Under the pieces are notes generated by a model, which worked only from the letters and a program-made list of their open reading frames with translations, was not told the origin of the DNA and searched no databases. The translations under genes and the position numbers were made by a program. A stretch of 64,000 bases of DNA from Nitrospinales bacterium (GTDB taxonomy: Bacteria; Nitrospinota; Nitrospinia; Nitrospinales; VA-1). Shown piece by piece: positions 1 through 64,000 of the stretch; within the stretch, counting starts at the first letter, position 1; every line of letters begins with the position of its first letter. The stretch spans positions 1,536,001-1,600,000 of the forward strand of contig OZ253496.1 of assembly GCA_965262115.1 (NCBI GenBank). The letters run 5' to 3'.

Positions 1-10
1 TTTTTGGCAT
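1..10 (-). CDS. rpmI: 5' start of 50S ribosomal protein L35 (runs off window)
   Basis: ATG CCA AAA (MPK) with a GGAG RBS, directly downstream of infC; thrS-infC-rpmI order is canonical. Confidence 0.65.
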
Positions 11-110
11 TTTAAATTTACTCCGTGTCTATTTCTGCTTGGGTTCCTCGGCGGGTACTTTTAACGGTTTGTAACCGGTAATGCCCTAACCGTCCCTCTT
101 TTAGCTTCGT

Positions 111-704
111 CTATTTCTGCTTGGGTTCCTCGGCGGGTACTGCTGCCGGTTCTGCAATCGGTTGCGCTTTAACCGAGCCCCCTTTTTTGGTTTTAGAATT
201 TTTTGGCGCCAGAATCATGACCAACGTACGCCCTTCCTGCTTGGCCTGTTGTTCAATGACAGCCGTCTCTTCGGTTGCATCGGCAACCCGTTCCAGCACC
301 TTCATTCCGAATTCGCGATGCACGATTTCGCGGCCCTTAAAGAAAATCACCACTTTGGCCTTGTCACCGTTTCCCAGAAACCGTTGCACATTCCGCAATT
401 TGAAATCGAAATCATGCTGATCGGTATTAGGCCTAAACTTAACTTCCTTGACATGAATGATTTTTTGTTTTTTCTTGGCTTCGTGCGCCTTTTTGCTGTC
501 CTTGTATTTGTGTTTGCCGTAATCCATGATGCGGCAAACAGGCGGGTTAGCGGTCGGGGCAACTTCCACAAGATCCAGGTCCATATCTTGAGCCATGCTC
601 AGAGCTTCTTCTGTGGGCAGGGTGCCAATCGGTTCCCCGTCATCACCAATCACGGATACTTCCCGCACCCGAATCATCTTATTGATACGCTGTTTCTTAT
701 TAAT
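111..704 (-). CDS. infC: Translation initiation factor IF-3, probably with an AUU start at 704
   Basis: LDLVEVAPTANPPVCRIMDYGK and KEVKFRP motifs; frame extends upstream of the ORF-track ATG as INKKQRINKMIR to an ATT codon behind GGAAGG. Confidence 0.95.
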   Translation of the reverse strand: MNKKQRINKMIRVREVSVIGDDGEPIGTLPTEEALSMAQDMDLDLVEVAPTANPPVCRIMDYGKHKYKDSKKAHEAKKKQKIIHVKEVKFRPNTDQHDFDFKLRNVQRFLGNGDKAKVVIFFKGREIVHREFGMKVLERVADATEETAVIEQQAKQEGRTLVMILAPKNSKTKKGGSVKAQPIAEPAAVPAEEPKQK

Positions 705-728
705 TTAAATACAACCTTCCATAAAAAA

Positions 729-2477
729 TTAATCTTCAGATTCTATCAGCCGGGAATCTATGCCGGATTTCAGTTCATTCAGAAAGGTCTCAAAATCGAG
801 GGTCCGGGTTTCTTTGGAACGCCGCTTGCGAACACCCAGAGTCTGGGATTCAACCTCTTTGTCCCCTAAAACAACCATATAGGGGATTTTTTGTAGTTGG
901 GCCTCGCGTATTTTGAACCCAATCTTCTCATTTCGCAAGTCTTTTTCTACCCGAATATCCGATTCTTCAAACCGTTGGGCCAGTTTTTCAGCATATTCGG
1001 CATGATTATCGGTGATCGTACAAATAATGACCTGCACCGGGGCCAGCCAAAGCGGGAACGCGCCAGCATAATGCTCGATCAGACAACCAAAAAAACGCTC
1101 CAGCGAACCCATTAAGGCGCGGTGGAGCATGATCGGCTGATGGCGCTGCCCATCTTCTTCAATATAGCTTATGTTAAAGCGTTCGGGAAGGTTAAAATCG
1201 ACCTGCACCGTTGAAACCTGCCAATATCGGTTCAGGCTGTCCTTGATTTTGATGTCGATTTTCGGGCCATAGAAAACCCCTTCGCCGGGGTCGACCTCGA
1301 AATCCAGCTTTTTGTTGTTCAGGGCATTTTCCAGAGCTTTTGTCGCGCTTTCCCAATCCTCATCCGCGCCGACATATTTGTCCGGCTTGGTGCTCAAATA
1401 AATTTTGTATTCAAAGAATCCGAACGACTGCAGAATATAAACGATCAACTCGAGAACCTTGGTGATCTCCTCTTCAATCTGCGAAGGACGACAGAAAAGG
1501 TGAGCGTCATCCTGCGTGAACCCGCGTACGCGCAAGAGACCGTGCAGAACTCCGGATCGTTCGTAACGGTAAACCGTTCCCAACTCGGCAAATCGTATTG
1601 GCAGGTCCCGGTAACTCCGCAACTTGCTTTTATAAATCTGGATATGGAAGGGGCAGTTCATCGGCTTCATGACATACTCTTTGCCCTCAATATCCATATT
1701 GGAGAACATGTTCTCCTTATAGAACTCGGTATGGCCGCTGGTTTTCCACAGGTCGATCTTCGCCGTATGCGGACTGATCACCATCTCGTAACCGTTTTTG
1801 AAATGTTCCTTCTTCCAGAAATCTTCCATCAGGTGGCGGATGCGTGCGCCTTTCGGGTGCCAGAGAATGAGTCCCGGTCCAATTTCGTCTGCTACAGAAA
1901 ACAGGTCGAGCTCTTTACCGAGTTTGCGGTGGTCGCGCTTCTTGGCTTCTTCCAACCTTTTGAGGTGGACCCTCAGCTCTTTTTCCGTGTTCCAGGCGGT
2001 GCCGTAAATTCTTTGCAGAACCGGGTTGCGCTCGTCCCCACGCCAGTAGGCGGATGAAGTGTGAAGAAGCTTGAATGCCTTGATCTGCTTGGTCGATTCC
2101 ACATGCGGACCGCGGCAAAGGTCGGACCAGTCGCCTTGCGAGTAAACGGAGATGGGTTCTTCTACACTATCGATGATCTCGACTTTGAACTTCTCCCCCA
2201 TGTCGGTGAATTTTTTTATGGCTTCATCGCGGGAAATTTCAGTGCGCACGATCTCTAAATCTTTCGCGGCGATCTCTTTCATGCGCTTTTCGATTTTTTC
2301 CAGGTCTTCCGGGACGAAAGCCTTGTCGCGGGAGAAGTCGTAATAGAAACCGTCTTCGATCACCGGGCCGATGGTGACCTGGGTACCGGGGAACAGTTCC
2401 TGAACCGCTTGCGCCATCAAATGGGCGCAACTGTGCCGCAGCGTTTCCAAATCTACCTGGTTTGGGTTGCTCGACAT
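729..2477 (-). CDS. thrS: Threonine--tRNA ligase (short form lacking the N-terminal TGS domain)
   Basis: RHSCAH, DLCRGPH, KPMNCP, RVRGFTQDDAH and FYGPKID motifs. Confidence 0.97.
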   Translation of the reverse strand: MSSNPNQVDLETLRHSCAHLMAQAVQELFPGTQVTIGPVIEDGFYYDFSRDKAFVPEDLEKIEKRMKEIAAKDLEIVRTEISRDEAIKKFTDMGEKFKVEIIDSVEEPISVYSQGDWSDLCRGPHVESTKQIKAFKLLHTSSAYWRGDERNPVLQRIYGTAWNTEKELRVHLKRLEEAKKRDHRKLGKELDLFSVADEIGPGLILWHPKGARIRHLMEDFWKKEHFKNGYEMVISPHTAKIDLWKTSGHTEFYKENMFSNMDIEGKEYVMKPMNCPFHIQIYKSKLRSYRDLPIRFAELGTVYRYERSGVLHGLLRVRGFTQDDAHLFCRPSQIEEEITKVLELIVYILQSFGFFEYKIYLSTKPDKYVGADEDWESATKALENALNNKKLDFEVDPGEGVFYGPKIDIKIKDSLNRYWQVSTVQVDFNLPERFNISYIEEDGQRHQPIMLHRALMGSLERFFGCLIEHYAGAFPLWLAPVQVIICTITDNHAEYAEKLAQRFEESDIRVEKDLRNEKIGFKIREAQLQKIPYMVVLGDKEVESQTLGVRKRRSKETRTLDFETFLNELKSGIDSRLIESED

Positions 2478-2528
2478 TTTTTAAAGTTTCCAGGCCCCCT
2501 CTTTAATCAAGGAGGTCCAATCCTGTTT

Positions 2529-2639
2529 GTCATCGCGAGCGACTAATTAAGGAGCGTGGCGATCCAGGTTTTAACCAAAGGTTTAAATTCCAGACTCAGA
2601 ACCTGGATTGCTTCGTCGCCGGTGGTTCCTCGCAATGAC
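2529..2639. repeat. CGTC-type REP-like palindromic pair (GTCATCGCGAG...CTCGCAATGAC), copy without micro-element
   Basis: Inverted arms; homologous to 7518-7634 and 11351-11507. Confidence 0.85.
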
Positions 2640-2754
2640 GATTGAATTGTTTTTCATTTCCCCGGGACGATGTCCGGAAAATGAAAAGGCACCATACGCA
2701 CCGGCATGATGCCCAGCTTAGGCCGTTGAGGCCGATTAAAAAATTAAAACCCGC

Positions 2755-2851
2755 AGATTCTTCACTACGTTCAGAATGACATACTAAAATCTCTTAATTG
2801 TCATGCTGAGTTTATCGAAGCATCTCGCTTTTCTGCCTTTTGTAAAGGTCT
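2755..2851. repeat. CGTC-type REP pair (CAGAATGAC/GTCATGCTGAG) with an AAAGGTCT end
   Basis: Homologous to 39598-39725. Confidence 0.8.
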
Positions 2852-2859
2852 TTAAAAAA

Positions 2860-2931
2860 TAGGCACGGGCGGTTTCGAACCGCCGACCCCTTGCATGTCA
2901 AGCAAGTACTCTACCCCTGAGCTACGCGCCT
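2860..2931 (-). tRNA. tRNA-Val(GAC), CCA not encoded
   Basis: AGGCGCGTAGCTCAGGGGTAGAG...CTTGC-TTGACAT-GCAAG...GGTTCGAAACC cloverleaf. Confidence 0.95.
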
Positions 2932-3145
2932 GAAAAATCAGTGAAGGCTATTCTAAATGCAGTTGCTCATTTGGTCAAGCCCCTACTGGGCGTAGGGCCA
3001 GCACTGCATTGCTCGTATAGCGGACGGAACACTCAAGCGCAATACTTTAATTGATCGTCCTCCTTACAAGAGGGAAAATGGCGACCCTATTTTTACTTGG
3101 TAATTATCACTCCAGTTATGCTAAAAGGTGGTGGTCGTCTGTTGT

Positions 3146-3265
3146 TCAGGCTACTTTAACCTGGCACGATTTCGGTTTAGTCCGCTTATGTGGCTTTACC
3201 GGAACCGTTTTCGGGCCAGGCTTTCGAGTAGTTCGAACGGTTCGTGCAACTTTTCGACAAGTCAT
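3146..3265 (-). CDS. Putative 39-aa basic small protein MTCRKVARTVRTTRKPGPKTVPVKPHKRTKPKSCQVKVA
   Basis: Manual translation; AAAGGAG RBS 6 nt upstream of the ATG; below the ORF-track cutoff. Confidence 0.5.
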   Translation of the reverse strand: MTCRKVARTVRTTRKPGPKTVPVKPHKRTKPKSCQVKVA

Positions 3266-3390
3266 ACGATACTCCTTTCAAATTAAACTCGGAAATTTGG
3301 CTTGCCACCCCTGAGGCTCCTTTGTCTCCCCTTATTTAGGCATTGGGCTCATGGGTTGAAAGGGTGACGGCTACCACCCACAACATTTTT

Positions 3391-4578
3391 TTATCTTAAA
3401 AATGAATAACCTTTTCCTTTTGGAAGATCCTTTATTTTCTGGAAAAACTCGGTCTCGGTAATTTTTGTTGGCCAATCTAAATTAACACTCAATAAAAAGC
3501 CATCATTAGTTTTATTGGCACTGATTGCATTCAGCCCGATCAGGTTGTTTAAATCTCTTACCAGGGCTGCGTAAGGTGAAGTGAGTTTACCGTAATAAAT
3601 TAGCGTCCTGTCTATCACCTCTACCAGTGTCAATGGCTCGTCTAATAAAACTGTAAGGACATTTAGCTGGCGCTTGGCGAGCACTTTTTTTTCTTTGAAT
3701 GAAGCCGCTTGAACAAGGTGTATGCCATGCCCATGAAAAGCTCTTTGGAAACTTCCTTGCGAATCTGAGAGAGCAGACGTTTGCTTTGAATTTCTATGCC
3801 CTTTAACCCAAAAATCAAGAAGGAAGTTAAATCAAAATTTTCGGCCCGGGTTTTTGCCAGAGTTGCTAAATAGTTATTTTTTTCATCGTAATAATAATTC
3901 GACATGGCAATGAAACAGGTGTCACGCAGTCCTGCTCTTTGCAGCATCAATGCCTCAAGGCAGCGCGCTGTACGACCATTTCCATCCAGAAAAGGGTGCA
4001 TAGAAGCCATGTGAAAATGGGCGGCAAGGGCCTGAACTAATAGGTCGTGCTCGGAGTATTCTCGGTTGATTGCTTTTACTAATAAGGAAAAAGCCGCTTC
4101 ACATTCTTTGCCTCCATCTGCGCCACGATGTTTTGGAGACCCAAAATTAACATTCTGGTCTTGGGAACGGATCACAGGGAGGACAATGATCATCGTCTGC
4201 ACCCGTCACAATGAGCCGATGTATTTCAGTTATCAAGTATTCATTAACGGGTTGCTCATCTGGAACTTTTGTAAGCCATTGATAGGCCTTTAAAGCGGCA
4301 TGGGCCTGCCGTTGTGATCTGGTGATTAGCTCTTCAGGGGACTCCTGTAGTGCATCCTCTAATTCCCTTTCGGTAAAATCCGCGCCCTCAATTCGGGAGG
4401 TCCCAGCCACTTCCCGTTTTAATTCCATTTTTTGCAAAGAATCCACCCATCGTTTTTGGTACGGGATAGCGCCAAGGGAAATAACGGCAGCCTTGGCATT
4501 TACCAAGGCATTTGATATGGCTTGAGAGTCATATTTGATCCAGTTTTCGGGCATGTTATATTTAATCATTTTTAACAT
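3391..4578 (-). pseudogene. Fic family protein split by two frameshifts
   Basis: HPFLDGNGRTAR Fic motif and N-terminal TSRIEG inhibitory-type motif; three overlapping ORFs (4147-4578, 3663-4202, 3391-3684). Confidence 0.85.
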
Positions 4579-4890
4579 TATATTTTTGTTTTATTTTAAA
4601 GTCAAGTTTTAATAAGTCTTTTATTTAAAAGAATTTATAAAATATTTTACAAATATATTTATAGTTTATTTTTAATTTATATTAACTTAATATATTCAAC
4701 ATTTCCTATAGATATCTAGTTAAAAACAAATTGTGCAGCAAAAAAGGAGCTAATAAACGATTAAAAATTAAAGGAAAACTATCTTGATTTGCCAGGGGAA
4801 TGGGAGGCGAGGAGGGGTGGGGATTGCCTGTTTTTGCTTACCTGCCTCCCTAATGGGAGGCAGGGTTTTAGAGCTGGGCGATCTATGCGG

Positions 4891-7475
<2,585 letters not shown>

Positions 7476-7517
7476 AGCTCAATCAGGCCATCCAGCGGGC
7501 TGCTGGATGAACAAATC

Positions 7518-7634
7518 GTCATCGCGAGCGACTGTGTGAAATTCTTCATTTGCCTTCATGCCCCGAAGGGGTAAAAGGAGCGCGGCGATCCGGGTTTCTG
7601 GATTGCTTCGTCGCGGTTAGCTCCTCGCAATGAC
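7518..7634. repeat. CGTC REP pair carrying a 39-bp micro-element (7535-7573)
   Basis: Alignment with the copy at 2529-2639, which lacks the insert. Confidence 0.85.
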
Positions 7635-7682
7635 GGGTTATAAAAAGTTCTTGTTTTTGGCGGCACAGAAGTCATCATAAGA

Positions 7683-8465
7683 TCACAGCTCAATCAGGCC
7701 ATCCAGCGGGCTGCTGGCTGAGGCATAAAGTTTTTTAGGGATGCGTCCGGCTTCATAAGCCAGTCGGCCGGACTCCACCGCCATTTTCATAGCTAATGCC
7801 ATCTTGTACGGCTCTTTCGCGCTGGCGATGGCAGTGTTCATCAAGATTCCTGAAACGCCGAGTTCCATGGCGCGGCTGGCATCGGAGGCGGTGCCAACCC
7901 CGGCATCGATGATGACCGGCACCTTGACCGCTTCTAAAATCAGTTTGATGTTATACGGGTTGCGAATGCCGAGGCCGGAGCCGATCGGCGCCGCCAGTGG
8001 CATGACTGCGGCGCAACCGATGTCTTCGAGTTTTTTGCAGAGCACGACATCGTCGGTGCAATAAGGCAGAACATGAAAGCCGTCTTTGACTAATAGTTTA
8101 GAAGCCTCCAGCGTGGCTTCGTTGTCGGGGAACAGAGTTTTCTCGTCACCGATGACTTCTACCTTGACGATGTTTCCCAGTCTCGCTTCCCGCGCCAGTT
8201 CGCAAGTCATCACCGCCTCTTTCAGCGTGTAGCATCCGGCGGTGTTGGGCAGAAAAGTGTATTTTTTTGGGTCGAGATGATTGAGTATGGAGTCTTTATT
8301 TTTGTCCAGCTCAATGCGGCGAACGGCGACCGTCACAATTTCGGCGCCGGAAATTTCGATAGCCTGTCGGGTTTCGTCGAAGGATTTATATTTCCCGGTC
8401 CCTACAATCAGCCTGGACTTGAAGGTCTTGTCGCCAATTTTCATGAATTCTTGTTTTGTGTTCAT
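7683..8465 (-). CDS. thiG: Thiazole synthase
   Basis: [17 protein letters not shown] and [12 protein letters not shown] motifs. Confidence 0.97.
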
Positions 8466-8489
8466 ATTGCCAGTTTTAAAAAATTAAAA

Positions 8490-8693
8490 TTAAATTCCAC
8501 CACCGACGGCATGCACAATTTCAACCTCGTCGTTTTCCTGGATCGGGGTTGCGGCGTATTTGGATTTTGGAACGACTTGCTGGTTAAGGGCCATGGCGAA
8601 ATTTGGGGCCTGAATATCGAGCTCGCGAGCCAGGTCCTCAAGGTTCTGGCTTTTCAGGATTTCGCGGTTTTCGCCATTAATCGTCAGTTTCAT
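8490..8693 (-). CDS. thiS: Sulfur carrier protein
   Basis: 67 aa, C-terminal EIVHAVGGG(I); upstream of thiG. Confidence 0.92.
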   Translation of the reverse strand: MKLTINGENREILKSQNLEDLARELDIQAPNFAMALNQQVVPKSKYAATPIQENDEVEIVHAVGGGI

Positions 8694-8807
8694 AGGATAC
8701 GCTCCAGAAAAAGGACAAGGTCCAGTCCAAAATATCCGTTAAATCAATAAGACAAGACTAAAATCGCGGATCAAATGCAGGAGGGATTCTTAAAGGAAGG
8801 GCGGACA

Positions 8808-8846
8808 TAAAAAAAGCCGCATCCCAACCTTGGAGGAAATGCAGCG
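8808..8846 (-). terminator. Intrinsic terminator, likely the expression platform of the TPP riboswitch
   Basis: GCTGCAT..ATGCGGC stem followed by a T run on the minus strand, just 3' of the aptamer. Confidence 0.7.
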
Positions 8847-8866
8847 TATCTATTGTAAGATGGCCT

Positions 8867-8949
8867 CACTTCCCTTCGCTGGCATGATCCAGATCAGGTT
8901 CAAAGGGTCGTCCTGTTTTAGGACTCTCAGTTCAAAAACGCCCCCAGTG
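8867..8949 (-). promoter_or_regulatory. TPP riboswitch (THI box)
   Basis: GGGGGCG...CTGAGA...ACCCTTTGAACCTGATCTGGATCATGCCAGCGAAGGGAAG upstream of thiS. Confidence 0.95.
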
Positions 8950-9023
8950 TTCGTGACGAGTCTAGGTTATTTCATATTTCCTACAAGTCAACAATTATTG
9001 ACGTAAAAATAAAAAAGAGTAAT

Positions 9024-10220
9024 ATGCACATTATGTTTCCCACACTCCTGTTGCGCGTTTTGTTAATGGTTCTCCTTTTTGGGATCAGTGGTTGCGTCAC
9101 CCGCTCGGCGCCTGTAAATCCCCATTTTGAGATGCCACCCGAGAATCTGCCTAAAGCGCAGCTGGAGCTGTATAACCGCGCCATGGCGCAACTAAAAAAC
9201 AATCAACTCGACAACTCGATTGATCTCTGGAAACAGTTTTTGCAAAACAACCCGAGGTCGTTCAGGGGCCATAACAACCTTGGCATGGCGTTTTATTCCA
9301 GTGACCAACTGGCACCCGCCGTGACCTCTTTTGAAACCGCTCTGGCTCTGGAACCTTTTGACACTAAGATCAAGGATAATCTGAAAAGAGCATTACGGTT
9401 TCAGGTCACAATTTTGCGGGAGAACAAGGATTTTGAAACAGCTATCGAGCATCTCGAAAGGGTGAAAAAACTCACCGATCTTGGGGGAAAAGAGAAAGTG
9501 GCGCTGAAGATAGAAACCCTCCAGGACCTTATCTACGAGCAGGTCAAGCGGGCCAACACGTTGGAAGATTATGAAGCGTTTGTGGCGAAATATCCCGACA
9601 ACCCGAAAAACTCTGATGAGGCCCGGCGTCTGATTGCCAAAATTAAGCCGGAAGAATCCCTGTTGGGAGAATTTCCGGAAATGCAGGGAGACATGTTGCC
9701 CGACCCTGTGCAACGAACCACCCAGACCCGAGAGGAGGTTTTTGTCCCCGAGCCGATGGGAGAGAGCCGTGTTCCTATTGCTTCCGCGCCTGTGCGCAGG
9801 GAATCGATAGAAATCGTGGCGGAAACAAAACGGTCTGTTGATGAGGAAGAGTTTTTCGAGGAGACACTGGATGAGAGGTTGGAACCTGTGGTGGAAGAAG
9901 CTACGCCAAAATCGTCAGCAATGGAGCGGCCTCAAAGAACCGAACCGATTGTGGATCCGGATATGGAAATGAAACGGGAAACACCTTCGATTGCCGCTCC
10001 GGTCGAGGAACCTGTGCCAACAAAACGGGTGCGGGTCACGACCCAAAATGCCTCGCTTCGAGTGTGGGCAAAACCGGATGCCCGGTCTACAGTGATGTCC
10101 CAGATCCCCAAAAATTCGGTTGTGCCGGTTTTTCAGGATACCGACAAGTGGTTCCAGATTGAGTACCAAAAAGGCAAGAAGGGCTGGATCTCCAAAAAAT
10201 ATTCCCGGCTGGTAAATTAA
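9024..10220 (+). CDS. Lipoprotein with N-terminal TPR repeats, acidic linker and C-terminal SH3-like domain
   Basis: ISGC lipobox; HNNLGMAFY TPR; C-terminal WFQIEYQKGKKGWIS. Confidence 0.75.
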   Translation: MHIMFPTLLLRVLLMVLLFGISGCVTRSAPVNPHFEMPPENLPKAQLELYNRAMAQLKNNQLDNSIDLWKQFLQNNPRSFRGHNNLGMAFYSSDQLAPAVTSFETALALEPFDTKIKDNLKRALRFQVTILRENKDFETAIEHLERVKKLTDLGGKEKVALKIETLQDLIYEQVKRANTLEDYEAFVAKYPDNPKNSDEARRLIAKIKPEESLLGEFPEMQGDMLPDPVQRTTQTREEVFVPEPMGESRVPIASAPVRRESIEIVAETKRSVDEEEFFEETLDERLEPVVEEATPKSSAMERPQRTEPIVDPDMEMKRETPSIAAPVEEPVPTKRVRVTTQNASLRVWAKPDARSTVMSQIPKNSVVPVFQDTDKWFQIEYQKGKKGWISKKYSRLVN

Positions 10221-10369
10221 CCCCCTTCATCCAATTAGCTGATTCCTCCATCCATTACTGGATGTTATCCAGAAGTGTTGTTTGCTGTGATTCGAGTTGA
10301 CCCGGTTTGACCGCATGAATATAATCCGTTATTGGCAGGTAATTTAGATATCGAACTATTTGGAGAATT

Positions 10370-11337
10370 ATGGCAACGATTGATAAGGAAGAACTGGATG
10401 CATTGATCCAGAGCGAGTGGGATTATCTGGAATCCAAAAGAGGCGAGTGGAGCCTTCTTGAAGGGAAACAGGATATGGAAGTGCTGGAACATGTCTTGCG
10501 CTGTATCCTGCATATGGATTTGACCGAAGAAAAACCCCGCGAATTCAAAGAGTGCGTCAAGGTGCAAAACCCGGATGGCGGCTGGTCTAAAGAATCCCAC
10601 ACCGAAAAACTTCGATGTGGATCACGACTTTTGTTGGGCTCAAACTCTGCCGGGGTAATATGGCTCTCAAAGATCCGGAAATTCAAGTGACCGTTGATAA
10701 GACTCTGGAATATGTCCTGTCCATGCAGGAAGAAGACGGGCATTGGTCCGATGCTGAATGGTCTCATCTGGATACGACCTGTTCGGTCACGTGCTTTCTG
10801 ACCATCTATCAGGTCACTCAGGACAAGACCGATGACGAACGCATCAACAAAGCTCGTGTTAGAGGCTTCGAGTTTATCAAGGAATGGCAAAAGGATTCAG
10901 GACTCTGGAAAGATGAAACGTTCCATCCGGCAGGTATCGAAACCACGGCGCATTTAATGCAGTACACTCTGGTTCCCGCCTACTTCATGGACAAAATCGA
11001 GTATGCCGGAAAAATGTGCATGCAGGCGGCCGACTCCCTCGTGGCGGAACAAGCCGCAAACGGCAGTTGGGATAATGAAAATAATGACCACACCATGGAT
11101 GCCTGTCGTAACCTGATGCTGGTGTCGGACACCTTCAAGGATAAGGAAAAATACACGCCGATTATTGAAAAAGGGGTGCGCTGGCTGATCGATATTAAAA
11201 ATGAGCAGGGCTGGGGAGACTTCCCCGAGGAACCGAGCAACGTGGAACGCAGCGCAGATGGACTGGATACCCTGCTCAAATACCGGCGCTACTGCTCCAG
11301 CAAACCGATGTCCGATTTCTGGGCTTTTTCTAAATAA
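10370..11337 (+). pseudogene. Prenyltransferase/terpene-cyclase-repeat protein, frameshifted at A5 (10605-10609)
   Basis: QNPDGGW, QEEDGHW, QKDSGLW and QAANGSW repeats spread across two overlapping ORFs. Confidence 0.7.
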
Positions 11338-11350
11338 CCCCTTCAGTATT

Positions 11351-11525
11351 CGTCATCGCGAGCGACTGTGTGAAATTCTTCATTTGCCTTCATGCCCCGA
11401 AGGGGTAAAAGGAGCGTGGCGATCCAGACTTCTGGATTTACCCTTTCAGGGCACGAAAGCTTGGGAAGAATATCTCGGCTTCGTCGCTGTTGGCTCCTCG
11501 CAATGACGTGCTATGCAAGGGTTTC
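11351..11525. repeat. CGTC REP pair with two 39-bp micro-element insertions (11369-11407, 11439-11477)
   Basis: Alignment with 2529-2639 and 7518-7634. Confidence 0.85.
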
Positions 11526-11560
11526 CCTGTCAAGGGGTGTCAAGCTGGTAGAGGTTTTTT

Positions 11561-12316
11561 GTGGAAGCAATCATATTACTTGCCGGTTACGGCTCACGTC
11601 TGGATCGGCAAGATCTTGCTCATAAAGCGCTGCTGCCTTTCGGCGAGGAGACACTGCTTTCCCGCCACTTGAAATGCCTCAAAGCTCTGGGCATTCAGAA
11701 AACCCATCTCATCCTGGGTCATAATGCTCCGGTGCTGAAATCCTATGTGCAGGAACTCAACCTCGATCTGCCGGTACATTTCATTGATAACCCGGTCTAC
11801 CGCACCACCGGCAACACATTGTCGATGGTGATGGGACTCAAACACTGCCAGGACGAAACATTGATTCTCGATGGCGATGTATTGTATCCGCCCGAGGCCC
11901 TGCTCAATTATGTCCAAAAAGCGTCGCGCTCTTCATTTGCGTTGATACCTGCTGATATCGACGACGCTGAATGCGCGAAAGTATTGTTGAATCCATCAGG
12001 AACCATCCACGCTTTCATCACCAAACGAGAACTGACCGACGAGGAAAAATCCGGTTTCAGTTTTGGTGGCGAGGCTATAGGATTTTTCATGCTGCGCCAG
12101 GAAGATGTCCCCCGGTTTGTCGCCCTGTATGAAAATAATGAGTCCGCCTACCGACCCGTCCTTTGGGAAATCCCGTTCACCGAGTTTGCCCGAAACACCT
12201 CCCTGCATCCCTGGAACGTTGAGGAAGAAGGCTGTTTTGAAATAGACACCCAAGAGGACTACTCCACCGCATTGAAGCGCTTTCAATCCCACCCGGATCA
12301 ATACCAGCTCCCATAG
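11561..12316 (+). CDS. NTP-transferase (phosphocholine cytidylyltransferase/LicC-like)
   Basis: AIILLAGYGSRL, LDGD and EIDTQED motifs. Confidence 0.8.
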   Translation: MEAIILLAGYGSRLDRQDLAHKALLPFGEETLLSRHLKCLKALGIQKTHLILGHNAPVLKSYVQELNLDLPVHFIDNPVYRTTGNTLSMVMGLKHCQDETLILDGDVLYPPEALLNYVQKASRSSFALIPADIDDAECAKVLLNPSGTIHAFITKRELTDEEKSGFSFGGEAIGFFMLRQEDVPRFVALYENNESAYRPVLWEIPFTEFARNTSLHPWNVEEEGCFEIDTQEDYSTALKRFQSHPDQYQLP

Positions 12317-12570
12317 CTAATAAAGTACAAATAAGTTAAAAAACTGTATGATTTTTAACATTTTATATTATTAATTATAATAATTTATCAGTTTTTGGAT
12401 AAATTTAAATTTTTGTTTAAATTTTTTCTCAGTTTTTAAGAAAAATTTCCTCTTTAAATACAAAAGGTTAGATACATCTCTCCCAAGTCCTCCCGAAAAC
12501 TTTTGTTTATTGGTATCTTTTTTACTTTTTAATTGTGGTTCCCAGGATTTAAGGAAACCGGTTTTGATCC

Positions 12571-13095
12571 CTAACTTTGAAGCGACTTAGAGACTTTGAT
12601 CAATTGGTCCGACAATTTGCGAATGCGCTGTTCGATTTCAGGATCGGCCAGGTTGTCTCCTTCAAAAGCCGCACCTGTAACGTAAACGAATCGGGGCAGG
12701 ACGATACATCGAAAGTCCAGCATCAGGCTGTTAGCCAGGCTCATGATGGACATATAACTGCCTTGTCCTCCAGCGGCACAAAGAAACCCCACCACCTTAT
12801 CTTCCCAACTTTTTCCGGTAAGCTCGATCAGGTTCTTCGCGGCGGCATTGGCATCGTAGTTATAAATGGGGACGGAAAGCAAAATCCCCTCAGCTTTTTT
12901 AACTCGTTCAGCAACAGATATTACCTCCGGTTGTGCGTAAGCCGAATCTCCATCACAAAGAGGTAAGGGAATATCCTTTAGAGACATAAAATCTACCGTT
13001 GCACCTGCTTGACGTAGTGCTTCCTCGGCCTGTTGTGCCAGGACACGGCTACGGCTTTCAGGGTTGAGACTACAGGCCACAATTAAATAAGACAT
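12571..13095 (-). CDS. NADPH-dependent FMN reductase
   Basis: SLNPESRS, PIYNY and KNLIE motifs. Confidence 0.85.
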   Translation of the reverse strand: MSYLIVACSLNPESRSRVLAQQAEEALRQAGATVDFMSLKDIPLPLCDGDSAYAQPEVISVAERVKKAEGILLSVPIYNYDANAAAKNLIELTGKSWEDKVVGFLCAAGGQGSYMSIMSLANSLMLDFRCIVLPRFVYVTGAAFEGDNLADPEIEQRIRKLSDQLIKVSKSLQS

Positions 13096-13200
13096 TTATT
13101 TCTCCAGATTCAAAATGGTTATCACGGAAATGATTCAAATCTTTTCCCGTTGGCTTTCCATCTTATTTACAGTATAAAATTCCAGTTATAAAATTTAATT

Positions 13201-13926
13201 TTGGGAAATTTTCCATTGCCTTTATCGTCTTATAAAGCGGTTTTTTTTGATGTCGGGGGGACTCTGATCCACGTTCACCCGTCGGTCGGGGATGTCTATG
13301 CCCGACACGCCCGCCCCTTCGGCTATTCGGGTTCTGTCGAGGTTTTAAACGAAGAGTTTCGCGCGCAATGGAAGAAAATGGGGGGTATCGAGTCTTTGGG
13401 CAATCAGAGCGGAGCCGAAGCGGAAAGAAATTTTTGGCGCAAATTGGTTTATGAGGTGTTTCAACCGCTGGGAGGGCTCGACCGGTTTGAAGAATACTTT
13501 GATCTCATTTTTGAGGCGTTTCGAGAGAAATCCAACTGGCGCGTTTATGAAGATGTGATCGAATCAAAAATTCTCGAAACTCTGAAAAAAAGAGGCGTGG
13601 TGTTGGGGGTCATTTCTAACTGGGACTCGCGGTTGACCTCCACCCTGGAAAATATTGGTCTCGCGCGGTATTTTGATTTTATCTTACCCTCTGCTGTGGT
13701 CGGTTCGGCAAAGCCCGATAAAAAAATATTTGAGGAAGCGTTAAGACGAAGTGGTGTCCAGCCTCATGAAGCCTGCCATATCGGCGATGAAATGCGAACC
13801 GATGTAGATGGGGCCCAGGCGGCTGGTATACATCCTATCCTGCTGGACCGGGACAACCGTTTTGACTTGGCGGGAGTGACGAAAGTTGCTTCCCTTAGAG
13901 AACTGAATCCGTCGGCTGAATTGTGA
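13201..13926 (+). CDS. HAD-IA family hydrolase
   Basis: FFDVGGTL, SNWD, KPD and HIGD motifs. Confidence 0.88.
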   Translation: MGNFPLPLSSYKAVFFDVGGTLIHVHPSVGDVYARHARPFGYSGSVEVLNEEFRAQWKKMGGIESLGNQSGAEAERNFWRKLVYEVFQPLGGLDRFEEYFDLIFEAFREKSNWRVYEDVIESKILETLKKRGVVLGVISNWDSRLTSTLENIGLARYFDFILPSAVVGSAKPDKKIFEEALRRSGVQPHEACHIGDEMRTDVDGAQAAGIHPILLDRDNRFDLAGVTKVASLRELNPSAEL

Positions 13927-13951
13927 AGCGGGGAAAGTGGATAGGCGGCTT

Positions 13952-14116
13952 TTAAGCCTTATAGCCTTTTATGCCATCCAGTTTAGCATTTTTAAAGCTG
14001 GCGTCTTTAGTATCGGCTTTGGTCAAGTCTGCTTTGGAGAGATCCGCCCCATGGAAAGAGACGGCGTTGAGGTCGGCCTCCCTCAAATTGCTACTGACCA
14101 GAGATGCGAAGGTCAT
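13952..14116 (-). pseudogene. Short pentapeptide-repeat protein or fragment
   Basis: SNLREADLNAVSFHGADLSKADLTKADTKDASFKNAKLDG. Confidence 0.55.
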
Positions 14117-15614
14117 GCCGACCGTTTTTTTTTTGCTTTTCCCGGAATTCCAGAGCCAATAAAAAATAAAAAGGGAGATACTCCACCCAGGGGATCCATG
14201 GGCTAAATGCTTGAAGTTCTTGATAATCAAAATAAAAGTCGAGGTAATAAAGGCCCACCAGTCCGGTCAATACCATCCACGACCGCGCGGGGAAGATACA
14301 CAAAAATGGCACCACCCAGCAGAGATACCACGGGTTCTGCACCGGACTGAGGAGAAATACCAAAGCCATGATCCAGAAAAGCCCGCGAACAAATTCTTCG
14401 GGTTGTTGAAGGAGAGAAGCCCCCTTAACCAGTAACCAGAATAAAACCCCGATTAATGTAAGGGCCACTGTAACCTTGCTCAGAAAAATTGGCAGGGGAT
14501 TGGAAAAAATCGTTTCACTCGCGAACCCACCCGACACATTGTTAAAGATGAAAACCAGAATAGCAAAAATGCTGTCGTTGCTCTGCCAGTACAGGCTGAA
14601 GGCTTTGAGTCCATCAAACATCTGCAATCCGATCCCCATAAAGGGTAGATACCCCAAAATGGCCACTCCGAGAAACAGACTGGTATTGCCGAAAGGAGTC
14701 AGCCAGGCTTTCCCCCCCGACTGGCGCATTTTTTCATAACCGGCCTTGAGGTATAGGGGAAGCAAAATCACGGGGTACAGTTTTCCCAGAAGGCCAAAGG
14801 CCAGAAACAGGGTCGCCAAGGTATGGCGGTGACAAAGCAAAAAATAAATGGAGCCAGTGAGCAGGGATATACCGATGATATCCAAATGGGTCGAGTTAAA
14901 AGTTTCCTTGATGATCAGAGGGCTCCAGAAATAAATCAGGCAAGCGGATTTATCTATCCCCAACCTCGAAAGAATGCCAACGATAAAAACTAAAGTCATG
15001 ATGTCGAAAATTAAAAATCCGGAACGCAGGGCGACAATGCTGTCGGGTTTTATCTGATGCGCCAGGCGGAACACAAACTGCGCCATCGGTGGGTAGATGG
15101 TGGGCACATCTGGATGGTTCACCCGTTCCAAGTATTTAAGGGATTGGGGAGACGCCCATTTCAACGCATCCAGTTGTTCCAGTTCGCGCTCGTTGCGTTC
15201 AACATAAGTTTCATAATAGCTTTCTGGATTCTGAATCCTTAGCGCCTTGAAGTCGTGCGCTTCGGCGGGGGCGTATTCAAATGGATTGATTCCATTCGCG
15301 AATACTTTTCCATCCCATAAATAGCGGTAGACGTCATCTTCCTGAATCTGCTGAGAGGGGAGGATGGCGGCACGAAACAACAGGCCGAACACGATGATCA
15401 TCCAAAAACTGCCTGCGTCTCCGGGACGCTTGCGCACGATATACCAAGTGAGGCCATAAAGTGTACACAGGGAAAAATAAACAACAAGATAAGTGAGGAG
15501 GGGTCTTTCTGAATATCCCTCTCCCCAGTTGAATTGGTGGGAAAGCTGGGTCAGGAAACCATAAAGCAGGAGGCTGGCTGTCCCCGTTAACAGGATAGGG
15601 AGTCGGGAACGCAT
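14091..15614 (-). CDS. Membrane GT-C glycosyltransferase (GT87-like)
   Basis: EDDVYRYLWDG, TIYPP and NPWY motifs; many TM helices. Confidence 0.75.
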   Translation of the reverse strand: MRSRLPILLTGTASLLLYGFLTQLSHQFNWGEGYSERPLLTYLVVYFSLCTLYGLTWYIVRKRPGDAGSFWMIIVFGLLFRAAILPSQQIQEDDVYRYLWDGKVFANGINPFEYAPAEAHDFKALRIQNPESYYETYVERNERELEQLDALKWASPQSLKYLERVNHPDVPTIYPPMAQFVFRLAHQIKPDSIVALRSGFLIFDIMTLVFIVGILSRLGIDKSACLIYFWSPLIIKETFNSTHLDIIGISLLTGSIYFLLCHRHTLATLFLAFGLLGKLYPVILLPLYLKAGYEKMRQSGGKAWLTPFGNTSLFLGVAILGYLPFMGIGLQMFDGLKAFSLYWQSNDSIFAILVFIFNNVSGGFASETIFSNPLPIFLSKVTVALTLIGVLFWLLVKGASLLQQPEEFVRGLFWIMALVFLLSPVQNPWYLCWVVPFLCIFPARSWMVLTGLVGLYYLDFYFDYQELQAFSPWIPWVEYLPFYFLLALEFREKQKKNGRHDLRISGQ

Positions 15615-15620
15615 ACCCGG

Positions 15621-16489
15621 CTAGGGATTGTGGGCAAAAGAGCTCTGCCCCTCCAGGGTTTTCAACTCTTCGATTTCTTGATCTGCAAGAATTTTATAAA
15701 TATCCAGAACGCTTCGGTGTACATAGGGATCGTCATTTTTCAAGGCCAGGGCAGACCAGTAGCGGGAAAGGGCCTCCCGGAACATTTTTTTCTTCTTATA
15801 CAAGTCCCCGAGTTTGACATAAATTTCCAACCGCTTTGGTTCCAGAACTGAAACCCTTTCAAAATAGTTCGCGGCCTCAAAATAATCTCCCGACCGTTTA
15901 TATTCTTCAGCCAGAGCTTCCAGATAAGCAGGGTTCTCTGCTTCCAGATCAATGGATTGTTTCAGGTGCTCAATGCCTTGAGCAAACTTTTCCCGTTTCA
16001 GGTGCAACCGCCCCAGCCGATAGTGGGTGAGAGCATGTCGGCTATCAATACTCAAGGCCTTGAGATATTTTTGCTCCGCCTCGGCAAACTTTCCTTCCCG
16101 CTCCTTGAACTCTCCCAATCAGGATTTTTATTTGCCGCAGTTTCAAGTTGCCTGAAAGCCTCGTCCCGGTTTCCCTTGTTGTAATGAATTCCCGCCAGGT
16201 TAATGCGGCTGAAAGTGTCTTCGGTGATTTTCAGGATATCCCGGTAAAGGTTTTCGGCCTGGTCGGTCTTGTCCTGGTCCTGATATACAATGGCCAGGTT
16301 GTACATAGAGAAGGTGTCGTTGGGGTTTTTCCGGAGTGCCAGGTTGTACTCTTCAATGGCTTTGGCCAGTTCCTGATTGTCGTAGTGCTCCACGCCTTTG
16401 TTGAAGTGGCTGTCGATAGGAGCGGGAACATTGGCGCAGCCGAAGAAAAATAAAGCCGCTATTATAACCCCGTTGTTTATTTTAATCAT
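15621..16489 (-). pseudogene. TPR lipoprotein, frameshifted near 16115
   Basis: FFGC lipobox; TPR repeats continue across two overlapping ORFs. Confidence 0.7.
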
Positions 16490-16495
16490 CGTTGT

Positions 16496-17611
16496 CTAAT
16501 TGCCGGATACTTTGTCCAGCCGTTTCATCCGGATGTTGGCTTGTCCGGGAGCAGTGGCCTCCGCGGGTGGAACGGGCACTTCATCAGATTTGCGAATCAG
16601 TTTCCAGGGGTTCCGTTTCAAGTCTTCGGTCAGGGATTTCAGGTTTTGCGATGTTTCGTTCATGTTCTGGATAAGTTGAAGCAGGTTTCTGCGGTTTTCC
16701 ACCATGATGGAGTTGCCCTGGCCGAGAGTCTGTTCAACGCTCGTTGCGGTGCGGTCTATATCGATGGTGATTTCCCGTGCGTTCGTTTCCATACTATTGA
16801 TCAAACTGGTTACACCCGGTCGCGTGTCAGCAAGCAGGATTTCCATTTCCCGCGTCAGGTTATGAATCTGATCGATGATTTTGCGGATGTCCTTATCCTT
16901 GTCGGTGAACAGCTTGTCGGTTTTTTCTGAAACCGAAGCCACATGGTCGAAAGTGGATTGCAGTTTGCCGCTGTTTTTATCCAGCATGTCGGAAACCTTT
17001 TCGGAAATCTCCAGGGCATTTTCCATATTGGCCCGGATATATTTGCGGTTTTCTTCCAAGATCGTATCGACATTTGCGAGAGAGGTTCGAACATCTTTTA
17101 ATGTGGCACGGGCATCGGTAACAAGTTCCCCTGTCAGTTGGGTAAAACGCCGGATCTCCAACACCACCTCGGTAGCCATGTCGCCAATTTTAGCGATTTC
17201 AAACGAGTCCTCCCCAATCAACTCCTCATTGTCCTCTAAAGGTGGTGACCCTTGCGTACCGGGCCGCACGTCTATATAAAGCCCTCCCATCAGTCCGGAA
17301 GTTTTGATCATGGCGACGGAATTCTTTTTGATGATGATCTGAGGGTTGATTTCGGCCATCACTACCACTCGGTCATGGCCCTGATCATCCCCTAGCAATT
17401 CTATGTCCCTGACCGAGCCAATATCGAGCCCGGCATAACGTACCGGCGCGCCCACTTCCATCCCACCCGTAAAATTGAACACGATACGCAACATCTTCAT
17501 GGGTTTGAAATAATCCTTAATATCGCCCAACACGAAGATCATTACGATCAAAACCACCATGCTGACGAAAATAAAAAACCCGGCTTTAACTTCTGAGGAA
17601 CGATATTCCAT
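16496..17611 (-). CDS. MlaD/MCE-family protein with long helical tail
   Basis: GMEVGAPVRYAGLDIGSV and GLMGGLYI motifs. Confidence 0.88.
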   Translation of the reverse strand: MEYRSSEVKAGFFIFVSMVVLIVMIFVLGDIKDYFKPMKMLRIVFNFTGGMEVGAPVRYAGLDIGSVRDIELLGDDQGHDRVVVMAEINPQIIIKKNSVAMIKTSGLMGGLYIDVRPGTQGSPPLEDNEELIGEDSFEIAKIGDMATEVVLEIRRFTQLTGELVTDARATLKDVRTSLANVDTILEENRKYIRANMENALEISEKVSDMLDKNSGKLQSTFDHVASVSEKTDKLFTDKDKDIRKIIDQIHNLTREMEILLADTRPGVTSLINSMETNAREITIDIDRTATSVEQTLGQGNSIMVENRRNLLQLIQNMNETSQNLKSLTEDLKRNPWKLIRKSDEVPVPPAEATAPGQANIRMKRLDKVSGN

Positions 17612-17614
17612 AGA

Positions 17615-18421
17615 TCAGGCTCGACTCATTTCTTTAAGTTCTTCCCCATAATCTGTCTGGCTTTTGCTGAACGGAATGGGTCCGTCCGGACTGCCTTCAA
17701 TAAACTGGATCACTTTTGGGTCATCGCTGTTCCTGATTTCCTCCGGCGTACCCTCCGCGATGATCTTGCCTTTGAAGAGCATAATAATTTTATCCGAAAT
17801 ACGCATGGCGCTGGGGATTTCGTGCGTGACCACCACCGAGGTGATGCCCATTTTCCTGCTGAGGTCCATGATCAACTTGTCAATCACGCCAATGGAAATT
17901 GGATCCAGTCCCGCCGATGGCTCATCATAAAAAACAATTTTTGGATCGAGAGCGATGGCCCGGGCCAGGGCAATGCGTTTGATCATGCCGCCGGAAAGTT
18001 GGGCTGGCTTGAGGTGCTCCGCTCCTCTTAGCCCGACCATTTCCAGTTTCATCTTAACCATGATAAGAATGGTGCCCTCGTTGAGGTCGGTATGCTCCCG
18101 CATGGGCAAGGCGACATTGTCCTCCACCGTCAGGGAGTTGAACAAGGCTCCGCTTTGGAACATGATGCCAAACTTTTTGCGGACACGATTGATCTCCTCG
18201 CCCTTGAACTGGCTGACTTCTTCGCCATCAATCCAAATTTCTCCCGAGTCGGGGCGATAAGCCCCTATTAAATGTTTGAGGACGGTGCTTTTGCCACTGC
18301 CACTGCCGCCAATGATGGAAGTGATCTGGCCTTTCTCCATGTGCGCGTTGAAATCTTCCAGAACAGTGATGCGCTGGTCGCCTTCTCCAAACGATTTTTT
18401 CAGGTTCTTGATTTGTATCAT
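17615..18421 (-). CDS. mlaF: MlaF-type ABC ATPase
   Basis: GGSGSGKS, LSGGM, DEPSAGLDP and VTHE motifs. Confidence 0.88.
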   Translation of the reverse strand: MIQIKNLKKSFGEGDQRITVLEDFNAHMEKGQITSIIGGSGSGKSTVLKHLIGAYRPDSGEIWIDGEEVSQFKGEEINRVRKKFGIMFQSGALFNSLTVEDNVALPMREHTDLNEGTILIMVKMKLEMVGLRGAEHLKPAQLSGGMIKRIALARAIALDPKIVFYDEPSAGLDPISIGVIDKLIMDLSRKMGITSVVVTHEIPSAMRISDKIIMLFKGKIIAEGTPEEIRNSDDPKVIQFIEGSPDGPIPFSKSQTDYGEELKEMSRA

Positions 18422-19239
18422 CAGAGTACAAAGAAAAATAAGGATGTAAATATCAGATCGGCGATGATCACCAAAATCATCGATACCACCACGGCCGTGC
18501 GGGTGTTCTGCCCGACCATTTCCGCTCCGCCTTCAATAACGAAGGCCATATAACTGCCAACCATGACAATAATGACAGCAAATACTGCACTCTTGATCAG
18601 CCCGGTCACGACATCCTTCATCACCATGGCGTCCAGGGAGTTGTTGACATAGGTCACCGGGTCGATTCCCAACGTGGTGACGCCAATCAAAAACCCGCCT
18701 AATATCCCCATCAAGTCTGCCATGATGGTCAGGCAGGGGAGCATGATTAAAAGAGCGATAAACCGGGGAGTGATTAAAAACTTAACGGGATCCAACGCCA
18801 TGATCTCAAGGGCCAGCACTTCATCGGAAACCTTCATCGTCCCCATTTCGGCGGTGAACGCGGCCCCAACCCGTCCAGACATGACCAGTGCCGTCATCAA
18901 CGGCCCCAGCTCACGCAAAATGGCAACCCCCACCAATGCGCCAACAAACTCCAAGGCCCCCAACCGGCTCAACTGGTGTGCCGACTGAAACGCAAGAATG
19001 ACCCCGATCAGAAACGAAACCAGAAAAACAATGGTGGTGGACTTGACCCCAACCTCTTCCATCTGTGTCCACACCGGACGCCATTTATTGGGTTTGCCGC
19101 GCAAGGGTTCTATGAAGGTGCAATATAAAGTGGAACGGGTGAGATAATACAACCCGCTGATTTCCTTGAAAAAATTTTCCAAGACATCAGTGAGCTCGAA
19201 TCCCCTTCTCCCTATAAACCCGAAAAATGATCTGACCAT
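18421..19239 (-). CDS. mlaE: MlaE-type ABC permease
   Basis: RELGPLMTALVMSGRVGAAFTAEMGTM motif. Confidence 0.9.
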   Translation of the reverse strand: MVRSFFGFIGRRGFELTDVLENFFKEISGLYYLTRSTLYCTFIEPLRGKPNKWRPVWTQMEEVGVKSTTIVFLVSFLIGVILAFQSAHQLSRLGALEFVGALVGVAILRELGPLMTALVMSGRVGAAFTAEMGTMKVSDEVLALEIMALDPVKFLITPRFIALLIMLPCLTIMADLMGILGGFLIGVTTLGIDPVTYVNNSLDAMVMKDVVTGLIKSAVFAVIIVMVGSYMAFVIEGGAEMVGQNTRTAVVVSMILVIIADLIFTSLFFFVL

Positions 19240-19375
19240 GAAAATGCTAATGCCCGTTAGAAATGGAACAAAAGGTTAACGAACCCGCATCACGATTCTC
19301 ACGTACAAGGTCCTCATCTAGAAGCGCAACAAATGTTGTTCGCTCTAAAAGGCCTCAACTCACTGCCTGCGGAGG

Positions 19376-19711
19376 CTACTCCGTAAGGGCTTGTTCTTTT
19401 GTGTCGAAAACTTCAAACACGCTTAACAGACGTGCGATCTCAAACACGTCCTTGACGCCGGGGTTCAAAGCCGCAAGGCGGAATTTGTTCTTGCTGTTGT
19501 GGCTCCATTGCAAGCCTTCCACAAGAGTGGCGATGCCAGAGCTGTCAATGTAGGAAACTCCTGATAAATCCACAACGATGACCTTATTGTTGTTCTGAAA
19601 AAGAGGAGCCAAAGCATCTCTAACTTTGGTCGAAGAACTCATGTCGATATCGCCAGTAACTTCGAGGGTCACCGTATCCCCGGCTTTATCCAGTTTTAAA
19701 TCTATACTCAT
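19376..19711 (-). CDS. STAS anti-sigma-factor antagonist (RsbV/SpoIIAA-like)
   Basis: DLSGVSYIDSSGIATL motif; start taken at MSIDLK. Confidence 0.88.
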   Translation of the reverse strand: MSIDLKLDKAGDTVTLEVTGDIDMSSSTKVRDALAPLFQNNNKVIVVDLSGVSYIDSSGIATLVEGLQWSHNSKNKFRLAALNPGVKDVFEIARLLSVFEVFDTKEQALTE

Positions 19712-19713
19712 AG

Positions 19714-20151
19714 TTACCTCTTGTCCTGTGTCGACGTCAGTCCGGTTCTTAATTTTTTTATCATGGTCAGCAATGTGCCCTTGGCCCGGTTGGTGCAATA
19801 GCTGACCTCATCCATAATTTCATTCATGAAATGGGTGCCCAGTCCACCCGGTTTTACATCCCCCAGGCTCCGCGGTTTTATCTGGTCAAGATCGCATTGT
19901 TTGCCGTAGTCGCGAATCTGAACTTTGAAGTTATCCTCTTCAATGGTGAAGGTGGCCTCAATCAGTTCATCGCAGGAACCTTCGTAACTGTGCTTGATCA
20001 CGTTCGCGCAGGCCTCATCGACACAAAGGATCAGGCGGCGGGCTGTATCCTCGGGCACATCATGGCTGTCCAAAAGCTCCTGCAAAACTTTACGAATCAA
20101 TCCCAGGTATTTCGGGTCACTCGGTATAGAAAGTTTGATGGGTTGGGGCAT
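19714..20151 (-). CDS. Anti-sigma factor Ser kinase (RsbW-like HATPase_c)
   Basis: EACANVIKHSY, DYG and GGLG motifs. Confidence 0.88.
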   Translation of the reverse strand: MPQPIKLSIPSDPKYLGLIRKVLQELLDSHDVPEDTARRLILCVDEACANVIKHSYEGSCDELIEATFTIEEDNFKVQIRDYGKQCDLDQIKPRSLGDVKPGGLGTHFMNEIMDEVSYCTNRAKGTLLTMIKKLRTGLTSTQDKR

Positions 20152-20315
20152 AGGTCCTCGCTGGTATTAATTTAAAACTATTATAACGATCAAACCCCCG
20201 TTATTTCAATCATATCACCCACTGACGCGGGGAGCAATGGGCAATAGGTATAAAGCGGTCAGGTGTTGTTGAAGGCTGAAAAAGTCGAGTTAGTTGTCTG
20301 TGGCGCCTTGCTGCT

Positions 20316-20775
20316 TTATAAGGCTTTAAAGGTCAGGGAGGTGAGGTCGTCGAACTGGGGGGCGTCGCCGATGAATTGTTTGATGGAGGTTTCCAGATTT
20401 TGCAGGAATTCTTTCGCTTGGGCGGTATTGTCGGCAAACAGGTTTTTCAACCGATCGACTCCGAATTCCTTCTGCTGTTTGTTTTTGGGTTCGGTCACTC
20501 CATCGGTGAAAATAAGAATCTCGTCCCCGCTTTTAAGGCAATGTTCTTCCTGGCTGTATTGCATATGCACCCTCATCGACCAGCAATAAACTGCAGGCAT
20601 CGGCATTCATGACTTTTTTGGCAACATTCATGATGGTGTCGAGAAGATTGGCGAGATTCGGTTCGGAATTGATCAGGGAGGTGATTTTGTAGCAGGTTTC
20701 CAACTGGTCGATCCGCCGTTCCATTTGGGCCAGCCGTGAATCTGTGGAAGGCAATGCGTCTTTATCTGTACTCAT
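20316..20775 (-). pseudogene. GAF + PP2C (RsbU-like) phosphatase with a large internal deletion
   Basis: GAF start (LLDTIMNVAKKVMNADACSLLLVDE) joined out of frame to a PP2C C-terminus (FTDGVTE...QFDDLT). Confidence 0.75.
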
Positions 20776-20965
20776 GGTCCTCCATATCAGGAGAGGTGAC
20801 TTGTAAGGCCGAGATAACTCGTTGCTTGCTTGATGGGTTACTCTTATTGCCACCGGCGGCTCGCCGGTTGGCCTCACGCCGAGTGGTGGAGAAATAACTT
20901 TAACTTAGCCGCTAAGATAGCTAAAATGTGATAGTGGGTCAAACCGTTTCCCCAATATCTCGTTT

Positions 20966-21286
20966 ATGGACAGAAAGCTAAAACAAAGCTCAAGCGGGAA
21001 CTGGTCAGAAATTAGGTCGGTTCTTTTTCAGTCTCTTCCTGATGAAATGTTTTCCAAGGCGAATCAACAGGAATGGCTGACCTATCATTGGAACCTGGTA
21101 GTGGGAAAAGAAATTTCAGGGGTTTCCACCATTGACAAGGTGGCGCGGGGGATACTCCATGTACGGGTAGAGGGTAAGGAGTGGGTGCCAGTTTTGGATC
21201 TGTTAAAAAGCAAAATCGTGCAGGAAATAAATAGCAGGGCAGGTGAACCGTTGTTAAACGGTATTGTGTTTAAGGCAGTGGCCTGA
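20966..21286 (+). CDS. DUF721/DciA family protein
   Basis: WNLVVGKEIS...LHVRV...W pattern; size. Confidence 0.65.
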   Translation: MDRKLKQSSSGNWSEIRSVLFQSLPDEMFSKANQQEWLTYHWNLVVGKEISGVSTIDKVARGILHVRVEGKEWVPVLDLLKSKIVQEINSRAGEPLLNGIVFKAVA

Positions 21287-21331
21287 TATGCTCTAAAGAA
21301 AAATTTTCTATATGTCAGGGCAATCCAGAAG

Positions 21332-23305
21332 ATGAAAGCTATAGCCTGTGAATTAAAGTCTATTTGCAGAATCAGCCAGCGGAGAGCCTCCGCAGGCGTA
21401 ATGTTTTTCCTTGGCCTTCGTGCCCCGGAGGGGTACAAATTGCAATATCTTTCCCTGGCTAGAAATGATTTTCCCGGTTGGGCAAGCCATTGCCCAGTTG
21501 CCTCCACGGCTAGTGGGCGGAGAGCCTCCGCTGCAGGTTTATTCATGCTCCTGTTCCTGGCGAGTTGCACGACAATACCCGGAGTCCCGGATTCAACGAC
21601 TTCTGACTTGTCTTCTTCCTATGCGGTTTTGTCGTTCGAAAAGAAAAAACAACTTTCCGGGAAACTGGATACGCGGGATCCCCGCTCCTATTACCACTAC
21701 CTGCTGGCCCTGAAGGCGGAAAAGGGCTACCAGATGGATCAGGCCGCTGTGCATTATAAAGAAGTGGTCCAGTATGATCCGGAAACAGAAAGGTTCCATG
21801 AAAAATGGGTTCGCCTGTTGCTCCGTACCGGTCAGTTGGATGAGGCCGTTGAAGCCGGTCAAAATGCACTGGCCCGTTTTCCCAACAACGAGGAAATTTT
21901 GATGGTCCTGGGGGATATTCTGGCCAGTCAGGGGAAAGCGGAAGAGGCCATCACGTATTATGACCGGATTAGCCGGGTTGCCTCTGGAAATGCCCGGGCT
22001 CCGTTACTGAAAGGTTCTTTGTTAGAGGGGTTGGAGCGATTTAACCAGGCTTTTGAAGAGTATAAGAAAGCGGCGTTGATAGAGCCGAAAAATCCTCTGG
22101 TGCAGTTTTATCTGGGCCGGGCCTATTTGCGGGCCAACCAGTTGCCGGAGGCCGAAAAGAGTCTTGAAACGGCAGTTTCCCTGAAGCCCAACCTTCTCCA
22201 GGCCCGACACCATTTAGCCTGGGTGCTCGAACGTCAGGGCAGAACCGTTGAAGCGTTGAAAGAATATGGGCTATTGTTAAAGCTGACACCGGATAACGAA
22301 TATATTAAAAATCGGGTTTCACAGCTTCACTCTTCGGATTCTTTGGGTCAGAGCCCCTCGCAGGGTTTTGAAGCCATTCCCTCCGGCTTGGCAGAGCAAC
22401 CCGATATCCATATGCGTATCGCAACGATATATTTTGAGCAAACTCTATATATGAGAGCATTGGATGAGTTTCAGCTTGTTCTGGCCAAACACGATTACAA
22501 GGATCCGCATGTTCTCATGGCCCGGATTTATGAAACTCACGGCCGCCTGGACAAAGCCGTTGAGGAGTTTGAAAAACTCAGAAAGCTGGAACCGCAATCC
22601 CTGGACCTTCTCCTTTATACGGCCCGGCTCTATAGCTTGATGAAAAAAACACAAAAATCGGTGGGTCTGCTCAATGAGGCCGTTGCAATAGAACCGGAGA
22701 ACGACCAGATACATCACTCTCTGGCACTGGCCTACATGGCCCTCAAAAAAAATGAGGAGGCCATTGCAACCATGCGGAAAGCTTTGGCTTTGAACCCTCA
22801 AAAAGATTCCTACTATTTTGATCTGGGCGCCCTGATGGAAAAAGCCGGAGATTACCAAGGGGCCATTGCAAATATGAGGCTGGCGATTGAGTTAAATCCT
22901 TTGCACTATAACGCACATAATTTTTTGGGGTACATGTATGCGCTGGAAGGACACGACCTTGACCAGGCCCTTGAGCATCTGAAAAAGGCCCTGACCATCC
23001 AGCCTCGCAACGGCTATTTCCTGGACAGCCTGGGTTGGATTTATTTCAAAAAAGGCGAATCGGAAAAAGCTTTAACGCAAATTCAGAAGGCCTTGATCTA
23101 CACCGAGCCGGACCCGGTACTTTATGACCACCTTGGGGATATTCTGTTCTCTCTGGAAAATTACGATGAAGCCAATTGGGCATGGAGAAACAGCCTGTTT
23201 CTCACTGTGAATCCAAAAGACGACCTGGGTGGAGAAGCGCCGGACCCGCAAACACTTAAGAATAAAATTAATAAATCGAAAAGGCTTTTACAAAAGAGCT
23301 ATTAA
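21332..23305 (+). CDS. Multi-TPR lipoprotein (start uncertain; N-terminus contains repeat insertions)
   Basis: LASC lipobox; many TPRs; NFLGY and DSLGW motifs; upstream of the lolB-like gene and ispE. Confidence 0.85.
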   Translation: MKAIACELKSICRISQRRASAGVMFFLGLRAPEGYKLQYLSLARNDFPGWASHCPVASTASGRRASAAGLFMLLFLASCTTIPGVPDSTTSDLSSSYAVLSFEKKKQLSGKLDTRDPRSYYHYLLALKAEKGYQMDQAAVHYKEVVQYDPETERFHEKWVRLLLRTGQLDEAVEAGQNALARFPNNEEILMVLGDILASQGKAEEAITYYDRISRVASGNARAPLLKGSLLEGLERFNQAFEEYKKAALIEPKNPLVQFYLGRAYLRANQLPEAEKSLETAVSLKPNLLQARHHLAWVLERQGRTVEALKEYGLLLKLTPDNEYIKNRVSQLHSSDSLGQSPSQGFEAIPSGLAEQPDIHMRIATIYFEQTLYMRALDEFQLVLAKHDYKDPHVLMARIYETHGRLDKAVEEFEKLRKLEPQSLDLLLYTARLYSLMKKTQKSVGLLNEAVAIEPENDQIHHSLALAYMALKKNEEAIATMRKALALNPQKDSYYFDLGALMEKAGDYQGAIANMRLAIELNPLHYNAHNFLGYMYALEGHDLDQALEHLKKALTIQPRNGYFLDSLGWIYFKKGESEKALTQIQKALIYTEPDPVLYDHLGDILFSLENYDEANWAWRNSLFLTVNPKDDLGGEAPDPQTLKNKINKSKRLLQKSY

Positions 23306-23314
23306 GAAGGTCCG

Positions 23315-24127
23315 TTGAATTCCTACCTGTTAACGCGTGTGACCAACCTCCCTCATTTTTTCAGATTCCTAATTTTTGTTTTGTTGGGCTGGGGATGTCA
23401 GCCTCGTGTCGAACCAATCGCTCCGCATTTTTTAAAAGATTCAATCACCACCGATTACGTTTTAAAAAGGCAGGTAGACCGGGCGGGGCAAATTAAAAAC
23501 CTTAAATCATTCACCCGCACCAGCTTTTTAGGTCCTAAGCGGAAGCAAAGTTTCCGTCAGTCTTTATTGATTCAGAGTAGCCAGTCTATTCGGGTGGATA
23601 CCTATGGCTTGTTTGGTCAGGCTCTGGGTGTTTTCACCCACCATGAGGGCAAGACCACGTTTTTTGATCCGGCAAAAGGCAGGATTTATTGCGGGGCAGA
23701 AGTGGAATCCCTGATGGAGAGAATGCTGGGAACACAAGTGGATTTTTACGAGCATCTCAGAATTTTTATCGGCCATATCCCAAGACTTGAGCTGCTTAAG
23801 GTTTTAAAATCGCGTTTGAATTTAGACCGGACGCGATACATCCTGCAATTGACCGATATCCTGCGGGGTGGTCGCGTGACCCTGCAATTTTCCGCCACGA
23901 CTTTGCTTCCTCTTGCGATGACTCGCTATCTGGAGGGAGGGCGCGCCGTCTATTCGGTCACATGGCAGGAATACGCAAAAGTGGGGGAGCATGACTTTCC
24001 TCATCTGGTGACGTTAACATTTCCTGAAAAACAGGAAACGATCAGGGTGAAATATAAAAATCCGATCATCAACCAGGGACTGCCTGCAGACACGTTTCAA
24101 CTCCCTTTACCTGCTTCGAGAAGTTGA
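23315..24127 (+). CDS. LolB-like/DUF4292 lipoprotein
   Basis: GWGC lipobox; position between the TPR gene and ispE. Confidence 0.6.
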   Translation: MNSYLLTRVTNLPHFFRFLIFVLLGWGCQPRVEPIAPHFLKDSITTDYVLKRQVDRAGQIKNLKSFTRTSFLGPKRKQSFRQSLLIQSSQSIRVDTYGLFGQALGVFTHHEGKTTFFDPAKGRIYCGAEVESLMERMLGTQVDFYEHLRIFIGHIPRLELLKVLKSRLNLDRTRYILQLTDILRGGRVTLQFSATTLLPLAMTRYLEGGRAVYSVTWQEYAKVGEHDFPHLVTLTFPEKQETIRVKYKNPIINQGLPADTFQLPLPASRS

Positions 24128-25026
24128 TGACAGCGTCTAGCGTTTCTTTTAAGACCCCGGCAAAAGTGAATCTGGGGCTCCATATTCTTGGCAAGCGTGA
24201 AGACGGTTTTCATGAACTCGAAACCCTGTTTCAAATGGTGAACTGGTGTGACGAGATTAAGTTGGAACGTCTTTCGTACGGATTGGAGTTGGTCTGCAAC
24301 CAGCCGGATATTCCTGCCGATGAAGGCAATCTGGCTATAAAAGCCGTCCGCCTGTTAGAAACGCACTATTCTGATCGCTGTAAGGGTGTAAGAATCCATT
24401 TAAAGAAAAACATTCCCCATGGGGCCGGGTTGGGGGGAGGCAGTGGCAATGCCGCCGGGGTTTTGCTGGGACTCAACTTTTTGTGGGATTTGCAAATAAA
24501 ACGGAAAGACCTGATTCTTATAGCTTCCGAACTGGGTTCGGATGTGCCTTTTTTCCTGCTTTCCCCCTGCGCTATTGGAAGGGGTCGGGGAGAAATTCTC
24601 GAATCGGTAAAAAGTTCCATTAGATTTTATGTTTTAATGGTTTACCCGGGGTTTGCCGTGTCCACGGCGATGGTTTATGGAAATCTAAAATTGAATTTGA
24701 CAAAGCGGGAAAATAATATTAACATTTTGAAAAATTTTCTCTTGCAGTCGGAGTTTGCCCAATTGGGGGCGGCCTGGTCCAATGATTTGGAACCCGTTGT
24801 ATTTCAAGAGCATCCGGGTATTTCTGAGATAAAAAAAGAGATGCTTGCTTTGGGAGCAAAGGGGGCGCTCCTTTCAGGAAGTGGCTCCACTGTCTTTGGT
24901 ATTTTCGACAATCCCGAAACAGCGAAAAGTGCGTACGCCCGGTTGGAGAGAGGGGAATTCCGGCTGTTTTTAGCTGAAAGCGTTGCCAGTTTATCCGAAT
25001 TATATCCTGAGGAAATGTTGTGTTAA
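24124..25026 (+). CDS. ispE: 4-diphosphocytidyl-2-C-methyl-D-erythritol kinase
   Basis: [26 protein letters not shown] and SGSGS motifs. Confidence 0.95.
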
Positions 25027-25068
25027 CGACCACCCTAGCGCATTGGTGCGGATTGGGTTTTTATACTT

Positions 25069-25144
25069 TGGGGCGTCGTCAAGTGGCTAAGACACAGGAT
25101 TTTGATTCCTGCATTCGGAGGTTCGAGTCCTCCCGCCCCAGCCA
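25069..25144 (+). tRNA. tRNA-Gln(TTG)
   Basis: CAGGA-TTTTGAT-TCCTG anticodon arm, GGTTCGAGTCC, CCA end; canonical ispE-tRNA-prs position. Confidence 0.95.
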
Positions 25145-25169
25145 GATTTTTACGGGGATTATTTATAGA

Positions 25170-26135
25170 ATGTATTCCAGCGATAATGGGCGGTTGCTTG
25201 TTTTTTCAGGTAGGGCCAATCCGTCCCTGGCGGAGGATATTTGTAAATATCTTAAAGTTTCTTTAGGGAAAACGGTGGTCCGTGATTTCTCCGACAAGGA
25301 GATTTATGTGCGGATCGAAGAAAATGTTCGCGGCGGAGATGTTTTTGTTATTCAGCCGACTTGTTATCCCGGCAATACCAATTTGATGGAATTACTGATC
25401 ATGATCGATGCCTTGCGCCGGTCATCAGCAAAAAGGATCACGTCGGTGATCCCTTATTATGGTTACGCGCGCCAGGATCGCAAATGCGAACCCAGGGTGC
25501 CAATCACCTCCAAGCTGGTTGCCGATTTGCTGGAAACGGCTGGAACGGACCGGGTGTTGACTCTCGATCTTCATGCCGGACAGATACAGGGTTTTTTCAA
25601 TATTCCCGTGGATCATCTGTTTGCCATGAATGTTCTGATTGAATATATCCGCACACTTGCTTTACCAAATTTGATTGTTATTTCACCCGATGCGGGAGGG
25701 GTGGAACGGGCCAGGGCATATGCCAAAAGGCTGAATACCTCTTTGTCCATTATCGATAAGCGCAGGTATATTCCGAACGAAGCCAAAGCCATGAATATTA
25801 TTGGTGACGTGAAGGACAAGGTAGCGTTTATTGTGGACGATATGATTGATACTGCGGGAACCCTCATGGAAGCGACCGATGCGTTGCTGGGGGTGGGCGC
25901 TAGCGAGGTTCATGCCTGTTGTTCTCATGCGGTTCTTTCCGGTCCTGCGGGGGAGCGAATCAGTAATTCTCGGATCAAGTCGGTGGTGACGACAAACAGC
26001 ATTCCCTTAACCAACGGGTTAGAAAAAAACCCGAAGATCAAGGTGCTCACGGTCGCGCCGTTGTTGGGAGAAGCTATTTTAAGAATTCACGAAGAAACCT
26101 CGGTCAGTTCGTTATTCGATTCAACCCGAGAATAA
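25170..26135 (+). CDS. prs: Ribose-phosphate pyrophosphokinase
   Basis: [16 protein letters not shown] and DDMIDTAGT motifs; start placed after the tRNA. Confidence 0.97.
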
Positions 26136-26207
26136 AAAATCAGGCTTTGGCGTTGCATATTATGCGTAGTGCGCTCATAGCTTTTATCTAATGGATGGGA
26201 GTATAGA

Positions 26208-26873
26208 ATGTCAGCTTTAGCGGGAAAATTAAGAGAAGTAACCGGCAAGTCTGCCACGCGGAAACTTAGAAACGATGAGACCATGCCTGCAGTTCTATAT
26301 GGACTGAAAGACAACCTCAGCCTGACGGTTAACCCCAAGGAATTGAGAAAGCTCCTTGAAGCAAAGGGCCGCAATGCCTTGATTGAACTCGAAATTGAAG
26401 GTGACTCCAAACGCAGCGTGGTGGTGAAAGAATATCAAGCCCACCCTTTAAAGCCGGGTTGGGTGCATGCGGATTTCCTGGAAGTGGATGTTACTAAAAA
26501 AATCAAGGTCAAGGTTCCTGTTGTGCTGGTGGGTGATTCACCCGGCGTAAAAATGGGCGGGTTGGTCAACCACATCCTTCGCAATATTGAGGTGGAGAGT
26601 GTTCCCTTGAATATCCCTGAAAAAATTGAGGTGCAGATGGGTGGAGTGGAACTCAATGATGTGATTCATGTTTCCGATCTTACGGTAGGAGAAGATGTGG
26701 AAATTCTCAACAACCCCAGTGATGCTGTGGTGACCGTTCATGTTGAAAAAGTGAAAGAAGAGACACCTGAAGGCGAGGAAGGCGAAGAAGTCCTAGAAGG
26801 CGAGACTGATGAAGGCGCTGAAGCCACCGCAGATGCACCGGCTGATGCTGCCGGTAAAAAAGAAGACGGTTAA
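26208..26873 (+). CDS. rplY: 50S ribosomal protein L25 (CTC type)
   Basis: PAVLYG and HADF motifs; acidic tail. Confidence 0.95.
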   Translation: MSALAGKLREVTGKSATRKLRNDETMPAVLYGLKDNLSLTVNPKELRKLLEAKGRNALIELEIEGDSKRSVVVKEYQAHPLKPGWVHADFLEVDVTKKIKVKVPVVLVGDSPGVKMGGLVNHILRNIEVESVPLNIPEKIEVQMGGVELNDVIHVSDLTVGEDVEILNNPSDAVVTVHVEKVKEETPEGEEGEEVLEGETDEGAEATADAPADAAGKKEDG

Positions 26874-26881
26874 AATAAATA

Positions 26882-27439
26882 GTGTTCTTGATTTTGGGTC
26901 TGGGCAATCCCGGGCCACGCTACGAATTGACACGGCACAACGCGGGTTTTTGGGTGGCGGATAACCTGGCCGATAAATATGATATCCGGCTGGGGTGCCA
27001 CAAATATTTCTCCTTGTATGGAAAAGGAGAATTGGATGGACTCGAAGTTGTTATAGCGAAACCGATGACCTATATGAATGAAAGCGGAAAAGCGGCCAAG
27101 TCGTTGCTTTCCGCTTTTAATCTTTCCCCAGAGCGATTGCTGGTGATTCATGACGACATTGATCTTCCTCTTGGCAAGGTTAAGAAAAAGTTCAAGGGCG
27201 GCGATGGCGGGCAACGGGGAATCCGATCAACGATCCGATCCATACGGACCGGGGAATTTGCGCGAGTTCGAGTGGGGATCGGTAGGCCCGAGGATAAAGG
27301 CGATATTGTTGATTATGTGTTGTCCCCATTTGAAGAAGAAGATTCGGGCCTGATAAATGAAACTATGGAACAAGCGGTGCAAGCGGTAGAAGCGGCGCTC
27401 AAAGAACTCAATAAACGATCTAAATCTACGGAGGATTGA
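26882..27439 (+). CDS. pth: Peptidyl-tRNA hydrolase
   Basis: [23 protein letters not shown] and HDDID motifs. Confidence 0.95.
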
Positions 27440-29520
27440 ACGGAATGTTAACGGAACATAAAGGTGAAATGATTTTCATCGGATTTGCCATGATCTTGTA
27501 TCTGGTGATGGCCGCTTTTGATGTGTCGCAGAAATTTGTTTATCTGGCGGTCTTATTTGGGTTATTCGGGCTCGTCATAGCCTGGAAACTTTTTGAAAGC
27601 GTGGATGATGAACCGGCCGGCAATGAAAAAATGACCGAAATCGCCGATGCCATCCATGAAGGTGCAATGGTTTTCCTGGCCAGGGAATATAGAATACTGG
27701 GTTATTTTGTGGGAGGGGTGTTCCTTCTGCTGTTGGTTTTGATTTCCGTACAGAGTGGTTTGTGGATCGGTCTGTGGACAGCCATTGCTTATGCAGTAGG
27801 GGCTGGGTGTTCCATGCTTGCCGGATTTTTCGGCATGAACGCGGCGACCACCTCCGGGGTACGAACTTCTCAGGCTGCTTTGGATGGCGGTCAGGCTAAA
27901 GCCCTCAACATCGCTTTCAACGGCGGTGCGGTGATGGGACTTTGTGTGGCGAGTTTGGGCCTGATCGGGGTTGGCGGATTGTTCACCCTGTTTGGCCGTG
28001 GAGAGTCTATCGGAGTCATCAGCGGATTTGCCATGGGCGCCAGTTCCATCGCGCTGTTTGCGCGCGTGGGCGGAGGCATCTACACCAAAACTGCCGACGT
28101 TGGTTCCGACCTGGTTGGTAAAGTGGAAGCGGGAATCCCGGAAGACGATCCAAGAAACCCGGGGGTTATTGCTGACAACGTCGGAGACTGTGTGGGCGAT
28201 ACTGCAGGTTTGGGAGCAGATATTTTTGAGTCCTACTGCGGTTCCATGATTGCTACCATTGCTCTCGGTGCAGGCATGGCAACCATGAAGTTTGAATACA
28301 TGGCCCTGCCGATCCTGGTTGCCATGATCGGCCTGGTGGCTTCTGTCCTGGGAATCCGGGCCATGAGTGCTTTGGGAAACATGGATCCTTCCGCCGCACT
28401 GCGCAATTGTACTTTTATCAGCGCCGGGGCCATGTTGTTCGTCACCTTTTTTCTGATTAAGGTTATGGGACTGCCTTCTGGCGTTTTTGTCGCCTTGTTG
28501 TTTGGTTGTCTGGCAGGTATTGGTATTGGCCTGATCACCGAGTATTACACGGCTGGCAAACCAGTTATCCGCATTGCAGAGGCAAGTGAAACAGGGGTTG
28601 CGACAGTAATGATCACGGGTCTTGCGATAGCAATGGAAAGTTGTGTTGTGCCTATCCTGATCATTGCGTTGACGATTTTTGTGAGTGCCGAATTCGCCGG
28701 TCTCTATGGTGTGGCGCTTGCGGCCGTGGGTATGCTGGCAACAGTAGGCATCACCATGTCGGTCGATGCTTACGGACCGATTGCGGATAACGCAGGCGGA
28801 ATCTCTGAAATGGCTGGGCTGGGGGAAGAAACCCGTAAGATTACTGATGGACTAGATCAAGTGGGTAACACCACGGCCGCTATCGGTAAAGGTTTCGCCA
28901 TTGGTTCTGCGGCTCTGACGGCACTGGCCTTGTTTGCCGCGTTCACCCAGGCGGCAAACATTGATTCGATTGATATTACCAAAACGACAGTCATCATTGG
29001 TGTCTTTTTGGGTGGGGCGATTCCCTTCTATGTCGCCGCTCTCACCATGACTTCGGTGGGCGAGGCGGCCATGAAAATGGTTGAAGAAATCCGCCGCCAG
29101 TTCAGAGAGATTCCTGGGTTGATGGAAGGCACGGCAAAACCAGACAGTGCCCGTTGTATCGATATCAGCACTCAGGCGGCCTTGAGAGAAATGGTCGCCC
29201 CGGGTGTAGTGGCTTTCCTTAGTCCCATCATTGTCGGTTCAGTGCTTGGAGCAGAAGCTCTGGGAGGTATGCTGATGGGTGCCACGCTTACTGGCGTTTT
29301 GCTGGCGTTGTTTATGTCTAATGGTGGCGGTGCCTGGGATAACGCGAAAAAATATGTGGAAGCGGGTAACCTGGGTGGTAAAGGTTCCCCTGCTCACCAC
29401 GCTACAGTAGTTGGAGATACGGTTGGAGATCCGCTGAAAGATACATCGGGTCCGGCGATGAACATCCTGATCAAATTGATGTCTATCGTCTCCCTGGTGA
29501 TGGCGCCGTTTTTCCTGTAA
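27436..29520 (+). CDS. hppA: Membrane ion-translocating pyrophosphatase, K+-dependent type
   Basis: [23 protein letters not shown] and [10 protein letters not shown] motifs. Confidence 0.95.
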
Positions 29521-29539
29521 CTGAAATAAGGTTTAAGTT

Positions 29540-29576
29540 AAAGGGATGGGGGCTTGCCCCCATCCCTTTTCTTTTT
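29540..29576 (+). terminator. Rho-independent terminator
   Basis: AAAGGGATGGGG-loop-CCCCATCCCTTT followed by a T run. Confidence 0.85.
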
Positions 29577-29593
29577 AGAAAGGAGTCTGTTTC

Positions 29594-30370
29594 GTGCTGT
29601 TAGGAATTCATGACTTTATAAATTCACAGCCTCTTTTGGAGCCTTTGAGGAAACGGGCTCTGGATATCCGTACCGACTCCCCGGCGCGGCTGGCCGATCA
29701 ATTATCTGGCGGAGAGCTGGATATGGCCATGATTCCCGCCATCGAATATTTAAAGCAGGCCGATCGGTTTCGACTTTTACCGAACATTTCCATAGCCTCC
29801 AGAAACAAGGTGGGAACCGTTTTGCTGGTCTCCAAGGTTCCTCTTAATTCTATCCGCTCTTTGGCACTGGATGACCGTTCGAGAACTTCGGTCGCGTTGA
29901 TCCAGGTGCTTTACTCGAAAGTGTTTGTGACCGGACTCAAACTGGAGAGCCAGGAGCCCGATCCGGAAAAGATGCTCGAAAATCACGATGCCGCATTGAT
30001 CATTGGCGATCAGGCTCTGGGGTTTTCCAAAGAAGGCGTGTCAGTCTATGACCTCAGCGAAGAGTGGTTCAACCAGACAGGCAAAACTTTTGTTCACGCC
30101 GTGATGGCAGTTCGGGAAGGTGTCAAGGTGGAGGGTGGAATTATTCAAACCCTGCTGGATGCAAAGCAGGAAGGAATGGAAAACCTGGATACGATTGCCG
30201 AGAGTCAGGCAAAGAAAACGGATCATCCTGTGTCTTTATTGCAGGACTATCTCAAAAATAAAATTCGTTACGATTTTGGCGAAGAGGAAATAGAAGGGCT
30301 CGTGCATTTTCAGTCCCTTTGCCACGAGACCGACCTGATTCCACAAAAATTTCCCTTAAAGTTTGTTTGA
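29594..30370 (+). CDS. mqnA: Chorismate dehydratase (futalosine menaquinone pathway)
   Basis: FINSQPL, SRTSVAL, LIIGDQAL and YDLSEEW motifs. Confidence 0.85.
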   Translation: MLLGIHDFINSQPLLEPLRKRALDIRTDSPARLADQLSGGELDMAMIPAIEYLKQADRFRLLPNISIASRNKVGTVLLVSKVPLNSIRSLALDDRSRTSVALIQVLYSKVFVTGLKLESQEPDPEKMLENHDAALIIGDQALGFSKEGVSVYDLSEEWFNQTGKTFVHAVMAVREGVKVEGGIIQTLLDAKQEGMENLDTIAESQAKKTDHPVSLLQDYLKNKIRYDFGEEEIEGLVHFQSLCHETDLIPQKFPLKFV

Positions 30371-30387
30371 GGATGGGCTCCGAAAAC

Positions 30388-31134
30388 TCAACTCGGCTTT
30401 TGTTTTAAATAATCCCAACCCCAATTAAACCCTTCTTTAATAAACTGGCCTAATTTCTGCACAGAAGATTCAACGAAGTCGAGATAAGCCTGGACGGCTT
30501 CAGTGCGTTGTGGTTCGTCCGGCTCTGATGAGGAAGGTTCTGGAGAAGCGATCACTTCAGTCACCACTGCCTCGGCTACATTCTGTTTTAAAGTCGGCTC
30601 AGGTTCTTCGAGGCTTGCGGTTTCCTGCAGTTCTTCCGCCACATCTTCCTCTTCGGGAGTCTGATCAAAATCGTTGCCAGAGAGGTGGGCCGCTGATGTG
30701 GACGGTGGGCCGCTGATACGTGTTTCCTGAATTTCAGGAGGCGAGACGGTAGCAAGCTTGGCAATTTCAGCCTCAGGAACCTCAGCGGGTTCTGAAATTT
30801 TAGCAACCGTCTCGTCCATAAAGGGCGGTGTTGGGGTGACCAATGCCAGTGGTTTGGAAGGAGCTGATTTTGGGGAAACGAAGTTTAAAATTTCAGCGGG
30901 AATGAGGTTGTTGAAATATAGATAGCCGCCCGAACCTATCAAAACAAGAACCAGGAGCAAAAAGACTTTCCCTGCGCCGGATTTTTTCTTTTCTTCTGGA
31001 GGCAGAAACTCCTGTTCCTCAAACCCGGGATCGGATTCAGAATCTTCCGGCGTCTCCACCGCAACAGGGAGAGCTTCTTCTTTTTCTAGAGAGTCTGAGT
31101 CTTGCGGTTTTTCTGATTCGCTGTTTTCTTGCAT
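30388..31134 (-). CDS. Hypothetical acidic single-TM protein
   Basis: Long ORF with one TM segment and E/P-rich linkers; start placed downstream of the repeat. Confidence 0.6.
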   Translation of the reverse strand: MQENSESEKPQDSDSLEKEEALPVAVETPEDSESDPGFEEQEFLPPEEKKKSGAGKVFLLLVLVLIGSGGYLYFNNLIPAEILNFVSPKSAPSKPLALVTPTPPFMDETVAKISEPAEVPEAEIAKLATVSPPEIQETRISGPPSTSAAHLSGNDFDQTPEEEDVAEELQETASLEEPEPTLKQNVAEAVVTEVIASPEPSSSEPDEPQRTEAVQAYLDFVESSVQKLGQFIKEGFNWGWDYLKQKPS

Positions 31135-31138
31135 AAGA

Positions 31139-31260
31139 CCACTAGCCGTGGAGGCAGATAGCAATAAATCGTTGGGCCGAGCAGCCAATGGAGCGCAAGT
31201 TAAAGATATTGCAATTTTCCAGAGGCGGTGCGGCGTCCACTCGCCGTGGAGGCAACTGGA
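31139..31260. repeat. CCACTAG...CTAGTGG MITE-like family copy
   Basis: Shares CCACTAGCCGTGGAGGCA ends and AAAGATATTGCAATT core with 21436-21516, 33612-33670 and others. Confidence 0.75.
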
Positions 31261-31336
31261 AAAAACTTCATCCAGAAGCTCAATGACCCTCGTTCGCCCT
31301 ATAACGTACCAACCTTTTTCCCGTGGCGGTGCGCCA

Positions 31337-32215
31337 CTAGTGGATGATTTTGTTTAAGGGATATTCGACAATATCTTCTGCGCCAGCGTTTTTAAGGTCG
31401 GGTACAATATCCCGCACCAGTTTTTCTTCCAGAATAACATTCACGGCAACCCAGCCCTTTTCGCTGAGTTCGGAGATGGTGGGTTTTTTCCCCGGCGGAA
31501 AAATTTTAATAATGGCATCAAGATTATCTTTCGGGGCGTTCAGCATCAGCCCTACCCGGCCGTTTGCGGCCATGGCTCCCTGCAACATCAAAACAAGGCG
31601 ATCCACTTTATTTCTTTTCCACTTGTCCTGGCTGGCTTGCTTGTTCATGATAAAGCGGGTTGTCGATTCCATCAAGGTGTCCACAATGCGCAGGTTGTTA
31701 GCTCTCAGAGAAGACCCGGTTTCGGTAACTTCAACAATGGCATCCACCAGTTTAGGAGCTTTAACTTCTGTTGCTCCCCAGGAAAACTCAATGTTCGCGG
31801 TCACTCCCTTTTCTTTCAGCCAGTCGGTGGTCAGGTTAACCACTTCAGTGGCGATGCGTTTGCCCTGCAGGTCTTTAACTGATTGGATGGCAGAATCGTT
31901 GGGGACGCACAGCACCCAGCGTACTGGCCGGGCGGAGACCTTTGAATAAACCAGAGGTGCGATCTCTTCAACATCGGCACGATTCTCAAGAATCCAGTCT
32001 TTGCCTGTCAGACCGGCATCGAGCACTCCATCCGCCACATAACGGGCTATTTCCTGGGCGCGGATCAGCATGCATTCGATCTCGTCATCATCGATGCTGG
32101 GAAAATAGGACCGGCTTTTAATGGTGATGTTATAACCTGCGCGCGCGAAAAGTTTAACGGTTGCTTCTTCCAGGCTTCCTTTGGGAATTCCTAACTTCAA
32201 TACGTTACCGCTCAT
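31337..32215 (-). CDS. hisG: ATP phosphoribosyltransferase (long form)
   Basis: GIPKGSL, GATEVK and ETGSSLRAN motifs; C-terminal regulatory domain. Confidence 0.95.
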
Positions 32216-32257
32216 GGATTGGCTTCTTTCTAAAGAAAAATTATTTAAAAGGGCGGA

Positions 32258-32629
32258 TTATTTTTTATAAACTTTTTCTGGATCAAAAACTTTTTCTTCG
32301 ATGATTTTCACGTCGCCGTTAACTTTTCTGAAAAAACAACTGGTATAGCCTTTATGGCAGGCGGCATTGCCAACTTGTTCGACTTTCAGCAGAACTGTGT
32401 CGTCATCGCAGTCGACAAAAACTTCCTTAACGATTTGCACGTTACCGCTTTCTTCACCTTTCATCCATTGTTTGTCGCGCGAGCGGCTGTAGAACCAGGC
32501 TTTTCCGGTTTCCAGGGTTTTTCCCCAGGCAATGGTGTTCATGTACGCAAGCATCAGAACCTTGCCGGTTTCCGCGTCCTGAATGATGACCGGGACCAGA
32601 CCGCCCATCTTATCAAAATCCAATTTCAT
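32258..32629 (-). CDS. hisI: Phosphoribosyl-AMP cyclohydrolase
   Basis: KGEESG, DCDDD and [10 protein letters not shown] motifs. Confidence 0.95.
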
Positions 32630-32942
32630 AAACCTTCTCCAATACGTGATAACGCAGTGAAAATGCGCTTAAATTTGAGACTAATTAGGGGTCAGAACCT
32701 GAATCCCTGAAACTTCTCCAGTATTGAGGAAGACCGAAATGGCACATTCATATTATTGGGTAAAAACCCAATAAATACTGGCTCAAGGTGAAGCTTGAAA
32801 ATTTAAAATATAATTGATTTTATGTCAGCCTTATAATAGCCTGTTTGAAACCGAATTAGTTGTTTTTTTTGTTTGTTTTGCGACATTCCCCTGTTGAATT
32901 TATGGGGAATTAAACGATTTGATCCTATTTGAAAGAGGTCTT

Positions 32943-33563
32943 ATGCCTTCGATCACCCATTTTGAAATCTATAAACCTGCGGAGCCGTGTAGTTATACCG
33001 GTGAAAAATTGCGGGAAGTCATGACGAAAATAATCTCCGAAACGCTCACTCCAGACGGTACAGACTTGAACTTGAAAGGCTATTGCATTGGCCCAAATGG
33101 CATGACGATCATTACCCGTGACGAACGTGTTGCCAAAGTGCGACGATTAAACCTGGGGGGCAACCGCATTGGCGATGCCGGGGTCAAGCTATTGGCGGAG
33201 GCGGAGTTGTTTTCCAAGGTCAGCTGGTTGGAGCTTGGAGGGAACGATATTGGGCCGGATGGCATCCGTTCCCTGGCGAGTTCAAATGCATTGAAAAAGG
33301 TCAAATCCCTCAATCTTTATCGCAACTACCTTAAGGACGAGGGGGCGATTATTCTTGCTAATGAGAACCAGTTGGCAAAAGTTGAGGATCTTGACCTGGC
33401 TCAGAATGAGATCGGGGATGACGGCATTTTGGCTCTTTCCCGGTCGAAAAAATTTCCTGAACTGGTGAGCATCGCTTTGGACAATAATTTTTCTTCTGCT
33501 GAAGGAAAAGAAGAGGCCAAAGTCGGCCCTAACTTTAAAAAGCTCCAGTCCCTCAACCTGTAA
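32943..33563 (+). CDS. Leucine-rich repeat protein (RI/GALA-like)
   Basis: LNLGGNRIGDAG, LELGGNDIGPDG and LDLAQNEIGDDG repeats. Confidence 0.8.
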   Translation: MPSITHFEIYKPAEPCSYTGEKLREVMTKIISETLTPDGTDLNLKGYCIGPNGMTIITRDERVAKVRRLNLGGNRIGDAGVKLLAEAELFSKVSWLELGGNDIGPDGIRSLASSNALKKVKSLNLYRNYLKDEGAIILANENQLAKVEDLDLAQNEIGDDGILALSRSKKFPELVSIALDNNFSSAEGKEEAKVGPNFKKLQSLNL

Positions 33564-33724
33564 CTACTAGGCGCCAGCGTGACGCTGGACTCAGCGTGCA
33601 AGAACCCGTTAAGCCGAGTAGCCGATTGAGGGCAAGTTAAAGATATTGCAATTGGCCCCACGCCTAGTGGTTGCTAGTTGCCAGCGGAGGCACTCCGCTT
33701 ACTCATTCGTGGGATTAAAATATC

Positions 33725-34297
33725 ATGTCAGAAGCTAACCAAGATTATGGGAAAGGTCATTTTATGATCGCTAATCCTGTTTTGCCGGACCCTAGTTTTT
33801 CCCGAACGGTGGTGTTGTTATGCAATCATGACGACCAGGGTTCGTTTGGCTTGGTGATTAATCGGTCTGCCCCTGCCAGCGCCAAAGAGATTTTTGAGGG
33901 CATGGGCATTTCAAATTCTCCCTCAGGGAAAATTTATTTAGGTGGTCCCGTGTCCCCCTCGCAGGTGTTTTACCTTTGCCACTCAAAAACTCCTTTGCTG
34001 GAACTGGATGCCATTTGTGATGGAGTTTATCTGGGAATGAGTTGGGAACTTCTTGATAATTTGATGACGCGGGTTGAAGATCCGGAAAAAAATATCAGGT
34101 TTTATATGGGCTATTCCGGTTGGGGCGCAGGTCAGCTTGTGGGCGAGATGACCCGGCTCAGCTGGTTGACTTGTGAAGCGCAAAGCGAATTTGTGTTTCA
34201 GGAAAATGAAGAGGGCGTCTGGGCAAATGCCGTGAAGTCCATGGGCAAAGATTACGAATACCTGATCAAAGCCCCCGTTAACCCACAATGGAACTAA
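33725..34297 (+). CDS. YqgE/AlgH family protein
   Basis: GLVINR, GGPV and GYSGWGAGQL motifs. Confidence 0.9.
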   Translation: MSEANQDYGKGHFMIANPVLPDPSFSRTVVLLCNHDDQGSFGLVINRSAPASAKEIFEGMGISNSPSGKIYLGGPVSPSQVFYLCHSKTPLLELDAICDGVYLGMSWELLDNLMTRVEDPEKNIRFYMGYSGWGAGQLVGEMTRLSWLTCEAQSEFVFQENEEGVWANAVKSMGKDYEYLIKAPVNPQWN

Positions 34298-34483
34298 CCC
34301 ACTAGCCGTGGGGGCAGATAGCCATAACTTTTTCCGGCAAAAAAAGTTGTCGCGGCTTAATGGGTTGGGGTGATTGACCTCCAGTGGGGTTGCCGTGCCC
34401 GAGTGAGAGGATGTTTTATTCTTCTTTAGCTTTCATGATCCTGTGATTTCCCCTGACGTTAACTTCATGCCCTGCAGGGTACA

Positions 34484-35449
34484 ATGAGTAATAACTTTCA
34501 CCGGCCTCCGGCAACCCAGCAAATTTATAAATCCACAATTCCTACGCAATACCACGGTTTTGTTATCGAACAGTATTTTTCCTTACGATTTCCCTATCAG
34601 ACCCGGCAAGCGTGGGTGGCGCAGATTATAAACGGAGACATCAGGTTAAACGGAGAAAAGGCCCAACCCGGGTGTATCCTTCATAAGGGGGACAGCATCA
34701 TCACTCATGCGGGGGTTCGTCAGGAACCTCTGGCGGACCGCAGGTTGAGGGTTGTTTATCAAGACAGGCATATCCGGGTGTTCAACAAGCCGGCACCCAT
34801 TCCCGTGCATCCGAGTGGCCGGTATTTTCAAAACAGCATGACCGAAGTCTTGAAGGAAATGTTTCCGGAGGAGGTTCCACGTCCTGTGCAACGGTTAGAC
34901 GCAACCACCACCGGGTTGATCGTGTTTGCCCGGTCCCGTCAGGCTGCGGGATTCTTAATGAAAGAGTTTCAAAACCATCGAGTGCAGAAAGAATATCTGG
35001 CCTTGGTGAAAGGCAAGCCGGAGAAAAAGCAGTTCACTTTGACAGCCCCTATTGGAGTGGTGGCCGGGGTGCAACGAGGCGTGGGAGAGGGAATCAGGAA
35101 ACCGCAAGCCGCGACCACCCAGGTTGAATGGTTGGCCTCCACCGACACTCATTCTATTTTAAAAGTGGTTCCCTTGTCTGGCAGAACCAATCAGATTCGC
35201 GTGCATTTATCCAGTCAGGACCTGCCAATTTTAAATGATGAGGTTTATGGAGAAGGGAACCTGGAAAGTTATGAGTATGGACTGCATGCCTGGAAGCTGA
35301 GTTTCCATTGTTTTGACCGCTATCTGGAGTTTGAAGTAGCTCCTCCTCCACATTTCCAATCTTTTTGGGAAGATTTTGATAGAAAAAGTTTATGGACTTA
35401 CTGCAATCATCACTTGTATCGGATGCACCCGCGAGTCAGGGAAAACTGA
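34484..35449 (+). CDS. RluA family pseudouridine synthase
   Basis: NKPA, QRLDATTTG and GRTNQIRVH motifs. Confidence 0.9.
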   Translation: MSNNFHRPPATQQIYKSTIPTQYHGFVIEQYFSLRFPYQTRQAWVAQIINGDIRLNGEKAQPGCILHKGDSIITHAGVRQEPLADRRLRVVYQDRHIRVFNKPAPIPVHPSGRYFQNSMTEVLKEMFPEEVPRPVQRLDATTTGLIVFARSRQAAGFLMKEFQNHRVQKEYLALVKGKPEKKQFTLTAPIGVVAGVQRGVGEGIRKPQAATTQVEWLASTDTHSILKVVPLSGRTNQIRVHLSSQDLPILNDEVYGEGNLESYEYGLHAWKLSFHCFDRYLEFEVAPPPHFQSFWEDFDRKSLWTYCNHHLYRMHPRVREN

Positions 35450-36435
35450 TAGCGCGCGCCAGGAGTCCGTTTTGGCTGGCTCCTATGGCGGGGATCACCG
35501 ATGTTTGTTTTCGCCAATTGATGGATGAAATGCAGGCAGGTGTTTTGATTTCAGAGCTGGTGTCAGCGAAAGGGCTCTTATTTAATTCCGGGAAGACCCG
35601 GAAAATGATGCGCATTCATAAAAATCCCGGAACCATTGTCGGGGTTCAGCTTTTTGGTGAGTCGGCGGAGGATATTGTTCAGGCGGTGAGCGTGGTTGAA
35701 GAGACGGGGGCAGATTTTGTCGACATCAATATGGGTTGCCCGGTAAAAAAAGTGGTCAAAAAAGGATGCGGGGCGGCATTGCTGCGCGACCCGGCTTATG
35801 TGGAAACATTTTTGACTACGATTAAAAAAGGCATTCGTCTGCCCCTCACCGTCAAAATGAGAACGGGTTGGAATGAAAATGAGTTGACCATCCATGAATG
35901 TGTCGAAGCGGCTTACCAGTCAGGTTGCGAGTGGGTGGCCATTCATGGGCGTACTCGCGCTCAGGGTTATGAGGGCAAAGCGGACTGGGACCTTATTGCT
36001 GAAGTCAAACACCGGGCGAAATTGCCGATCATCGGTAACGGAGATATCCGCAGTGCCGCCCAGGCAAAACAAAGATTGCAGGAAACCGGAGTGGATGCGG
36101 TGATGATCGGTCGTGGAGCTTTGCGGAATCCCTGGATTTTTAAAGAATGTGTCGGCCTGTCTGTCCAGCGTGCCGGTCTCGAACTTTTGAACCACTATTT
36201 AAATGGGTTGCGCGAAAATTACGATTTGCGATCGACGCTGATTTTGTTGCGCAAGTTTTCGTCCTGGTTGGCGTTCGCCTATCCCGGCGCGGCGAAGTTT
36301 AGAAAAAATATGTTCGAGTGCCATACCGCATCAGAGGTCATGCAACAGGCGGAAAACTTTTTCAGCCAGGTTGCCGAACTTCCAGTTCCGGCTTTTGAAG
36401 ACAGTGAAGAATTTATGATGGGAGGTCATGGTTAG
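35392..36435 (+). CDS. tRNA-dihydrouridine synthase (DusB-like)
   Basis: LAPMAG, NMGCP, HGRT and GNGDI motifs. Confidence 0.9.
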   Translation: MDLLQSSLVSDAPASQGKLIARARSPFWLAPMAGITDVCFRQLMDEMQAGVLISELVSAKGLLFNSGKTRKMMRIHKNPGTIVGVQLFGESAEDIVQAVSVVEETGADFVDINMGCPVKKVVKKGCGAALLRDPAYVETFLTTIKKGIRLPLTVKMRTGWNENELTIHECVEAAYQSGCEWVAIHGRTRAQGYEGKADWDLIAEVKHRAKLPIIGNGDIRSAAQAKQRLQETGVDAVMIGRGALRNPWIFKECVGLSVQRAGLELLNHYLNGLRENYDLRSTLILLRKFSSWLAFAYPGAAKFRKNMFECHTASEVMQQAENFFSQVAELPVPAFEDSEEFMMGGHG

Positions 36436-36525
36436 TGGAGTGCCTCCGCCTCCAGGGAAAAATAACCGAAGTGTTGAGGATTAGTCGTTGTAAATGGAGC
36501 ATTAATTTTATAAAATATACTTGAG

Positions 36526-37443
36526 ATGAAGGCATCCGAAAAAAGAAAAAAAGTTCATACCGTAAAAGGTGAAAGCCCCTTAATAGATACTCCGTTCACA
36601 CAGATATACTTGGGAGACTGTGCGGAACAGTTGCAAGATATTGACAGTAGCTCTATAGATTTAATCGTTACCTCTCCGCCTTATGCCGACCAACGGAGTA
36701 AAACCTACGGTGGTATCACGCCAGACAATTATGTTGAATGGTTTTTGCCTGTTTCCGCAGAGCTATTACGAGTACTAGAGCCTACGGGGACCTTTATCCT
36801 CAACATAAAAGAAAAGGTTGTAAATAGTGAGCGCCATACCTATGTTTTAGAACTCATCCTTGCTATGCGCAAACAGGGTTGGTTGTGGACAGAAGAGTTT
36901 ATCTGGCATAAGAAAAATTGTTATCCCGGCAAATGGCCCAATCGGTTTAGAGATTCCTGGGAGCGTTTGTTGCAATTTAACAAAAATCGCAAATTTAAGA
37001 TGTTTCAAGAAGAAGTCATGGTGCCAACGGGAGATTGGGCCAAGACCCGGCTTAAAAAACTGAGCGAGACAGATAAGACCCGTGACGAATCAAAAGTGGG
37101 TAGTGGCTTTGGAAAAAATATTTCAAACTGGACGAACAGGGATAAAGCCTATCCTACAAATGTTTTGCAAATGGCAACGGAATGTAGCAATAAAAGCCAC
37201 AGTGCCGCTTTTCCACCTACTTTGCCAGAGTGGTTTATCAAGCTTTTTACTTCGGAAAATGATGTTGTGCTTGACCCTTTTGCGGGTTCAGGAACGACTC
37301 TGAAAATTGCCAAGCGAATGAATCGGCATGCGATTGGTATTGAAGTTAATAAAGACTATTACGATCATATTTTAGAAGATTTGGATGAAAGACAATATTT
37401 TTTAATGGAAGAGTCCAAAAAATATGTCGCAAATCGTTCTTGA
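36526..37443 (+). CDS. Beta-class amino DNA methyltransferase (SPPY, likely m4C)
   Basis: TSPPY precedes DPFAGSGT. Confidence 0.92.
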   Translation: MKASEKRKKVHTVKGESPLIDTPFTQIYLGDCAEQLQDIDSSSIDLIVTSPPYADQRSKTYGGITPDNYVEWFLPVSAELLRVLEPTGTFILNIKEKVVNSERHTYVLELILAMRKQGWLWTEEFIWHKKNCYPGKWPNRFRDSWERLLQFNKNRKFKMFQEEVMVPTGDWAKTRLKKLSETDKTRDESKVGSGFGKNISNWTNRDKAYPTNVLQMATECSNKSHSAAFPPTLPEWFIKLFTSENDVVLDPFAGSGTTLKIAKRMNRHAIGIEVNKDYYDHILEDLDERQYFLMEESKKYVANRS

Positions 37444-38173
37444 TGTTGTCAGAGAATTTGTTAGGGGTAATATTGGTCATTTTCATAAAAAGCGGTTGCA
37501 AAATTTGGAGAAGTTGAAGTTAGGCAAAATCCTGAAACGTAAAAATCCCTACCTTTTTAAATCTAAAAATATACTTACCTCTGAGGCATTGGTCAAAACT
37601 TTGTTGGATGCCCACCTGTCCTCACAAGAAGAAACTATTTTTGGGGACTTTCTCGAGGAACTCGCGATATTTATCAATCAACAAGTTTATGCTGGAAAAA
37701 AATCTTCTGCAGATGGTATAGATTTAGAGTTTGACCGTGAGGGAATTCATTACATTGTTTCCATTAAGTCCGGACCTGATTGGGGAAACAGTAGCCAGAT
37801 TAAGCGAATGAAAGAGAATTTTAAACAAGCTCAAAAGATTCTTCGTACAGGAAACTCTAAACTCCATGTCAGGGCGATAAATGGTTGTTGCTATGGTAGA
37901 GGTGGCAGGGAGGATAAGGGGGACTACCATAAATTATGTGGGCAGCAATTCTGGGCTTTCATTTTCGGCAATGACAATATTTATACGGAAATTATTGAAC
38001 CTCTTGGATATCAGGCTAAAAAGAGAAATGAGGATTTTGACAAGCACTATGCCAGGATTGTAAACCAGTTTTCAAAATCATTTATGAATCATTTTTGTGA
38101 CCAAGGTGAAATTAATTGGGACAAATTGGTGCAATTTAATTCGGGCAAAAATAAGGTTTCTTTGAAAATTTAA
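37424..38173 (+). CDS. Type II restriction endonuclease (EcoO109I/PmeII-like)
   Basis: KNPYLF, ETIFGDFLE and GIDLEF..SIKSGPDWGNS motifs; overlaps the MTase. Confidence 0.75.
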   Translation: MSQIVLDVVREFVRGNIGHFHKKRLQNLEKLKLGKILKRKNPYLFKSKNILTSEALVKTLLDAHLSSQEETIFGDFLEELAIFINQQVYAGKKSSADGIDLEFDREGIHYIVSIKSGPDWGNSSQIKRMKENFKQAQKILRTGNSKLHVRAINGCCYGRGGREDKGDYHKLCGQQFWAFIFGNDNIYTEIIEPLGYQAKKRNEDFDKHYARIVNQFSKSFMNHFCDQGEINWDKLVQFNSGKNKVSLKI

Positions 38174-38311
38174 TTTTTCTGAACACCTTTTTGCCGGGCC
38201 GTAGGAATTTATTACTTGTGGTTTTGTGGTAAAATAAAAACGGCCCTGAACAAAACTGAAAAGAAAATCATTCAAATCCCCCCAAAGTTCTTTTATTTAA
38301 CGGCCCCATAA

Positions 38312-39130
38312 TTGAGCCAGAGAATCACAGCCTATGAAAAAACGCGCCCCGACCGGGTGCGTAAGCAGTATAAAGAGCGGGAAGAGTTCACCCTCTATGG
38401 CTGGAACTCCTGCATGAGCGCGTTCAAGGCGAGACCGGAAAGTCTCTTGCGCATGTTCTTCAGCCGCGCCCGTTCCGCTCAGTTGAAAGAGATCAAGGTT
38501 TTTTGCGGAGAAAATAAAATTCCCTATCGGCAATTGGATCAGGAATCCCTCAATAAAGTTGCGTCTGGTGTTCACCATGAAGGAGTGGTGATGGTTGTCC
38601 GGCCCCGCCTGCCGGAATCCGCGCATCGACTGATCCGGGGAACAATGCCCGACAGGGGACTGGTCGTGGCGTTAGACGGAATTGATAACCCGCATAACCG
38701 GGGAGCAATTTTGCGGACCTGCGCTTTTTTTGGTGTGCGGGGGTTGCTGGTTCCCGGAGATGGAAAGGTTGTTTCCTCTTCCGCCGCGAGAATGGCGGAA
38801 GGAGGACTGGAAGAAGTCCCGATATTTACCAGTAGTGACCTTCCCTCTGCATTAAGAGATTGCAGGGAGCGAGGCTGGTTTGTGGTGGGTGCGGATGCAA
38901 ACGCGAAAGAAACCCTTTTCGACGCTACAATCAAGTTTCCTGCTGTGGTGGTGATGGGAAATGAACAGGAGGGACTTTCGAGTCGAGTCAAACAAAAATG
39001 CGATAAGGTGGTCCGGGTTCCCGGAGAGGGTTCCCTGCAATCTCTCAATGTATCGGTCGCGGCTGGAATCATTCTGGCGGAAATCGGCCGCCGGAGAAAA
39101 ACCCGCAAAAAAAATATATCTGGTTCATGA
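38312..39130 (+). CDS. TrmH/SpoU RNA methyltransferase
   Basis: DNPHNRGAILR, GNEQEG and SLNVSVA motifs. Confidence 0.9.
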   Translation: MSQRITAYEKTRPDRVRKQYKEREEFTLYGWNSCMSAFKARPESLLRMFFSRARSAQLKEIKVFCGENKIPYRQLDQESLNKVASGVHHEGVVMVVRPRLPESAHRLIRGTMPDRGLVVALDGIDNPHNRGAILRTCAFFGVRGLLVPGDGKVVSSSAARMAEGGLEEVPIFTSSDLPSALRDCRERGWFVVGADANAKETLFDATIKFPAVVVMGNEQEGLSSRVKQKCDKVVRVPGEGSLQSLNVSVAAGIILAEIGRRRKTRKKNISGS

Positions 39131-39546
39131 TTTTCTTCGCAAAACTCCATCCCATGATCGTTCACTTTCCAGTGGGTTTGTTAATCAGTGGAGTGGTGTT
39201 TGAAATTTATGGAGTGCTTCGCAACGAGGAGGTGGTTGCAACCGCAGGCCGGTTTAATATCCGGTTTGGGTTCTGGTGTCTGTTTCCTGTTCTGCTGGTG
39301 GGGTTTCTGGGAATGCTCAGCCTGGAAAACACGGAAAAGTTCAGGGACTTTCTGTCCAGCCATTTGAAGTTTGCGTTCACCACTGCCGGAGTATTTATTT
39401 TGGCCATGCTGGTTTCCAGATATTTTCGCCAACCTTGGGGCAGGGTTTTGTATTTACTGATCATTGCCACAGGGGGAATTTGTGTTCTTACCACAGGTTA
39501 CTTCGGCGGAGAACTGGTTCATCGCTTCGGAGTTTCCACGCGCTAA
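39127..39546 (+). CDS. DUF2231 membrane protein
   Basis: HPMIVHFPVG and GYFGGELV motifs. Confidence 0.8.
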   Translation: MIFFAKLHPMIVHFPVGLLISGVVFEIYGVLRNEEVVATAGRFNIRFGFWCLFPVLLVGFLGMLSLENTEKFRDFLSSHLKFAFTTAGVFILAMLVSRYFRQPWGRVLYLLIIATGGICVLTTGYFGGELVHRFGVSTR

Positions 39547-39597
39547 GTGAAGGAGCCAATTCGTATCACCTATCGTAAAACATTCCGCTAAAAGACC

Positions 39598-39725
39598 AGA
39601 CCTTTGCATAACCCCGAGATTCTTCGTCACGTTGTTCCTCAGAATGACAAAACAGCCCTTTATTGTCATGCTGAGCTTGTCGAAGCATCTCGCTTTTCTG
39701 CTTTATCGACTTACGCAAAGGTCTC
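39598..39725. mobile_element. ~128-bp MITE with AGACCTTTGC...GCAAAGGTCT ends enclosing a CGTC REP pair (copy without micro-element)
   Basis: Near-identical in reverse orientation to 49640-49888 once the insertions are removed. Confidence 0.8.
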
Positions 39726-40106
39726 CTAAAAGACCAGTTGGTAGCCTGAAAACAGGCAGATGCCCATTACCAGAAGTCCTGCCAAATAAAATCCTGTCGC
39801 GGTTCTCGAAAAGGTATTGGTGTAGGCGTAGCCGGCAGAGAATCCATAGAGGATGGTAAACAAAAAAGCATAGCCTTGGTGCCCCTCAACCTCCACAATG
39901 GTTCGCAAGTTAATGTCGACAGAGACCATGCCGGAAAAATCGGCGACCACAGCGGCTAGAAGGCCCAGGCTCAGATTAAAAGCTCCTGCGGCTTTTAATT
40001 TTTCATCATTTTTTTTGTGGGCCAAAAAAAGCAGGGCCAGTCCGGCAACAAATAAGGCGGGAGAAAAATGGGAAATGAAAGGGTGAAACGATACGGAGCT
40101 GATCAT
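39726..40106 (-). CDS. DUF2231-like membrane protein
   Basis: HPFISHF motif; TM helices. Confidence 0.7.
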   Translation of the reverse strand: MISSVSFHPFISHFSPALFVAGLALLFLAHKKNDEKLKAAGAFNLSLGLLAAVVADFSGMVSVDINLRTIVEVEGHQGYAFLFTILYGFSAGYAYTNTFSRTATGFYLAGLLVMGICLFSGYQLVF

Positions 40107-40227
40107 TGCATGAGAAACTCTTGATTGGGTAGGTTAGGTGGTGGAGCAGGGACTCATCCAGTCGAGACAATTTTGCGATTGCCAGATAAAGTGGCGGCCT
40201 ACTGGCCCCACGCCTAGTGGGCGCCGG

Positions 40228-40536
40228 TCAGTCGTCTTTTTTTCTCAGGTCGCCGACAATGTCGCCGGCAAGATCGAGGTCGGCTTCTGAAAGGTTGACA
40301 TCCACGTCCACTTTGGTGGCGGCACTGATATCCTGTTCCAGGGCATCGATGTTGACGGTTTGTTTGAGTCCTTCCGCCTCATCCATGACCTCCTGTTTCA
40401 GGCCGCTGAAAGTTTTTTGGAATTCGCCCCAACCTTTACCAATGGCTCTTGCGAGTTTAGGCAGGTTCTGTGGGCCAATCACCACTACGGCGATGCCCAT
40501 AATAATCATCAGCTCAAAAAATCCGATATCAAACAT
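40228..40536 (-). CDS. tatB: Sec-independent translocase TatB-like subunit
   Basis: MFDIGFFELMII...IGPQNLPKLAR. Confidence 0.85.
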   Translation of the reverse strand: MFDIGFFELMIIMGIAVVVIGPQNLPKLARAIGKGWGEFQKTFSGLKQEVMDEAEGLKQTVNIDALEQDISAATKVDVDVNLSEADLDLAGDIVGDLRKKDD

Positions 40537-40678
40537 TCAGATGCTCCAATCTTGTTGCGATAGGGTTCATTCTAGCAGATTAAAGGGGTAAATGCATCAG
40601 GTTGGAATCAGGATTTTTCCGGATGGTTTTCTGCTGATCTTGAATAAAAAGTGGTTTGGGGTAGTATAAGACCAATTT

Positions 40679-41620
40679 ATGAGAATTATTCGAGGAACAA
40701 AAAATATAACCGGTGCCATTCCCTATCCTGTGATGGCGATTGGCAATTTTGACGGAGTGCATGTGGGCCATCAGACCCTGTTCCGTAAAACGGCTGAGTT
40801 GGCATTGGTGCATGAGGGCACTGCTATCGCGTTCACCTTCGAGCCGCATCCCTTAAAGATCATCGCGCCGGAAAAAGTACCCCCCCTGCTGACCAATTTC
40901 CATAAAAAGATGGAGTTGATGGAATCCTTTGGAATCGACCTGGTCATTTGCGCCGATTTCACCCGTAAATTCGCAGACCAGCGGCCGCGTGATTTTTCAA
41001 AAAATATTCTTTTTGAAAAGATAGGGGTGAAGGAGGTAGTGGTCGGGTTCGACTACGCATTTGGCCGTGGAAGGGAGGGGACGATTCCCTACCTTAAAAA
41101 GATGGGAGAGGAGTTTGGGTTTCAGGTTCATGTGGTGGAGCCCTTCAAGCTCAAGGGGCATACTGTGAGTAGTTCCCATGTGCGGGAACTGATAGAGGCC
41201 GGGCAGATAGAAACAGCGAGTCAATTCCTGGGCCGGGATTATTCCATTATAGGCCCGGTTATTTCCGGTTATAAAACCGGGCAGTCCATCGGGTTCCCCA
41301 CCGCTAATATTGATACCAGCAAGGTCCAGATACCGGGGACGGGGGTGTACGCGGTTCGGGTTGTCTATGAAAATAAACCTTATGATGCAGTGGCCAATAT
41401 CGGGTTTAATCCAACCTTTCATCGCGACCGATTAAGTGTTGAGGTGCATATCTTTGATTTTAATCAAGTGATCTACCATCATGAAATTGAAGTTCAGTTT
41501 GTAGAGCGCATTCGTAGTGAAATATCCTTCAAGTCCGCCGACGATCTGGTCGCTCAGATTAAGCACGATATTGATAAAGCCAAAAAAATACTGGAGCAGA
41601 CAGAAATCCCGAACAAGTGA
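40679..41620 (+). CDS. ribF: Bifunctional riboflavin kinase/FAD synthetase
   Basis: GNFDGVHVGH, GFPTAN and EVHIFDF motifs. Confidence 0.96.
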   Translation: MRIIRGTKNITGAIPYPVMAIGNFDGVHVGHQTLFRKTAELALVHEGTAIAFTFEPHPLKIIAPEKVPPLLTNFHKKMELMESFGIDLVICADFTRKFADQRPRDFSKNILFEKIGVKEVVVGFDYAFGRGREGTIPYLKKMGEEFGFQVHVVEPFKLKGHTVSSSHVRELIEAGQIETASQFLGRDYSIIGPVISGYKTGQSIGFPTANIDTSKVQIPGTGVYAVRVVYENKPYDAVANIGFNPTFHRDRLSVEVHIFDFNQVIYHHEIEVQFVERIRSEISFKSADDLVAQIKHDIDKAKKILEQTEIPNK

Positions 41621-41743
41621 TTCTTTAGTTGACAGGCATTCAAATTCCATAGGAATTTGCTATAATGCCGCTTTAAATTTTGCCCAAATAAATATTGTAT
41701 GTCTTCGTGAGTAAGAGCTCACGCCAACAGACTGAAAATGTAT

Positions 41744-41830
41744 GCCGAAGTGGCGGAATTGGTAGACGCGCATGATTCAGGTTCATGTGCCCGAAAGGGT
41801 GTGGAAGTTCGAGTCTTCTCTTCGGCACCA
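41744..41830 (+). tRNA. tRNA-Leu(CAG)
   Basis: CATGA-TTCAGGT-TCATG anticodon arm, long variable arm, CCA end. Confidence 0.95.
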
Positions 41831-42072
41831 TTTTTCAATTAATTAGACTGTTGGCTCACCCGGGTAATTATTCAGCAAAAGTTTGACCGGCTTTTTTCGA
41901 TGAACTGGATGGGGAATTGCCCCCTGCCTGATTGTCTAGGTTATGAGTGCCTCCTTGCGGACCTTCTGAATTGTGTTGTAATACAGGGCATCTCAAAAAA
42001 TTGCTTTTGTACCCCTGTGGGGCATGAAAGCTGATGGGGAATATAACAGCCACGAGCGGCCATTATGACAAG

Positions 42073-42480
42073 GAGACCTTTGCATAAGTCGAAAATCGAG
42101 ATGCTTCGACATACCCCTCCGGGGCAAGAAGGCAAAGGTCGAGTATCACTAGCTCAGCATGACAATACTGGGCCATTTTGTCATGCTGAGGAACAAGGCG
42201 ACGAAGACGTGACATTTTTCCTTACCCTTCGTGCCCGGCACGGGTAATCTCGCTTTGCATAGGCTTGGGGATTTGGGGTTGCCGTCTTTGCGAGGAGGCT
42301 TTAGCCGACGCGGCAATCCAGGTTTTGGTTTTTCTCTCGGGGTCATGCTGAGCCTGTTGAAGAATCTCGCCTTGCATAGGCCTGGGGATTCTTCACTGCG
42401 TTCAGAATGACAAGAAACGCCGGTTTGTCATCCTCAAGGAGCCAACGGCGACGAATGATCCGGGGTTACGCAAAGCTCTC
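42073..42480. mobile_element. Composite MITE (GAGACCTTTGC...GCAAAGCTCTC) with several CGTC REPs and two 39-bp micro-elements
   Basis: Terminal inverted repeats and internal homology to 39598-39725. Confidence 0.75.
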
Positions 42481-42573
42481 TATGATAAGGGTCTGCGAGT
42501 TGCCTTAGAGAAAATTACCGAATAAATAGAGATTTTTTGCAGTTAGTTCATTCACCAGTCCGGTTTGAATTCG

Positions 42574-44484
42574 ATGAAAATGGTTGACGTAATTGTTATT
42601 GGCGGTGGGCACGCGGGTTGCGAAGCGGCTCTGGCCTCGGCACGTATGGGGTGCTCCACAGTGATGATCACCCTGGAAGCGGACAAAATCGCCCTGATGC
42701 CATGCAACCCCGCTATTGGCGGGGTGGGCAAGGGCCATATCGTGCGCGAAATAGACGCGCTCGGGGGTGAGATGGCCAAAATCATCGACGAGACAGGAAT
42801 CCAGTTCCGGGTTTTGAACTCTTCCAAAGGGCCGGCCGTACATGGTTACCGGGCTCAGGCCGACAAGGACCGTTACAAAAATGCCATGCGCCGGGTTCTG
42901 GAAAATACCGATAATCTCGACCTGCTCTTCGAAGAAGTCGATGAACTGATTATTGAGAGCTCTGCCGTTAAAGGGGTACGGACGGCATCGGGAACCGAAA
43001 TTAAGGCCGTATCGGTGGTCATCACTACGGGAACTTTTTTAAACGGGCTCATCCATCTTGGGCTGAAAAGCAGACCGGCTGGCCGGGTGGGAGAAAAACC
43101 TTCTACCAGATTGTCGCAGTCGTTTCTGGCTGTCGGCTTTGAACTGGGTCGTTTGAAAACGGGAACCCCGCCGCGTTTGAAACGCGGAAGTATCGACTTC
43201 AGTCGCTGTACCCCGCAGCCCGGGGATGAGGTGCCGCGGCCTTTTTCGTTTTCGACCTCCGGTATTGACCGGAAGCAGGTGCCCTGCTACCTCACCGCCA
43301 CCAATGAACGAACCGCACAGGTCATCCGCGACAATATGCATTTGTCCCCGTTATACAGCGGCGTGATAGATGGAGTCGGTCCGCGTTATTGTCCTTCCAT
43401 AGAAGATAAAGTTGTTAAGTTTCCTGATAAGAATTCGCATAATATTTTTCTCGAGCCGGAAGGTTTGGAGTCGGACTGGATTTATCCGAACGGCATTTCC
43501 ACCAGTCTTGCTGAAGAGGTGCAGTTACAGTTCGTGCGCACGATCCCGGGTCTGGAGCAGGCCGAGATTGTTTTGCCGGGTTACGCTGTGGAATACGATT
43601 ATGTCCCACCCACGCAGCTCACTCCTGCTCTGGAGACTAAACGGGTGAGCGGGTTGTTCCACGCAGGTCAGATTAACGGCACCTCCGGCTATGAAGAAGC
43701 GGCGGGCCAGGGCATCATGGCAGGGATCAACGCCGCCCTCAAGGCGCAAAAACGCAAGCCATTTCTGCTCACCCGCATGGATAGTTATATTGGTGTGCTC
43801 ATTGATGATCTGGTGACCAAAGGTACGTTGGAGCCCTACCGCATGTTCACCTCACGCGCCGAATATCGGTTGATTTTAAGGCAGGACAACGCCGACGAGC
43901 GGCTGATGGAAAAGGGTCATGGACTGGGTCTGGTGAATAAAGACCTGCTTGAAAAATGTATGAATAAATACCGCGCGGTGGACAGAGAGATAAAAAGACT
44001 GGAAGAGACAACAGTTGCGCCCAATCCGGAAACGCTTGTCCGGTTGTCCAAACTGGGTATTCAGGAGTTGAGGAATCCCACCACACTGGGGGGTCTGCTC
44101 CGTCGTCCCGAAGTGTCGCATGATAGTTTGCTAAGAGCTTTTGATGGTGGTGAGGTCCCGCAACTGGTCGGCGAGCAGGTAGAGATTCGCGTGAAGTATG
44201 AAGGATTCATCAACCGGCAGAACCAGATGGTAGCCCGGCAAAAGAAACTGGAGCACTACCGCATACCCGATGAGTTTGAGTATCAGGGGGTTTCCGGACT
44301 TTCTCGCGAAGTGGTGCAGAAACTTGAAGAAATTCGCCCGGTTACGTTGGGGCAGGCAGGGCGTATTTCCGGAATCACTCCCTCAGCCATCAGCCTGATT
44401 ATGATACTCCTAGAGAAACTCCACTCCCGGCCCACAACTGGTGATAATGGGGTCGTGACGCTGGTGCGCCCACCAAAGGCATGA
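42574..44484 (+). CDS. mnmG: tRNA uridine-5-carboxymethylaminomethyl modification enzyme
   Basis: [28 protein letters not shown] and [12 protein letters not shown] motifs. Confidence 0.97.
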
Positions 44485-44723
44485 CCCGGAAGGCAAGCGT
44501 GCATACGGATTCTATTCAATGGCAGATCGAAGTCGATAAAAAAGACATCGCATACATTGTCAGCATTTTTGACGGATATGATAATCTGGCGGTGGTGCGA
44601 ACGCTGGATGCTTCCCGTGGACTCATTGAGCTGATAATCTCTCCCGACTATCTGGAAGATACCCGTTGCCTGGTGGAGGCACTCTCCAGGGAAATCCCTT
44701 TCCGCCCACTGGCAGGGTGCTAA
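44481..44723 (+). CDS. DUF4911 family protein
   Basis: [21 protein letters not shown] pattern; follows mnmG. Confidence 0.7.
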
Positions 44724-44773
44724 AAAACTCCTGTAGTTCGGCGGTGTTGACCTCCCTCCCTGTCAAGTCTTTT

Positions 44774-46218
44774 GGGCCTGTTGCCCAAACCTTTTGATAG
44801 AAGCGTGGGTTTATAAGGATTATAATTTATCTGGCTAGTTTTTGTTCTTCTACAGTTTTAATCTTTTTTTCCGGGAGTCATTCCCATGATGAAACGCGAA
44901 ACCCCGTCCCAGAGCGTATTCTTTAACTAGGCCGTGAATCTTGAAGATCGGAGTCCTCCAGATCACGAGTTGCGGCAAGTTTCTTCCGTTTTGAACCTGG
45001 ATTTTGTGTATGAACAAGTAAAGGATAAGTACGGCCACAATGGCAACGAATCGGTTCCGCCTCCGGTGATGCTAAAACTGATGTTGCTGCTCATCTTTTA
45101 CAACGTTCGTTCCGAACGTGAGTTGATGCGTACGCTTCCGTAGCGGATGGATTGGCTCTGGTTTCTGGGTTATGGTCTGGACACTGTGATTCCTAATCCC
45201 AGCGTATTATCGAAACCAAGGGTTACGAGAAACTTTGTGAGAGACTGGGCGAACCGGAGGAATCCAATAATCGGCGGGTACGCAGAGAAGTTAATGTTCG
45301 TTACCGTTCTACGACCGCTCCGGATGCGGCGATTGTGCCGCGCGGGGGTTCGCGTTTGCGTTATAAAGTACATCGTTCGGTGGATCCGGCGGCGGAAGTG
45401 ATCACCACGACTGAGGTGACACGTGGCGATGTAGACGATTCGCATCGGTTCAGTGCCATGCTGGAAGCGCACCAGGAAAATACCGGGATGTCAGCGAAGA
45501 CCGCAGTGGCCGACAGTAAATACGGTACGGTGGAAAACTTTCTTGCCTGCAAAGATATGGGCATTCAACCCCATATGCCCGACCTGAAAAAGAGTCAGGA
45601 AACAGACGGCAAACGTCATGGAATATTTTCCAACAGCGCATTTACATTCGACCCTGAAAGCGATACCTATATCTGCCCGGTGGGCAAACGCTTGCGGCTG
45701 AAGACCTGCCGGTTAAAAGAGCAGCGTATGTATTACGCCGCCAGAGCAGACGACGGTAATGCCTGCGAACTAAAATCCCAATGCACACGTAGTGCAACCG
45801 GACGCACGATCCAACGGGTTGATCGTCAGGACGACCTCGAAGAAATGCGCGCAATGGCAAAGACCCCAAAAGGAAAACAAGACCTGAAAACGAGACAGCA
45901 TCTTATGGAACGGTCATTCGCATATTCGGTGCCCTTGGGATTCAAAAGGGCACGGTGGCGAAGATTATGGCTGATCCAGATTCAAGAATACCTGACCGCA
46001 TCCATTCAAAACATCAAACGAATGATCCAACACCTGAAAAAACCGATTCACAGTCATGCACTGAAGGTCGTACAACGATTCAAAAACTGCTTGCAGGCTT
46101 CAACTTGGGGAGGAATGAATCTGGGTTTTGGGATTTCAATTTAGAAAAGAAAATTCGTAAGAAATACACAAAATTAATATCAGCAACCCTTCACGGCAAC
46201 CCTTTGGGCAACAGGCCC
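44774..46218 (+). mobile_element. IS1182-family element with defective transposase
   Basis: Perfect 16-bp TIRs GGGCCTGTTGCCCAAA (44774-44789/46203-46218); TTTT on both flanks; VRSERELM, ADSKYG and YICPVGK motifs; in-frame TAG stops and an internal deletion. Confidence 0.85.
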
Positions 46219-46278
46219 TTTTCTTGACTACAAGAGGGTAAAAGAAGCGTGGCAATCCAACCCTCCCCCAGCCCCTCC

Positions 46279-46647
46279 CTATGAAGGGAGGGGAGGCAGA
46301 TGTTTTAAAATCTTTTCAAAAACTCCATCCAGGTTTTCATAAACATCCTGATTGGTAAATCGCAGAAACCGTATCCCCATATCTTCGATGGTTTTCTGCC
46401 GGATTTCATCCGATTGGATCGCCGTTCCACTGAAATGAGAGTCTCCATCGATTTCAATCGCGAGTTTTGCCGATGGGCAATAAAAATCCAGAATGTATCG
46501 GTCGACACTGTATTGTCGCCCAAACTTATATCCACCGGCCTGTCTGTTTCGCAAAAACTGCCACAAAGCCACTTCCGCTAGCGGCATTTCTTTGCGCAAG
46601 GATTCTCTTTTGGTTTTTTCTGTGTTTCTGTTGAAAATTTTTACCAT
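46279..46647 (-). CDS. DUF559 (Vsr-like PD-(D/E)XK) endonuclease flanked by 39-bp inverted repeats
   Basis: RESLRKEM, YILDFYC, IEIDGDSH and LRFTN motifs. Confidence 0.88.
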   Translation of the reverse strand: MVKIFNRNTEKTKRESLRKEMPLAEVALWQFLRNRQAGGYKFGRQYSVDRYILDFYCPSAKLAIEIDGDSHFSGTAIQSDEIRQKTIEDMGIRFLRFTNQDVYENLDGVFEKILKHLPPLPS

Positions 46648-46809
46648 AGCTTTCTACATTCCAAGCCCCCCTCCCTTCATAGGGAGGGGCTGGGGGAGGG
46701 TTGGATCAAAGTTAGCATCCGAACCTGAAAACAGGTTAACAAATAGTTGAAGATGGTGTAAATAATTTTTGTGTCTGCTTTGAGGCTGGAGGCGGCTCAA
46801 GTACTTTTT

Positions 46810-47092
46810 TTATAGTCCCTCCCTATGAAGGGAGGGATAGATATCGGCAGAGAGGGTTTGAGTCATTTTTTGATGCTCGGCAAACTCCAGGCCGTTGTCA
46901 TAAGTGATGGTGTGAACCCGGTTCCGGTGAGGGGCAAGCCCCTGTTCGATGCGTTGGCGGACCTGTGGGACCTGTTTGGTTTTCGATGCGGTCAGAACCG
47001 TATATTGAGTTTTGCGCTCCACAAGAGTGGCAACAACGCCGACCTTTACCGATGAGGGTATCGCCTTCCCAGTCTCCGACACGAAATGGCAT
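46810..47092 (-). pseudogene. IS30-family transposase fragment
   Basis: GDWEGDT, TLVERKT and TITYDNGLEF motifs across frames. Confidence 0.8.
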
Positions 47093-47189
47093 TTTGTTAT
47101 TTTTATCTATTGTGGATCATTCTGGATAAAAATACGGCGGAATTAAAAGAGGCCGGGTCTTTCGGGGAACGGTTGTCGCTAATTTAGCT

Positions 47190-48284
47190 TCATCGTCCCA
47201 GGCAAATGCCGATTGACTCAGCAGTACGGACCAGTTGCGAGTCATCGGGTACCTGACGGACGATTCCAGCCAGGGATGCCAGCGGAACTAAGACAATATC
47301 CTGAGATTTCAAAGCCACCATAGTGCCAAATTTCCCTTCTGCGGCGGCTTCGACCGCCTGGGTTCCCAACCGGGTACCAAGCACCCGGTCAAAAGCCAAA
47401 GGAGTGCCACCTCTTTGCGTATGACCTAAAACCGTGCAACGCACTTCCAAATCGATTCGATCGCTCAATTGCTTGGCGATATAATTGCCCACTCCTCCCA
47501 ACTGAGCGACTCCCTGCAATCGGGTAGATGCCGCCTCACTGGTGATGGCTTCCTTGCCAATCTCTTTGGCACCTTCGGCCACCACGATCACGCTGAAAGG
47601 ACTGCCCCCTTCTTCCCGCAAGCGGATTTTTTCCCGGACTTTTTCAAGGTTGTAAGGGATTTCCGGAATAAGAATGACATGAGCTCCGCCGGAAATTCCG
47701 GCTTCCAGAGCGGTCCATCCGGCACTCCGGCCCATTACTTCCAGGATCATGATGCGATGGTGACTTTCGCCAGTGGTTTTCAGTCTGTCCAAGGCATCGC
47801 AAGCAACCTGCACGGCGGTCTGGTAACCAAACGTGTAGTCCGTTCCCACCAGATCGTTATCAATCGTCTTGGGAATGCCGATCACCGGCAACCCTTTTTC
47901 AAAAAATTTGTGCCCCAACTGCAGGGTTCCATCCCCGCCCACCACAAACAGGCAGTCCAGTTCAAGGCGCTTGAAATTTTCAATCGTTTTTTGGGAATAG
48001 TCCTGAGTGGTCAGGTTGCCGTCTTTATCGAATTGGCGGTACTCAAAAGGATCTCCTTTATTGGTGGTCCCGAGAATGGTTCCCCCTAACGTCAGGATGT
48101 CCTTGGTTCCGGCTACGGTGAGCTTGCAGTTGCGGTCAAAGATCAAGCCTTCGAAACCCTGCTCGATGCCAATGACTTCAGCTTTATAGGTGATGATCGC
48201 GGATCGGGTGACCGCCCGGATGACCGCATTGAGTCCCGAGCAATCTCCCCCGCCGGTCAGAATGCCAACACGTTTAAGGCCCAT
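47190..48284 (-). CDS. pfkA: 6-phosphofructokinase (group III-like)
   Basis: GGGDCSGLN, GGDGT, PKTIDND and EVMGR motifs. Confidence 0.93.
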   Translation of the reverse strand: MGLKRVGILTGGGDCSGLNAVIRAVTRSAIITYKAEVIGIEQGFEGLIFDRNCKLTVAGTKDILTLGGTILGTTNKGDPFEYRQFDKDGNLTTQDYSQKTIENFKRLELDCLFVVGGDGTLQLGHKFFEKGLPVIGIPKTIDNDLVGTDYTFGYQTAVQVACDALDRLKTTGESHHRIMILEVMGRSAGWTALEAGISGGAHVILIPEIPYNLEKVREKIRLREEGGSPFSVIVVAEGAKEIGKEAITSEAASTRLQGVAQLGGVGNYIAKQLSDRIDLEVRCTVLGHTQRGGTPLAFDRVLGTRLGTQAVEAAAEGKFGTMVALKSQDIVLVPLASLAGIVRQVPDDSQLVRTAESIGICLGR

Positions 48285-49604
48285 GGGAAACAGTTACAGG
48301 TTCCGCAATCAGGTCATAATCCGCCGCGTGCTTTATGGTTACCGGAATTATTTCTCCGGGTTCGGCTTCACATTTTTCGAGGATGACCTGTCCGTCAATA
48401 TCCGGTGCCTGGGAGGCGAGCCTTCCCGTCATCAAATAATTTTCCTGCGGGTCAAAACCTTCCACCAAAACCGGTTCCACCCTGCCCACGCGCTCCCGGT
48501 TTTTTCTGAGAGCAATATCTTTTTGAAATTCCATCAGGATATCGCGGCGCTCTTCTTTGACCTCCTGCGGTACCCGGTCGGGATAATCGAAGGCAGTGGT
48601 GCCTTCCTCATCCGAATAAGTAAAAATCCCAACATGGTCGAATTCCATTTCACAAAGAAACCGGACCGTATGTTTAAAATGCGTCTCGGTCTCCCCCGGA
48701 AATCCGATGATAAACGTGGTTCTCAGCGCCACATCGGGAATTTTTAATCGAACTTCTTCGAGCATTTTCCGCACCCCGCCTGCCGTTTCATGCTTTTAAG
48801 CATCTCGTCATGCGTATGTTGCAGAGGCACATCAATGTAGCGGCAGACTTTGGGCTCTGAGGCGATGAACTCAATCACCTCCGAGTTCAAAAAGGTCGGG
48901 TAACAATATAAAAGCCTGATCCACTCCAACCCATCGACCTTGGCCATTTCTGCCAGCAAGCGAACCAGTCCGTCTTTCATTCCCAAGTCAAAACCGTACA
49001 TGGTGGTGTCTTGCGAAATCAGGTTAAATTCTTTGACTCCCTTGCTGGCCAGGTTCTCGGCCTCGGCCAGAATGGATTCCGGCGAGCGACTGCGCATCGG
49101 CCCACGCATTTTCGGAATGATGCAAAACGCGCAACGGTTGGAGCAACCTTCGGAGATTTTTAAATAAGCAGTATAAAAAGCTGTGCTCAACAACCGGTCG
49201 GTGTACGACTCATAATATTCGGCGGGTGTGGCGACATGGTTTTTGGATAACGGGTCTGTATCCCCAATGATGTTTTTCAATTGAGGGTACTGGCCCACCC
49301 CCAGCAGGTGGTCGATTTCTGGAATTTCATCAAGCAGTTCCTGACTATACCGTTCGGCCAGACAACCGGTGACGACCAACTGTTTGCATTCCCCCTCGGT
49401 CTTGTGCCGGGCCATTTCCAGAATCGTGTCGATCGATTCCTTTTTGGCAGACTCTATAAAGCCGCAAGTGTTGACAATGATTACCTCTGCATCTTCTTCA
49501 TTCTGGGTGAGGCTGAATCCAGAAGAAACCAGATCGCCCAGAACCCTTTCGGTGTCCACCGTGTTTTTCGGACACCCCAAACTCACCATGCCAATTTTTT
49601 TCAT
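48274..49604 (-). pseudogene. rimO: Ribosomal protein S12 methylthiotransferase, frameshifted near 48775
   Basis: SLGCPKN, NTCGFI, CSNRCAFC and C-terminal APDIDG TRAM motifs across two ORFs. Confidence 0.9.
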
Positions 49605-49639
49605 TCTCTGTCTTAACTCCCTGAATCCCCTTGTCAGGC

Positions 49640-49888
49640 AGACCTTTGCGTAAGTCTATAAAGCAGAAAAGCGAGATGCTTCGAGATACCCCTACGGGGC
49701 ATGAAGTTTAATGAAGAGGATATCACATACCCCTCCTACCCCTCCGGGGCATGAAGTTAATGGAAGGGGATATAACAGGCTCAAGAAGGCAAAGGTCGAG
49801 TATCACTAGCTCAGCATGACAATAAAAGGCTATTTTGTCATTCTGAGGAGCTATTGCAACGAAGAATCTTGGGTTATGCAAAGGTCTC
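49640..49888. mobile_element. MITE/CGTC composite carrying three stacked 39-41 bp micro-elements
   Basis: Filled counterpart of 39598-39725. Confidence 0.85.
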
Positions 49889-49937
49889 CTTCTTAGGGGG
49901 AAGTTCTTTTAAGTATTACCCTTCCGGGGCACGAAGG

Positions 49938-50627
49938 CTAATGAAGAGTATCACGTGCGCTTGAGCGTTTGGTCCGCTTTATAGGCAATGCAGTGCTGGC
50001 AGCATGTGATACCCCTTCACTTGTTTCATGCCCCGTAGGGGTACGCCGAGCGGTTAACTTTTTATCCATTTTGCGAATGAGTTCATCAAAACTCTTTTTT
50101 TTAATCACCTTGTAAAACTGACTGCGCAAATTGTTCCGCATGCTGATCCCGTCCAGAATGACATCCACCACCTGCCATTTACCTCCGGCCAGAGTCAGAT
50201 GAAAATCGATGTCGACTTCCCCTTCCTTTTCATGAATCACCGTCAGGGGAACCACAACAACTTTCTTTTTTTCTTTGGTTTTTCCATATTCCAGATCCAG
50301 TTCGGCAAAAAATTTCGCAGAACTGGGAAATGCCACATGGACGAACAGGTCCCCGAGCAGGGTTTTAAACTTTTCTCGCTCGGGATCACTGCGCTTAGCC
50401 CAATGTTTTCCTAAAGCTTTTTTGCTGATTTCTGCGACATTCAGCAAACCAAGAGCAGATTGGGAATGCTTCTGGTTGTCTGCCTCTTCTAAACCCGAAA
50501 CATCCGCTTTAATCTGTTGAATTTCTCCCAACAACTTTTTCACCGAATCCTGGGGGTCTTTGGTTTCTGCCCAGAGCGGACTGGTGGTCAAAACAATAAA
50601 AAGAACAGCACTTAAGGTTTTTTTCAT
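49938..50627 (-). CDS. MlaC/Ttg2D-like periplasmic lipid-binding protein with repeat-derived C-terminal extension
   Basis: Signal peptide; ALGKHW and WQVVDVILDGISMRNNLRSQF motifs. Confidence 0.8.
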   Translation of the reverse strand: MKKTLSAVLFIVLTTSPLWAETKDPQDSVKKLLGEIQQIKADVSGLEEADNQKHSQSALGLLNVAEISKKALGKHWAKRSDPEREKFKTLLGDLFVHVAFPSSAKFFAELDLEYGKTKEKKKVVVVPLTVIHEKEGEVDIDFHLTLAGGKWQVVDVILDGISMRNNLRSQFYKVIKKKSFDELIRKMDKKLTARRTPTGHETSEGVSHAASTALPIKRTKRSSARDTLH

Positions 50628-50736
50628 ATTCGTCTATGATAGGTTCAGCATTGCATATTTAGTGGGGGCTTCTCATAAATTATAACGCAAACCGCAAGTT
50701 CATTTAACAAATTTTAATCCCTTTATAAAACGACAC

Positions 50737-51519
50737 ATGGCTGAAGACTCATCCCAAACAAAGAGACTTTTAAAGGGCCGGGTTTTCCTACTGGCAGTAT
50801 TTCTCGTGATTCTAACCGGGAAAACCTCCTTTGCCGGGCCGGCCGAGATCGATAAACAGTATCAGCAAGCCAAAACCTTGAAAGAGTTTGAACGCATCGC
50901 CGAAGAAATCCGGAAAACCCTCGAAAAAGAACCGGGCAGCCCCCAATGGCAATGGCGACTGGCTCGATCCCATTACGCCATCGCCAAACGAACGGAGGAC
51001 GAAGACATCGCAAACCAGCAATACGACCTGTGCATCGAGCACAGTAGCCGGACTCTGGAAATGCAACCGGACTCGGCCATCGGTTATTTTTTCCGTGCCA
51101 TATGCCGAGGCAAACAGGGGGAGATGAAAGACATGTGGTCCAGCCTGGGAATCATCGATCCTTTTGAAGAAGATATGAAAAAAGCGTTAGAGCTGGATCC
51201 GGCTATCCAGAACGGCGGCCCGAACCGCGCGCTGGGCAAGTTTTATTTGGAGTTGCCCTTTTTTCTAGGTGGCAGCACAGATCAATCGATTTATCACCTT
51301 AAAGAAGCAGTTCGCCTGAGTCCTGATTACGCAGAAAACCACCTTGGGCTGGCCCAGGCTTATTATGCTAAAAATAATTTCACCTCCGCGCGAAAATCGC
51401 TTTCCACCCTACTTAGTCTGACCGATAATGTTGCGGACAATGAGGACCTTTTAAAACTCAGGACAAAAGGCCAGGAGTTGATGAAAAAGCTGACCACTGA
51501 TTATTCCCACACCTTATGA
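50737..51519 (+). CDS. Secreted TPR-like protein
   Basis: Signal peptide; WRLARS and RALGKFYLELPFFLGGS TPR-like pattern. Confidence 0.7.
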   Translation: MAEDSSQTKRLLKGRVFLLAVFLVILTGKTSFAGPAEIDKQYQQAKTLKEFERIAEEIRKTLEKEPGSPQWQWRLARSHYAIAKRTEDEDIANQQYDLCIEHSSRTLEMQPDSAIGYFFRAICRGKQGEMKDMWSSLGIIDPFEEDMKKALELDPAIQNGGPNRALGKFYLELPFFLGGSTDQSIYHLKEAVRLSPDYAENHLGLAQAYYAKNNFTSARKSLSTLLSLTDNVADNEDLLKLRTKGQELMKKLTTDYSHTL

Positions 51520-53216
51520 TTAAAGAAATTAGAATCCGAAATTTTGCCACTATAGAAAATCTTGCGGTGAACTTTGAGAAAGGATTGAACGTGCTGACCG
51601 GTGAAACCGGCGCGGGTAAATCCATCATCATCGACGCGCTGAATCTCCTGCTAGGAGGTAGGGCCGATACCGATTCCATCCGTTCCGGAGAAACCACCGC
51701 TTTTGTGGAAGCAGCCTTCGAAGTCACCGACCCCATGACTCTCGACTTGATTTTGGAATTCGGCATCGAAATAGAGGATGGAGAACTTCTTGTCAAACGC
51801 CAGATTTCCAACGCTGGGAAAAATCGCTGCCTACTCAATGATAGTCCGGTCACGGTTTCCACCCTGGCAAAAATTGGTGACCGCCTGGTCGATCTGCATG
51901 GGCAACACGATCACCAGACCCTGCTTCATCCTGAAGTCCACGTCGATCTTTTAGACCTGTACGGCAAATGCAGGACACTCCGCGATGAGTTCTCCGGGAA
52001 GTTCTCGGACCACCAGACTGGGACGAAAAAATTGCAGTCCATGAAAATGGATGAGCAGGAGCTGGTACAAAAACAGGAGTTCCTGAACTTTCAACTCAAC
52101 GAGATTGATCAGGCCCAGCTCTCGGAGGAAGAAGAGGAAGAAATCAAGGCGGAGCGCAATAAACTGAAACACGCCGGACAAATTCGCGAAGGCCTGCAAA
52201 AAAGCCAGTCGCTGTTGACCGATGAAAGCGGCTCCATACTGGAAAACCTGGGGCAGGTTTTGAAAGAGCTGGAATCGGTTCTCGACATCGATCCCAGCAT
52301 GAAAGAAACGGTTGAACGGTCCCGTTCCGCTTTCTATGAACTGGAAGAGGTGGTGGAGTCTTTACGAAACTATGACCGATCTTTGGAGTTCAATCCGAAC
52401 AGACTGGAAGAAATTGAAGACCGGCTCGCCGAGATAAGCGGACTAAAACGAAAATACGGCAACGACATCGCAGAAATTTTAAAGCGCCGGGAACAGATCG
52501 CCCAGGAGTTGGAGCAGTTGGCCTCCAATGATGAAAACATGAAAGCCCTGGAAGAAGAACTGAAGAAAAAAGAAAAGGCGCTTGCCGAACTCAGCATCCG
52601 CCTGGCTGAAAAAAGAGAAGCCGCCGCCAAAAACCTTACCAACAGTGTTGAGAAGGAGCTGAAAGAACTGAGCATGGGCAGCGTCCAGCTTGGCGTGCGT
52701 TTTGATTATCCGACCGACCCTGAGGGATTCATCCTGTTCCGCAAAGAAAAAATGAAAGCCACACCAACCGGATTGGGCACACTGGAATTTTTGTTTTCGT
52801 CGAATCCGGGTGAAGAACTGCGCCCCCTGGCTAAAATCGCCTCAGGCGGTGAATTATCGCGGGTGATGCTGGCTTTGAAATCTATCTTGAACGACCAGGA
52901 CACCATCCCGGTGATGATCTTCGATGAAGTGGATACCGGCATCGGTGGAAGAGTGGCAGAAAAGGTGGGAACCAAATTACAAAAAGTCGCCAGTACCAAA
53001 CAGGTTTTTTGCATCACTCACCTGCCACAAATTGCCGGGATGGCTTCTTTCCATTACCGGGTAGAAAAAGAAGTAAAAGGGAAACGCACACGCTCCACCA
53101 TCCGCCAACTGGAACATGAAGAACGCGTTGAAGAACTGGCCCGCATGTCGAGCGGAGAAAACATCACCAACGCCTCCCTCAATCACGCCCGCGAAATGCT
53201 TCGGCCCACCCGCTAG
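51516..53216 (+). CDS. recN: DNA repair protein RecN
   Basis: TGETGAGKS, HGQHDHQ, ASGGELSR, FDEVD and ITHLPQIA motifs. Confidence 0.97.
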   Translation: MIKEIRIRNFATIENLAVNFEKGLNVLTGETGAGKSIIIDALNLLLGGRADTDSIRSGETTAFVEAAFEVTDPMTLDLILEFGIEIEDGELLVKRQISNAGKNRCLLNDSPVTVSTLAKIGDRLVDLHGQHDHQTLLHPEVHVDLLDLYGKCRTLRDEFSGKFSDHQTGTKKLQSMKMDEQELVQKQEFLNFQLNEIDQAQLSEEEEEEIKAERNKLKHAGQIREGLQKSQSLLTDESGSILENLGQVLKELESVLDIDPSMKETVERSRSAFYELEEVVESLRNYDRSLEFNPNRLEEIEDRLAEISGLKRKYGNDIAEILKRREQIAQELEQLASNDENMKALEEELKKKEKALAELSIRLAEKREAAAKNLTNSVEKELKELSMGSVQLGVRFDYPTDPEGFILFRKEKMKATPTGLGTLEFLFSSNPGEELRPLAKIASGGELSRVMLALKSILNDQDTIPVMIFDEVDTGIGGRVAEKVGTKLQKVASTKQVFCITHLPQIAGMASFHYRVEKEVKGKRTRSTIRQLEHEERVEELARMSSGENITNASLNHAREMLRPTR

Positions 53217-53763
53217 GCGCGGGGCCGACTGCAATAGCTTTCCCTGGCAAGCAATAGGTTAGCCCGGCCTGATGAGCCGCCGAGGGCAAAAACTTCTCCC
53301 CTGACAGGTGGACGTGATATTTTTCCTAAATTTTCGTACCCCGAAGGGATATTGAGGGGGGTTGATTTTTTAACTCCCTCTTTCTCAAACTCGAACAATA
53401 GGAAGACGTTTTGTTCGACGGGTTGGGGTGATTGACCACAAGAAGGGGGTTTGTCGTCATTGCGAACGAAGTGAAGCAATCCAGTTGCTAGTACCCCAAA
53501 ACCGTATGAAACACAGCACCAATTCCGACACACCAGTAAATGTCGGCACCAATAAGGTTCCAAACTGCGGCTGATTTCTCTAAAGGTCATTGCATCACCG
53601 CCTTAACCACAAAGAAAAAGAACGCGAGCATGGTGAGGACGGTGTTCGCCACCGCCGACCAGATCATGATTGTGTGCGCAATATTCCCATCACTAACTTC
53701 ATGCCCCGTAGGGGGGGTATAATAGTTTTTCCATATCACTTGCCATTCTGAGTTTGTAGGTCT

Positions 53764-53863
53764 GTCATGCTGAGCTAGTGATATTTGATCTTTGAATTCT
53801 TGCCCCGGAGGGGTATGTCGAAGCATCTCGATTCTTCGATTTTTCGACTTATGCAAAGGGCTC
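53764..53863. repeat. Half MITE/CGTC REP with a 39-bp micro-element (53777-53815)
   Basis: Reverse-strand homolog of 42073-42163. Confidence 0.75.
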
Positions 53864-53959
53864 CCTGTCAAGGGAGGGGTGAATGATCTCTTTACAACCT
53901 TGGTAACACTGAACTATTTCACAAGGCTCAAGGCCAGCCAACCCTCCCCCAGCCCCTCC

Positions 53960-54328
53960 CTATGAAGGGAGGGGAGGCAGATGTTTTAAAATCCTTTCGT
54001 AAACTCCATTCAGGTTTTCATAAACATCCTGGTTGGTAAAACGCAGAAACCGTATTCCCATATTTTCGATAACCTTCTGTCGGACCTGGTCCGATTGTGC
54101 AGCCTCTTCGCTAAAATGAGAATCCCCATCGATTTCAATCGCGAGTTTTGCCGATGGGCAATAAAAATCCAGAATGTATCGATCAACACTGTGTTGCCGC
54201 CGAAACTTGTGTCCATTTGCCTGCCTGTTTCGCAAAAACTGCCACAAAGCCACTTCCGCTGGGGGCATTTCTTTGCGCAAGGACTTTCTCCTGGTTTTTT
54301 CTGTATTTTTATTAAAAATTTTTACCAT
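53960..54328 (-). CDS. DUF559 endonuclease, paralog of 46279-46647, flanked by inverted repeats
   Basis: Colinear 122-aa paralog; KFRRQH and IEIDGDSH motifs. Confidence 0.88.
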   Translation of the reverse strand: MVKIFNKNTEKTRRKSLRKEMPPAEVALWQFLRNRQANGHKFRRQHSVDRYILDFYCPSAKLAIEIDGDSHFSEEAAQSDQVRQKVIENMGIRFLRFTNQDVYENLNGVYERILKHLPPLPS

Positions 54329-54508
54329 TGTTTTTTTGTTTTTCATATCCCCTCCCTTCATATGGAGGGGTTTGGGGAGGGCTGGATTAAAGCAATGCAT
54401 TATCCTGAACTTCCCCTGGTTGAGTGGACACATTGAAAGTGTGGATAATACATTTTTGGAGGTGTGTCTATGGTGAGCAAGCGAAGGAGTTTTAGTAAGG
54501 AGGTGGGA

Positions 54509-54697
54509 ATGCAGTACCAGCTCAAAATTGTTTTCGTGGATAATCAGGAGCTGGTTCTCGATACGACCCAAAAGCATGGTTTCAGCGATGACCTGGAACT
54601 GTTCGAGGTGACCACCTCGGAGGAAATTTTTGTGGTTCCCCTCAAACAGAGCAAATATATCTCCCGCGACGCCGGAATCTTTCAAATAGGAGTCTAA
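54509..54697 (+). CDS. Small hypothetical protein (62 aa)
   Basis: AAGGAGGT RBS before MQYQLKIVF. Confidence 0.6.
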   Translation: MQYQLKIVFVDNQELVLDTTQKHGFSDDLELFEVTTSEEIFVVPLKQSKYISRDAGIFQIGV

Positions 54698-54778
54698 CTT
54701 CCCCGCATTAGAGATTGACACGAGCAGATGACTTAGCTAAAATCCGTTGCATGTTTATTAAAACGGGGGGGGGGGATA

Positions 54779-57569
54779 GTGGTTACTTTGAAAAGCCGTG
54801 CTGTATTGAGTGCTGTGCAGTCTGCGTCCAGTTCTGGTTCGTCGGGTGAGGGGCACGCCCTATGCGCTGTGAGAAACCCCGCACTACCGAAGAAAGTCTT
54901 CCGCCATTTCCTGGCTTCATGCCCGTCCCTGGTCCGGTTATGCACAGTCGCCATCCTTGTCCTGCTGTTCATGGCCCCCGTTGCCAGCGCCCAAGTCACC
55001 GCCAATGCCGGGGACGATCAGATCGTCGCAGAGGGCGCGTTCGTCACGCTTGACGGCGGTGACAGTTCCGGCCCCGGCAGTGCGCTGACCTATGAATGGA
55101 GGCAGACCGCCGGTACTGAGACCGCTCTCCCAGTCGTGCTAGACGACATTGCGGCAATCTCACCAACCTTCACTGCGGGTACCGCCGTGGAACTGGAATT
55201 TGAATTGACCGTGAGTGATGGTACCTCCTCGGATACCTACGAGGTGGTGGTCAGTGTAGTTCCGAACACTGTCCTGAGTTTCGGTACGGCCACAATCTCC
55301 GACCGGACTTTTATATTTACACAGAATACACTGGTTGGCGAAATGACCGCCCTGCACGTAGCCAGTGGCGGCAACGTGCCCCTGACCTACAGCATAATAG
55401 AGACGCTGCCAGCGGGGCTAAGCTTTAATCCTGTCACCCGCACAATCAGCGGCACCCCGACCGCCGTTAGCCAGAGAGCTATCTATACATACGAGGTCAG
55501 CGACGCGGATGCTGACACCGTTAACAACAGTGTTTTCATCACCGTTAATCCCGACCCCGCCATCATAGTCAACCAGGCTCCGACCGCCGTGGTCGTGCAG
55601 CTTGCGGATCAGACCCCAAGCCCGTTGATAACGGAGGACATAGTCAACCCCCCCCCATCACTGGCGTTGACGGCGGCGTTCTGATCACGCTTGACGGCAG
55701 CCGCAGTTTTGATCCCGACGGCGATACCCTGGCCTACCTCTGGACCCAGGTTCTTGGTCAGGATATTCTGGCCGAAGGAGCCTTCTCCTCTGAAGAAATA
55801 AGCCCTCAAATCACCATTCCGGCCGACTTCCCTGTCGGAACGGAGCTGGAGTTCAGATTGACTGTGACCGATAGTCCGCAGCCGGGCCAGCCAAGCCTAT
55901 TCACCATCGACACCGTGACCATCACCGTCGTCACGGACGGGACTGCTCCGGTCATTACCCTGAACGGTATGGCGACGGTCTCCATCGATCTGGGTTCTAC
56001 CTATGCGGACGACGGGGCAAGCGCCACAGACAACATTGACGGGGATATTTCCAGCTCGATCACAACGACCATTACCGACAGCAGCGGTGCTGTGATCGCT
56101 GCGGTCGATACCGGTACGGTTGACGTCTACACCATCACCTACACGGTCTCCGATGCGGCGGACAACCCGGCCGTTGCCGTTATTCGCACCATCAGCGTCA
56201 CCGCTGATGTGACGAGGTTTGCCGACCTCAATAACGCGGTCCTGCCGGAAGTGGCGCGTGCCATAGCAGACCAGACGGTGGGTGCGATAACAGAACGTAT
56301 TGGTCAGGCCAGGAATGGTACGACCCGTTCTGTGTCACCATCGCCGGGCAGTCCACATTGACCGGGGCGGCATCTGCCCACGGGCAGGCCATAGCCGATG
56401 GCACGCTGAGTCTGAAGGATGTACTGGGTAACTCCGACTTTGTACTGCCGCTGGATGATATGGGCGGCATGGACAACGGGATGCTCTCCTCCCTGACCTT
56501 ATGGGGCGGGGGCGGCTACCGCAGCTTCGAAAGTTCCGGCGGGAGCGTGAACTTCGACGGCGACCTGTTCAGCGCCCATCTGGGACTGGACGCCCGACCG
56601 CGCGACGATCTGCTGATCGGTCTGGCGGCGTCCTGGAGCCAGAGCGATCTTGACTACAGAGGAGGCCTCGACCTGAACGGCGAGCACAAGCTGGACCTCA
56701 CCAGCGTCCACCCCTATGTGAGCTGGGAAGTATTGGCCGGACAACTGGACCTGTGGGCCACTGCGGGCTACGGCTGGGGTGACCTTGAGATCGCCAATGA
56801 CGGGCTAGACCGTGTATCGAGTGATGTCGAGACGCGGACTGTGAGTGTGGGCGGTGATTATCAGTTGCCGCAGATAGGATCAACCACGTTCCGGCTCAAG
56901 GGTTCAGCCTTGCTGACCGAGCTGGAAGTGGATGGCAGCGATGATATAGAAGCGCTGGATGTGGAGGCCAGCCTGTTTCGGATGGTCCTGGAAGGGGCCC
57001 ATAAGCACATGTTGTCTGACGGGGCTTATGTGGAGCCGAGCCTGGAGGCTGGAGTGCGGTATGACGGCGGCGACGGCGAAACCGGTTTCGGGGCCGAGCT
57101 GGGTGCCGGTTTCCGTTACACCGATCCGACCGTCGGCCTGACTCTGGAAGGCAGGGCGCGGACTCTGGTGGGACGGGACAATTATGAGGAATGGGGCGTT
57201 TCCGGCCTGATTCTTCTGGAGCAGGGCCGAAACGGGCGGGGACTGTCGTTCAGTCTGAGTCCCGGCTACGGCAGTACAGACAGCGGCACGCAAAAAGTAT
57301 GGCAGGAGGGTCTGCGTGACGAGATCAGCCGGGATTACGGCGTGCGGTTGGACACCAGTCTTGGTTACGGGCTGACCGCTCCCGGCGGACGGGGACTGCT
57401 GACTCCCTACAGCGAGATGACCTTCGGCGGCTCTTCCAGGAGCTACCGCCTGGGGATGAGATGGGAACTTGATGCGTTGTTTGACCTGAACCTGACCGGT
57501 GAACGCAGTGAAAGCAACAGCAACACCACCGATCACGCCATCATGCTGAAGGGCGATATCCGGTTTTAA
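54779..57569 (+). pseudogene. Autotransporter-like surface protein (PKD/Ig/DUF5011-type repeats + C-terminal beta-barrel) with two frameshifts
   Basis: ANAGDDQ..VTLDG, LPAGLSF..ISGTP and APVITLNG..ATDNIDGD motifs; terminal Phe barrel; frameshifts at C9 55648-55656 and near 56332. Confidence 0.8.
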
Positions 57570-57666
57570 CCCGGTTGTGGTCATTGAGTGAAGCGCGGCT
57601 CAAGCCGCACTTCCGGCAACCCTGCCAGTCCTGCCGTCTGCAACGGTCTTGTGTGGGCGTGGCCCG

Positions 57667-58206
57667 TTAATAATGGATCATGGAGTGAACGGGGGTGTTT
57701 TTGAGTTTTTCCCGGCCTTTCAGGAAGTCTAGTTCGATCAAGAAGGCGGCTTCCACAACTGTTACATTGCTAAAATTTTTCTGGATCAAATCGAGGGTGG
57801 CGGCCAGGGTTCCTCCGGTGGCCAGCACATCATCAATGACGAGGATATTTTGTCCTGGCCGGAATGCATCCTGATGAACTTCGACGGTATCGGTTCCGTA
57901 TTCCAGGGAATAGGTTTCCTGAAAAGTTTTGTAAGGCAGTTTGCCCGGTTTTCGAACCATGACCACTCCTGTACCCAGCGCATAGGCCAGGGCTGAGGCA
58001 AAGATAAACCCGCGCGCTTCCACGCCGACCACCACGTCTACCCGCTTATCTGCGTAACGATCCTTCAGGGAATTAATGGTTTTCTGGAAGGCGACAGGGT
58101 CGCCCAGGAGCGGCGTGATATCTTTAAAGATGATTCCCTCTTTGGGGAAGTCTGGAACATCGCGGATGATTTGTTTCACAGCGGTCTCACCTTGCTTAAA
58201 ATTCAT
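57667..58206 (-). CDS. apt: Adenine phosphoribosyltransferase
   Basis: PDFPKEGIIFKDITP, EARGF and DDVLATGGT motifs. Confidence 0.96.
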   Translation of the reverse strand: MNFKQGETAVKQIIRDVPDFPKEGIIFKDITPLLGDPVAFQKTINSLKDRYADKRVDVVVGVEARGFIFASALAYALGTGVVMVRKPGKLPYKTFQETYSLEYGTDTVEVHQDAFRPGQNILVIDDVLATGGTLAATLDLIQKNFSNVTVVEAAFLIELDFLKGREKLKNTPVHSMIHY

Positions 58207-58263
58207 ATTTGCTCTGAGTTGTGACCCTGGTTTTTTATCAAAGATCTGGATAAAAAGAAAACC

Positions 58264-58971
58264 TTATCTTTTGAGAGGCAGATATTTTACAGGATCTTTG
58301 GGATGCGTGTCGTTTCGCACTTCAAAATGGAGATGGGATCCGGTGGACCGGCCGGTGCTTCCCATCAGAGATATTTTTTGTCCCTGCTTGACCCGGCTTC
58401 CTTTTTTAGCGATGAGTTTTGAGTTATGCGCATAAAGGGTGGTCAGATGATGTCTGTGTTTGATGATGACCATTTTCCCATAGCCGGTGGGCCCCCAGCC
58501 ACTAAACACCACCTCACCTGCGGCAGCGGCATGAACGGGAGTTCCTTTGGGTGCGGCAATATCGATTCCTTCATGCCTGCGCCCGTTTCGCATCCCGAAT
58601 CGAGACGTCAGAGTTCCCTTCGTCGGCCAGACGAGAAAACCTTTGCGGGGTTTGACGGTGGGCGATGATTTCTTTTTTGCGGTACGGGATACAGGTTTAT
58701 CGGGGACCTTTAAAACCCGGCGGGCTCCCGGTATCCATAACCGGATTCCTTCCCGGAGTTTTGCGGGATCTCTTATATGGTTGGCGCGCCGCAGAACTTC
58801 CACACCCAGATCATAGGTTTTGGCAATGCGGTACAGGGTCTGGCCTTTTTGTACCGTGTGGTACACCCCTTCCCCCTTTTCGGGCCAGGGATCGAATTGG
58901 AAACTCTGGCATCCCGTAAGGAATAAAATGATAATAAAAAAAACTGATTTGTAATAATGATGGCAGGACAT
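58264..58971 (-). CDS. LysM + M23 peptidase lipoprotein (NlpD-like)
   Basis: LTGC lipobox; LysM; HEGIDI and HLHFE motifs. Confidence 0.9.
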   Translation of the reverse strand: MSCHHYYKSVFFIIILFLTGCQSFQFDPWPEKGEGVYHTVQKGQTLYRIAKTYDLGVEVLRRANHIRDPAKLREGIRLWIPGARRVLKVPDKPVSRTAKKKSSPTVKPRKGFLVWPTKGTLTSRFGMRNGRRHEGIDIAAPKGTPVHAAAAGEVVFSGWGPTGYGKMVIIKHRHHLTTLYAHNSKLIAKKGSRVKQGQKISLMGSTGRSTGSHLHFEVRNDTHPKDPVKYLPLKR

Positions 58972-59299
58972 TTTATAGGGGCTTGAATATGCTCTAACTT
59001 ATTGAAAATTGTAGCATTTTTTCAAATTCGTTTACAAGTTTCGCAGCATCCTGTATAACCGAAAAATCGTTTTAGCGGAGAGCCTCCGCTGGCAACCGGC
59101 AAGGGCATGAAGGCTAATGATGGGGATATCACAAGCCAAGATAATTTTTTCTAGCCAGACGTGATATTTTTCTTAAGTCTTCGTGCCCCTGTGATATCCC
59201 CTCCGCTAAATTCATGCCCGGAACGGGTAGAAGGGGTAAATAGTTATTACCAGTTGCCTCCACGGCTAGTGGTGGGATTTAGAATCGGGAAAAACTACG

Positions 59300-60448
59300 A
59301 TGAAAAAGTCGGTACGGTTAGATATAAAAATTCTGCTTTCCATATCAGGAGCCCTTTTGCTATCCGGTTGCGGACAAAGCCAGCCCTCCCCGGATTTGTT
59401 CGCTCTGCCGGTTTCCTATATGGTCGGGAAAAAACCTGAAGTGGTGTTAGCTCATGACATGAACAACGATGAGTTCCCCGATCTTCTGGTAGTCAACTCG
59501 GGGGACAATTCCCTGAATTTCCTGGAAGGCCTCGGAGACGGCACTTTCAAAGACCCGCAAACTATTGAAACCGGGCGCGAACCTTTTGCCCTGGATGTGG
59601 CGGACTTCAATGGCGATCGCATTCCTGATATTGCTTTATGCAATTATGGTGATGGAAATGTTTCTATCATCCTCGGACAGAAAGACGGGTTGTTCAAGCT
59701 GAAGACCGATGTGAAGGTTGGGCGGCTTCCCATCGCGATTAAAGCGGGCGATTTTAATAACGATGAGAAAACCGACCTCGCCGTGACTCTGCGCTTCAAT
59801 AAACTGATCATCCTTCTTGGAGTGGGAGATGGCACTTTTAAAGTCGCCGAGGCCTATCAGGCCGGTCCCACTCCCGCATACATTACCATTGACGATTACA
59901 ACAGCGATGGCAATCAGGACATTGCTATGGCGCTCAACGCAGTCAAGGTGAGGCATATTAAAATGTTTTTAGGCAATGGAGACGGCACTTTCCTGCCGCC
60001 CAAAAAAATTGCCGGTGGTAACCAGTCCTCGTTCATCATTCACCACGATATGAACCTGGATGGGCAGACAGACCTGATCGCATCCAGCCCGATGAGGGAC
60101 AGCCTAACTATTTATATAGGAGATAAAAAAGGCACGTTCTTCAAACTGGAAGACTTTGCCGGAGAAAAAGGGCCGCATAATATTGTGGCGGGGGACTTCA
60201 CCGGCGACAAGGTTCCCGATATTGTGGTGTGCAACCGCAGAGGGGGGACCATATCTGTGATTCCAGGGAGAGGTGACGGAACATTTATTTATCCACATTT
60301 TAATTATGTCGTGGGTTCCCAGCCCCGTTCCATTACTGGCGCAGACTTCAACCTTGATGGCATGATGGATATTGCCGTCGTGCTTTACCAGAAACAAATC
60401 CTCGAAGTTTTTTTAAGGAAGGCCAATGTCCCGCTGAACGACTTGTAA
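59300..60448 (+). CDS. FG-GAP/VCBS repeat lipoprotein
   Basis: LSGC lipobox; repeated DFNGD..D and GDGTF motifs. Confidence 0.88.
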   Translation: MKKSVRLDIKILLSISGALLLSGCGQSQPSPDLFALPVSYMVGKKPEVVLAHDMNNDEFPDLLVVNSGDNSLNFLEGLGDGTFKDPQTIETGREPFALDVADFNGDRIPDIALCNYGDGNVSIILGQKDGLFKLKTDVKVGRLPIAIKAGDFNNDEKTDLAVTLRFNKLIILLGVGDGTFKVAEAYQAGPTPAYITIDDYNSDGNQDIAMALNAVKVRHIKMFLGNGDGTFLPPKKIAGGNQSSFIIHHDMNLDGQTDLIASSPMRDSLTIYIGDKKGTFFKLEDFAGEKGPHNIVAGDFTGDKVPDIVVCNRRGGTISVIPGRGDGTFIYPHFNYVVGSQPRSITGADFNLDGMMDIAVVLYQKQILEVFLRKANVPLNDL

Positions 60449-60654
60449 ATGAGCCTCTCTTCTGCATGAGACTTTTAACAATCGCGAACGAACCAATCCG
60501 GGCTGGTTTTACCGCAGATGAACACGGATGGACACCGATAGAAAATTCCTCCCCTGATAAGTGGAGGTCAGGAGGGGTTTGGGTTTTAACTGTCTCTTAC
60601 CCAAAAGCGGCTATTCGACAGGGATTGATCAGGGCTTTCTCTACACGCGGAAAC

Positions 60655-60810
60655 TCATACTTCGGGCCAGCACCGGCACCCGCAATCTTCGCCAGGATGA
60701 CCCGTATTTGGGAGAATTATTCCAGTAAACAATTTACCCTTCTCTTGCTTTGTGGCTGTCTCTTGCATTTTTGTCTTTCAGCGTTCGCCATTTGTATTTC
60801 TTTTTGAACT
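60655..60810 (-). pseudogene. Relic of a phage MuF/SPP1 gp7-like minor head protein
   Basis: Manual translation KYKWRTLKDKNARDSHKAREG*IVYWNNSP/GHPGEDCGCRCWPE with one stop and one frameshift. Confidence 0.6.
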
Positions 60811-60858
60811 CGGCCAGAGTTTTACACCTGTCCTGGGGAGTTGGCCTCAAGTTCGTAG

Positions 60859-61191
60859 TCATAGGCGATCTTGTTCAAGAAGAATATCAATCGTTTGTTT
60901 GATAGCTTTGATATGGTTTTTTGCGGAGGGCATGCCATCGTGATGCGGGTCTTCCTCTTCCAGTGAGATGATGCCGGGGCCGAGGTAGTTGCAGTAAAAC
61001 GTTCCCAGTGGGCGGAACTTTTCCATCGGTTCATCTTCCAGGCGGGAGTTGACGACAACCGTTGTTACTGTGTCGTCTGGATCGGGATAAACCTCGAACA
61101 ATCCGCCCTTCTGGATCGTGTGTTCCTGGCAGTATGCAATAATGCGTTCGACATCTTCGGGAGCAAGCGCCTTGTAAACGGTGTGCAACAA
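60859..61191 (-). CDS. Hypothetical protein
   Basis: GGAG RBS; 110-aa ORF with globular composition. Confidence 0.6.
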   Translation of the reverse strand: MLHTVYKALAPEDVERIIAYCQEHTIQKGGLFEVYPDPDDTVTTVVVNSRLEDEPMEKFRPLGTFYCNYLGPGIISLEEEDPHHDGMPSAKNHIKAIKQTIDILLEQDRL

Positions 61192-61343
61192 TCATCTCCT
61201 GTTTTTGGTTGATGCATTAATTTTAACAGATTTCCGGCGTAGCCGCTGGCTGCTCGCCGCAGGGGCAATAGGCCCTTGCTATCTGCCCCCACGGCTAGTG
61301 GGGGTTGACTTTATCCACCTAACTTTGATACACCCGGACCACT

Positions 61344-62231
61344 ATGCATTTTCAAGACATCATTCTCAATCTGCAAAACTACTGGTCGTCCAGGGGATGC
61401 GCCCTGCACCAGCCCTATGACATTGAAGTGGGAGCGGGGACGTTTAATCCCTGCACATTTTTCCGGGTATTGGGTCCGGAGCCTTATAGTGCCGCCTATG
61501 TCGAGCCTTCACGCAGGCCCACCGATGGCAGGTATGGGGAAAACCCCAACCGTCTCCAACATTATTACCAGTTTCAGGTTATCTTAAAGCCATCGCCCGA
61601 AGATGTGCAGAACCTTTATCTCGACAGCCTGACTTCACTGGGAGTGGATCCGCTTCAACACGATATTCGTTTTGTGGAGGACGATTGGGAGTCGCCCACT
61701 CTCGGGGCTTGGGGTTTGGGATGGGAGGTCTGGCTGAATGGCATGGAGATCACCCAGTTTACTTATTTCCAGCAGGTGGGGGGCATAGACCTGAAACCGA
61801 TCACGGTCGAGTTGACGTATGGGCTGGAACGCATCGCCATGTATCTGCAGGATGTGGACAACGTCTATGATCTTAAGTGGAATGAAAATATTTTATATGG
61901 CGATGTCCATCTTGAAACAGAAAAGCAGTTCTCGCGTTACAATTTTGAAGCGTCGGGTAAGGAACGATTATTTCAGTGGTTCGATATGTATGAAGCGGAA
62001 GCGAAAGATTTGCTGGGGCAGGAACTGGTTCTGCCTGCATATGACTACACTTTAAAATGTTCGCATACCTTCAATCAGTTGGATGCCCGCGGAGCGATCA
62101 GTGTCACGGAGCGAACCGGGTTCATTGGCCGGGTGAGGAACCTGGCCCGGTTATGCGCTGAAAGCTATGTGCAACAGAGGGAAGCGATGGAGTTCCCCTT
62201 GCTGAAAAAGCAGGGCAATCTGCAAGCCTGA
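61344..62231 (+). CDS. glyQ: Glycine--tRNA ligase alpha subunit
   Basis: [18 protein letters not shown] and ELTYGLER motifs. Confidence 0.97.
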
Positions 62232-62415
62232 AACAATCAATCCCCTCCGGACCATTTATCTATTTGAGCCTTGATATCACTGGACATGCGATGATCAGGG
62301 GTCCAAAGGGGGACTCTCCTTGCTGATGGTTGACTTTGTGGGTATTTATTCGATAATACCCGTTTTTGCTCAAGTTGGTCACCTTTTGCCACGGCTTTAA
62401 ACTGAACGGTACGAT

Positions 62416-64000
62416 ATGCCCGAGTTTTTTCTAGAAATTGGTTCTGAGGAAATCCCTTCAGGATATGTTCAGCCTGCCCTCGAATATATGCGTGAGGAGT
62501 TGGCGGCCTTTTTTGCTCGCAACCGGATTCAGGCCGAGATTCCGGAAATTCTGGGTACGCCCAGAAGGTTGGTGGTATCGGTCAAAGGAGTGCAGGCCTT
62601 GCAGGAAGATTGCGTGGATCTTTTTCATGGCCCCAGTGTCTCTGTGGCTTATGACGATCAGGGAAAACCCACCAAGGCGGCAATTGGGTTTGCCCGTAGT
62701 AAGGGTTTGGATGTTTCCGCCTTAACCCGGGAGAACACTGCAAAAGGAGAAGTGGTCTGCGCCCGTGTAGAAAAAAAAGGCCGCCCTACTCCTGACTATC
62801 TCAATGAATTCCTGCCGCAGTTCGTGGGCAATATCCCCTTTCCTAAAAAAATGCGCTGGCAAAACAAGACCCGCCCCTTCGCACGGCCTTTACATTGGAT
62901 CACCGCAATATTTGATGGAAAGCCTTTGCAGTTCAGTTTTGATGGTATTGGGTGTGGTGATTTTTCGCTGGGACATCGGTTTTTAAAACCCGATAAATTC
63001 CAGGTGAAAAACCTGGCCTCTTATTTAGAGGAGAGCGCCAACCATTTTTTAATGGTCGACCCGGAGCTAAGGAAACAGAAAATTCTTGAGCAGGTGCAAA
63101 ACCTCGCCCAAGAGGCAGGAGGGTTGGTGGAAGATGACCCGGACTTATTGAATACCGTCAATTATCTGGTGGAGTATCCGATAGCCATTCGGGGAGATTT
63201 TGATGCCGATTTTCTGGAATTGCCCAAGGAGCTATTGGTGATGACGATGAAGTACCACCAGAAATATTTTCATGTCTCTGATGGAAAAGGAAATTTACTG
63301 CCCTGCTTTATCACGATCAGCAATATGCCTGAAGGTCCTAAAATAAAAAGTGGCAACGAGCGGGTTTTGCGTGCCCGGTTGGAGGACGCCAGGTTCTTCT
63401 ATAATGAAGATAAAAAGAAAAAGCTGGATGATTTTGTGGACGCATTAAAAGGCGTTGTGTTCCAGAAAAAACTGGGAACGCTGTATGAAAAAATGGAAAG
63501 AATTTGCGGTCTTGCCGGAGTTTTGTCCGCTCATGTCTGTCCGGATAAGAAATCCCAGGCACTGAGAGCCGGGCGTTTATGCAAGGCCGATCTGGTGACC
63601 CTGATGGTTTATGAGTTTCCGGAATTGCAGGGCATCATGGGCGGATATTATGCGTCCCATTCTGGAGAGGCGCCCGAAGTCTCGCAGGCGGTCCAGGAAC
63701 ATTACCGTCCTGCTTTTGCCGGAGATGCTCCTCCCGAAAGTGAGTTGGGAGCAGTCATCGCAGTTGCGGACAAGCTCGATACTATTTTAGGCTGTATCGG
63801 GGTGGGTTTGATCCCCACTGGTTCTGAAGACCCGTATGCTTTGAGACGAAATGCACTGGGCATCATCCAGATTTTTCTTAATCGGGGTTGGCAGCTATCG
63901 CTGGACAGCCTGGTGGAAGAAGGTCTGCGCTTGGTGGGCTCGAAACTCAAACTGGAACCCGAAGCCATTAAAAATCATGTGATGGATTTATTTTCTCAGC
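62416..64000 (+). CDS. glyS: Glycine--tRNA ligase beta subunit (partial, runs off window; absent from ORF track)
   Basis: MPEFFLEIGSEEIP, TPRRL, LVEYP, EFPELQG and TGSEDPYALRR motifs. Confidence 0.95.
   Translation, partial: MPEFFLEIGSEEIPSGYVQPALEYMREELAAFFARNRIQAEIPEILGTPRRLVVSVKGVQALQEDCVDLFHGPSVSVAYDDQGKPTKAAIGFARSKGLDVSALTRENTAKGEVVCARVEKKGRPTPDYLNEFLPQFVGNIPFPKKMRWQNKTRPFARPLHWITAIFDGKPLQFSFDGIGCGDFSLGHRFLKPDKFQVKNLASYLEESANHFLMVDPELRKQKILEQVQNLAQEAGGLVEDDPDLLNTVNYLVEYPIAIRGDFDADFLELPKELLVMTMKYHQKYFHVSDGKGNLLPCFITISNMPEGPKIKSGNERVLRARLEDARFFYNEDKKKKLDDFVDALKGVVFQKKLGTLYEKMERICGLAGVLSAHVCPDKKSQALRAGRLCKADLVTLMVYEFPELQGIMGGYYASHSGEAPEVSQAVQEHYRPAFAGDAPPESELGAVIAVADKLDTILGCIGVGLIPTGSEDPYALRRNALGIIQIFLNRGWQLSLDSLVEEGLRLVGSKLKLEPEAIKNHVMDLFSQ

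Follow-up and report, generated by a model that had tools for sequence, protein, structure and literature searches.

By what means bacterial repeats of very small size spread, when no transposase is dedicated to them, is still an open question; CGTC repeats, for example, are described as having none in the relevant passages of PMC3733652. The window analysed here is a 64-kb stretch of a 2.68-Mb Nitrospinaceae genome, and an earlier note had claimed that it holds about 20 copies of a tiny, non-autonomous element with asymmetric ends. All 16 intervals that it listed carry the element, with coordinates and strands in agreement, and the count is 20 once nested and tandem copies are resolved. The description also holds, as this is a gene-less unit of 39–41 bp that is present or absent between relatives.

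The unit, its ends and its targets

A search profile built from 14 window copies gave 332 matches in the 2.68-Mb genome at E<=0.01 and 401 at E<=1 (roughly 330–400 copies), 19 of them in the window, while the reversed genome gave none at E<=1. In marine nitrite-oxidising bacteria, the element is found at hundreds of genomic sites. A search of Rfam returned no match, and a 39-base query, of low sensitivity, found nothing among PLSDB plasmids or INPHARED phages. Pattern matches in Parcubacteria, Firmicutes and Frankiaceae were dropped for want of the second end, as was a partial match in G067. Terminal inverted repeats and target duplication, which define MITEs, are both missing. Among the genes beside the element only IS copies and orthologous neighbours recur; no other family does.

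Read on the reverse strand, the element terminates in a DNA hairpin with a compensated stem and a conserved GNA triloop whose middle base is free. Base 16 covaries with the last base (459 of 505 pairs are Watson-Crick), more strongly than in any of 500 shuffles and every slid control, and this pair brings the two ends of the element together. Exceptions, in plus-strand notation, are T-G in 32 cases and C-A in 8; pairing of base 16 with the last base therefore fits the plus strand, whereas the hairpin fits the reverse strand.

Single 39-bp copies in the window lie at 21397..21435 (−), 42010..42048 (+), 53313..53351 (−) and 42208..42246 (−), the last with a compensated CCCG/CGGG stem. The 39-bp copy at 7535..7573 (−), within a CGTC-type hairpin repeat, is identical to that at 11369..11407 (−) in a paralogous repeat, and was therefore duplicated together with that repeat. 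Co-inheritance as part of a larger repeat, which had been named as a possible refutation if universal, is thus true of some copies, but the single unit is itself polymorphic. Decay is seen at 53677..53719 (−), which has an expanded C run, and in the 40-bp copy at 59094..59133 (+), at its hairpin end.

Both of the empty sites that had been claimed within the window are present, GGATTGCTTCGTCG at 2605 and 7600 and CTTCGACAAGCTCAGC at 39685 on the minus strand. The former are paralogues of the 39-bp copy at 11439..11477 (+), inserted between GGATT and GCTTCGTCG; the latter is the empty paralogue of the 39-bp copy at 42112..42150 (+), inserted between CTTCGACA and AGCTCAGC, a junction also occupied by the 39-bp copy at 53777..53815 (−). 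Genome-wide, an exact 9+9-base empty site was found for 88 of 382 hairpin-end matches. Comparison with empty sites sets the boundaries at 39, 40 or 41 bp, with no target duplication. The orthologous comparison that had been proposed likewise revealed precise empty sites in relatives: the site of the 39-bp copy at 49917..49955 (+) is exactly empty in G013, with unaltered flanks. The insertion point is thus exact and unduplicated, as had been claimed, whereas the claim of clean boundaries fails further out, the flank often being altered 3–5 bases away.

The view that insertion is mostly into hairpin repeats stands by copy count and holds weakly by distinct target. The 62 target classes have a median fold of −5.9 kcal/mol versus −4.35 kcal/mol for the intergenic background, and 14.5% versus 11% fold below −8 kcal/mol. 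Base preference in these classes is weak (A/T at −2 in 84%, C/G at +2 in 85%, C/T at +3 in 80%, C at +5 in 63%), and no fixed tetra- or pentanucleotide of the kind required by IS200/IS605 stands 5' of the insertion. Nested and head-to-tail copies occur. A 41-bp copy at 49687..49727 (+) directly precedes an outer copy at 49728..49807 (+), whose halves (49728–49736 and 49778–49807) are interrupted by an inner 41-bp copy at 49737–49777.

Flanks at filled sites

Rewriting of the flank accompanies insertion, in that a filled site frequently departs from empty ones in its flanking bases, and does so in one fixed manner. Where a copy is nested in the loop of another, GG at +3/+4 is changed to CT in 18 of 26 cases, compared with 0 of 712 intact copies. 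The window holds one such change at 49780..49781 (+), where the CT is found in no intact copy examined, GG being present in 683 of 712. The decayed nested pair at 34412..34490 (−), with its inner copy at about 34442–34481 inside the hairpin loop of the outer one, has a right arm of the rewritten type in the outer copy (GGATCA versus GGGGCA). The nested pair at 59160..59238 (−), with an inner 40-bp copy at 59190–59229 in the outer loop, has kept GGGGCA, its flank unrewritten. In one inner lineage all 5 listed cases retain GGGGCA, which would be expected of a flank that moves together with its lineage.

The same change is found in an unrelated target repeat, where 11 of 14 filled sites have CT at +3/+4 and none of the 162 empty sites does. 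This family is represented in the window by the 39-bp copy at 50005..50043 (−), inserted between CTCGGCG and TG..GCCA and filled also in G013 and G015, with its CT at 50001..50002 (−); empty members are found as approximate matches at 20869, 33653 and 40203. Four orthologous pairs of filled and empty sites in G000 and G013 show the identical GG>CT change between near-identical distal flanks, and in a fifth the changes span +1 to +6. Two further families behave likewise, TCT(T>A)CAC in 15 of 68 filled versus 0 of 63 empty sites and G(C/T)TAC in 7 of 7 versus 0 of 39. Since CT is absent from every empty site, no excision footprint is apparent. Over all matched sites the excess at +3/+4 is modest (18 of 106 versus 56 of 583, p=0.04, the Fisher p values being nominal because filled sites are partly non-independent through duplicated repeats and orthologues), and similar at −5/−6.

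Similar interiors at otherwise unrelated sites share near flanks (mean z 2.1–2.8 at −4 to −1, +2 and +4). Positions +7 and +9 likewise reach z 2.2, so that some relatedness must remain among the target repeats. Many insertions have unaltered flanks, and near-identical interiors are also found at unrelated flanks; any homology is therefore loose. Position +1 usually agrees with the target while +3/+4 change (it is converted in only 2 nested cases), a pattern that a simple contiguous conversion tract does not predict, and +7 is unconverted, the outer copy's pair between base 16 and the last base being intact in 18 of 19 cases. The new bases match the flank of the nearest kin only somewhat more often than background (0.40 versus 0.30, 42 changes).

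It is improbable, in our view, that insertion was clean and that CT-type flanks arose later, either by ectopic gene conversion among filled repeats or at a structure-induced mutation hotspot. Filled sites are indeed concentrated in repeat families, tandem arrays in G013 hold one T>A family, and most insertions are unchanged. However, the identical two-base change accompanies at least six inner sequences, spans several genomes and affects two target families that are unrelated, and the loop family includes 17 distinct left contexts. Moreover, outer copies retain their own end-joining pair and interiors, and no fixed CT template was found inside the element.

Candidate mobilisers

Neither a mobilising enzyme, in gene-family searches of high-copy genomes, nor an intermediate was seen. 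The earlier suggestion of mobilisation in trans by an HUH enzyme of the IS200/IS605, IS91 or RAYT type is unsupported: the Y1 family PF01797 has no match in three high-copy genomes, G000, G013 and G007 (94–98% complete, 125–475 copies), though it is present in 7 of 23 genomes of the genus, including G009 with zero copies, and there is no replication-strand bias (149 of 310, p=0.53). As for the Y2 or Rep enzymes of IS91-type and rolling-circle elements, PF02486 and the relaxase family PF03432 are absent from 5 of 5 genomes with positive controls, PF04986 gave no match in G000 or in its control, and an HUH motif scan of G000 proteins yielded no candidate. A long copy enclosing an open reading frame between both ends, also proposed earlier, was found neither among 48 orphan left ends nor in 20 stretches from low-copy genomes. 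Recurrent flank rewriting is not known to result from HUH peel-and-paste.

Rep_trans and RecT had no match in the high-copy genomes tested, and the DUF559 nuclease was rejected, as it had no match at 1e-8 in G007, G004 and G069 and is present in many zero-copy genomes. MutS is found in 5 of 5 genomes tested, and so are small GIY-YIG genes, for which zero-copy G009 is one of the five; as a candidate, GIY-YIG thereby neither gains nor loses support. A Pfam scan of 260 of the 288 soluble basic proteins common to G000 and G013 (1,496 common proteins; 84% of G013 read) recovered Cas1/Cas2, XerC/D, SfsA, two HNH proteins, SRAP, RuvA, RecO and GIY-YIG but no dedicated mobiliser, with many proteins belonging to no family. 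The recombinases of G000 are XerC/XerD-like only, apart from a conserved one without the catalytic tyrosine, for which no counterpart was found in either G013 or G007.

These results bear on the possibility that the element moves as a single-stranded circle of 39–41 nt, which a strand-transfer enzyme not so far recognised (a remote HUH protein, or a tyrosine recombinase acting as on integron attC sites) would cut out and integrate, the flank change being a by-product of junction repair. We regard this as rather unlikely. Joining the reverse-strand ends would lengthen the hairpin through the junction, in the manner of a circular attC cassette, and the mean probability of the pair between base 16 and the last base in the circular ensemble is 0.68 for the reverse and 0.50 for the plus strand; exact length, lack of duplication and head-to-tail arrays also fit. 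Against this, neither Y1 nor the tyrosine-less recombinase offers an enzyme common to the high-copy genomes, there are no shared crossover bases and no strand bias, and a flank-free circle provides no source of lineage-linked flank bases. The search for circle junctions that had been recommended gave no usable circle or excision joint in four runs, among the 15 of 91 joints listed, all from contigs.

Transcripts of element and flank might instead template gene conversion or target-primed reverse transcription, to which we assign a slim chance. One-sided co-conversion resembles retrohoming, and the plus-strand T-G at base 16 and the last base is tolerated (32 versus 8), as U-G would be; an RNA-mediated route has reportedly been discussed for the SDR repeats of cyanobacteria. 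However, the GNA triloop with its free middle base is a DNA motif, orientation shows no bias with respect to transcription (78 versus 80), and reverse transcriptase is absent from 3 of 5 genomes (G007, G019 and G069) and is represented in G000 only by a stop-interrupted fragment.

That the resident IS110 recombinase and its bridge RNA move the element is barely credible, even though 24 of 26 IS110 right ends in G000 adjoin the right arm of the element, the non-coding end carries guides matching it, and the cores are CT. IS110 copies inserted in the element have a CT core on either side, whereas the element has no core dinucleotide repeated at its own ends and its targets are unrelated; G013 has more elements, yet a single, frameshifted IS110 copy (84% of G013 read). 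IS110 with its matching bridge-RNA guides targets the element and is not its mobiliser.

Probable copying into new sites

Copying in, rather than cut-and-paste by a transposase, is the likely mode. In the specific form that we favour, with about an even chance of being correct, the element would be copied to new sites by DNA synthesis guided by short homology, carrying a few bases of donor flank along. A single strand at the donor site would fold: its hairpin, together with the pairing of base 16 and the last base, would loop out the element and draw the two flanks together, and some 5+5 flank bases could then pair loosely with the target strand. After a nick at the junction, synthesis would run through the element and on for a few bases into the flank of the donor; alternatively, the strand would be built in as an oligonucleotide. 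The donor would retain its own copy, and for proteins the process would draw on nucleases (general ones of the host, or repeat-associated), a polymerase and a ligase.

A broader proposal, possible but doubtful, is that of a transposase-free, self-templating element, a 40-base strand whose own flanks are the short guide and by which host repair enzymes write the element and edit its neighbours. Such a natural, prime-editing-like parasite might represent the mechanism behind many tiny bacterial repeats that lack an enzyme. Internal guides were not detected: there was no fixed-register complementarity or identity to the target (largest |z| 2.6 over about 95 registers and 79 target classes), no complementary pair in the mutual information between element and target, and no signal in duplex energy in 28 tests on 94 clusters.

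The closest known repeats appear to be the cyanobacterial SDR repeats. Those of Elhai et al. 2008 (Genome Res 18:1484) are said to show nesting and compensated secondary structure, and a gene-conversion route has reportedly been discussed for them, which would narrow the novelty of flank conversion. The traits expected of such repeats are all seen here: a length of less than 100 nt, dispersed and polymorphic copies, precise insertion, nesting and a compensated structure. As described in passages citing them (PMC5861425, PMC4390886, PMC2884548, PMC3116915), SDR1–8 of Nostoc and relatives are about 20 bp long and belong to another phylum, whereas our element has 39–41 bp, no fixed target word, a GNA-triloop end and an end-joining pair.

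With REP/REPIN-RAYT and IS200/IS605, as covered in the pertinent passages of PMC3116915, PMC3733652 and PMC5027513, the element shares asymmetric ends, a single-strand hairpin and lack of target duplication, and like REPs it is a target of IS110. It differs from what those passages describe in that its high-copy genomes have no Y1/HUH gene, it bears no GTAG/CGTC tag, it is a single unit and not an inverted doublet, it shows no lagging-strand bias, and its flanks are rewritten; no RAYT gene flanked by the repeat, with an inverted doublet as the mobile unit, was found.

The element resembles the attC sites of integron cassettes in that the stem would run on past the point where the ends are joined, and in the covariation of its first base with a base at the hairpin foot. 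Its stem is far shorter, however, its logo contains no attC R boxes (RYYYAAC/GTTRRRY), crossover bases are not shared, and no IntI-type enzyme is common to the high-copy genomes. Intron homing with co-conversion and prime-editing-type templated insertion likewise copy in, keep the donor and change neighbouring bases; here the targets are ectopic, only about 5 loosely matching bases lie on each side, and neither a homing endonuclease nor a reverse transcriptase is linked to the element.

What is new is that insertion goes together with rewriting of the flank; full-text searches of the open literature showed no account of the element, nor of any tiny bacterial repeat that rewrites flanks. The footprint of insertion can be measured here as a fixed change 3–5 bases from the junction, and copying in with co-conversion is therefore separable from cut-and-paste and could be assayed directly with marked donor flanks. 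If copying in is true, a folded strand of 40 bases would be enough for scarless insertion and local editing, which would bear on genome evolution and on minimal tools for templated insertion.

Copies, boundaries and spread of the micro-element

Every window interval assigned to the micro-element in the earlier note contains it, and the window (G000:C1:1536001-1600000) holds 20 copies once nested and tandem copies are resolved. The genome-wide profile scan proposed there, based on 14 window copies, gave 332 matches in the source genome (G000) with an E cutoff of 0.01 and 401 with a cutoff of 1; at the latter cutoff the reversed genome gave 0. Pattern matches come from records labelled Nitrospina, Nitrospinaceae and Nitrospinota. 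The 19-base left-end (hairpin-end) pattern, with one mismatch allowed, is matched in 45 of the 120 genomes of the phylum. Matches number from one to 475, the latter in genome G013, and the carriers span several genera of the source genome's own family plus two genera belonging to another. In that second family (stretches L041-L045 and L051-L056) the micro-element persists solely as a passenger at one position within a CGTC repeat, its last five bases being altered. Full copies are also found in two viral contigs, a KSB1 MAG and one labelled Neomarinimicrobiota, the last of which may reflect mis-binning. A Firmicutes MAG (stretches L072 and L104) carries a distinct tandem repeat family with the 19-base hairpin end and without the second end. 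No published description of the micro-element was found in the literature searched in full text.

An exact 9+9-base empty site exists for 88 of 382 left-end matches; these sites set the length at 39, 40 or 41 bp with no base duplicated, as had been claimed from the window alone. Orthologous comparison also yielded the precise empty site that had been sought: the copy at 49917 is exactly missing from G013, whose coding DNA is 95% identical to that of G000, and the copy at 50005 is common to G000, G013 and a further phylum genome, G015. Of 265 G000 copies compared with 84% of G013, 14 have an empty orthologous site, 18 a filled and 53 an unclear one, and 180 lack an anchored orthologue; for 300 G013 copies the corresponding numbers are 3, 23, 85 and 189. 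The micro-element inserts into itself at several positions, in both orientations and also as head-to-tail arrays, and some copies are passively carried by larger repeats. A MITE-like unit with GAGACCTTTGCATAA-type inverted ends (window 39597-39725, 42073-42480 and 49639-49888) contains REP-like hairpins as well as micro-elements, so that nesting reaches three to four levels. Behind truncated copies at G000:C1:898458 and 1391199 (-), and in stretch L089, the copy's own left end and flank recur as reverse complement, which suggests fold-back template switching at the hairpin.

Pairing within the micro-element

Positions 1-19 are almost invariant and 20-33 variable. Covarying bases 6 and 10 close a three-base loop, T-N-C, which on the reverse strand is G-N-A, a stable DNA triloop, above a stem of six pairs, one of them G-T. 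On 55 distinct reverse-strand sequences the structure has 97% paired cells and 29 double changes, with more covariation than in any of 500 shuffles or any slid control; the pattern that fetched most rows had fixed many columns, so that only the two variable pairs are informative. Base 16 and the last base form a second pair, present in 459 of 505 copies after de-duplication, the copies having been called independently of it. This pair brings the two ends, and hence the two flanks, side by side. Among the exceptions T-G (32) exceeds C-A (8), which favours pairing in the plus strand.

Candidate enzymes and the role of IS110

The suggestion that an HUH enzyme mobilises the micro-element in trans was not borne out, since Y1 transposases are absent from G000, G013 and the phylum genome G007, one is present in a genome with zero copies, and G000 copies have no strand bias relative to replication or transcription. 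Replication strand bias is described for IS200/IS605 in PMC5027513, and identity with that group was rejected on these grounds; REPIN, MITE, integron cassette and IS110 donor identities were rejected on the defining tests of each. In behaviour the micro-element resembles the very small mobile repeats termed SDRs in cyanobacteria. Gene conversion is reportedly discussed in the SDR study.

Reverse transcriptase, RecT, Rep_trans, relaxase, DUF559 nuclease and a tyrosine-less recombinase-like gene were rejected as mobilisers, their presence not tracking the micro-element. A Pfam scan of 260 candidate proteins shared by G000 and G013 revealed no dedicated mobiliser, only general repair and defence enzymes. 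A flank-free circle moved by a strand-transfer enzyme is a rival reading that we consider unlikely. A conserved XerD/IntI-like protein (L189:1117-1947; G000:C1:2164564-2165397) stops just before the catalytic tyrosine and is without both histidines. Homologues of it occur in 52 of the 120 genomes of the phylum, with the match stopping at the same point in many of them; the protein is possibly a non-catalytic DNA-binding relative of the recombinases. Small GIY-YIG nuclease genes (L193:1483-1821; G000:C1:2378867-2379190) lie between CGTC-type hairpin repeats, even though PMC3733652 describes such repeats as having no dedicated enzyme; the second of these genes is truncated, and a micro-element comes after it. 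The DUF559 family has 8 matches in G000, and its genes at window 46279-46647 and 53960-54721 are bracketed by CCCTCCC..GGGAGGG hairpins. Few genes occupy the stretch G000:C1:47600-53600, which holds simple repeats along with a broken reverse-transcriptase fragment and could be foreign DNA or a misassembly. An IS1182-family transposase region (window 44756-46230) has a duplicate at G000:C1:1514996-1516470. The rimO frame at window 48744-49604 (-) looks frameshifted, because its 286 aa cover the first 271 of 432 model positions only, vs about 430 aa in the G013 orthologue.

The 316-aa IS110-family recombinase at G000:C1:2384322-2385272 (+), like about 25 other copies in G000, sits within a micro-element hairpin, having entered it at a CT core; the IS110 left non-coding end has guides matching both halves of the micro-element; no internal guide was found within the micro-element itself. 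One IS110 copy breaks off at the internal guide, and another lies inside the non-coding end of a further copy. This use as a target resembles that of REPs by IS621, as PMC11208160 describes it. IS110 is a parasite of the micro-element, because G013 is richer in micro-elements yet has one broken IS110 (in 84% of G013). IS110 as the mobiliser is a reading to which we give very little credence.

Rewritten flanks and a proposed route of insertion

Among 26 copies that hold another copy in their loop, 18 have (G/C)GCTCA as the right arm, while CT occurs at those positions in 0 of 712 intact copies. At the unrelated repeat CTCGGCG|TG-GG-GCCA, CT is found at +3/+4 in 11 of 14 filled sites, including that of the window copy at 50005, vs 0 of 162 empty ones. 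Four orthologous pairs with near-identical distal flanks, two at loop sites and two at CTCGGCG-repeat sites, have GG when empty (G013) and CT when filled (G000); in a fifth the differences span +1 to +6. Two further target families show +4 T>A (15/68 filled, partly tandem arrays, vs 0/63 empty) and +5 to C (7/7 vs 0/39). That the flanks were changed by later conversion or mutation seems to us quite improbable. No precise excision after rewriting was seen, as CT is never present in the empty sites.

The outcome tracks, in part, the lineage of the inner copy: one lineage kept GGGGCA in all 5 listed cases, and another has CT in about ten cases but GG in a single one. Position +7 is kept in 18 of 19 cases. 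Over 54 collapsed events mismatches number 8 at +3, 10 at +4 and 5 at +5, with 5 at -2, 4 at -5 and 1-2 at most other positions. In a wider set of 53 events the +3/+4 excess is weaker (p=0.04), and -5/-6, where variable paralogues contribute most, show a comparable one, so that left-flank conversion on insertion is uncertain.

The most economical reading, to which we give an even chance, is that the micro-element spreads by copy-in. A folded donor strand would hold its two flanks together, and these would serve as a short homology that tolerates mismatches. After a nick in the target at the junction, synthesis or incorporation of the strand would deliver the micro-element and, on one side, at most about six donor bases. 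Copy-in would explain why the register is exact and no base is duplicated, why a pair joins the two ends, why flanks go with lineages, and why neither excision footprints nor a transposase are seen. It fits less neatly with +1, which is usually as in the target, and leaves the choice of donor strand unexplained; an RNA donor we think rather improbable. The flank footprint makes the insertion mechanism testable.

Follow-up and report, generated by a model that had tools for sequence, protein, structure and literature searches.

A 39-41-nt hairpin repeat of the Nitrospinaceae whose terminal base covaries with the foot of its hairpin

Results

Copies of the element in the window

The window analysed here, 64,000 nucleotides of a Nitrospinales bacterium (contig OZ253496.1, positions 1,536,001 to 1,600,000), holds numerous copies of a non-coding repeat of 39-41 nt with fixed ends, which we read on the strand that starts TACCC (Table 1). 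The element is present in 29 of 92 genomes of the phylum, 28 of them from a single family, the Nitrospinaceae. Two of the window copies have another copy inserted in their own hairpin loop. The site of the 42112 copy was found 25 times as an exact empty allele, and the repeat island around 21397 is wholly missing from G019 and other relatives. The element in the window has no match in Rfam, and we found no description of it or of its end-pairing in the open-access literature searched. An earlier note on this DNA had proposed that variants of the stem all keep their pairing; this holds for the copies at 11439, 42208 and 59190 but not for that at 34442, whose shortened hairpin is not a clean CCCT/AGGG variant.

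Table 1. Copies of the element in the window, with the pair formed by base 16 and the terminal base.
Feature	Position	Strand	Length (nt)	Base 16/end	Remarks
element copy	7535..7573	-	39	T/A	within an 89-nt duplicated segment that also holds 11369
element copy	11369..11407	-	39	T/A	duplicate of 7535 (89-nt repeat); absent from the list of the earlier note
element copy	11439..11477	+	39	C/G	T6:A10 stem variant; within CGTC/Ssn-type repeat
element copy	21397..21435	-	39	C/G	also in G013
element copy	34442..34481	-	40	T/A	hairpin one base short (TACCC-TGCA-GGGCA)
element copy	42010..42048	+	39	T/A	
element copy	42112..42150	+	39	A/T	loop region of Ssn-type repeat
element copy	42208..42246	-	39	C/G	G6:C10 stem variant
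element copy	49687..49727	+	41	T/A	head-to-tail, in front of the 49728 copy
outer copy	49728..49807	+		A/T	49728-49736 plus 49778-49807; hairpin loop split by inner copy
inner copy	49737..49777	+	41	T/A	nested in loop of the 49728 outer copy
element copy	49917..49955	+	39	C/G	T6.G10 wobble
element copy	50005..50043	-	39	T/A	
element copy	53313..53351	-	39	C/G	slight decay
degenerate copy	53677..53716	-			end not callable
element copy	53777..53815	-	39	A/T	host-repeat site as for 42112
element copy	59093..59133	+		T/A	5' end decayed; absent from the list of the earlier note
outer copy	59160..59238	-		C/G	59160-59189 plus 59230-59238; split at loop
inner copy	59190..59229	-	40	T/A	G6:C10 variant; inside the 59160 outer copy

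Base 16 covaries with the terminal base

The earlier note had also observed that base 16, at the foot of the hairpin, is complementary to the last base of the element, and this was borne out in 18/18 callable window copies, the copy at 53677 being degenerate as claimed. In G000, the genome of the window, where 436 matches to the start motif yielded 268 copies that passed both start and end filters, the two bases are complementary in 245, and several of the 23 non-complementary copies have mis-called ends. When these copies were reduced to 160 distinct flank pairs, the complementary fraction was 0.86 (0.48 expected), and the most stringent clustering left 75 sites, 60 of them with a Watson-Crick pair, compared with 34 expected. 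Across genomes and metagenomes, 303 of 358 unique sequences (a set that still includes a few chance pattern matches from other organisms) are complementary, and all four Watson-Crick types are present (TA 169, CG 112, AT 17, GC 5).

For covariation analysis we aligned 99 copies of 39 nt, one per flank class. The composition of pair 16:39 in this alignment (CG 43, UA 36, UG 9, AU 6, GC 2, other 3) gave a score that was reached by none of 500 shuffles, and slid partners scored near 0. Pair 6:10 likewise covaries (CG 71, GC 14, UA 10, UG 2, other 2); the remaining stem pairs are fixed by the search pattern and are thus uninformative. The covariation between base 16 and the terminal base is real.

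Such a pattern could in principle arise without selection, either by template switching in tandem arrays or from founder subfamilies amplified in host repeats. Tandems do exist, many copies are pseudo-replicates riding host repeats (as in G007), and the A/T class is mostly confined to one site of the Ssn-type repeat, the shared host site about which the earlier note had cautioned. However, the covariation persisted in both relatedness controls. When a tree was inferred with the two positions left out, base 16 changed 43 times, 34 of them together with the terminal base; eight control columns share between 2 and 18 of their 16-81 changes with that base. Resolution is poor in a tree based on 37-39 nt, so a hidden ancient split between T/A and C/G with convergent middles would inflate the number of coincident changes. 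Permutation within clusters gave 38.8 +/- 3.5 against 59/63 observed. Among near-identical sequence pairs both positions differ 17 times and one position 20 times, and a single host site holds A/T, G/C, T/A and T/G in different genomes. Three ancestral subfamilies alone therefore do not account for the pairing, there being a fourth pair type, G/C, as well as the two controls passed. Under template switching the A2.C14 mismatch should moreover have been lost, yet 262/264 sequences retain it (a figure to which the search pattern itself contributes), and an origin without selection predicts neither the four Watson-Crick types nor the 38:4 wobble bias described below. We regard it as improbable.

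Boundaries and insertion sites

Exact empty alleles were found for 64 of 324 sites, and none retains the terminal base. Since the empty sites lack it, the terminal base is part of the element; there is no target duplication, and the 16/end pair sits exactly at the element boundary. At the sites orthologous to 21397 and 34442 no clean single-element empty allele was seen, entire repeat islands differing among relatives, and contigs of four sequencing runs contained no interpretable single-element skip.

The earlier note had likened the pairing to that of IS608 and ISDra2. There, four guide nucleotides lying 5' of the hairpin foot base-pair with the sequence 5' of the cleavage point and select the target as well (PMC6006769; PMC3479197). 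What stands of this analogy is that the pairing is real and lies at the boundary; no target guide, strand bias or, in G000, G013 and G007, PF01797 (Y1 transposase) gene was found. An IS200/IS605 TnpA or a REP-associated TnpA that reads base 16 as a guide choosing the cut site would suit a pair flanking the boundary and the lack of target duplication. Its local geometry would also be that of E. coli TnpA-REP, for which a pair of guide bases at the foot of the hairpin is proposed to pair with the bases either side of the cut (PMC3479197), much as T1-A15 and the 16/end pair would lie around a tail-head joint. However, the flank bases are free on both sides, with no conserved target tetranucleotide; base 16 did not covary with flank bases at 75 site clusters (top MI 0.26, null 95% 0.31), and the variable middle showed no excess complementarity to the flanks. 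Nor was there a replication-strand bias in G000 (129 leading and 139 lagging copies, GC skew serving to estimate the positions of origin and terminus), a count that hitch-hiking in host repeats could blur. PF01797 had 0 matches in G000, G013 and G007, three near-complete and copy-rich genomes, although loss of a Y1 gene after the element had spread could confound this absence. Within the family it occurs in 15 of 52 genomes and does not track the element (11/28 element-bearing, 4/24 element-free); these proteins are mostly of a long form of ~330 aa, and an element lay close to one of the 11 loci fetched. Guidance by a TnpA is thus quite unlikely.

Tail-head joining extends the hairpin

The element has a single terminal hairpin, and when tail and head are joined the 16/end pair becomes the next rung of this 5' hairpin. 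The joined stem consists of C-G, the 16/end pair (X-X'), T-A, A.C, three C-G and the 6:10 pair. The X pair formed on both strands when a natural head-to-tail junction (L038:1530-1563) was folded, but was absent from the fold of a single linear copy; in computed junctions folded as DNA it formed in 237 and 254 of 296 cases. There are 36 distinct head-to-tail pairs, and 19 junctions in G000. Two observations speak against a role for the joint: 14 of the 36 natural tandems join an upstream copy whose end does not match base 16 of the copy downstream, and the stem extends by 2 bp only beyond the joint. A double-stranded circle of 40 bp is too small to form.

The pair might instead be kept for compact folding of the inserted copy, in transcripts or in the host repeat, and not for the element's own movement. 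The switching of pair type at one same host site and the RNA-like wobble bias would agree with this, but both orientations relative to neighbouring genes are equally common, and the linear copy is not predicted to form a 2-bp helix across a 20-nt loop; we consider folding in place very improbable.

The exceptions to Watson-Crick pairing bear on which strand is the folded one. T.G was found in 38 unique sequences and C.A in 4 (31 and 4 flank classes, respectively), and a lineage in G047 carries G17.T; both favour the TACCC strand, possibly as RNA. The opposite strand is favoured by a G.T at 2:14, by a lower folding energy and by a GNA triloop, a DNA motif (PMC13037366) that lies here on the strand opposite TACCC. 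The wobble excess at 6:10 is weak (13:5, p 0.10). The strand evidence conflicts.

A TACCC-strand RNA could itself be the mobile form, with the same end-pairing marking its 3' end and a reverse transcriptase or splicing-like copying back. In group II introns the gamma-gamma' pair marks the 3' end, and an RNA intermediate has reportedly been proposed for the small dispersed repeats (SDRs) of cyanobacteria. This reading would account for the tolerance of T.G and for the G17.T lineage. Against it, some T/G and T/T copies can arise by collapse of T/A-first tandems, the GNA triloop is a DNA motif of the other strand, and there is no orientation bias to neighbouring genes. PF00078 (reverse transcriptase), found in 10/28 element-bearing and 3/24 element-free genomes, is represented in G000 only by a decayed, eukaryote-like fragment and was not found in G007 or G019. 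An RNA form therefore seems unlikely.

Candidate enzymes and partners

Among genomes at least 90% complete, tallied by hand, DUF559 occurs in 14/22 element-bearing and 3/10 element-free genomes, and a small SsnA-like GIY-YIG protein in 13/22 and 1/10, kin being non-independent. The GIY-YIG association is suggestive and is confounded, as the element rides in Ssn-type repeats. No additional tyrosine recombinase is common to G000, G013 and G007. The resident IS110, which targets the element, was rejected as a mover, since it recombines at element positions 6-7 and not at the ends, and so was an IS110-dependent donor, there being no 2-nt core shared by both ends and the target. We found no RAYT gene flanked by repeats among the element-flanked ORFs of G000 or the fetched Y1 loci. 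Nor did a longer, autonomous form sharing the element's ends turn up among start motifs of G000 that lack a matching end, ORFs close to elements (272 loci), low-copy genomes or 13 viral loci. A few putative prophages among these viral loci carry only short copies. The Pfam scan covered the 59 window proteins, and other G000 ORFs were compared by self-BLAST and by eye; given this scope, the mover may belong to an unrecognised enzyme family.

Discussion

A model for movement

The fixed ends, the exact empty alleles, the head-to-tail and nested copies, the covariation at 6:10 and 16/end and the fold of the junction together support a model in which the repeat likely moves as a single strand with its tail joined to its head, the 16/end pair forming the stem rung beside the joint. 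In the single strand, bases 16-17 would form pairs with the final two bases, and these would stack on T1-A15, bringing both boundary phosphates together; an enzyme acting in trans by strand transfer or by cutting and ligation would then join tail to head, giving a dumbbell-like circle, and flank to flank. Reopening of the joint would allow transfer into target DNA that is chosen loosely, is often rich in hairpins and does not base-pair with the element; host repeats and an IS3-family element would then carry further copies along passively. The covariation itself would be compatible with a free circle and equally with the integrated strand folding back transiently. Compared with a guide of the IS608/ISDra2 type, an ordinary stem pair spanning the joined tail and head needs fewer assumptions.

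To our knowledge, how mobile repeats of fewer than 50 bases move has been an open question since the cyanobacterial SDRs. We suggest tentatively that the element could be an 8-bp hairpin in circular permutation, propagating as a single-stranded circle of 39-41 nt whose cut-and-join site is set only by its own stem. It would then rank among the smallest self-specifying mobile units and depend on an undescribed strand-transfer activity, which may serve SDR-like micro-elements across phyla. Were the mover found, it would provide an insertion system that works on single strands and leaves no scar, its substrate being <45 bases long and its targets little restricted. The family offers a predicted junction sequence, a strand question and, at the scissile position, naturally occurring matched, wobble and compensatory variants. 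If ancestry alone explained the pairing, the element would be one more lineage-specific repeat, which the controls make unlikely.

Comparison with known systems

Like IS608 and ISDra2 of the IS200/IS605 family, the element has a hairpin at an end, no target duplication, pairing near the boundary and probably a single-stranded form; it differs in having one hairpin instead of two subterminal ones, with the cut at the hairpin foot, and in lacking a 4-nt guide-target rule, replication-strand bias and a TnpA gene. REP and REPIN sequences mobilised by TnpA-REP (RAYT) are also short intergenic hairpins with a kept mismatch and two foot bases able to pair across the cut. However, our element is a single mobile unit whose ends are fixed and whose tail measures 20 nt; it has no RAYT gene flanked by copies, and its foot base takes four states with the end base where REPs have a fixed GTAG/CT.

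Integron cassettes have complementary ends. The likeness of the element to integron attC sites is one of logic only: the site is rebuilt from the unit's own ends on circularisation and crossover takes place in a folded single strand (PMC3053210). The element has neither RYYYAAC/GTTRRRY boxes (consensus) nor a gene, and its stem is 8 bp where the attC sites measure 57-141 bp. On the strand opposite TACCC, it resembles Helitron2/Helentron elements, whose 5' end is complementary to a stretch just upstream of the terminal hairpin and for which a joined-end intermediate is reported (PMC5148889). Those elements are eukaryotic, kilobases long and encode a Rep-helicase, whereas the inverted repeat here is 2 bp.

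By analogy, the cyanobacterial small dispersed repeats, SDR1-8 of Nostoc and relatives, reportedly described by Elhai et al. in 2008, appear to be the closest known system. The element is itself <100 nt, dispersed, non-coding, lineage-restricted, precisely inserted, nested in itself and in other repeats and compensatory in structure, all of them SDR-like properties. SDRs are likewise tiny, non-coding, lineage-restricted, self-nesting and compensatory in structure, with no known mover; they are said to measure 21-27 nt, as against 39-41 nt for the Nitrospinaceae element, which has no fixed target. The last base of the element is also tied to the hairpin foot by a covarying pair, a feature that SDRs are not known to share. 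SDR5 inserts precisely into HIP1 (PMC4390886), and precise insertion is a feature that the two repeats share.

Covariation of the foot and terminal bases

The micro-element is a very small mobile repeat with a real, selected base pair between its end and its foot. Read on the strand starting TACCC, its 39-41 nt follow the layout TACCC-N-TNC-N-GGGCA-X'-GAA, a variable, purine-rich middle of ~12-14 nt and the end ATATCAC-X, and X' (base 16) is complementary to the terminal base, X, in 18/18 callable copies in the window. All of the copies listed by the earlier note were found there with the bases it gave, including the degenerate copy at 53677; the copy at 34442, which it had taken for a clean stem variant, lacks one hairpin base. 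Across the whole genome (G000), the start motif has 436 matches; the end filter retains 268, of which 245 are complementary at X'/X.

When unique sequences from the genome, its relatives, and viral and metagenome loci were pooled (358 in all), the X'/X types were TA 169, CG 112, TG 38, AT 17, GC 5 and other 17; G/C, the fourth Watson-Crick type, was found outside G000. The earlier note had cautioned that shared ancestry could mimic covariation, a caution that is justified for the A/T class and does not extend to the overall pattern. On a weak tree built without the two positions, base 16 changes 43 times and the terminal base changes along with it in 34 of these, far more often than alongside control columns. 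Permuting the terminal base among close relatives only gave 38.8 +/- 3.5 complementary pairs versus 59/63 observed; the covariation outlasts both controls. Many copies are pseudo-replicates, carried passively in host repeats; with strict site clustering, 60/75 are Watson-Crick at X'/X versus 34 expected. An alignment of 99 sequences, each from a different flank class, gave a covariation score that 0/500 shuffles reached, with slid partners scoring near 0.

The pattern is present in 19/41 related genomes, with 0 matches to a reversed control, and the hairpin part occurs in 29/92 genomes of the phylum, 28 of the 29 within one family. Nitrospinota records made up all of the 80 matches listed in a scan of GTDB genomes. 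The sole bearer outside the family, G047, has four copies of a CTTG-ending variant (L273-L275), all at one site in an Ssn-type (CGTC) host repeat. Intact copies also lie on viral contigs with phage-like genes (L136-L143, L147), six in one 50-kb contig, and these contigs are a possible route between lineages.

Element ends and the tail-head junction

With flanks joined, an exact match was found elsewhere in the data for 64/324 sites, versus 0 with the terminal base retained and 1 with the first T retained. Because these empty alleles match exactly with the flanks joined, and none does with the terminal base, X is part of the micro-element and target duplication is absent. Copies are found inserted in the loop and in the middle of other copies, in the reverse orientation, and head-to-tail, the last in 36 distinct pairs.

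Base 16 adjoins A15, the partner of T1, on its 3' side, and the terminal base directly precedes T1 after tail-head joining, so the junction forms one helix. This runs from C-G17 through X-X' and T1-A15 to a mismatch at A2.C14 (which reads G.T on the opposite strand), then through three C-G pairs and the 6:10 pair, which also covaries, and is capped by a 3-nt loop. For a naturally occurring tandem junction, folding as one helix is predicted on both strands; for a single linear copy and for the alignment consensus only a short hairpin is predicted. Among computed junctions of 296 sequences (DNA parameters), X is paired in 237 on the TACCC strand and 254 on the other. The X'/X pair presumably acts either by keeping the phosphates at the two boundaries close to each other while they are joined, or by being read once the circle has been joined; both roles would fit the sequence equally. 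An end-joined single-strand intermediate is, on balance, the probable route.

The evidence as to which strand pairs is conflicting. Wobbles between base 16 and the end are T.G rather than C.A in 38 versus 4 sequences (31 versus 4 flank classes), although part of the T/G copies may be collapsed tandems. Both this excess and the G17.T carried by a G047 lineage favour the TACCC strand as the one that pairs, as in G.U-bridged compensatory change; a general C-to-T strand bias at decayed conserved positions was not apparent from sequence logos. Features of the opposite strand argue against this: its triloop is of the GNA type, its stem has no break and its folding energy is lower. The GNA triloop is described as a stable DNA motif (excerpt of PMC13037366).

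Proposed guide pairing and candidate enzymes

In IS608/ISDra2, the target is selected by a 4-nt guide that lies 5' of the subterminal hairpin and pairs with the bases on the 5' side of the cut (excerpts of PMC6006769, PMC3479197), and the earlier note had proposed a similar guide here. This proposal was not borne out: no element-flank column pair exceeded the permutation maximum (0.26 versus null 95% 0.31), no complementarity was seen between the variable middle and the flanks, copies in G000 show no replication-strand bias (129 leading versus 139 lagging), and PF01797 has no match in G000, G013 or G007, three near-complete genomes with many copies. In TnpA-REP, two foot bases are proposed to pair across the cut (excerpt of PMC3479197); the local geometry of the micro-element is similar, and HUH-type chemistry is for that reason a possibility.

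A moving enzyme for the micro-element was looked for and none was found; the presence of Y1, reverse transcriptase, DUF559 or an extra tyrosine recombinase does not follow that of the micro-element. Small SsnA-like GIY-YIG genes are enriched with it, in a confounded hand count (13/22 versus 1/10 genomes). SsnA is a single-strand nuclease that cuts near its own repeats, and the excerpt of PMC11893778 describing it mentions no joining activity.

Interplay with other repeats

The abundant IS110 was rejected as mover: the micro-element hairpin serves as its target, not donor, with insertion at the CT at positions 6-7. The IS110 left non-coding region contains TTTACCC and CCCGAAG, matching either side of this CT, as would be expected of a bridge-RNA target loop, presumably comparable to that of IS621. 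An IS3-family element has spread its own micro-element copy, and IS110 later inserted in some of these.

Insertions into Ssn-type repeats in G000 have an orientation of 64:1, from few independent sites. Where a T/A copy at such a repeat in G000 forms a tandem with a resident C/G or A/T copy, the T/A copy is in front in 13/13.

Coordinates of genes and elements observed alongside the micro-element
Feature	Location	Remark
DNA methylase and EcoO109I-type restriction endonuclease	window 36526-38173	the two genes lie side by side
DDE transposase (PF13751)	window 45335-46144	fragment
DUF559 nuclease genes (two)	window 46279-46647, 53960-54721	each between its own long inverted repeats
Reverse-transcriptase fragment	G000:C1:49300-51900	decayed, eukaryotic-looking, gene-poor stretch; possibly non-bacterial DNA within the assembly
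IS3-family element	G000:C1:696149	six more copies with same flanks; one micro-element near end of first ORF
IS110-family element	G000:C1:1213045-1213995	~25 more full or partial copies; all outside window
Ssn-type (CGTC) composite, G007	L338:17723-18275, L340, L341	observed micro-element copies lie within the amplified repeat; also adjoins a 94-aa SsnA-like gene

Relation to known systems

By the tests applied, the micro-element falls outside IS200/IS605 and REP/RAYT and is neither an IS110 donor nor an attC. In size, precision and self-nesting it groups with the cyanobacterial small dispersed repeats, a likeness that draws largely on the general description of those repeats. They are cited in excerpts of PMC3116915 and PMC4390886. 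A similar logic, in which the site is rebuilt on joining, is found in integron cassettes (excerpt of PMC3053210) and at Helitron2 ends (excerpt of PMC5148889).

Follow-up and report, generated by a model that had tools for sequence, protein, structure and literature searches.

The window considered here, a 64,000-nt stretch of a Nitrospinales contig, contains copies of a gene-less repeat of 39-41 nt from marine Nitrospina-type bacteria, the micro-element (Table 1). A preliminary description had proposed that this element inserts into its own hairpin loop, three times exactly after nucleotide 9, through independent events directed by structure or position and not by a target motif. Cases 1 (49728-49807, + strand) and 2 (59160-59238, - strand) carry the letters claimed, namely a 9-nt host arm, an insert of 41 or 40 nt, respectively, and a 30-nt remainder, all in the same orientation, and are exact nestings after nucleotide 9. 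Case 3 (34412-34490, - strand) was also transcribed correctly, but its left 9 nt, TACTCATTG, are not the element's own arm, from which they differ by 3-4 bases; they are 1 base off TGCTCATTG, which is part of another repeat family. The motif [GA]CTCATT[GA] is directly followed by a micro-element at 7 genomic places, case 3 among them. Judged from these letters, the best reading of case 3 is that of an offset-9 composite without its first 9 nt that probably landed in the other repeat family, so that two of the three cases are clean 9+30 nestings.

Table 1. Copies of the micro-element and related features, in positions of the window.
Feature	Positions	Strand	Remark
Case 1 host left arm and loop, element positions 1-9	49728..49736	+	
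Case 1 insert, 41-nt copy at offset 9	49737..49777	+	
Case 1 host remainder, positions 10-39, with the common GG>CT change	49778..49807	+	solo form at 42112-42150
41-nt copy in tandem at offset 0 of case 1 host	49687..49727	+	
Case 2 host, positions 1-9	59230..59238	-	
Case 2 insert, 40 nt	59190..59229	-	identical in 7/18 genomic offset-9 composites
Case 2 host remainder	59160..59189	-	GGGG unchanged
Case 3, nine bases claimed as host arm	34482..34490	-	better assigned to other repeat family (TGCTCATTG motif)
Case 3 insert, degenerate 40-nt copy	34442..34481	-	
Case 3 host remainder, degenerate, positions 10-39	34412..34441	-	
Copy in CGTC REP	11439..11477	+	4 nt 5' of internal CGTC
Copy in CGTC REP	42208..42246	-	register as at 11439
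Solo copy, un-nested equivalent of case 1 host	42112..42150	+	same REP context
REP holding copies 42112 and 49687, empty allele	39665..39696	-	insertion exact, no duplication
Solo copy in CGTC REP	7535..7573	-	
Solo copy in CGTC REP	11369..11407	-	
Solo copy	21397..21435	-	
Solo copy	42010..42048	+	
Solo copy	49917..49955	+	
Solo copy	50005..50043	-	within hairpin of another repeat family
Solo copy	53313..53351	-	
Solo copy in REP	53777..53815	-	
Degenerate copy	53681..53714	-	
Truncated copy, positions 11-38	59103..59132	+	

Genome-wide, the micro-element gave 445 HMM matches, 250 of them full length, against 2 in the reversed genome used as a control. Internal insertions number 52, and 51 of these fall into four registers: +9 (18 cases), +20 (17, +1), +30 (7, +1) and position 17 in the opposite orientation (6, +1), with the +9, +20 and +30 inserts lying in host orientation. 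The excess over the control and the concentration of nestings together indicate that the pattern is not due to chance. The same registers occur in other genomes, with a dominant register that differs from one genome to another. The genome-wide tabulation is thus non-random and bears out that insertion is position- and orientation-specific, but offset 9 accounts for only 18/52 events; the other three registers lie outside the hairpin (34/52 internal events are outside the loop), making the loop only one register of four, contrary to the proposed loop targeting. A nick that ignores sequence and recognises structure, placed where the loop of a hairpin meets its 3' stem, as the preliminary description envisaged, is largely refuted by this tabulation and very improbable. 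It would account for offset 9 being the joint commonest internal register, never slipping to 6, 7 or 8, and for palindromic repeats making up most targets. It is at odds with the 115 non-self target clusters, where junction pairing probability is average (0.47-0.54) and no unpaired or loop preference appears, with the existence of a target motif, and with the ancestry markers common to the offset-9 cases.

Hairpin subtype predicts register (G6 donors, 25/27 at +20/+30; T6 donors, 16/19 at opposite 17; C6 donors, 185/251 at non-self sites). The same-strand registers are each no more than 1 nt from 10, 20 and 30 (post-hoc P about 0.003), and intervals of about 9-11 and 18-20 nt likewise separate the sites in other host repeats, as might be expected of a landmark-bound enzyme that cuts the same strand every ~10 nt (0, 9, 20, 30, 39-41) and the opposite strand with a stagger of 3 nt (17). 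Such a ruler or helical-phase mechanism is quite improbable: element positions 15-20 and 25-30 form a direct repeat that accounts for +20/+30 through flank likeness, opposite-strand sites at 7, 27 or 37 were not seen, and the coupling of subtype to register is left unexplained.

The offset-9 cases are not independent events, since 16 of the 18 hosts have a derived GG>CT change in common that is absent from all solo copies. This change spans 13 outer contexts and 11 inserts and agrees with a REP variant's right flank. Further, the case 2 insert recurs identically in other composites (Table 1), and the case 1 composite is found again at C1:1853348. The common marker and identical inserts are consistent with a historical accident, in which a few rare founding insertions were spread by ordinary gene conversion from repeat to repeat and by hitch-hiking in an IS5-like MITE, IS3 and IS110, with no dedicated targeting; the different dominant registers among genomes fit this as well, as does the finding that micro-element copies are carried inside larger elements, swapping flanks. 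For IS3, no empty allele was found in 41 genomes. An accident of this kind is nonetheless unlikely in view of the strict ends, the one common motif across 115 target clusters, the maintenance of the pair between base 16 and the last base in many sequence backgrounds, and independent positions at one orthologous locus. Of 19 relatives, 14 have an empty case 2 locus; in 4 the element is present there, in a different position and orientation. Offset-9 nesting is no assembly artefact in kind, as its junction was matched 56 times in 14 other assemblies, 38 of the matches continuing straight into the host remainder. Short-read unitigs show no differences from case 2, but their junction overlaps of 28 and 19 letters fall short of the 31-letter bar.

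In place of the claimed absence of a target motif, the 115 non-self site clusters reveal a weak, degenerate one, WWN/NSYNC (the stroke marks the junction), with S at +2 in 84%, Y at +3 in 76%, C at +5 in 58%, W at -2 in 77% and T at -3 in 51%. C at +5 reaches 83% in 131 metagenome sites. When the motif is built without self-targets, offset 9 comes third and opposite 17 seventh among 80 positions, but it fails for +20 and +30 (63rd and 65th of 80), which counts against the explanation favored below. Hosts of +20 inserts have C at +5 in 9/17 rows (4 of them tandem neighbours), compared with 30/382 copies. The CGTC-REP register described for the copies at 11439 and 42208 is confirmed: among the 250 full-length copies, CTTCRYC starts 1 nt past the junction 15 times, 10 nt past it 6 times and elsewhere once. 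Insertion is exact and without target duplication.

An empty look-alike exists in the genome for 142/185 filled sites, of which the weakest matches may be chance. Similar copies at distally unrelated sites have the flank bases from -3 to +3 in common (z 3-9.5), with mostly background farther out. This signal may reflect residual kinship of the host repeats, which counts against homing; distal control windows were also positive in an earlier version of the test, as was position -10 in a later one (z 3.5). General rewriting of the flanks upon insertion was suggested by a biased comparison and was not upheld, outside self-nesting, by a fair control of filled against empty non-self sites near the junction (left 0.13 vs 0.09, right 0.10 vs 0.08); the difference is barely above that of empty against empty sites, indicating that flank overwriting is not general. 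The variable middle of the element was rejected as a target-pairing guide, the best-duplex score being not above that of permuted targets (z 1.2 or less), and column scans gave only scattered matches.

The top two covarying pairs of the element are 6/10, which is Watson-Crick in 369/403 distinct copies, and 16/last, which is so in 343/403 (TA 210, CG 109, AT 18, GC 6); T.G at the latter in 45/403 copies counts against the explanation favored below. At 18 tandem junctions, the last base fits base 16 of its own copy in 18 and that of the next copy in 11. Given that base 16 covaries with the last base, a folded strand likely brings the two ends together. Cues as to the active strand conflict, with a GNA triloop and a G.T at 2/14 favoring one strand and counts of the remaining wobbles (83 vs 33) the opposite. 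Shuffled sequences fold as well as single copies do (z about 0).

The micro-element resembles elements of the IS200/IS605 single-strand transposition system in its lack of target duplication, its terminal hairpin and a possible single-stranded circle, with which the end pairing is compatible; unlike them, it has one hairpin only, no Y1 gene in the genome and no evident replichore bias, and its targets share a degenerate motif, not a set tetra- or pentanucleotide. Peel-and-paste by a HUH (Y1/RAYT-like) transposase provided in trans might move it, via a single-stranded circle in which the joined ends complete an 8-bp triloop hairpin and a target that mimics the terminal arm only. Consistent with this notion, there is no duplication, the 16/last pair extends the hairpin across the joined ends, target +3 and +5 resemble element positions 3 and 5, and the joined-end junction is present in tandem arrays. 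It is unlikely, as no Y1 transposase was found in the genome (93.9% complete), Y1 in 7/22 relatives never adjoins a complete copy (copy number medians 17 vs 18), a motif scan returned no convincing HUH protein, +4 is depleted of the C needed for pairing, and strand bias relative to the replication fork is not evident (114/250 copies, p 0.18, a measure blurred by passively copied composites). It also leaves the coupling of subtype to register unexplained. Sites and genomes are interrelated, and all p values are consequently overstated.

The search of the genome for other mobilisers gave 4 tyrosine-recombinase matches and, for bacterial RT, only one broken match in an atypical region; DUF559 is present in 10/23 genomes. 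Genes with a micro-element copy on either side are housekeeping genes, IS genes, spurious ORFs and an Ssn-like gene. Viral contigs hold 26 matches, with full copies in only 3 contigs, and the one such locus inspected is prophage-like, with no mobiliser seen there. The best, though weak, candidate is the small Ssn-type GIY-YIG nuclease gene at C1:2573200-2573538, whose involvement is rather doubtful. It is flanked by CGTC REPs, a likeness to Ssn with its NTS/SRM hairpins (accessible part of PMC11893778), and the micro-element is a passenger in some of these REPs. According to the same part of that source, SsnA cuts a test substrate after nt 20, placing the C of CGTC fifth past the cut by count; the micro-element lands in CGTC repeats with this spacing, 4 nt 5' of an internal CGTC, at 20/382 sites. 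Genomes with an Ssn-like gene have more copies (median 43 vs 6, p 0.007, overstated for related genomes). Counting against the candidate, the insertions use an internal CGTC that lies on the other strand. Of the sites, 0/382 fall at the canonical Ssn cut upstream of a terminal tag, Ssn-like genes also occur outside the genus, where the micro-element was not found, and no such gene was found in three genomes with 17-61 copies. The accessible part of PMC11893778 demonstrates no DNA-moving activity of Ssn nucleases, and compared with the NTS given there, the column frequencies of the micro-element lack the CGTC tag, palindrome and C of an SRM.

A separate IS110 with a CT core, containing DEDD and Transposase_20 domains, sits in the micro-element's loop. 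The left and right target guides of its predicted bridge RNA match the micro-element hairpin, and in the divergent copy the predicted guide and the loop base it targets change together; only 4/23 genomes showed the IS110 junction. The likeness to REP-targeting IS110/IS621 bridge-RNA elements, as far as the accessible parts of PMC11208160 and 10.64898/2026.03.19.712850 describe them, lies in this neighbour and not in the micro-element. The latter was rejected as a miniature IS110 donor, because empty and filled REP alleles and the IS110 ends revealed no shared core dinucleotide at both junctions and no donor-guide match.

Like the REP/REPIN-RAYT systems covered in the accessible parts of PMC3116915 and PMC3733652, the micro-element is short, extragenic, lineage-restricted, hairpin-bearing, represented by hundreds of copies and an IS target, and its hairpin is kept by compensatory change (pair 6/10). 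The same parts report CGTC REPs without a dedicated transposase. The micro-element differs in having no terminal GTAG or CGTC tag by column frequencies, in being a singlet, mostly unpaired unit with both ends sharp and paired inward, and in its fixed nesting registers, and no RAYT/Y1 gene flanked by it was found in the 93.9% complete genome. It was also rejected as a MITE, having neither terminal inverted repeats nor target duplication. The small dispersed repeats (SDR) of Nostoc treated by Elhai et al. in 2008 are reportedly 21-27 nt long. SDR5 of Nostoc inserts precisely in HIP1, as stated in the accessible part of PMC4390886. Compared with these SDRs by description and not by sequence, the micro-element is longer, belongs to another phylum and has a degenerate motif, not a fixed octamer. 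Rfam gave no family matching it, a literature search found no description of it, and 'Nitrospin' is absent from the text of 10.64898/2026.10.21.760802.

Exact insertion, the four registers, the two covarying pairs, the motif, the coupling of subtype to register and the derived markers are all observed. The explanation favored here, held with about even confidence, is that this gene-less, non-duplicating unit is likely copied as a folded single strand with its two ends side by side, and that its sites are likely chosen by the degenerate motif and by likeness to the donor flanks, not by the loop. The strand would fold into a triloop hairpin of 4 bp that stacks on a helix of 2 bp (16 with last, 17 with second-last), so that both junctions would adjoin each other. 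A trans-acting single-strand nuclease or strand-transfer enzyme would then cut the junctions and WWN/NSYNC sites, occasionally founding a register. A copy that landed in a repeat may subsequently spread to look-alike empty sites by flank-guided copying, or homing, which might sometimes bring a few flank bases along; this could be why GG>CT accompanies offset 9. The fuller proposal, that an Ssn-type (GIY-YIG) or other enzyme moves the element via an end-aligning folded strand, with homing by only ~3 bases of the previous flanks per side, is tentative and rather unlikely.

By what means very small repeats of bacteria, such as CGTC REPs and SDRs, spread when they lack a dedicated transposase is a long-open question, for which the micro-element provides testable handles: its sharp ends, the 16/last pair, four registers, markers of flank transfer and a candidate nuclease of known cut spacing. 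It also presents a naturally occurring IS110 with a predicted bridge RNA that fits a genus-specific micro-repeat and covaries with its loop base, in hosts that are abundant marine nitrite oxidisers. If the fuller proposal is true, the micro-element would represent a minimal, programmable and scarless DNA insertion that needs no transposase and no guide RNA.

The window spans C1:1536001-1600000 of a genome assembled as one contig of 2.68 Mb (93.9% complete), in which a profile made from 13 window copies of the micro-element yields 445 matches, versus 2 in the reversed genome; 250 full-length copies, nearly all 39-41 nt long, remain after filtering. The preliminary description took the hairpin loop as the insertion target and proposed a genome-wide tabulation of offset and orientation, which was run on these copies. 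In it, 88 of the 250 adjoin or lie inside a further copy, 36 of them joined end to end and 52 internal, and four registers hold nearly all of the internal insertions: 18 lie at +9, 17 at +20 plus one displaced by a 2-nt host indel (the host being recognised by its right part only in three +20 rows), seven plus one at +30, and six plus one at position 17 on the opposite strand, with one elsewhere. The loop (+9, 18/52) is thus one of four registers. The same four occur in other genomes, between which the dominant register varies. Copies are densest near 1.46 Mb of the contig, where GC skew reaches its minimum.

Two of the three nestings split 9+30 in the window hold as described: cases 1 and 2 are clean, with host and insert in the same orientation, but the left nine bases of case 3 are probably not an element arm, because they fit another repeat family (1 mismatch to its motif, 3-4 to the micro-element arm) and relatives hold that family at this locus. 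The micro-element directly follows this motif at seven places in the genome, case 3 included, one of which carries a complete offset-9 composite. Nesting is not, in kind, an assembly artefact, as 14 other assemblies contain 56 instances of the offset-9 junction, 38 of them running on into a host remainder. Short-read unitigs from two studies show zero differences from case 2, with junction overlaps below 31 letters and one run that may be the source sample. Among 19 relatives, the case-2 locus is empty in 14, holds a 29-nt hairpin alone in one, and in four has the element elsewhere and in a different orientation. The register common to the two CGTC REP insertions was correctly observed; 15 copies lie there, six at a second register 9 nt off, and one elsewhere.

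Whether the offset-9 nestings are independent events, as was proposed, receives a divided answer. The 18 offset-9 composites comprise 13 outer contexts and 11 different inserts, a diversity that argues for repeated events, but 16 of them share a GG>CT change at +3/+4 of the host, seen in no solo copy, and seven carry an insert identical to that of case 2. One REP variant hosting the micro-element has the same bases in its right flank; of the offset-9 remainders in other assemblies, 20 rows lack the change and 8 show it. Register is predictable from the hairpin subtype, defined by base 6: G6 copies account for 25 of 27 at +20/+30, T6 copies for 16 of 19 at opposite 17, and C6 copies for 185 of 251 non-self sites. 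Similar copies at distally unrelated sites agree in flank bases -3 to +3 above permuted pairs (z 3-9.5), a signal to which host-repeat kinship may contribute. General flank rewriting on insertion was absent under a fair control.

The idea that structure, and no target motif, directs insertion is largely unsupported. Pairing probability at non-self target junctions is average on both strands (0.47-0.54), and a degenerate motif is clear when 263 sites are reduced to 115 non-self clusters, the junction being preceded by T (51% at -3) and W (77% at -2) and followed by S (84% at +2), Y (76% at +3) and C (58% at +5). Among 80 positions, a matrix made without self-targets ranks +9 third, opposite 17 seventh, and +20 and +30 near the bottom. 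The variable middle of the micro-element showed no role as target guide in the test. The hairpin stem joins positions 3-6 to 10-13 and is closed by a TNC/GNA triloop (T7 99%, C9 94%); among 403 distinct copies, 369 have a Watson-Crick pair at 6/10. Base 16 and the last base show the second strongest covariation (343 of 403 Watson-Crick, of all four types, 45 T.G, 6 C.A, 9 other), 387 copies have G-C between base 17 and the second-last base, and at tandem junctions the last base fits base 16 of its own copy in 18/18 and of its neighbour in 11/18. These end pairs prolong the hairpin across joined ends, and we infer that the two junctions are thereby aligned when the strand is folded or circular; either strand could be the folding one.

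Coordinates of the features discussed (G000:C1, contig OZ253496.1 of GCA_965262115.1; otherwise window positions)
Feature	Position	Remarks
Nesting, case 1	49728-49807 (+)	
Nesting, case 2	59160-59238 (-)	
Case 3	34412-34490 (-)	
CGTC REP insertions	11439, 42208	
Array	G000:C1:814839-815075	five micro-element copies nested at offset 20, four identical
IS110 example copy	G000:C1:736446-737643	about 26 copies in genome
Ssn-like GIY-YIG gene	G000:C1:2573200-2573538	between CGTC repeats; usual stop codon lost
Ssn-like GIY-YIG gene	G000:C1:2378867-2379190	between CGTC repeats; truncated
DUF559 genes	46255-46706, 53938-54385	flanked by inverted CCCTCCC repeats; 7 matches in genome
IS3 copies	G000:C1:696127-696213 and others	41-nt micro-element just 3' of A6G slippery site
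Second modular repeat family	59075-59280, 34298-34500	CCAC-N5-GTGG hairpin at end; beside gene ends
Miniature element	49640-49890, 42070-42260	ends AGACCTTTGCRTAA; composed of CGTC REPs; holds micro-elements
RimO region	48744-49604, 48274-48774 (-)	first ORF covers RimO positions 1-271 of 432 only

Other repeats also carry the element. The second modular family accepts it at sites spaced 0, 9 and 20, and shares 10 positions of its first 20 nt with it. The IS5-like miniature element spreads many micro-element copies passively. IS3 kept transposing with its micro-element, several such copies also hold IS110 inside the latter, and a search for an empty IS3 allele found none. The RimO gene in the window looks split.

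An IS110 of about 1.2 kb sits in the loop: 25 of its 26 left ends, in 18 contexts, lie after the CCCCT of the micro-element, and the two junctions share a repeated CT. At its left, the non-coding end carries a small hairpin bracketed by TTACCCCT and CCCGAAG, sequences that match the left and right target as predicted bridge-RNA guides would, on the model of PMC11208160. The guide base varies along with the loop base of the target, a divergent copy with CCCGCAG sitting in micro-elements with a TGC loop. One copy has inserted into its own non-coding end (2144782). This IS110 is a parasite of the repeat and not its mover, because the junction is found in 4 of 23 genomes.

No Y1/RAYT gene was found in the genome, nor any link of one to the micro-element in relatives, and no bacterial RT was found in the genome. 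In the first 100 kb (G000:C1:1-100000) GC is reduced to 38-44%, and simple repeats occur along with a broken RT match; this stretch may be non-bacterial sequence fused to the contig. An Ssn-like GIY-YIG nuclease is a lead of low probability as the mover. Genomes with such a gene hold more copies (median 43 vs 6), and the +5 C is among the two strongest motif positions; SsnA releases a 20-nt 5' fragment from its test oligo, so that by our count the fifth base past the cut is the C of CGTC, a spacing present at 20 of 382 micro-element sites. Against it, the canonical Ssn cut position occurs at 0 of 382, and co-occurrence of gene and element is not constant. Relatives hold at least three types of Ssn-like gene with different repeats.

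The exact 19-nt core occurs in 20 of 22 genus genomes and 0 of 18 outside the genus, and named records matching the element are Nitrospinaceae or Nitrospinota; every count here rests on related sites and genomes, and records and compared genomes may overlap. One 50-kb, prophage-like viral contig with six copies (L074-L076, L082, L083, L096) is a possible vehicle between strains. Literature searches found no paper on the micro-element; nesting in SDRs may have been described before. As REP/RAYT, MITE, mini-IS110 or SRM, it failed the defining tests of each. The micro-element behaves like REP singlets and SDRs, very small and duplication-free, and shares some features with IS200/IS605 single-strand transposition. 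On the simplest reading, a few founding insertions per register would have been followed by flank-guided copying into look-alike sites.

Follow-up and report, generated by a model that had tools for sequence, protein, structure and literature searches.

A small DUF559 gene between inverted triplex-type hairpins: a multicopy candidate selfish cassette in a Nitrospinaceae genome

A gene for a predicted nuclease of the DUF559 family, bracketed by inverted repeats that each contain a hairpin, is present as five ~450-bp cassettes at unrelated intergenic sites in one Nitrospinaceae genome (G000). We read this unit as a selfish nuclease-plus-hairpin cassette copied by host repair, a reading to which we give a probability of about 0.55. 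One copy occupies positions 46255-46706 of a 64,000-nucleotide stretch of that genome, here called the window; unlabelled coordinates refer to the window, those prefixed G000 to the genome, and other G numbers to other genomes.

Results

A DUF559 gene bracketed by perfect inverted arms

The 46255-46706 cassette and its surroundings contain the following features.

46255..46293, plus strand: 3' arm, a type-A repeat (sequence, inverted-repeat comparison, folding)
46261-46268, plus strand: C-rich tail CCCTCCCC of the 3' arm, followed by a linker
46272-46279, plus strand: stem CCCCTCCC of the 3' arm, with the loop TATGAA next
46286-46293, plus strand: stem GGGAGGGG of the 3' arm
46279..46647, minus strand: DUF559 (PF04480) gene, 122 aa, predicted Vsr/EDxHD-like fold (ORF, Pfam, structure model)
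46668..46706, minus strand: 5' arm, an exact inversion of the 3' arm, ending 20 nt ahead of the ATG
46814..46836, plus strand: third type-A repeat, truncated, a hairpin without tail (repeat comparison)

A sequence-only reading had proposed perfect 39-bp inverted arms around the gene, each with an internal hairpin, and both proposals were borne out: the arms (46255-46293 and 46668-46706, 39 nt each, spaced 374 nt) are 100% complementary, and each contains CCCCTCCC-TATGAA-GGGAGGGG, which, across its 6-nt spacer, is predicted by hairpin folding to form a 9-bp stem with a 4-nt loop. That reading also placed the end of the protein, LPPLPS and stop, inside an arm, which is right for the final four codons, P-L-P-S, and the TAG stop (46279-46293) but not for the first L-P, which lies just outside. 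On its G-rich strand each arm runs from a C-stem through a 6-nt loop, a G-stem and a 3-nt linker to a mirror G-stem, so that the C-rich tail mirrors the stem in the manner of a triplex architecture. In sequence comparison, CCCCTCCC-TTCATA-GGGAGGGG-CTG-GGGGAGGG (46668-46700) follows the scheme of the intrastrand triplex motif, TM class II, the triplex itself being predicted. The arm does not fit the TMECO/BoxC consensus, CCCTCNCCC N3-6 GGGNGAGGG N3 GGGNGAGGG, to which the clade-C repeat of the same genome is closer. A promoter and terminator scan gave nothing above shuffles and called neither arm terminator-like.

The 122-aa protein matches PF04480 with an E value of 1e-29 (102.8 bits against a gathering score of 20.6), and E25, D54, E65, D67, H71 and D80 are all present in it. 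Across an alignment of 86 sequences, E25, E65, D67 and D80 are invariant and D54 and H71 nearly so (D54, H71 and D80 are kept in at least 90%). Its structure model (pLDDT 89.8) matched 3hrl and 3r3p in structural comparison with E values of about 1e-4 to 1e-5; the best fold matches were NGO0050 and the catalytic domain of I-Bth0305I (TM 0.60-0.63 by query), Vsr scored lower, and a fold search with a paralog returned the same matches. The spacing of D54/H71/D80 is that of I-Bth0305I D196/H213/D222. With a fold match and the catalytic residues in place, the earlier description of a Vsr-like PD-(D/E)XK enzyme stands as a prediction of activity, and on the model we predict a Vsr-type nuclease. Nucleases of the PD-(D/E)XK class cut by hydrolysis, and the predicted enzyme would therefore be unable to join strands itself. 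The literature searched held no established function for DUF559, and none of the RNA sequencing runs contained the stretch beyond a share of 0.05.

Between diverged copies dN/dS is 0.04-0.22, and on few changes it is 0.34-0.96 among the closest copies and 0.7-1.0 in the youngest; judged from these codon comparisons, the gene is under purifying selection. Position 43, which is R in at least 90% of the alignment, is G in the 46279-46647 copy, which may on that account be weakened, and W in its sister copy at G000:660888. The KFRRQ motif has been hit repeatedly in young copies, at codon 43 in these two (46519-46521 in the window) and at codon 44, which reads Q, in G019:C10.

Five cassettes in one genome

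A tblastn search of the genome found five close genes (84-100% aa identity), two distant full-length genes and one fragment. All seven full-length small DUF559 genes are bracketed by inverted motifs, and they fall into three clades, each with its own repeat type. Three further features of the window bear on the relation between copies.

53938..54387, minus strand: second cassette of the window, with its gene at 53960-54328 (85% aa identity)
46221..46254, no strand: 34-bp flank beyond the 3' arm, common to G000:660888 and copies in G013 and G019
46723..46788, minus strand: captured flank of ~66 bp, duplicating the 3' end of a glycosyltransferase-2 gene

Window positions 53936-54392 and G000:377343-377799 agree over 457 bp with 0 mismatches, and the match ends 2 and 5 bp outside the arms; the self-propagation that had been proposed from the sequence is upheld to the extent of this recent arm-to-arm duplication at two sites. 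Outside the arms, the 46255-46706 copy has 34 and 14 bp in common with G000:660888, and the source of the flank at 46723-46788 is the glycosyltransferase-2 gene beside the cassette at G000:377345, 1.2 Mb away. About 0 to 75 bp of flank accompanies the arms, giving the cassettes ragged ends, and no target duplication adjoins the arms at any of the five. The identical copies, shared flanks and lack of duplications indicate that copying happens, that the arms are its usual limit and that the ends are ragged; a precise cut-and-paste transposon is ruled out by the ragged ends and the missing target duplication.

In sequencing run X1, a variant contig with 11 differences has a depth of 347, against 190 for the contig of the 46255-46706 copy. 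These depths fit two real copies, with the run possibly being the source sample and depth not standing for copy number. Two sequencing joints that involve the arms span 22-32 letters inside the repeat only and are not evidence of excised or inverted forms. In the second cassette of the window no stop interrupts the frame through the 5' arm, so that a 253-aa ORF (53960-54721, minus strand) continues across the arm into DUF559.

Cassette sites in relatives

Empty sites in relatives, which the sequence-only reading had suggested looking for, were found in that three cassette sites lack the cassette in the close relatives compared. The G000:660888 site is without it in all three relatives that could be anchored (G013, G019 and G007; five were tried, G006 and G022 being not anchorable), and the return to host sequence there falls at a shared CATCC, 14 bp beyond the arm. 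At the G000:735355 site, G013, G019, G006 and G022 have no cassette and G015 is filled, and G007 carries a deletion scar that joins one arm's tail to the other arm's hairpin, as expected if the stretch between the two CCTCCCC direct repeats had been lost. Within 1.5 kb after recN, none of five relatives has such a gene. Conversely, one cassette of G013 lies at a site that is without one in G000, and one of its junctions falls within a different hairpin.

Other sites are old, being common to several species: the 377-kb site to G010 and G019, and the 46255-46706 site to G019. The body of the cassette in G019 at the 377-kb site is 90% identical to the 46255-46706 copy, against 81% to the resident of G000, which indicates that conversion or replacement also occurs. 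The 46255-46706 copy has no clean empty site, the pfk neighbourhood differing in 10 of 11 anchored relatives; G019 carries a cassette in that neighbourhood, in a region rearranged around IS1182. No site yielded a clean pre-insertion allele, all of them lying in variable, repeat-rich intergenic regions.

Two neighbours of the 46255-46706 cassette belong to other elements.

44774..46218, plus strand: broken IS1182-family element, outside the cassette, with 16-bp terminal repeats and TTTT on both sides
46810..47082, minus strand: IS30-family transposase fragment

An identical broken IS1182 copy is present at G000:1514996-1516470, with 18 bp beyond one end also shared; at the corresponding position after its cassette, G013 has GTCAAGAAAAGACTT and no IS. 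Over the wider region (44711-57666), the small gene ending at 44723 is closely followed by the apt-like gene (57667) in G004, G006, G015, G019 and G022; the 13-kb pfk-recN block between 44723 and 57667 is relocated in G000, with IS1182 at one edge. A split gene for a large surface protein occupies 54779-57569, and G006, G007 and G013 have several copies of its C-terminal 1.35 kb.

Pairing of protein clade and repeat across bacteria

We collected 80 GTDB loci, of which 73 with full flanks were scored and 7 dropped. The tail-plus-hairpin motif is present on at least one side of 57/73 and on both sides of 29/73, compared with 3/137 and 0/137 control windows of the same loci, and an inverted match scoring at least 15 joins the flanks at 34/73 loci and in 0/137 controls. 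In a quick tree of 147 proteins, made after duplicates and fragments were dropped, the 46279-46647 protein belongs to a clade A of 16 genes from two genera (SH-aLRT 97), and the type-A hairpin lies beside 16/16 clade-A genes and 0/127 other small DUF559 genes. Co-evolution of flanking repeats with the homologs, which the sequence-only reading had suggested testing, is supported by the motif at 57 of 73 loci and by clade-specific repeat types. Since kin share labels, the match of clade and repeat shows tight linkage rather than a functional tie. No hairpin accompanies the four long fusion proteins that contain a distant DUF559 domain.

The arms of clade A are reversed, with tails outward, in 11 of its 16 genes and standard in 0, whereas among the other 127 genes the polarity is standard in 47 and reversed in 2; the rest of each group could not be assigned. 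Cassettes whose translated arms are in frame were found inside an HsdS and a DNA methylase. On viral contigs, the hairpin accompanies 29/49 near-full DUF559 matches and 0/31 partial ones. Four cassettes on short contigs of the viral collection (L239, L242, L244 and L250) lie between terminase-like and portal-like ORFs, and by labels read from the translations these contigs look like gene-transfer-agent clusters. At one site beside G000:1070040 the cassette belongs to either of two DUF559 clades, depending on the species (L004, L010 and L036, from G010, G020 and G008), which suggests a hotspot.

Dispersed repeats and an IS5-type MITE

The type-A arm has 46 copies genome-wide within four mismatches, and a looser scan found 69 tail-plus-hairpin motifs against 0 in two shuffles; read backwards, the motif pattern had 0 matches in all 41 genomes searched. 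A search that constrained neither loop nor linker gave TATGAA as the loop of 34/37 copies and 11 forms of the linker, a contrast suggesting that the loop is read, with shared descent accounting for part of its conservation. The flanks of the 46 copies hold no conserved GTAG (or CGTC) tag.

Across the genus, the median repeat load is 20 in genomes with any small DUF559 gene and 1.5 in those without (11 and 12 genomes, kin being not independent). Within genomes, repeat type was not seen to follow the cognate gene (p=0.27, 11 genomes; cassette arms subtracted, G018 and G020, whose clade-C genes are broken, scored as having the gene, and G001 and G003, with fragments, and G006, with a fusion, as lacking it), so repeat number as a read-out of the cognate nuclease is not supported. 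G022 (94% complete) and G008 (76%), both fragmented assemblies, carry 21 and 19 type-A repeats, and in neither was a clade-A gene found. The distribution of the gene is patchy, with a PF04480 match in 13/22 genus genomes, and in genus g20 type-A repeats occur in 4/4 genomes with a clade-A gene and not in the one without.

At 23 places in G000 (for example 410900-411059) a type-A repeat forms a gene-less doublet, tails inward, with a hairpin of a second type whose linker is GCGGCTACGCC; this second type also follows the clade-A cassette in G100 (L129). The type-A pairs at G000:376415/377345 and 1229166/1230467 enclose ~0.9-1.3 kb of other DNA and are possible cargo units. The 3' end of the glycosyltransferase-2 gene occurs three times at G000:376200-378300 (also in L077 (G019) and L080 (G010)), the two extra copies each near a type-A repeat, and these copies enclose different cargo genes in different species.

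Many of the dispersed repeats are associated with a MITE family, whose ends, GAGACCTTTGCATAA, recall IS5/IS1106.

G000:100135-100260: MITE, example
G000:2054848-2055028: MITE, example
Window ~53863: one MITE end

The family comprises 210 ends and 78 pairs in G000, mostly 125-210 bp, with target duplications of 8-9 bp in 57 of the 78. Half of the type-A copies (23/46) are one half of a doublet, and 16 of those 23 have a MITE end at a fixed distance; at the same distances, 0/23 non-doublet copies, ten cassette arms included, have one. The MITE favours C-rich hairpins, DUF559-type repeats among them (60/210 ends, against 0.4% of random sites), and in G013 it is inserted in a cassette arm. About a third to half of the type-A repeats were probably spread inside this unrelated element.

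Discussion

In layout the cassette resembles a REPtron, as that system is described (PMC8266576, PMC3733652, 10.1101/2021.07.10.451892): an enzyme gene lies between inverted palindromic repeats that are dispersed singly and as doublets, there are several clade-specific pairs per genome, and ISs and MITEs insert into the hairpins. It differs from the REPtron of those accounts in having a predicted PD-(D/E)XK Vsr-like enzyme with no HUH or catalytic tyrosine, no GTAG tag, a triplex-type tail, a multi-copy gene at new sites and a stop codon inside an arm. According to PMC8266576, tnpA-REP is single-copy with no sign of mobility, and the RAYT-like behaviour that had been proposed fails on this point, the DUF559 gene being multi-copy and mobile. 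No HUH/Y1 transposase (PF01797) was found in the genome (94% complete), and a RAYT as mover of the repeats was rejected on that ground. The REPtron analogy thus holds for the bracketed gene and the dispersed repeats but is weakened as regards the nuclease as driver, since 16 of 23 doublet copies are MITE-ended and the cognate-gene test gave p=0.27.

BoxC/PIT/TM repeats have been known since the 1990s. Like the TM/TMECO motifs of Holder et al. 2015 (PMC4666352), the cassette arms consist of a C-rich stem, a 3-6-nt loop, a G-rich stem, a 3-nt loop and a mirror G-rich stem, and they are dispersed, intergenic and often in inverted pairs; unlike TMECO, their 8-bp stems CCCCTCCC/GGGAGGGG do not fit the consensus. 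That survey tied the repeats to genome instability, reported no mobility genes beside TMECO and found no enzyme, and the word nuclease is absent from its main text. In E. coli K-12, TMECO 9 lies ~170 bp downstream of ycjD (DUF559), whose stop is inside a degenerate hairpin, and no motif was found between the start of ycjD and sapF.

The predicted protein shares its fold and D54/H71/D80 spacing with Vsr and with the EDxHD homing endonuclease I-Bth0305I, but unlike the latter, as portrayed in PMC3239194, it has no N-terminal DNA-binding domain, intron or intein, or conserved target allele. As a compact single-gene unit with several copies per genome, the cassette is like an IS or a MITE with terminal inverted repeats, yet it has no transposase domain, target duplication or fixed ends. 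Vsr usually has a partner methylase beside it, and the DUF559 gene has none. The cassette fails as an IS, as a homing element and as a REPtron, REPtron-like though its layout is. Full-text searches, covering literature outside subscription journals, turned up no paper linking DUF559 or YcjD to flanking repeats in its title or abstract. We regard the cassette as real, apparently undescribed, of an enzyme-plus-palindrome kind and possibly a class of its own.

If the cassette is selfish, the nuclease would recognise its own hairpin type, extruded or single-stranded, and would cut at or near the hairpin, whereupon host repair would fill the break with a copy of the cassette or of a lone repeat, perhaps by template switching at short homologies. 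The arms also destabilise the cassette: the tail at one end and the stem at the other form direct repeats, and a deletion between them leaves a lone hairpin. Such a cut-and-repair model explains why the copies are limited by the arms yet ragged, why they carry captured flank and microhomology junctions and why duplications are lacking, and it also accounts for conversion between copies and tolerance of either arm polarity. Against the selfish reading, the identity of two cassettes can also come from gene conversion, and the type-A repeats of G022 and G008 without a clade-A gene, the MITE-borne doublets, the p value of 0.27 and the dN/dS of the youngest copies likewise count against it; the reversed polarity of clade A is not predicted by a model of fixed transposon ends.

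Three other explanations were weighed. The pair could be domesticated in a REPtron-like way, the nuclease maintaining or spreading the repeats in trans for the benefit of the host and extra gene copies being by-products of recombination. Purifying selection, sites common across species (the 377-kb site in G010 and G019, the 735-kb site in G015 and the window site in G019), gene-less doublets, the higher repeat load with any small DUF559 gene (median 20 against 1.5) and the tracking of type-A repeats with the clade-A gene in genus g20 (4/4 with, none in the one without) are all in its favour. We nevertheless consider it unlikely, because five gene copies with new sites among close relatives contrast with the single-copy tnpA-REP of PMC8266576, the gene is patchy (13 of 22 genus genomes), and cassettes have inserted in frame into restriction-modification genes. 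Passive hitch-hiking, in which fragile repeats are spread by other elements and DUF559 is a trapped repair-type nuclease that does not act on them, would explain the ragged ends with captured flank, the null cognate-gene test and the many copies that an IS5-type MITE with 8-9-bp duplications (57/78 pairs) carries or abuts; it also agrees with the link between TM motifs and genomic instability in E. coli, for which PMC4666352 names no enzyme. We think it less probable again: the pairing persists in many phyla while the repeat sequence changes by clade, no MITE end lies at the fixed distances from any of the 23 non-doublet copies, which include the ten cassette arms, the four long DUF559 fusion proteins have no hairpin, and the loop is conserved while the linker drifts.

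The hairpins might instead act in RNA, through ribosome access, termination or mRNA stability, to quiet a toxic nuclease whose target is other DNA, as in homing or restriction. The ATG does have one arm 20 nt ahead of it and the stop codon overlaps the other, the closest characterised fold is a homing endonuclease domain, and an HsdS and a DNA methylase each contain an in-frame cassette. That neither arm was called terminator-like, that the same repeat is dispersed far from the gene, that the insertion sites are, unlike those of homing, unrelated to each other, and that the protein has no separate DNA-binding domain of the kind described for I-Bth0305I in PMC3239194 makes this the most improbable of the three.

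Extending the selfish-cassette reading beyond this genome, we tentatively suggest, with somewhat less than even odds, that DUF559 and triplex-type arms make up a separate, cross-phylum class of transposase-free mobile element, in which a structure-reading nuclease of 120 residues copies a 450-bp cassette, seeds orphan BoxC/PIT/TM repeats and can carry neighbouring DNA. To this, G000 adds an arm-to-arm identical pair, flank capture, a deletion scar, reversed polarity and the MITE confound, and with three protein clades and three repeat types, one with reversed arms, it is a ready panel for specificity. DUF559 is a common family, and its pairing with repeats makes the questions about both testable with one small protein and one oligonucleotide. 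If the copying model is true, the cassette would be a very small self-spreading element that needs no transposase, and the pairing would supply an enzyme for a class of bacterial repeats that has long been without one.
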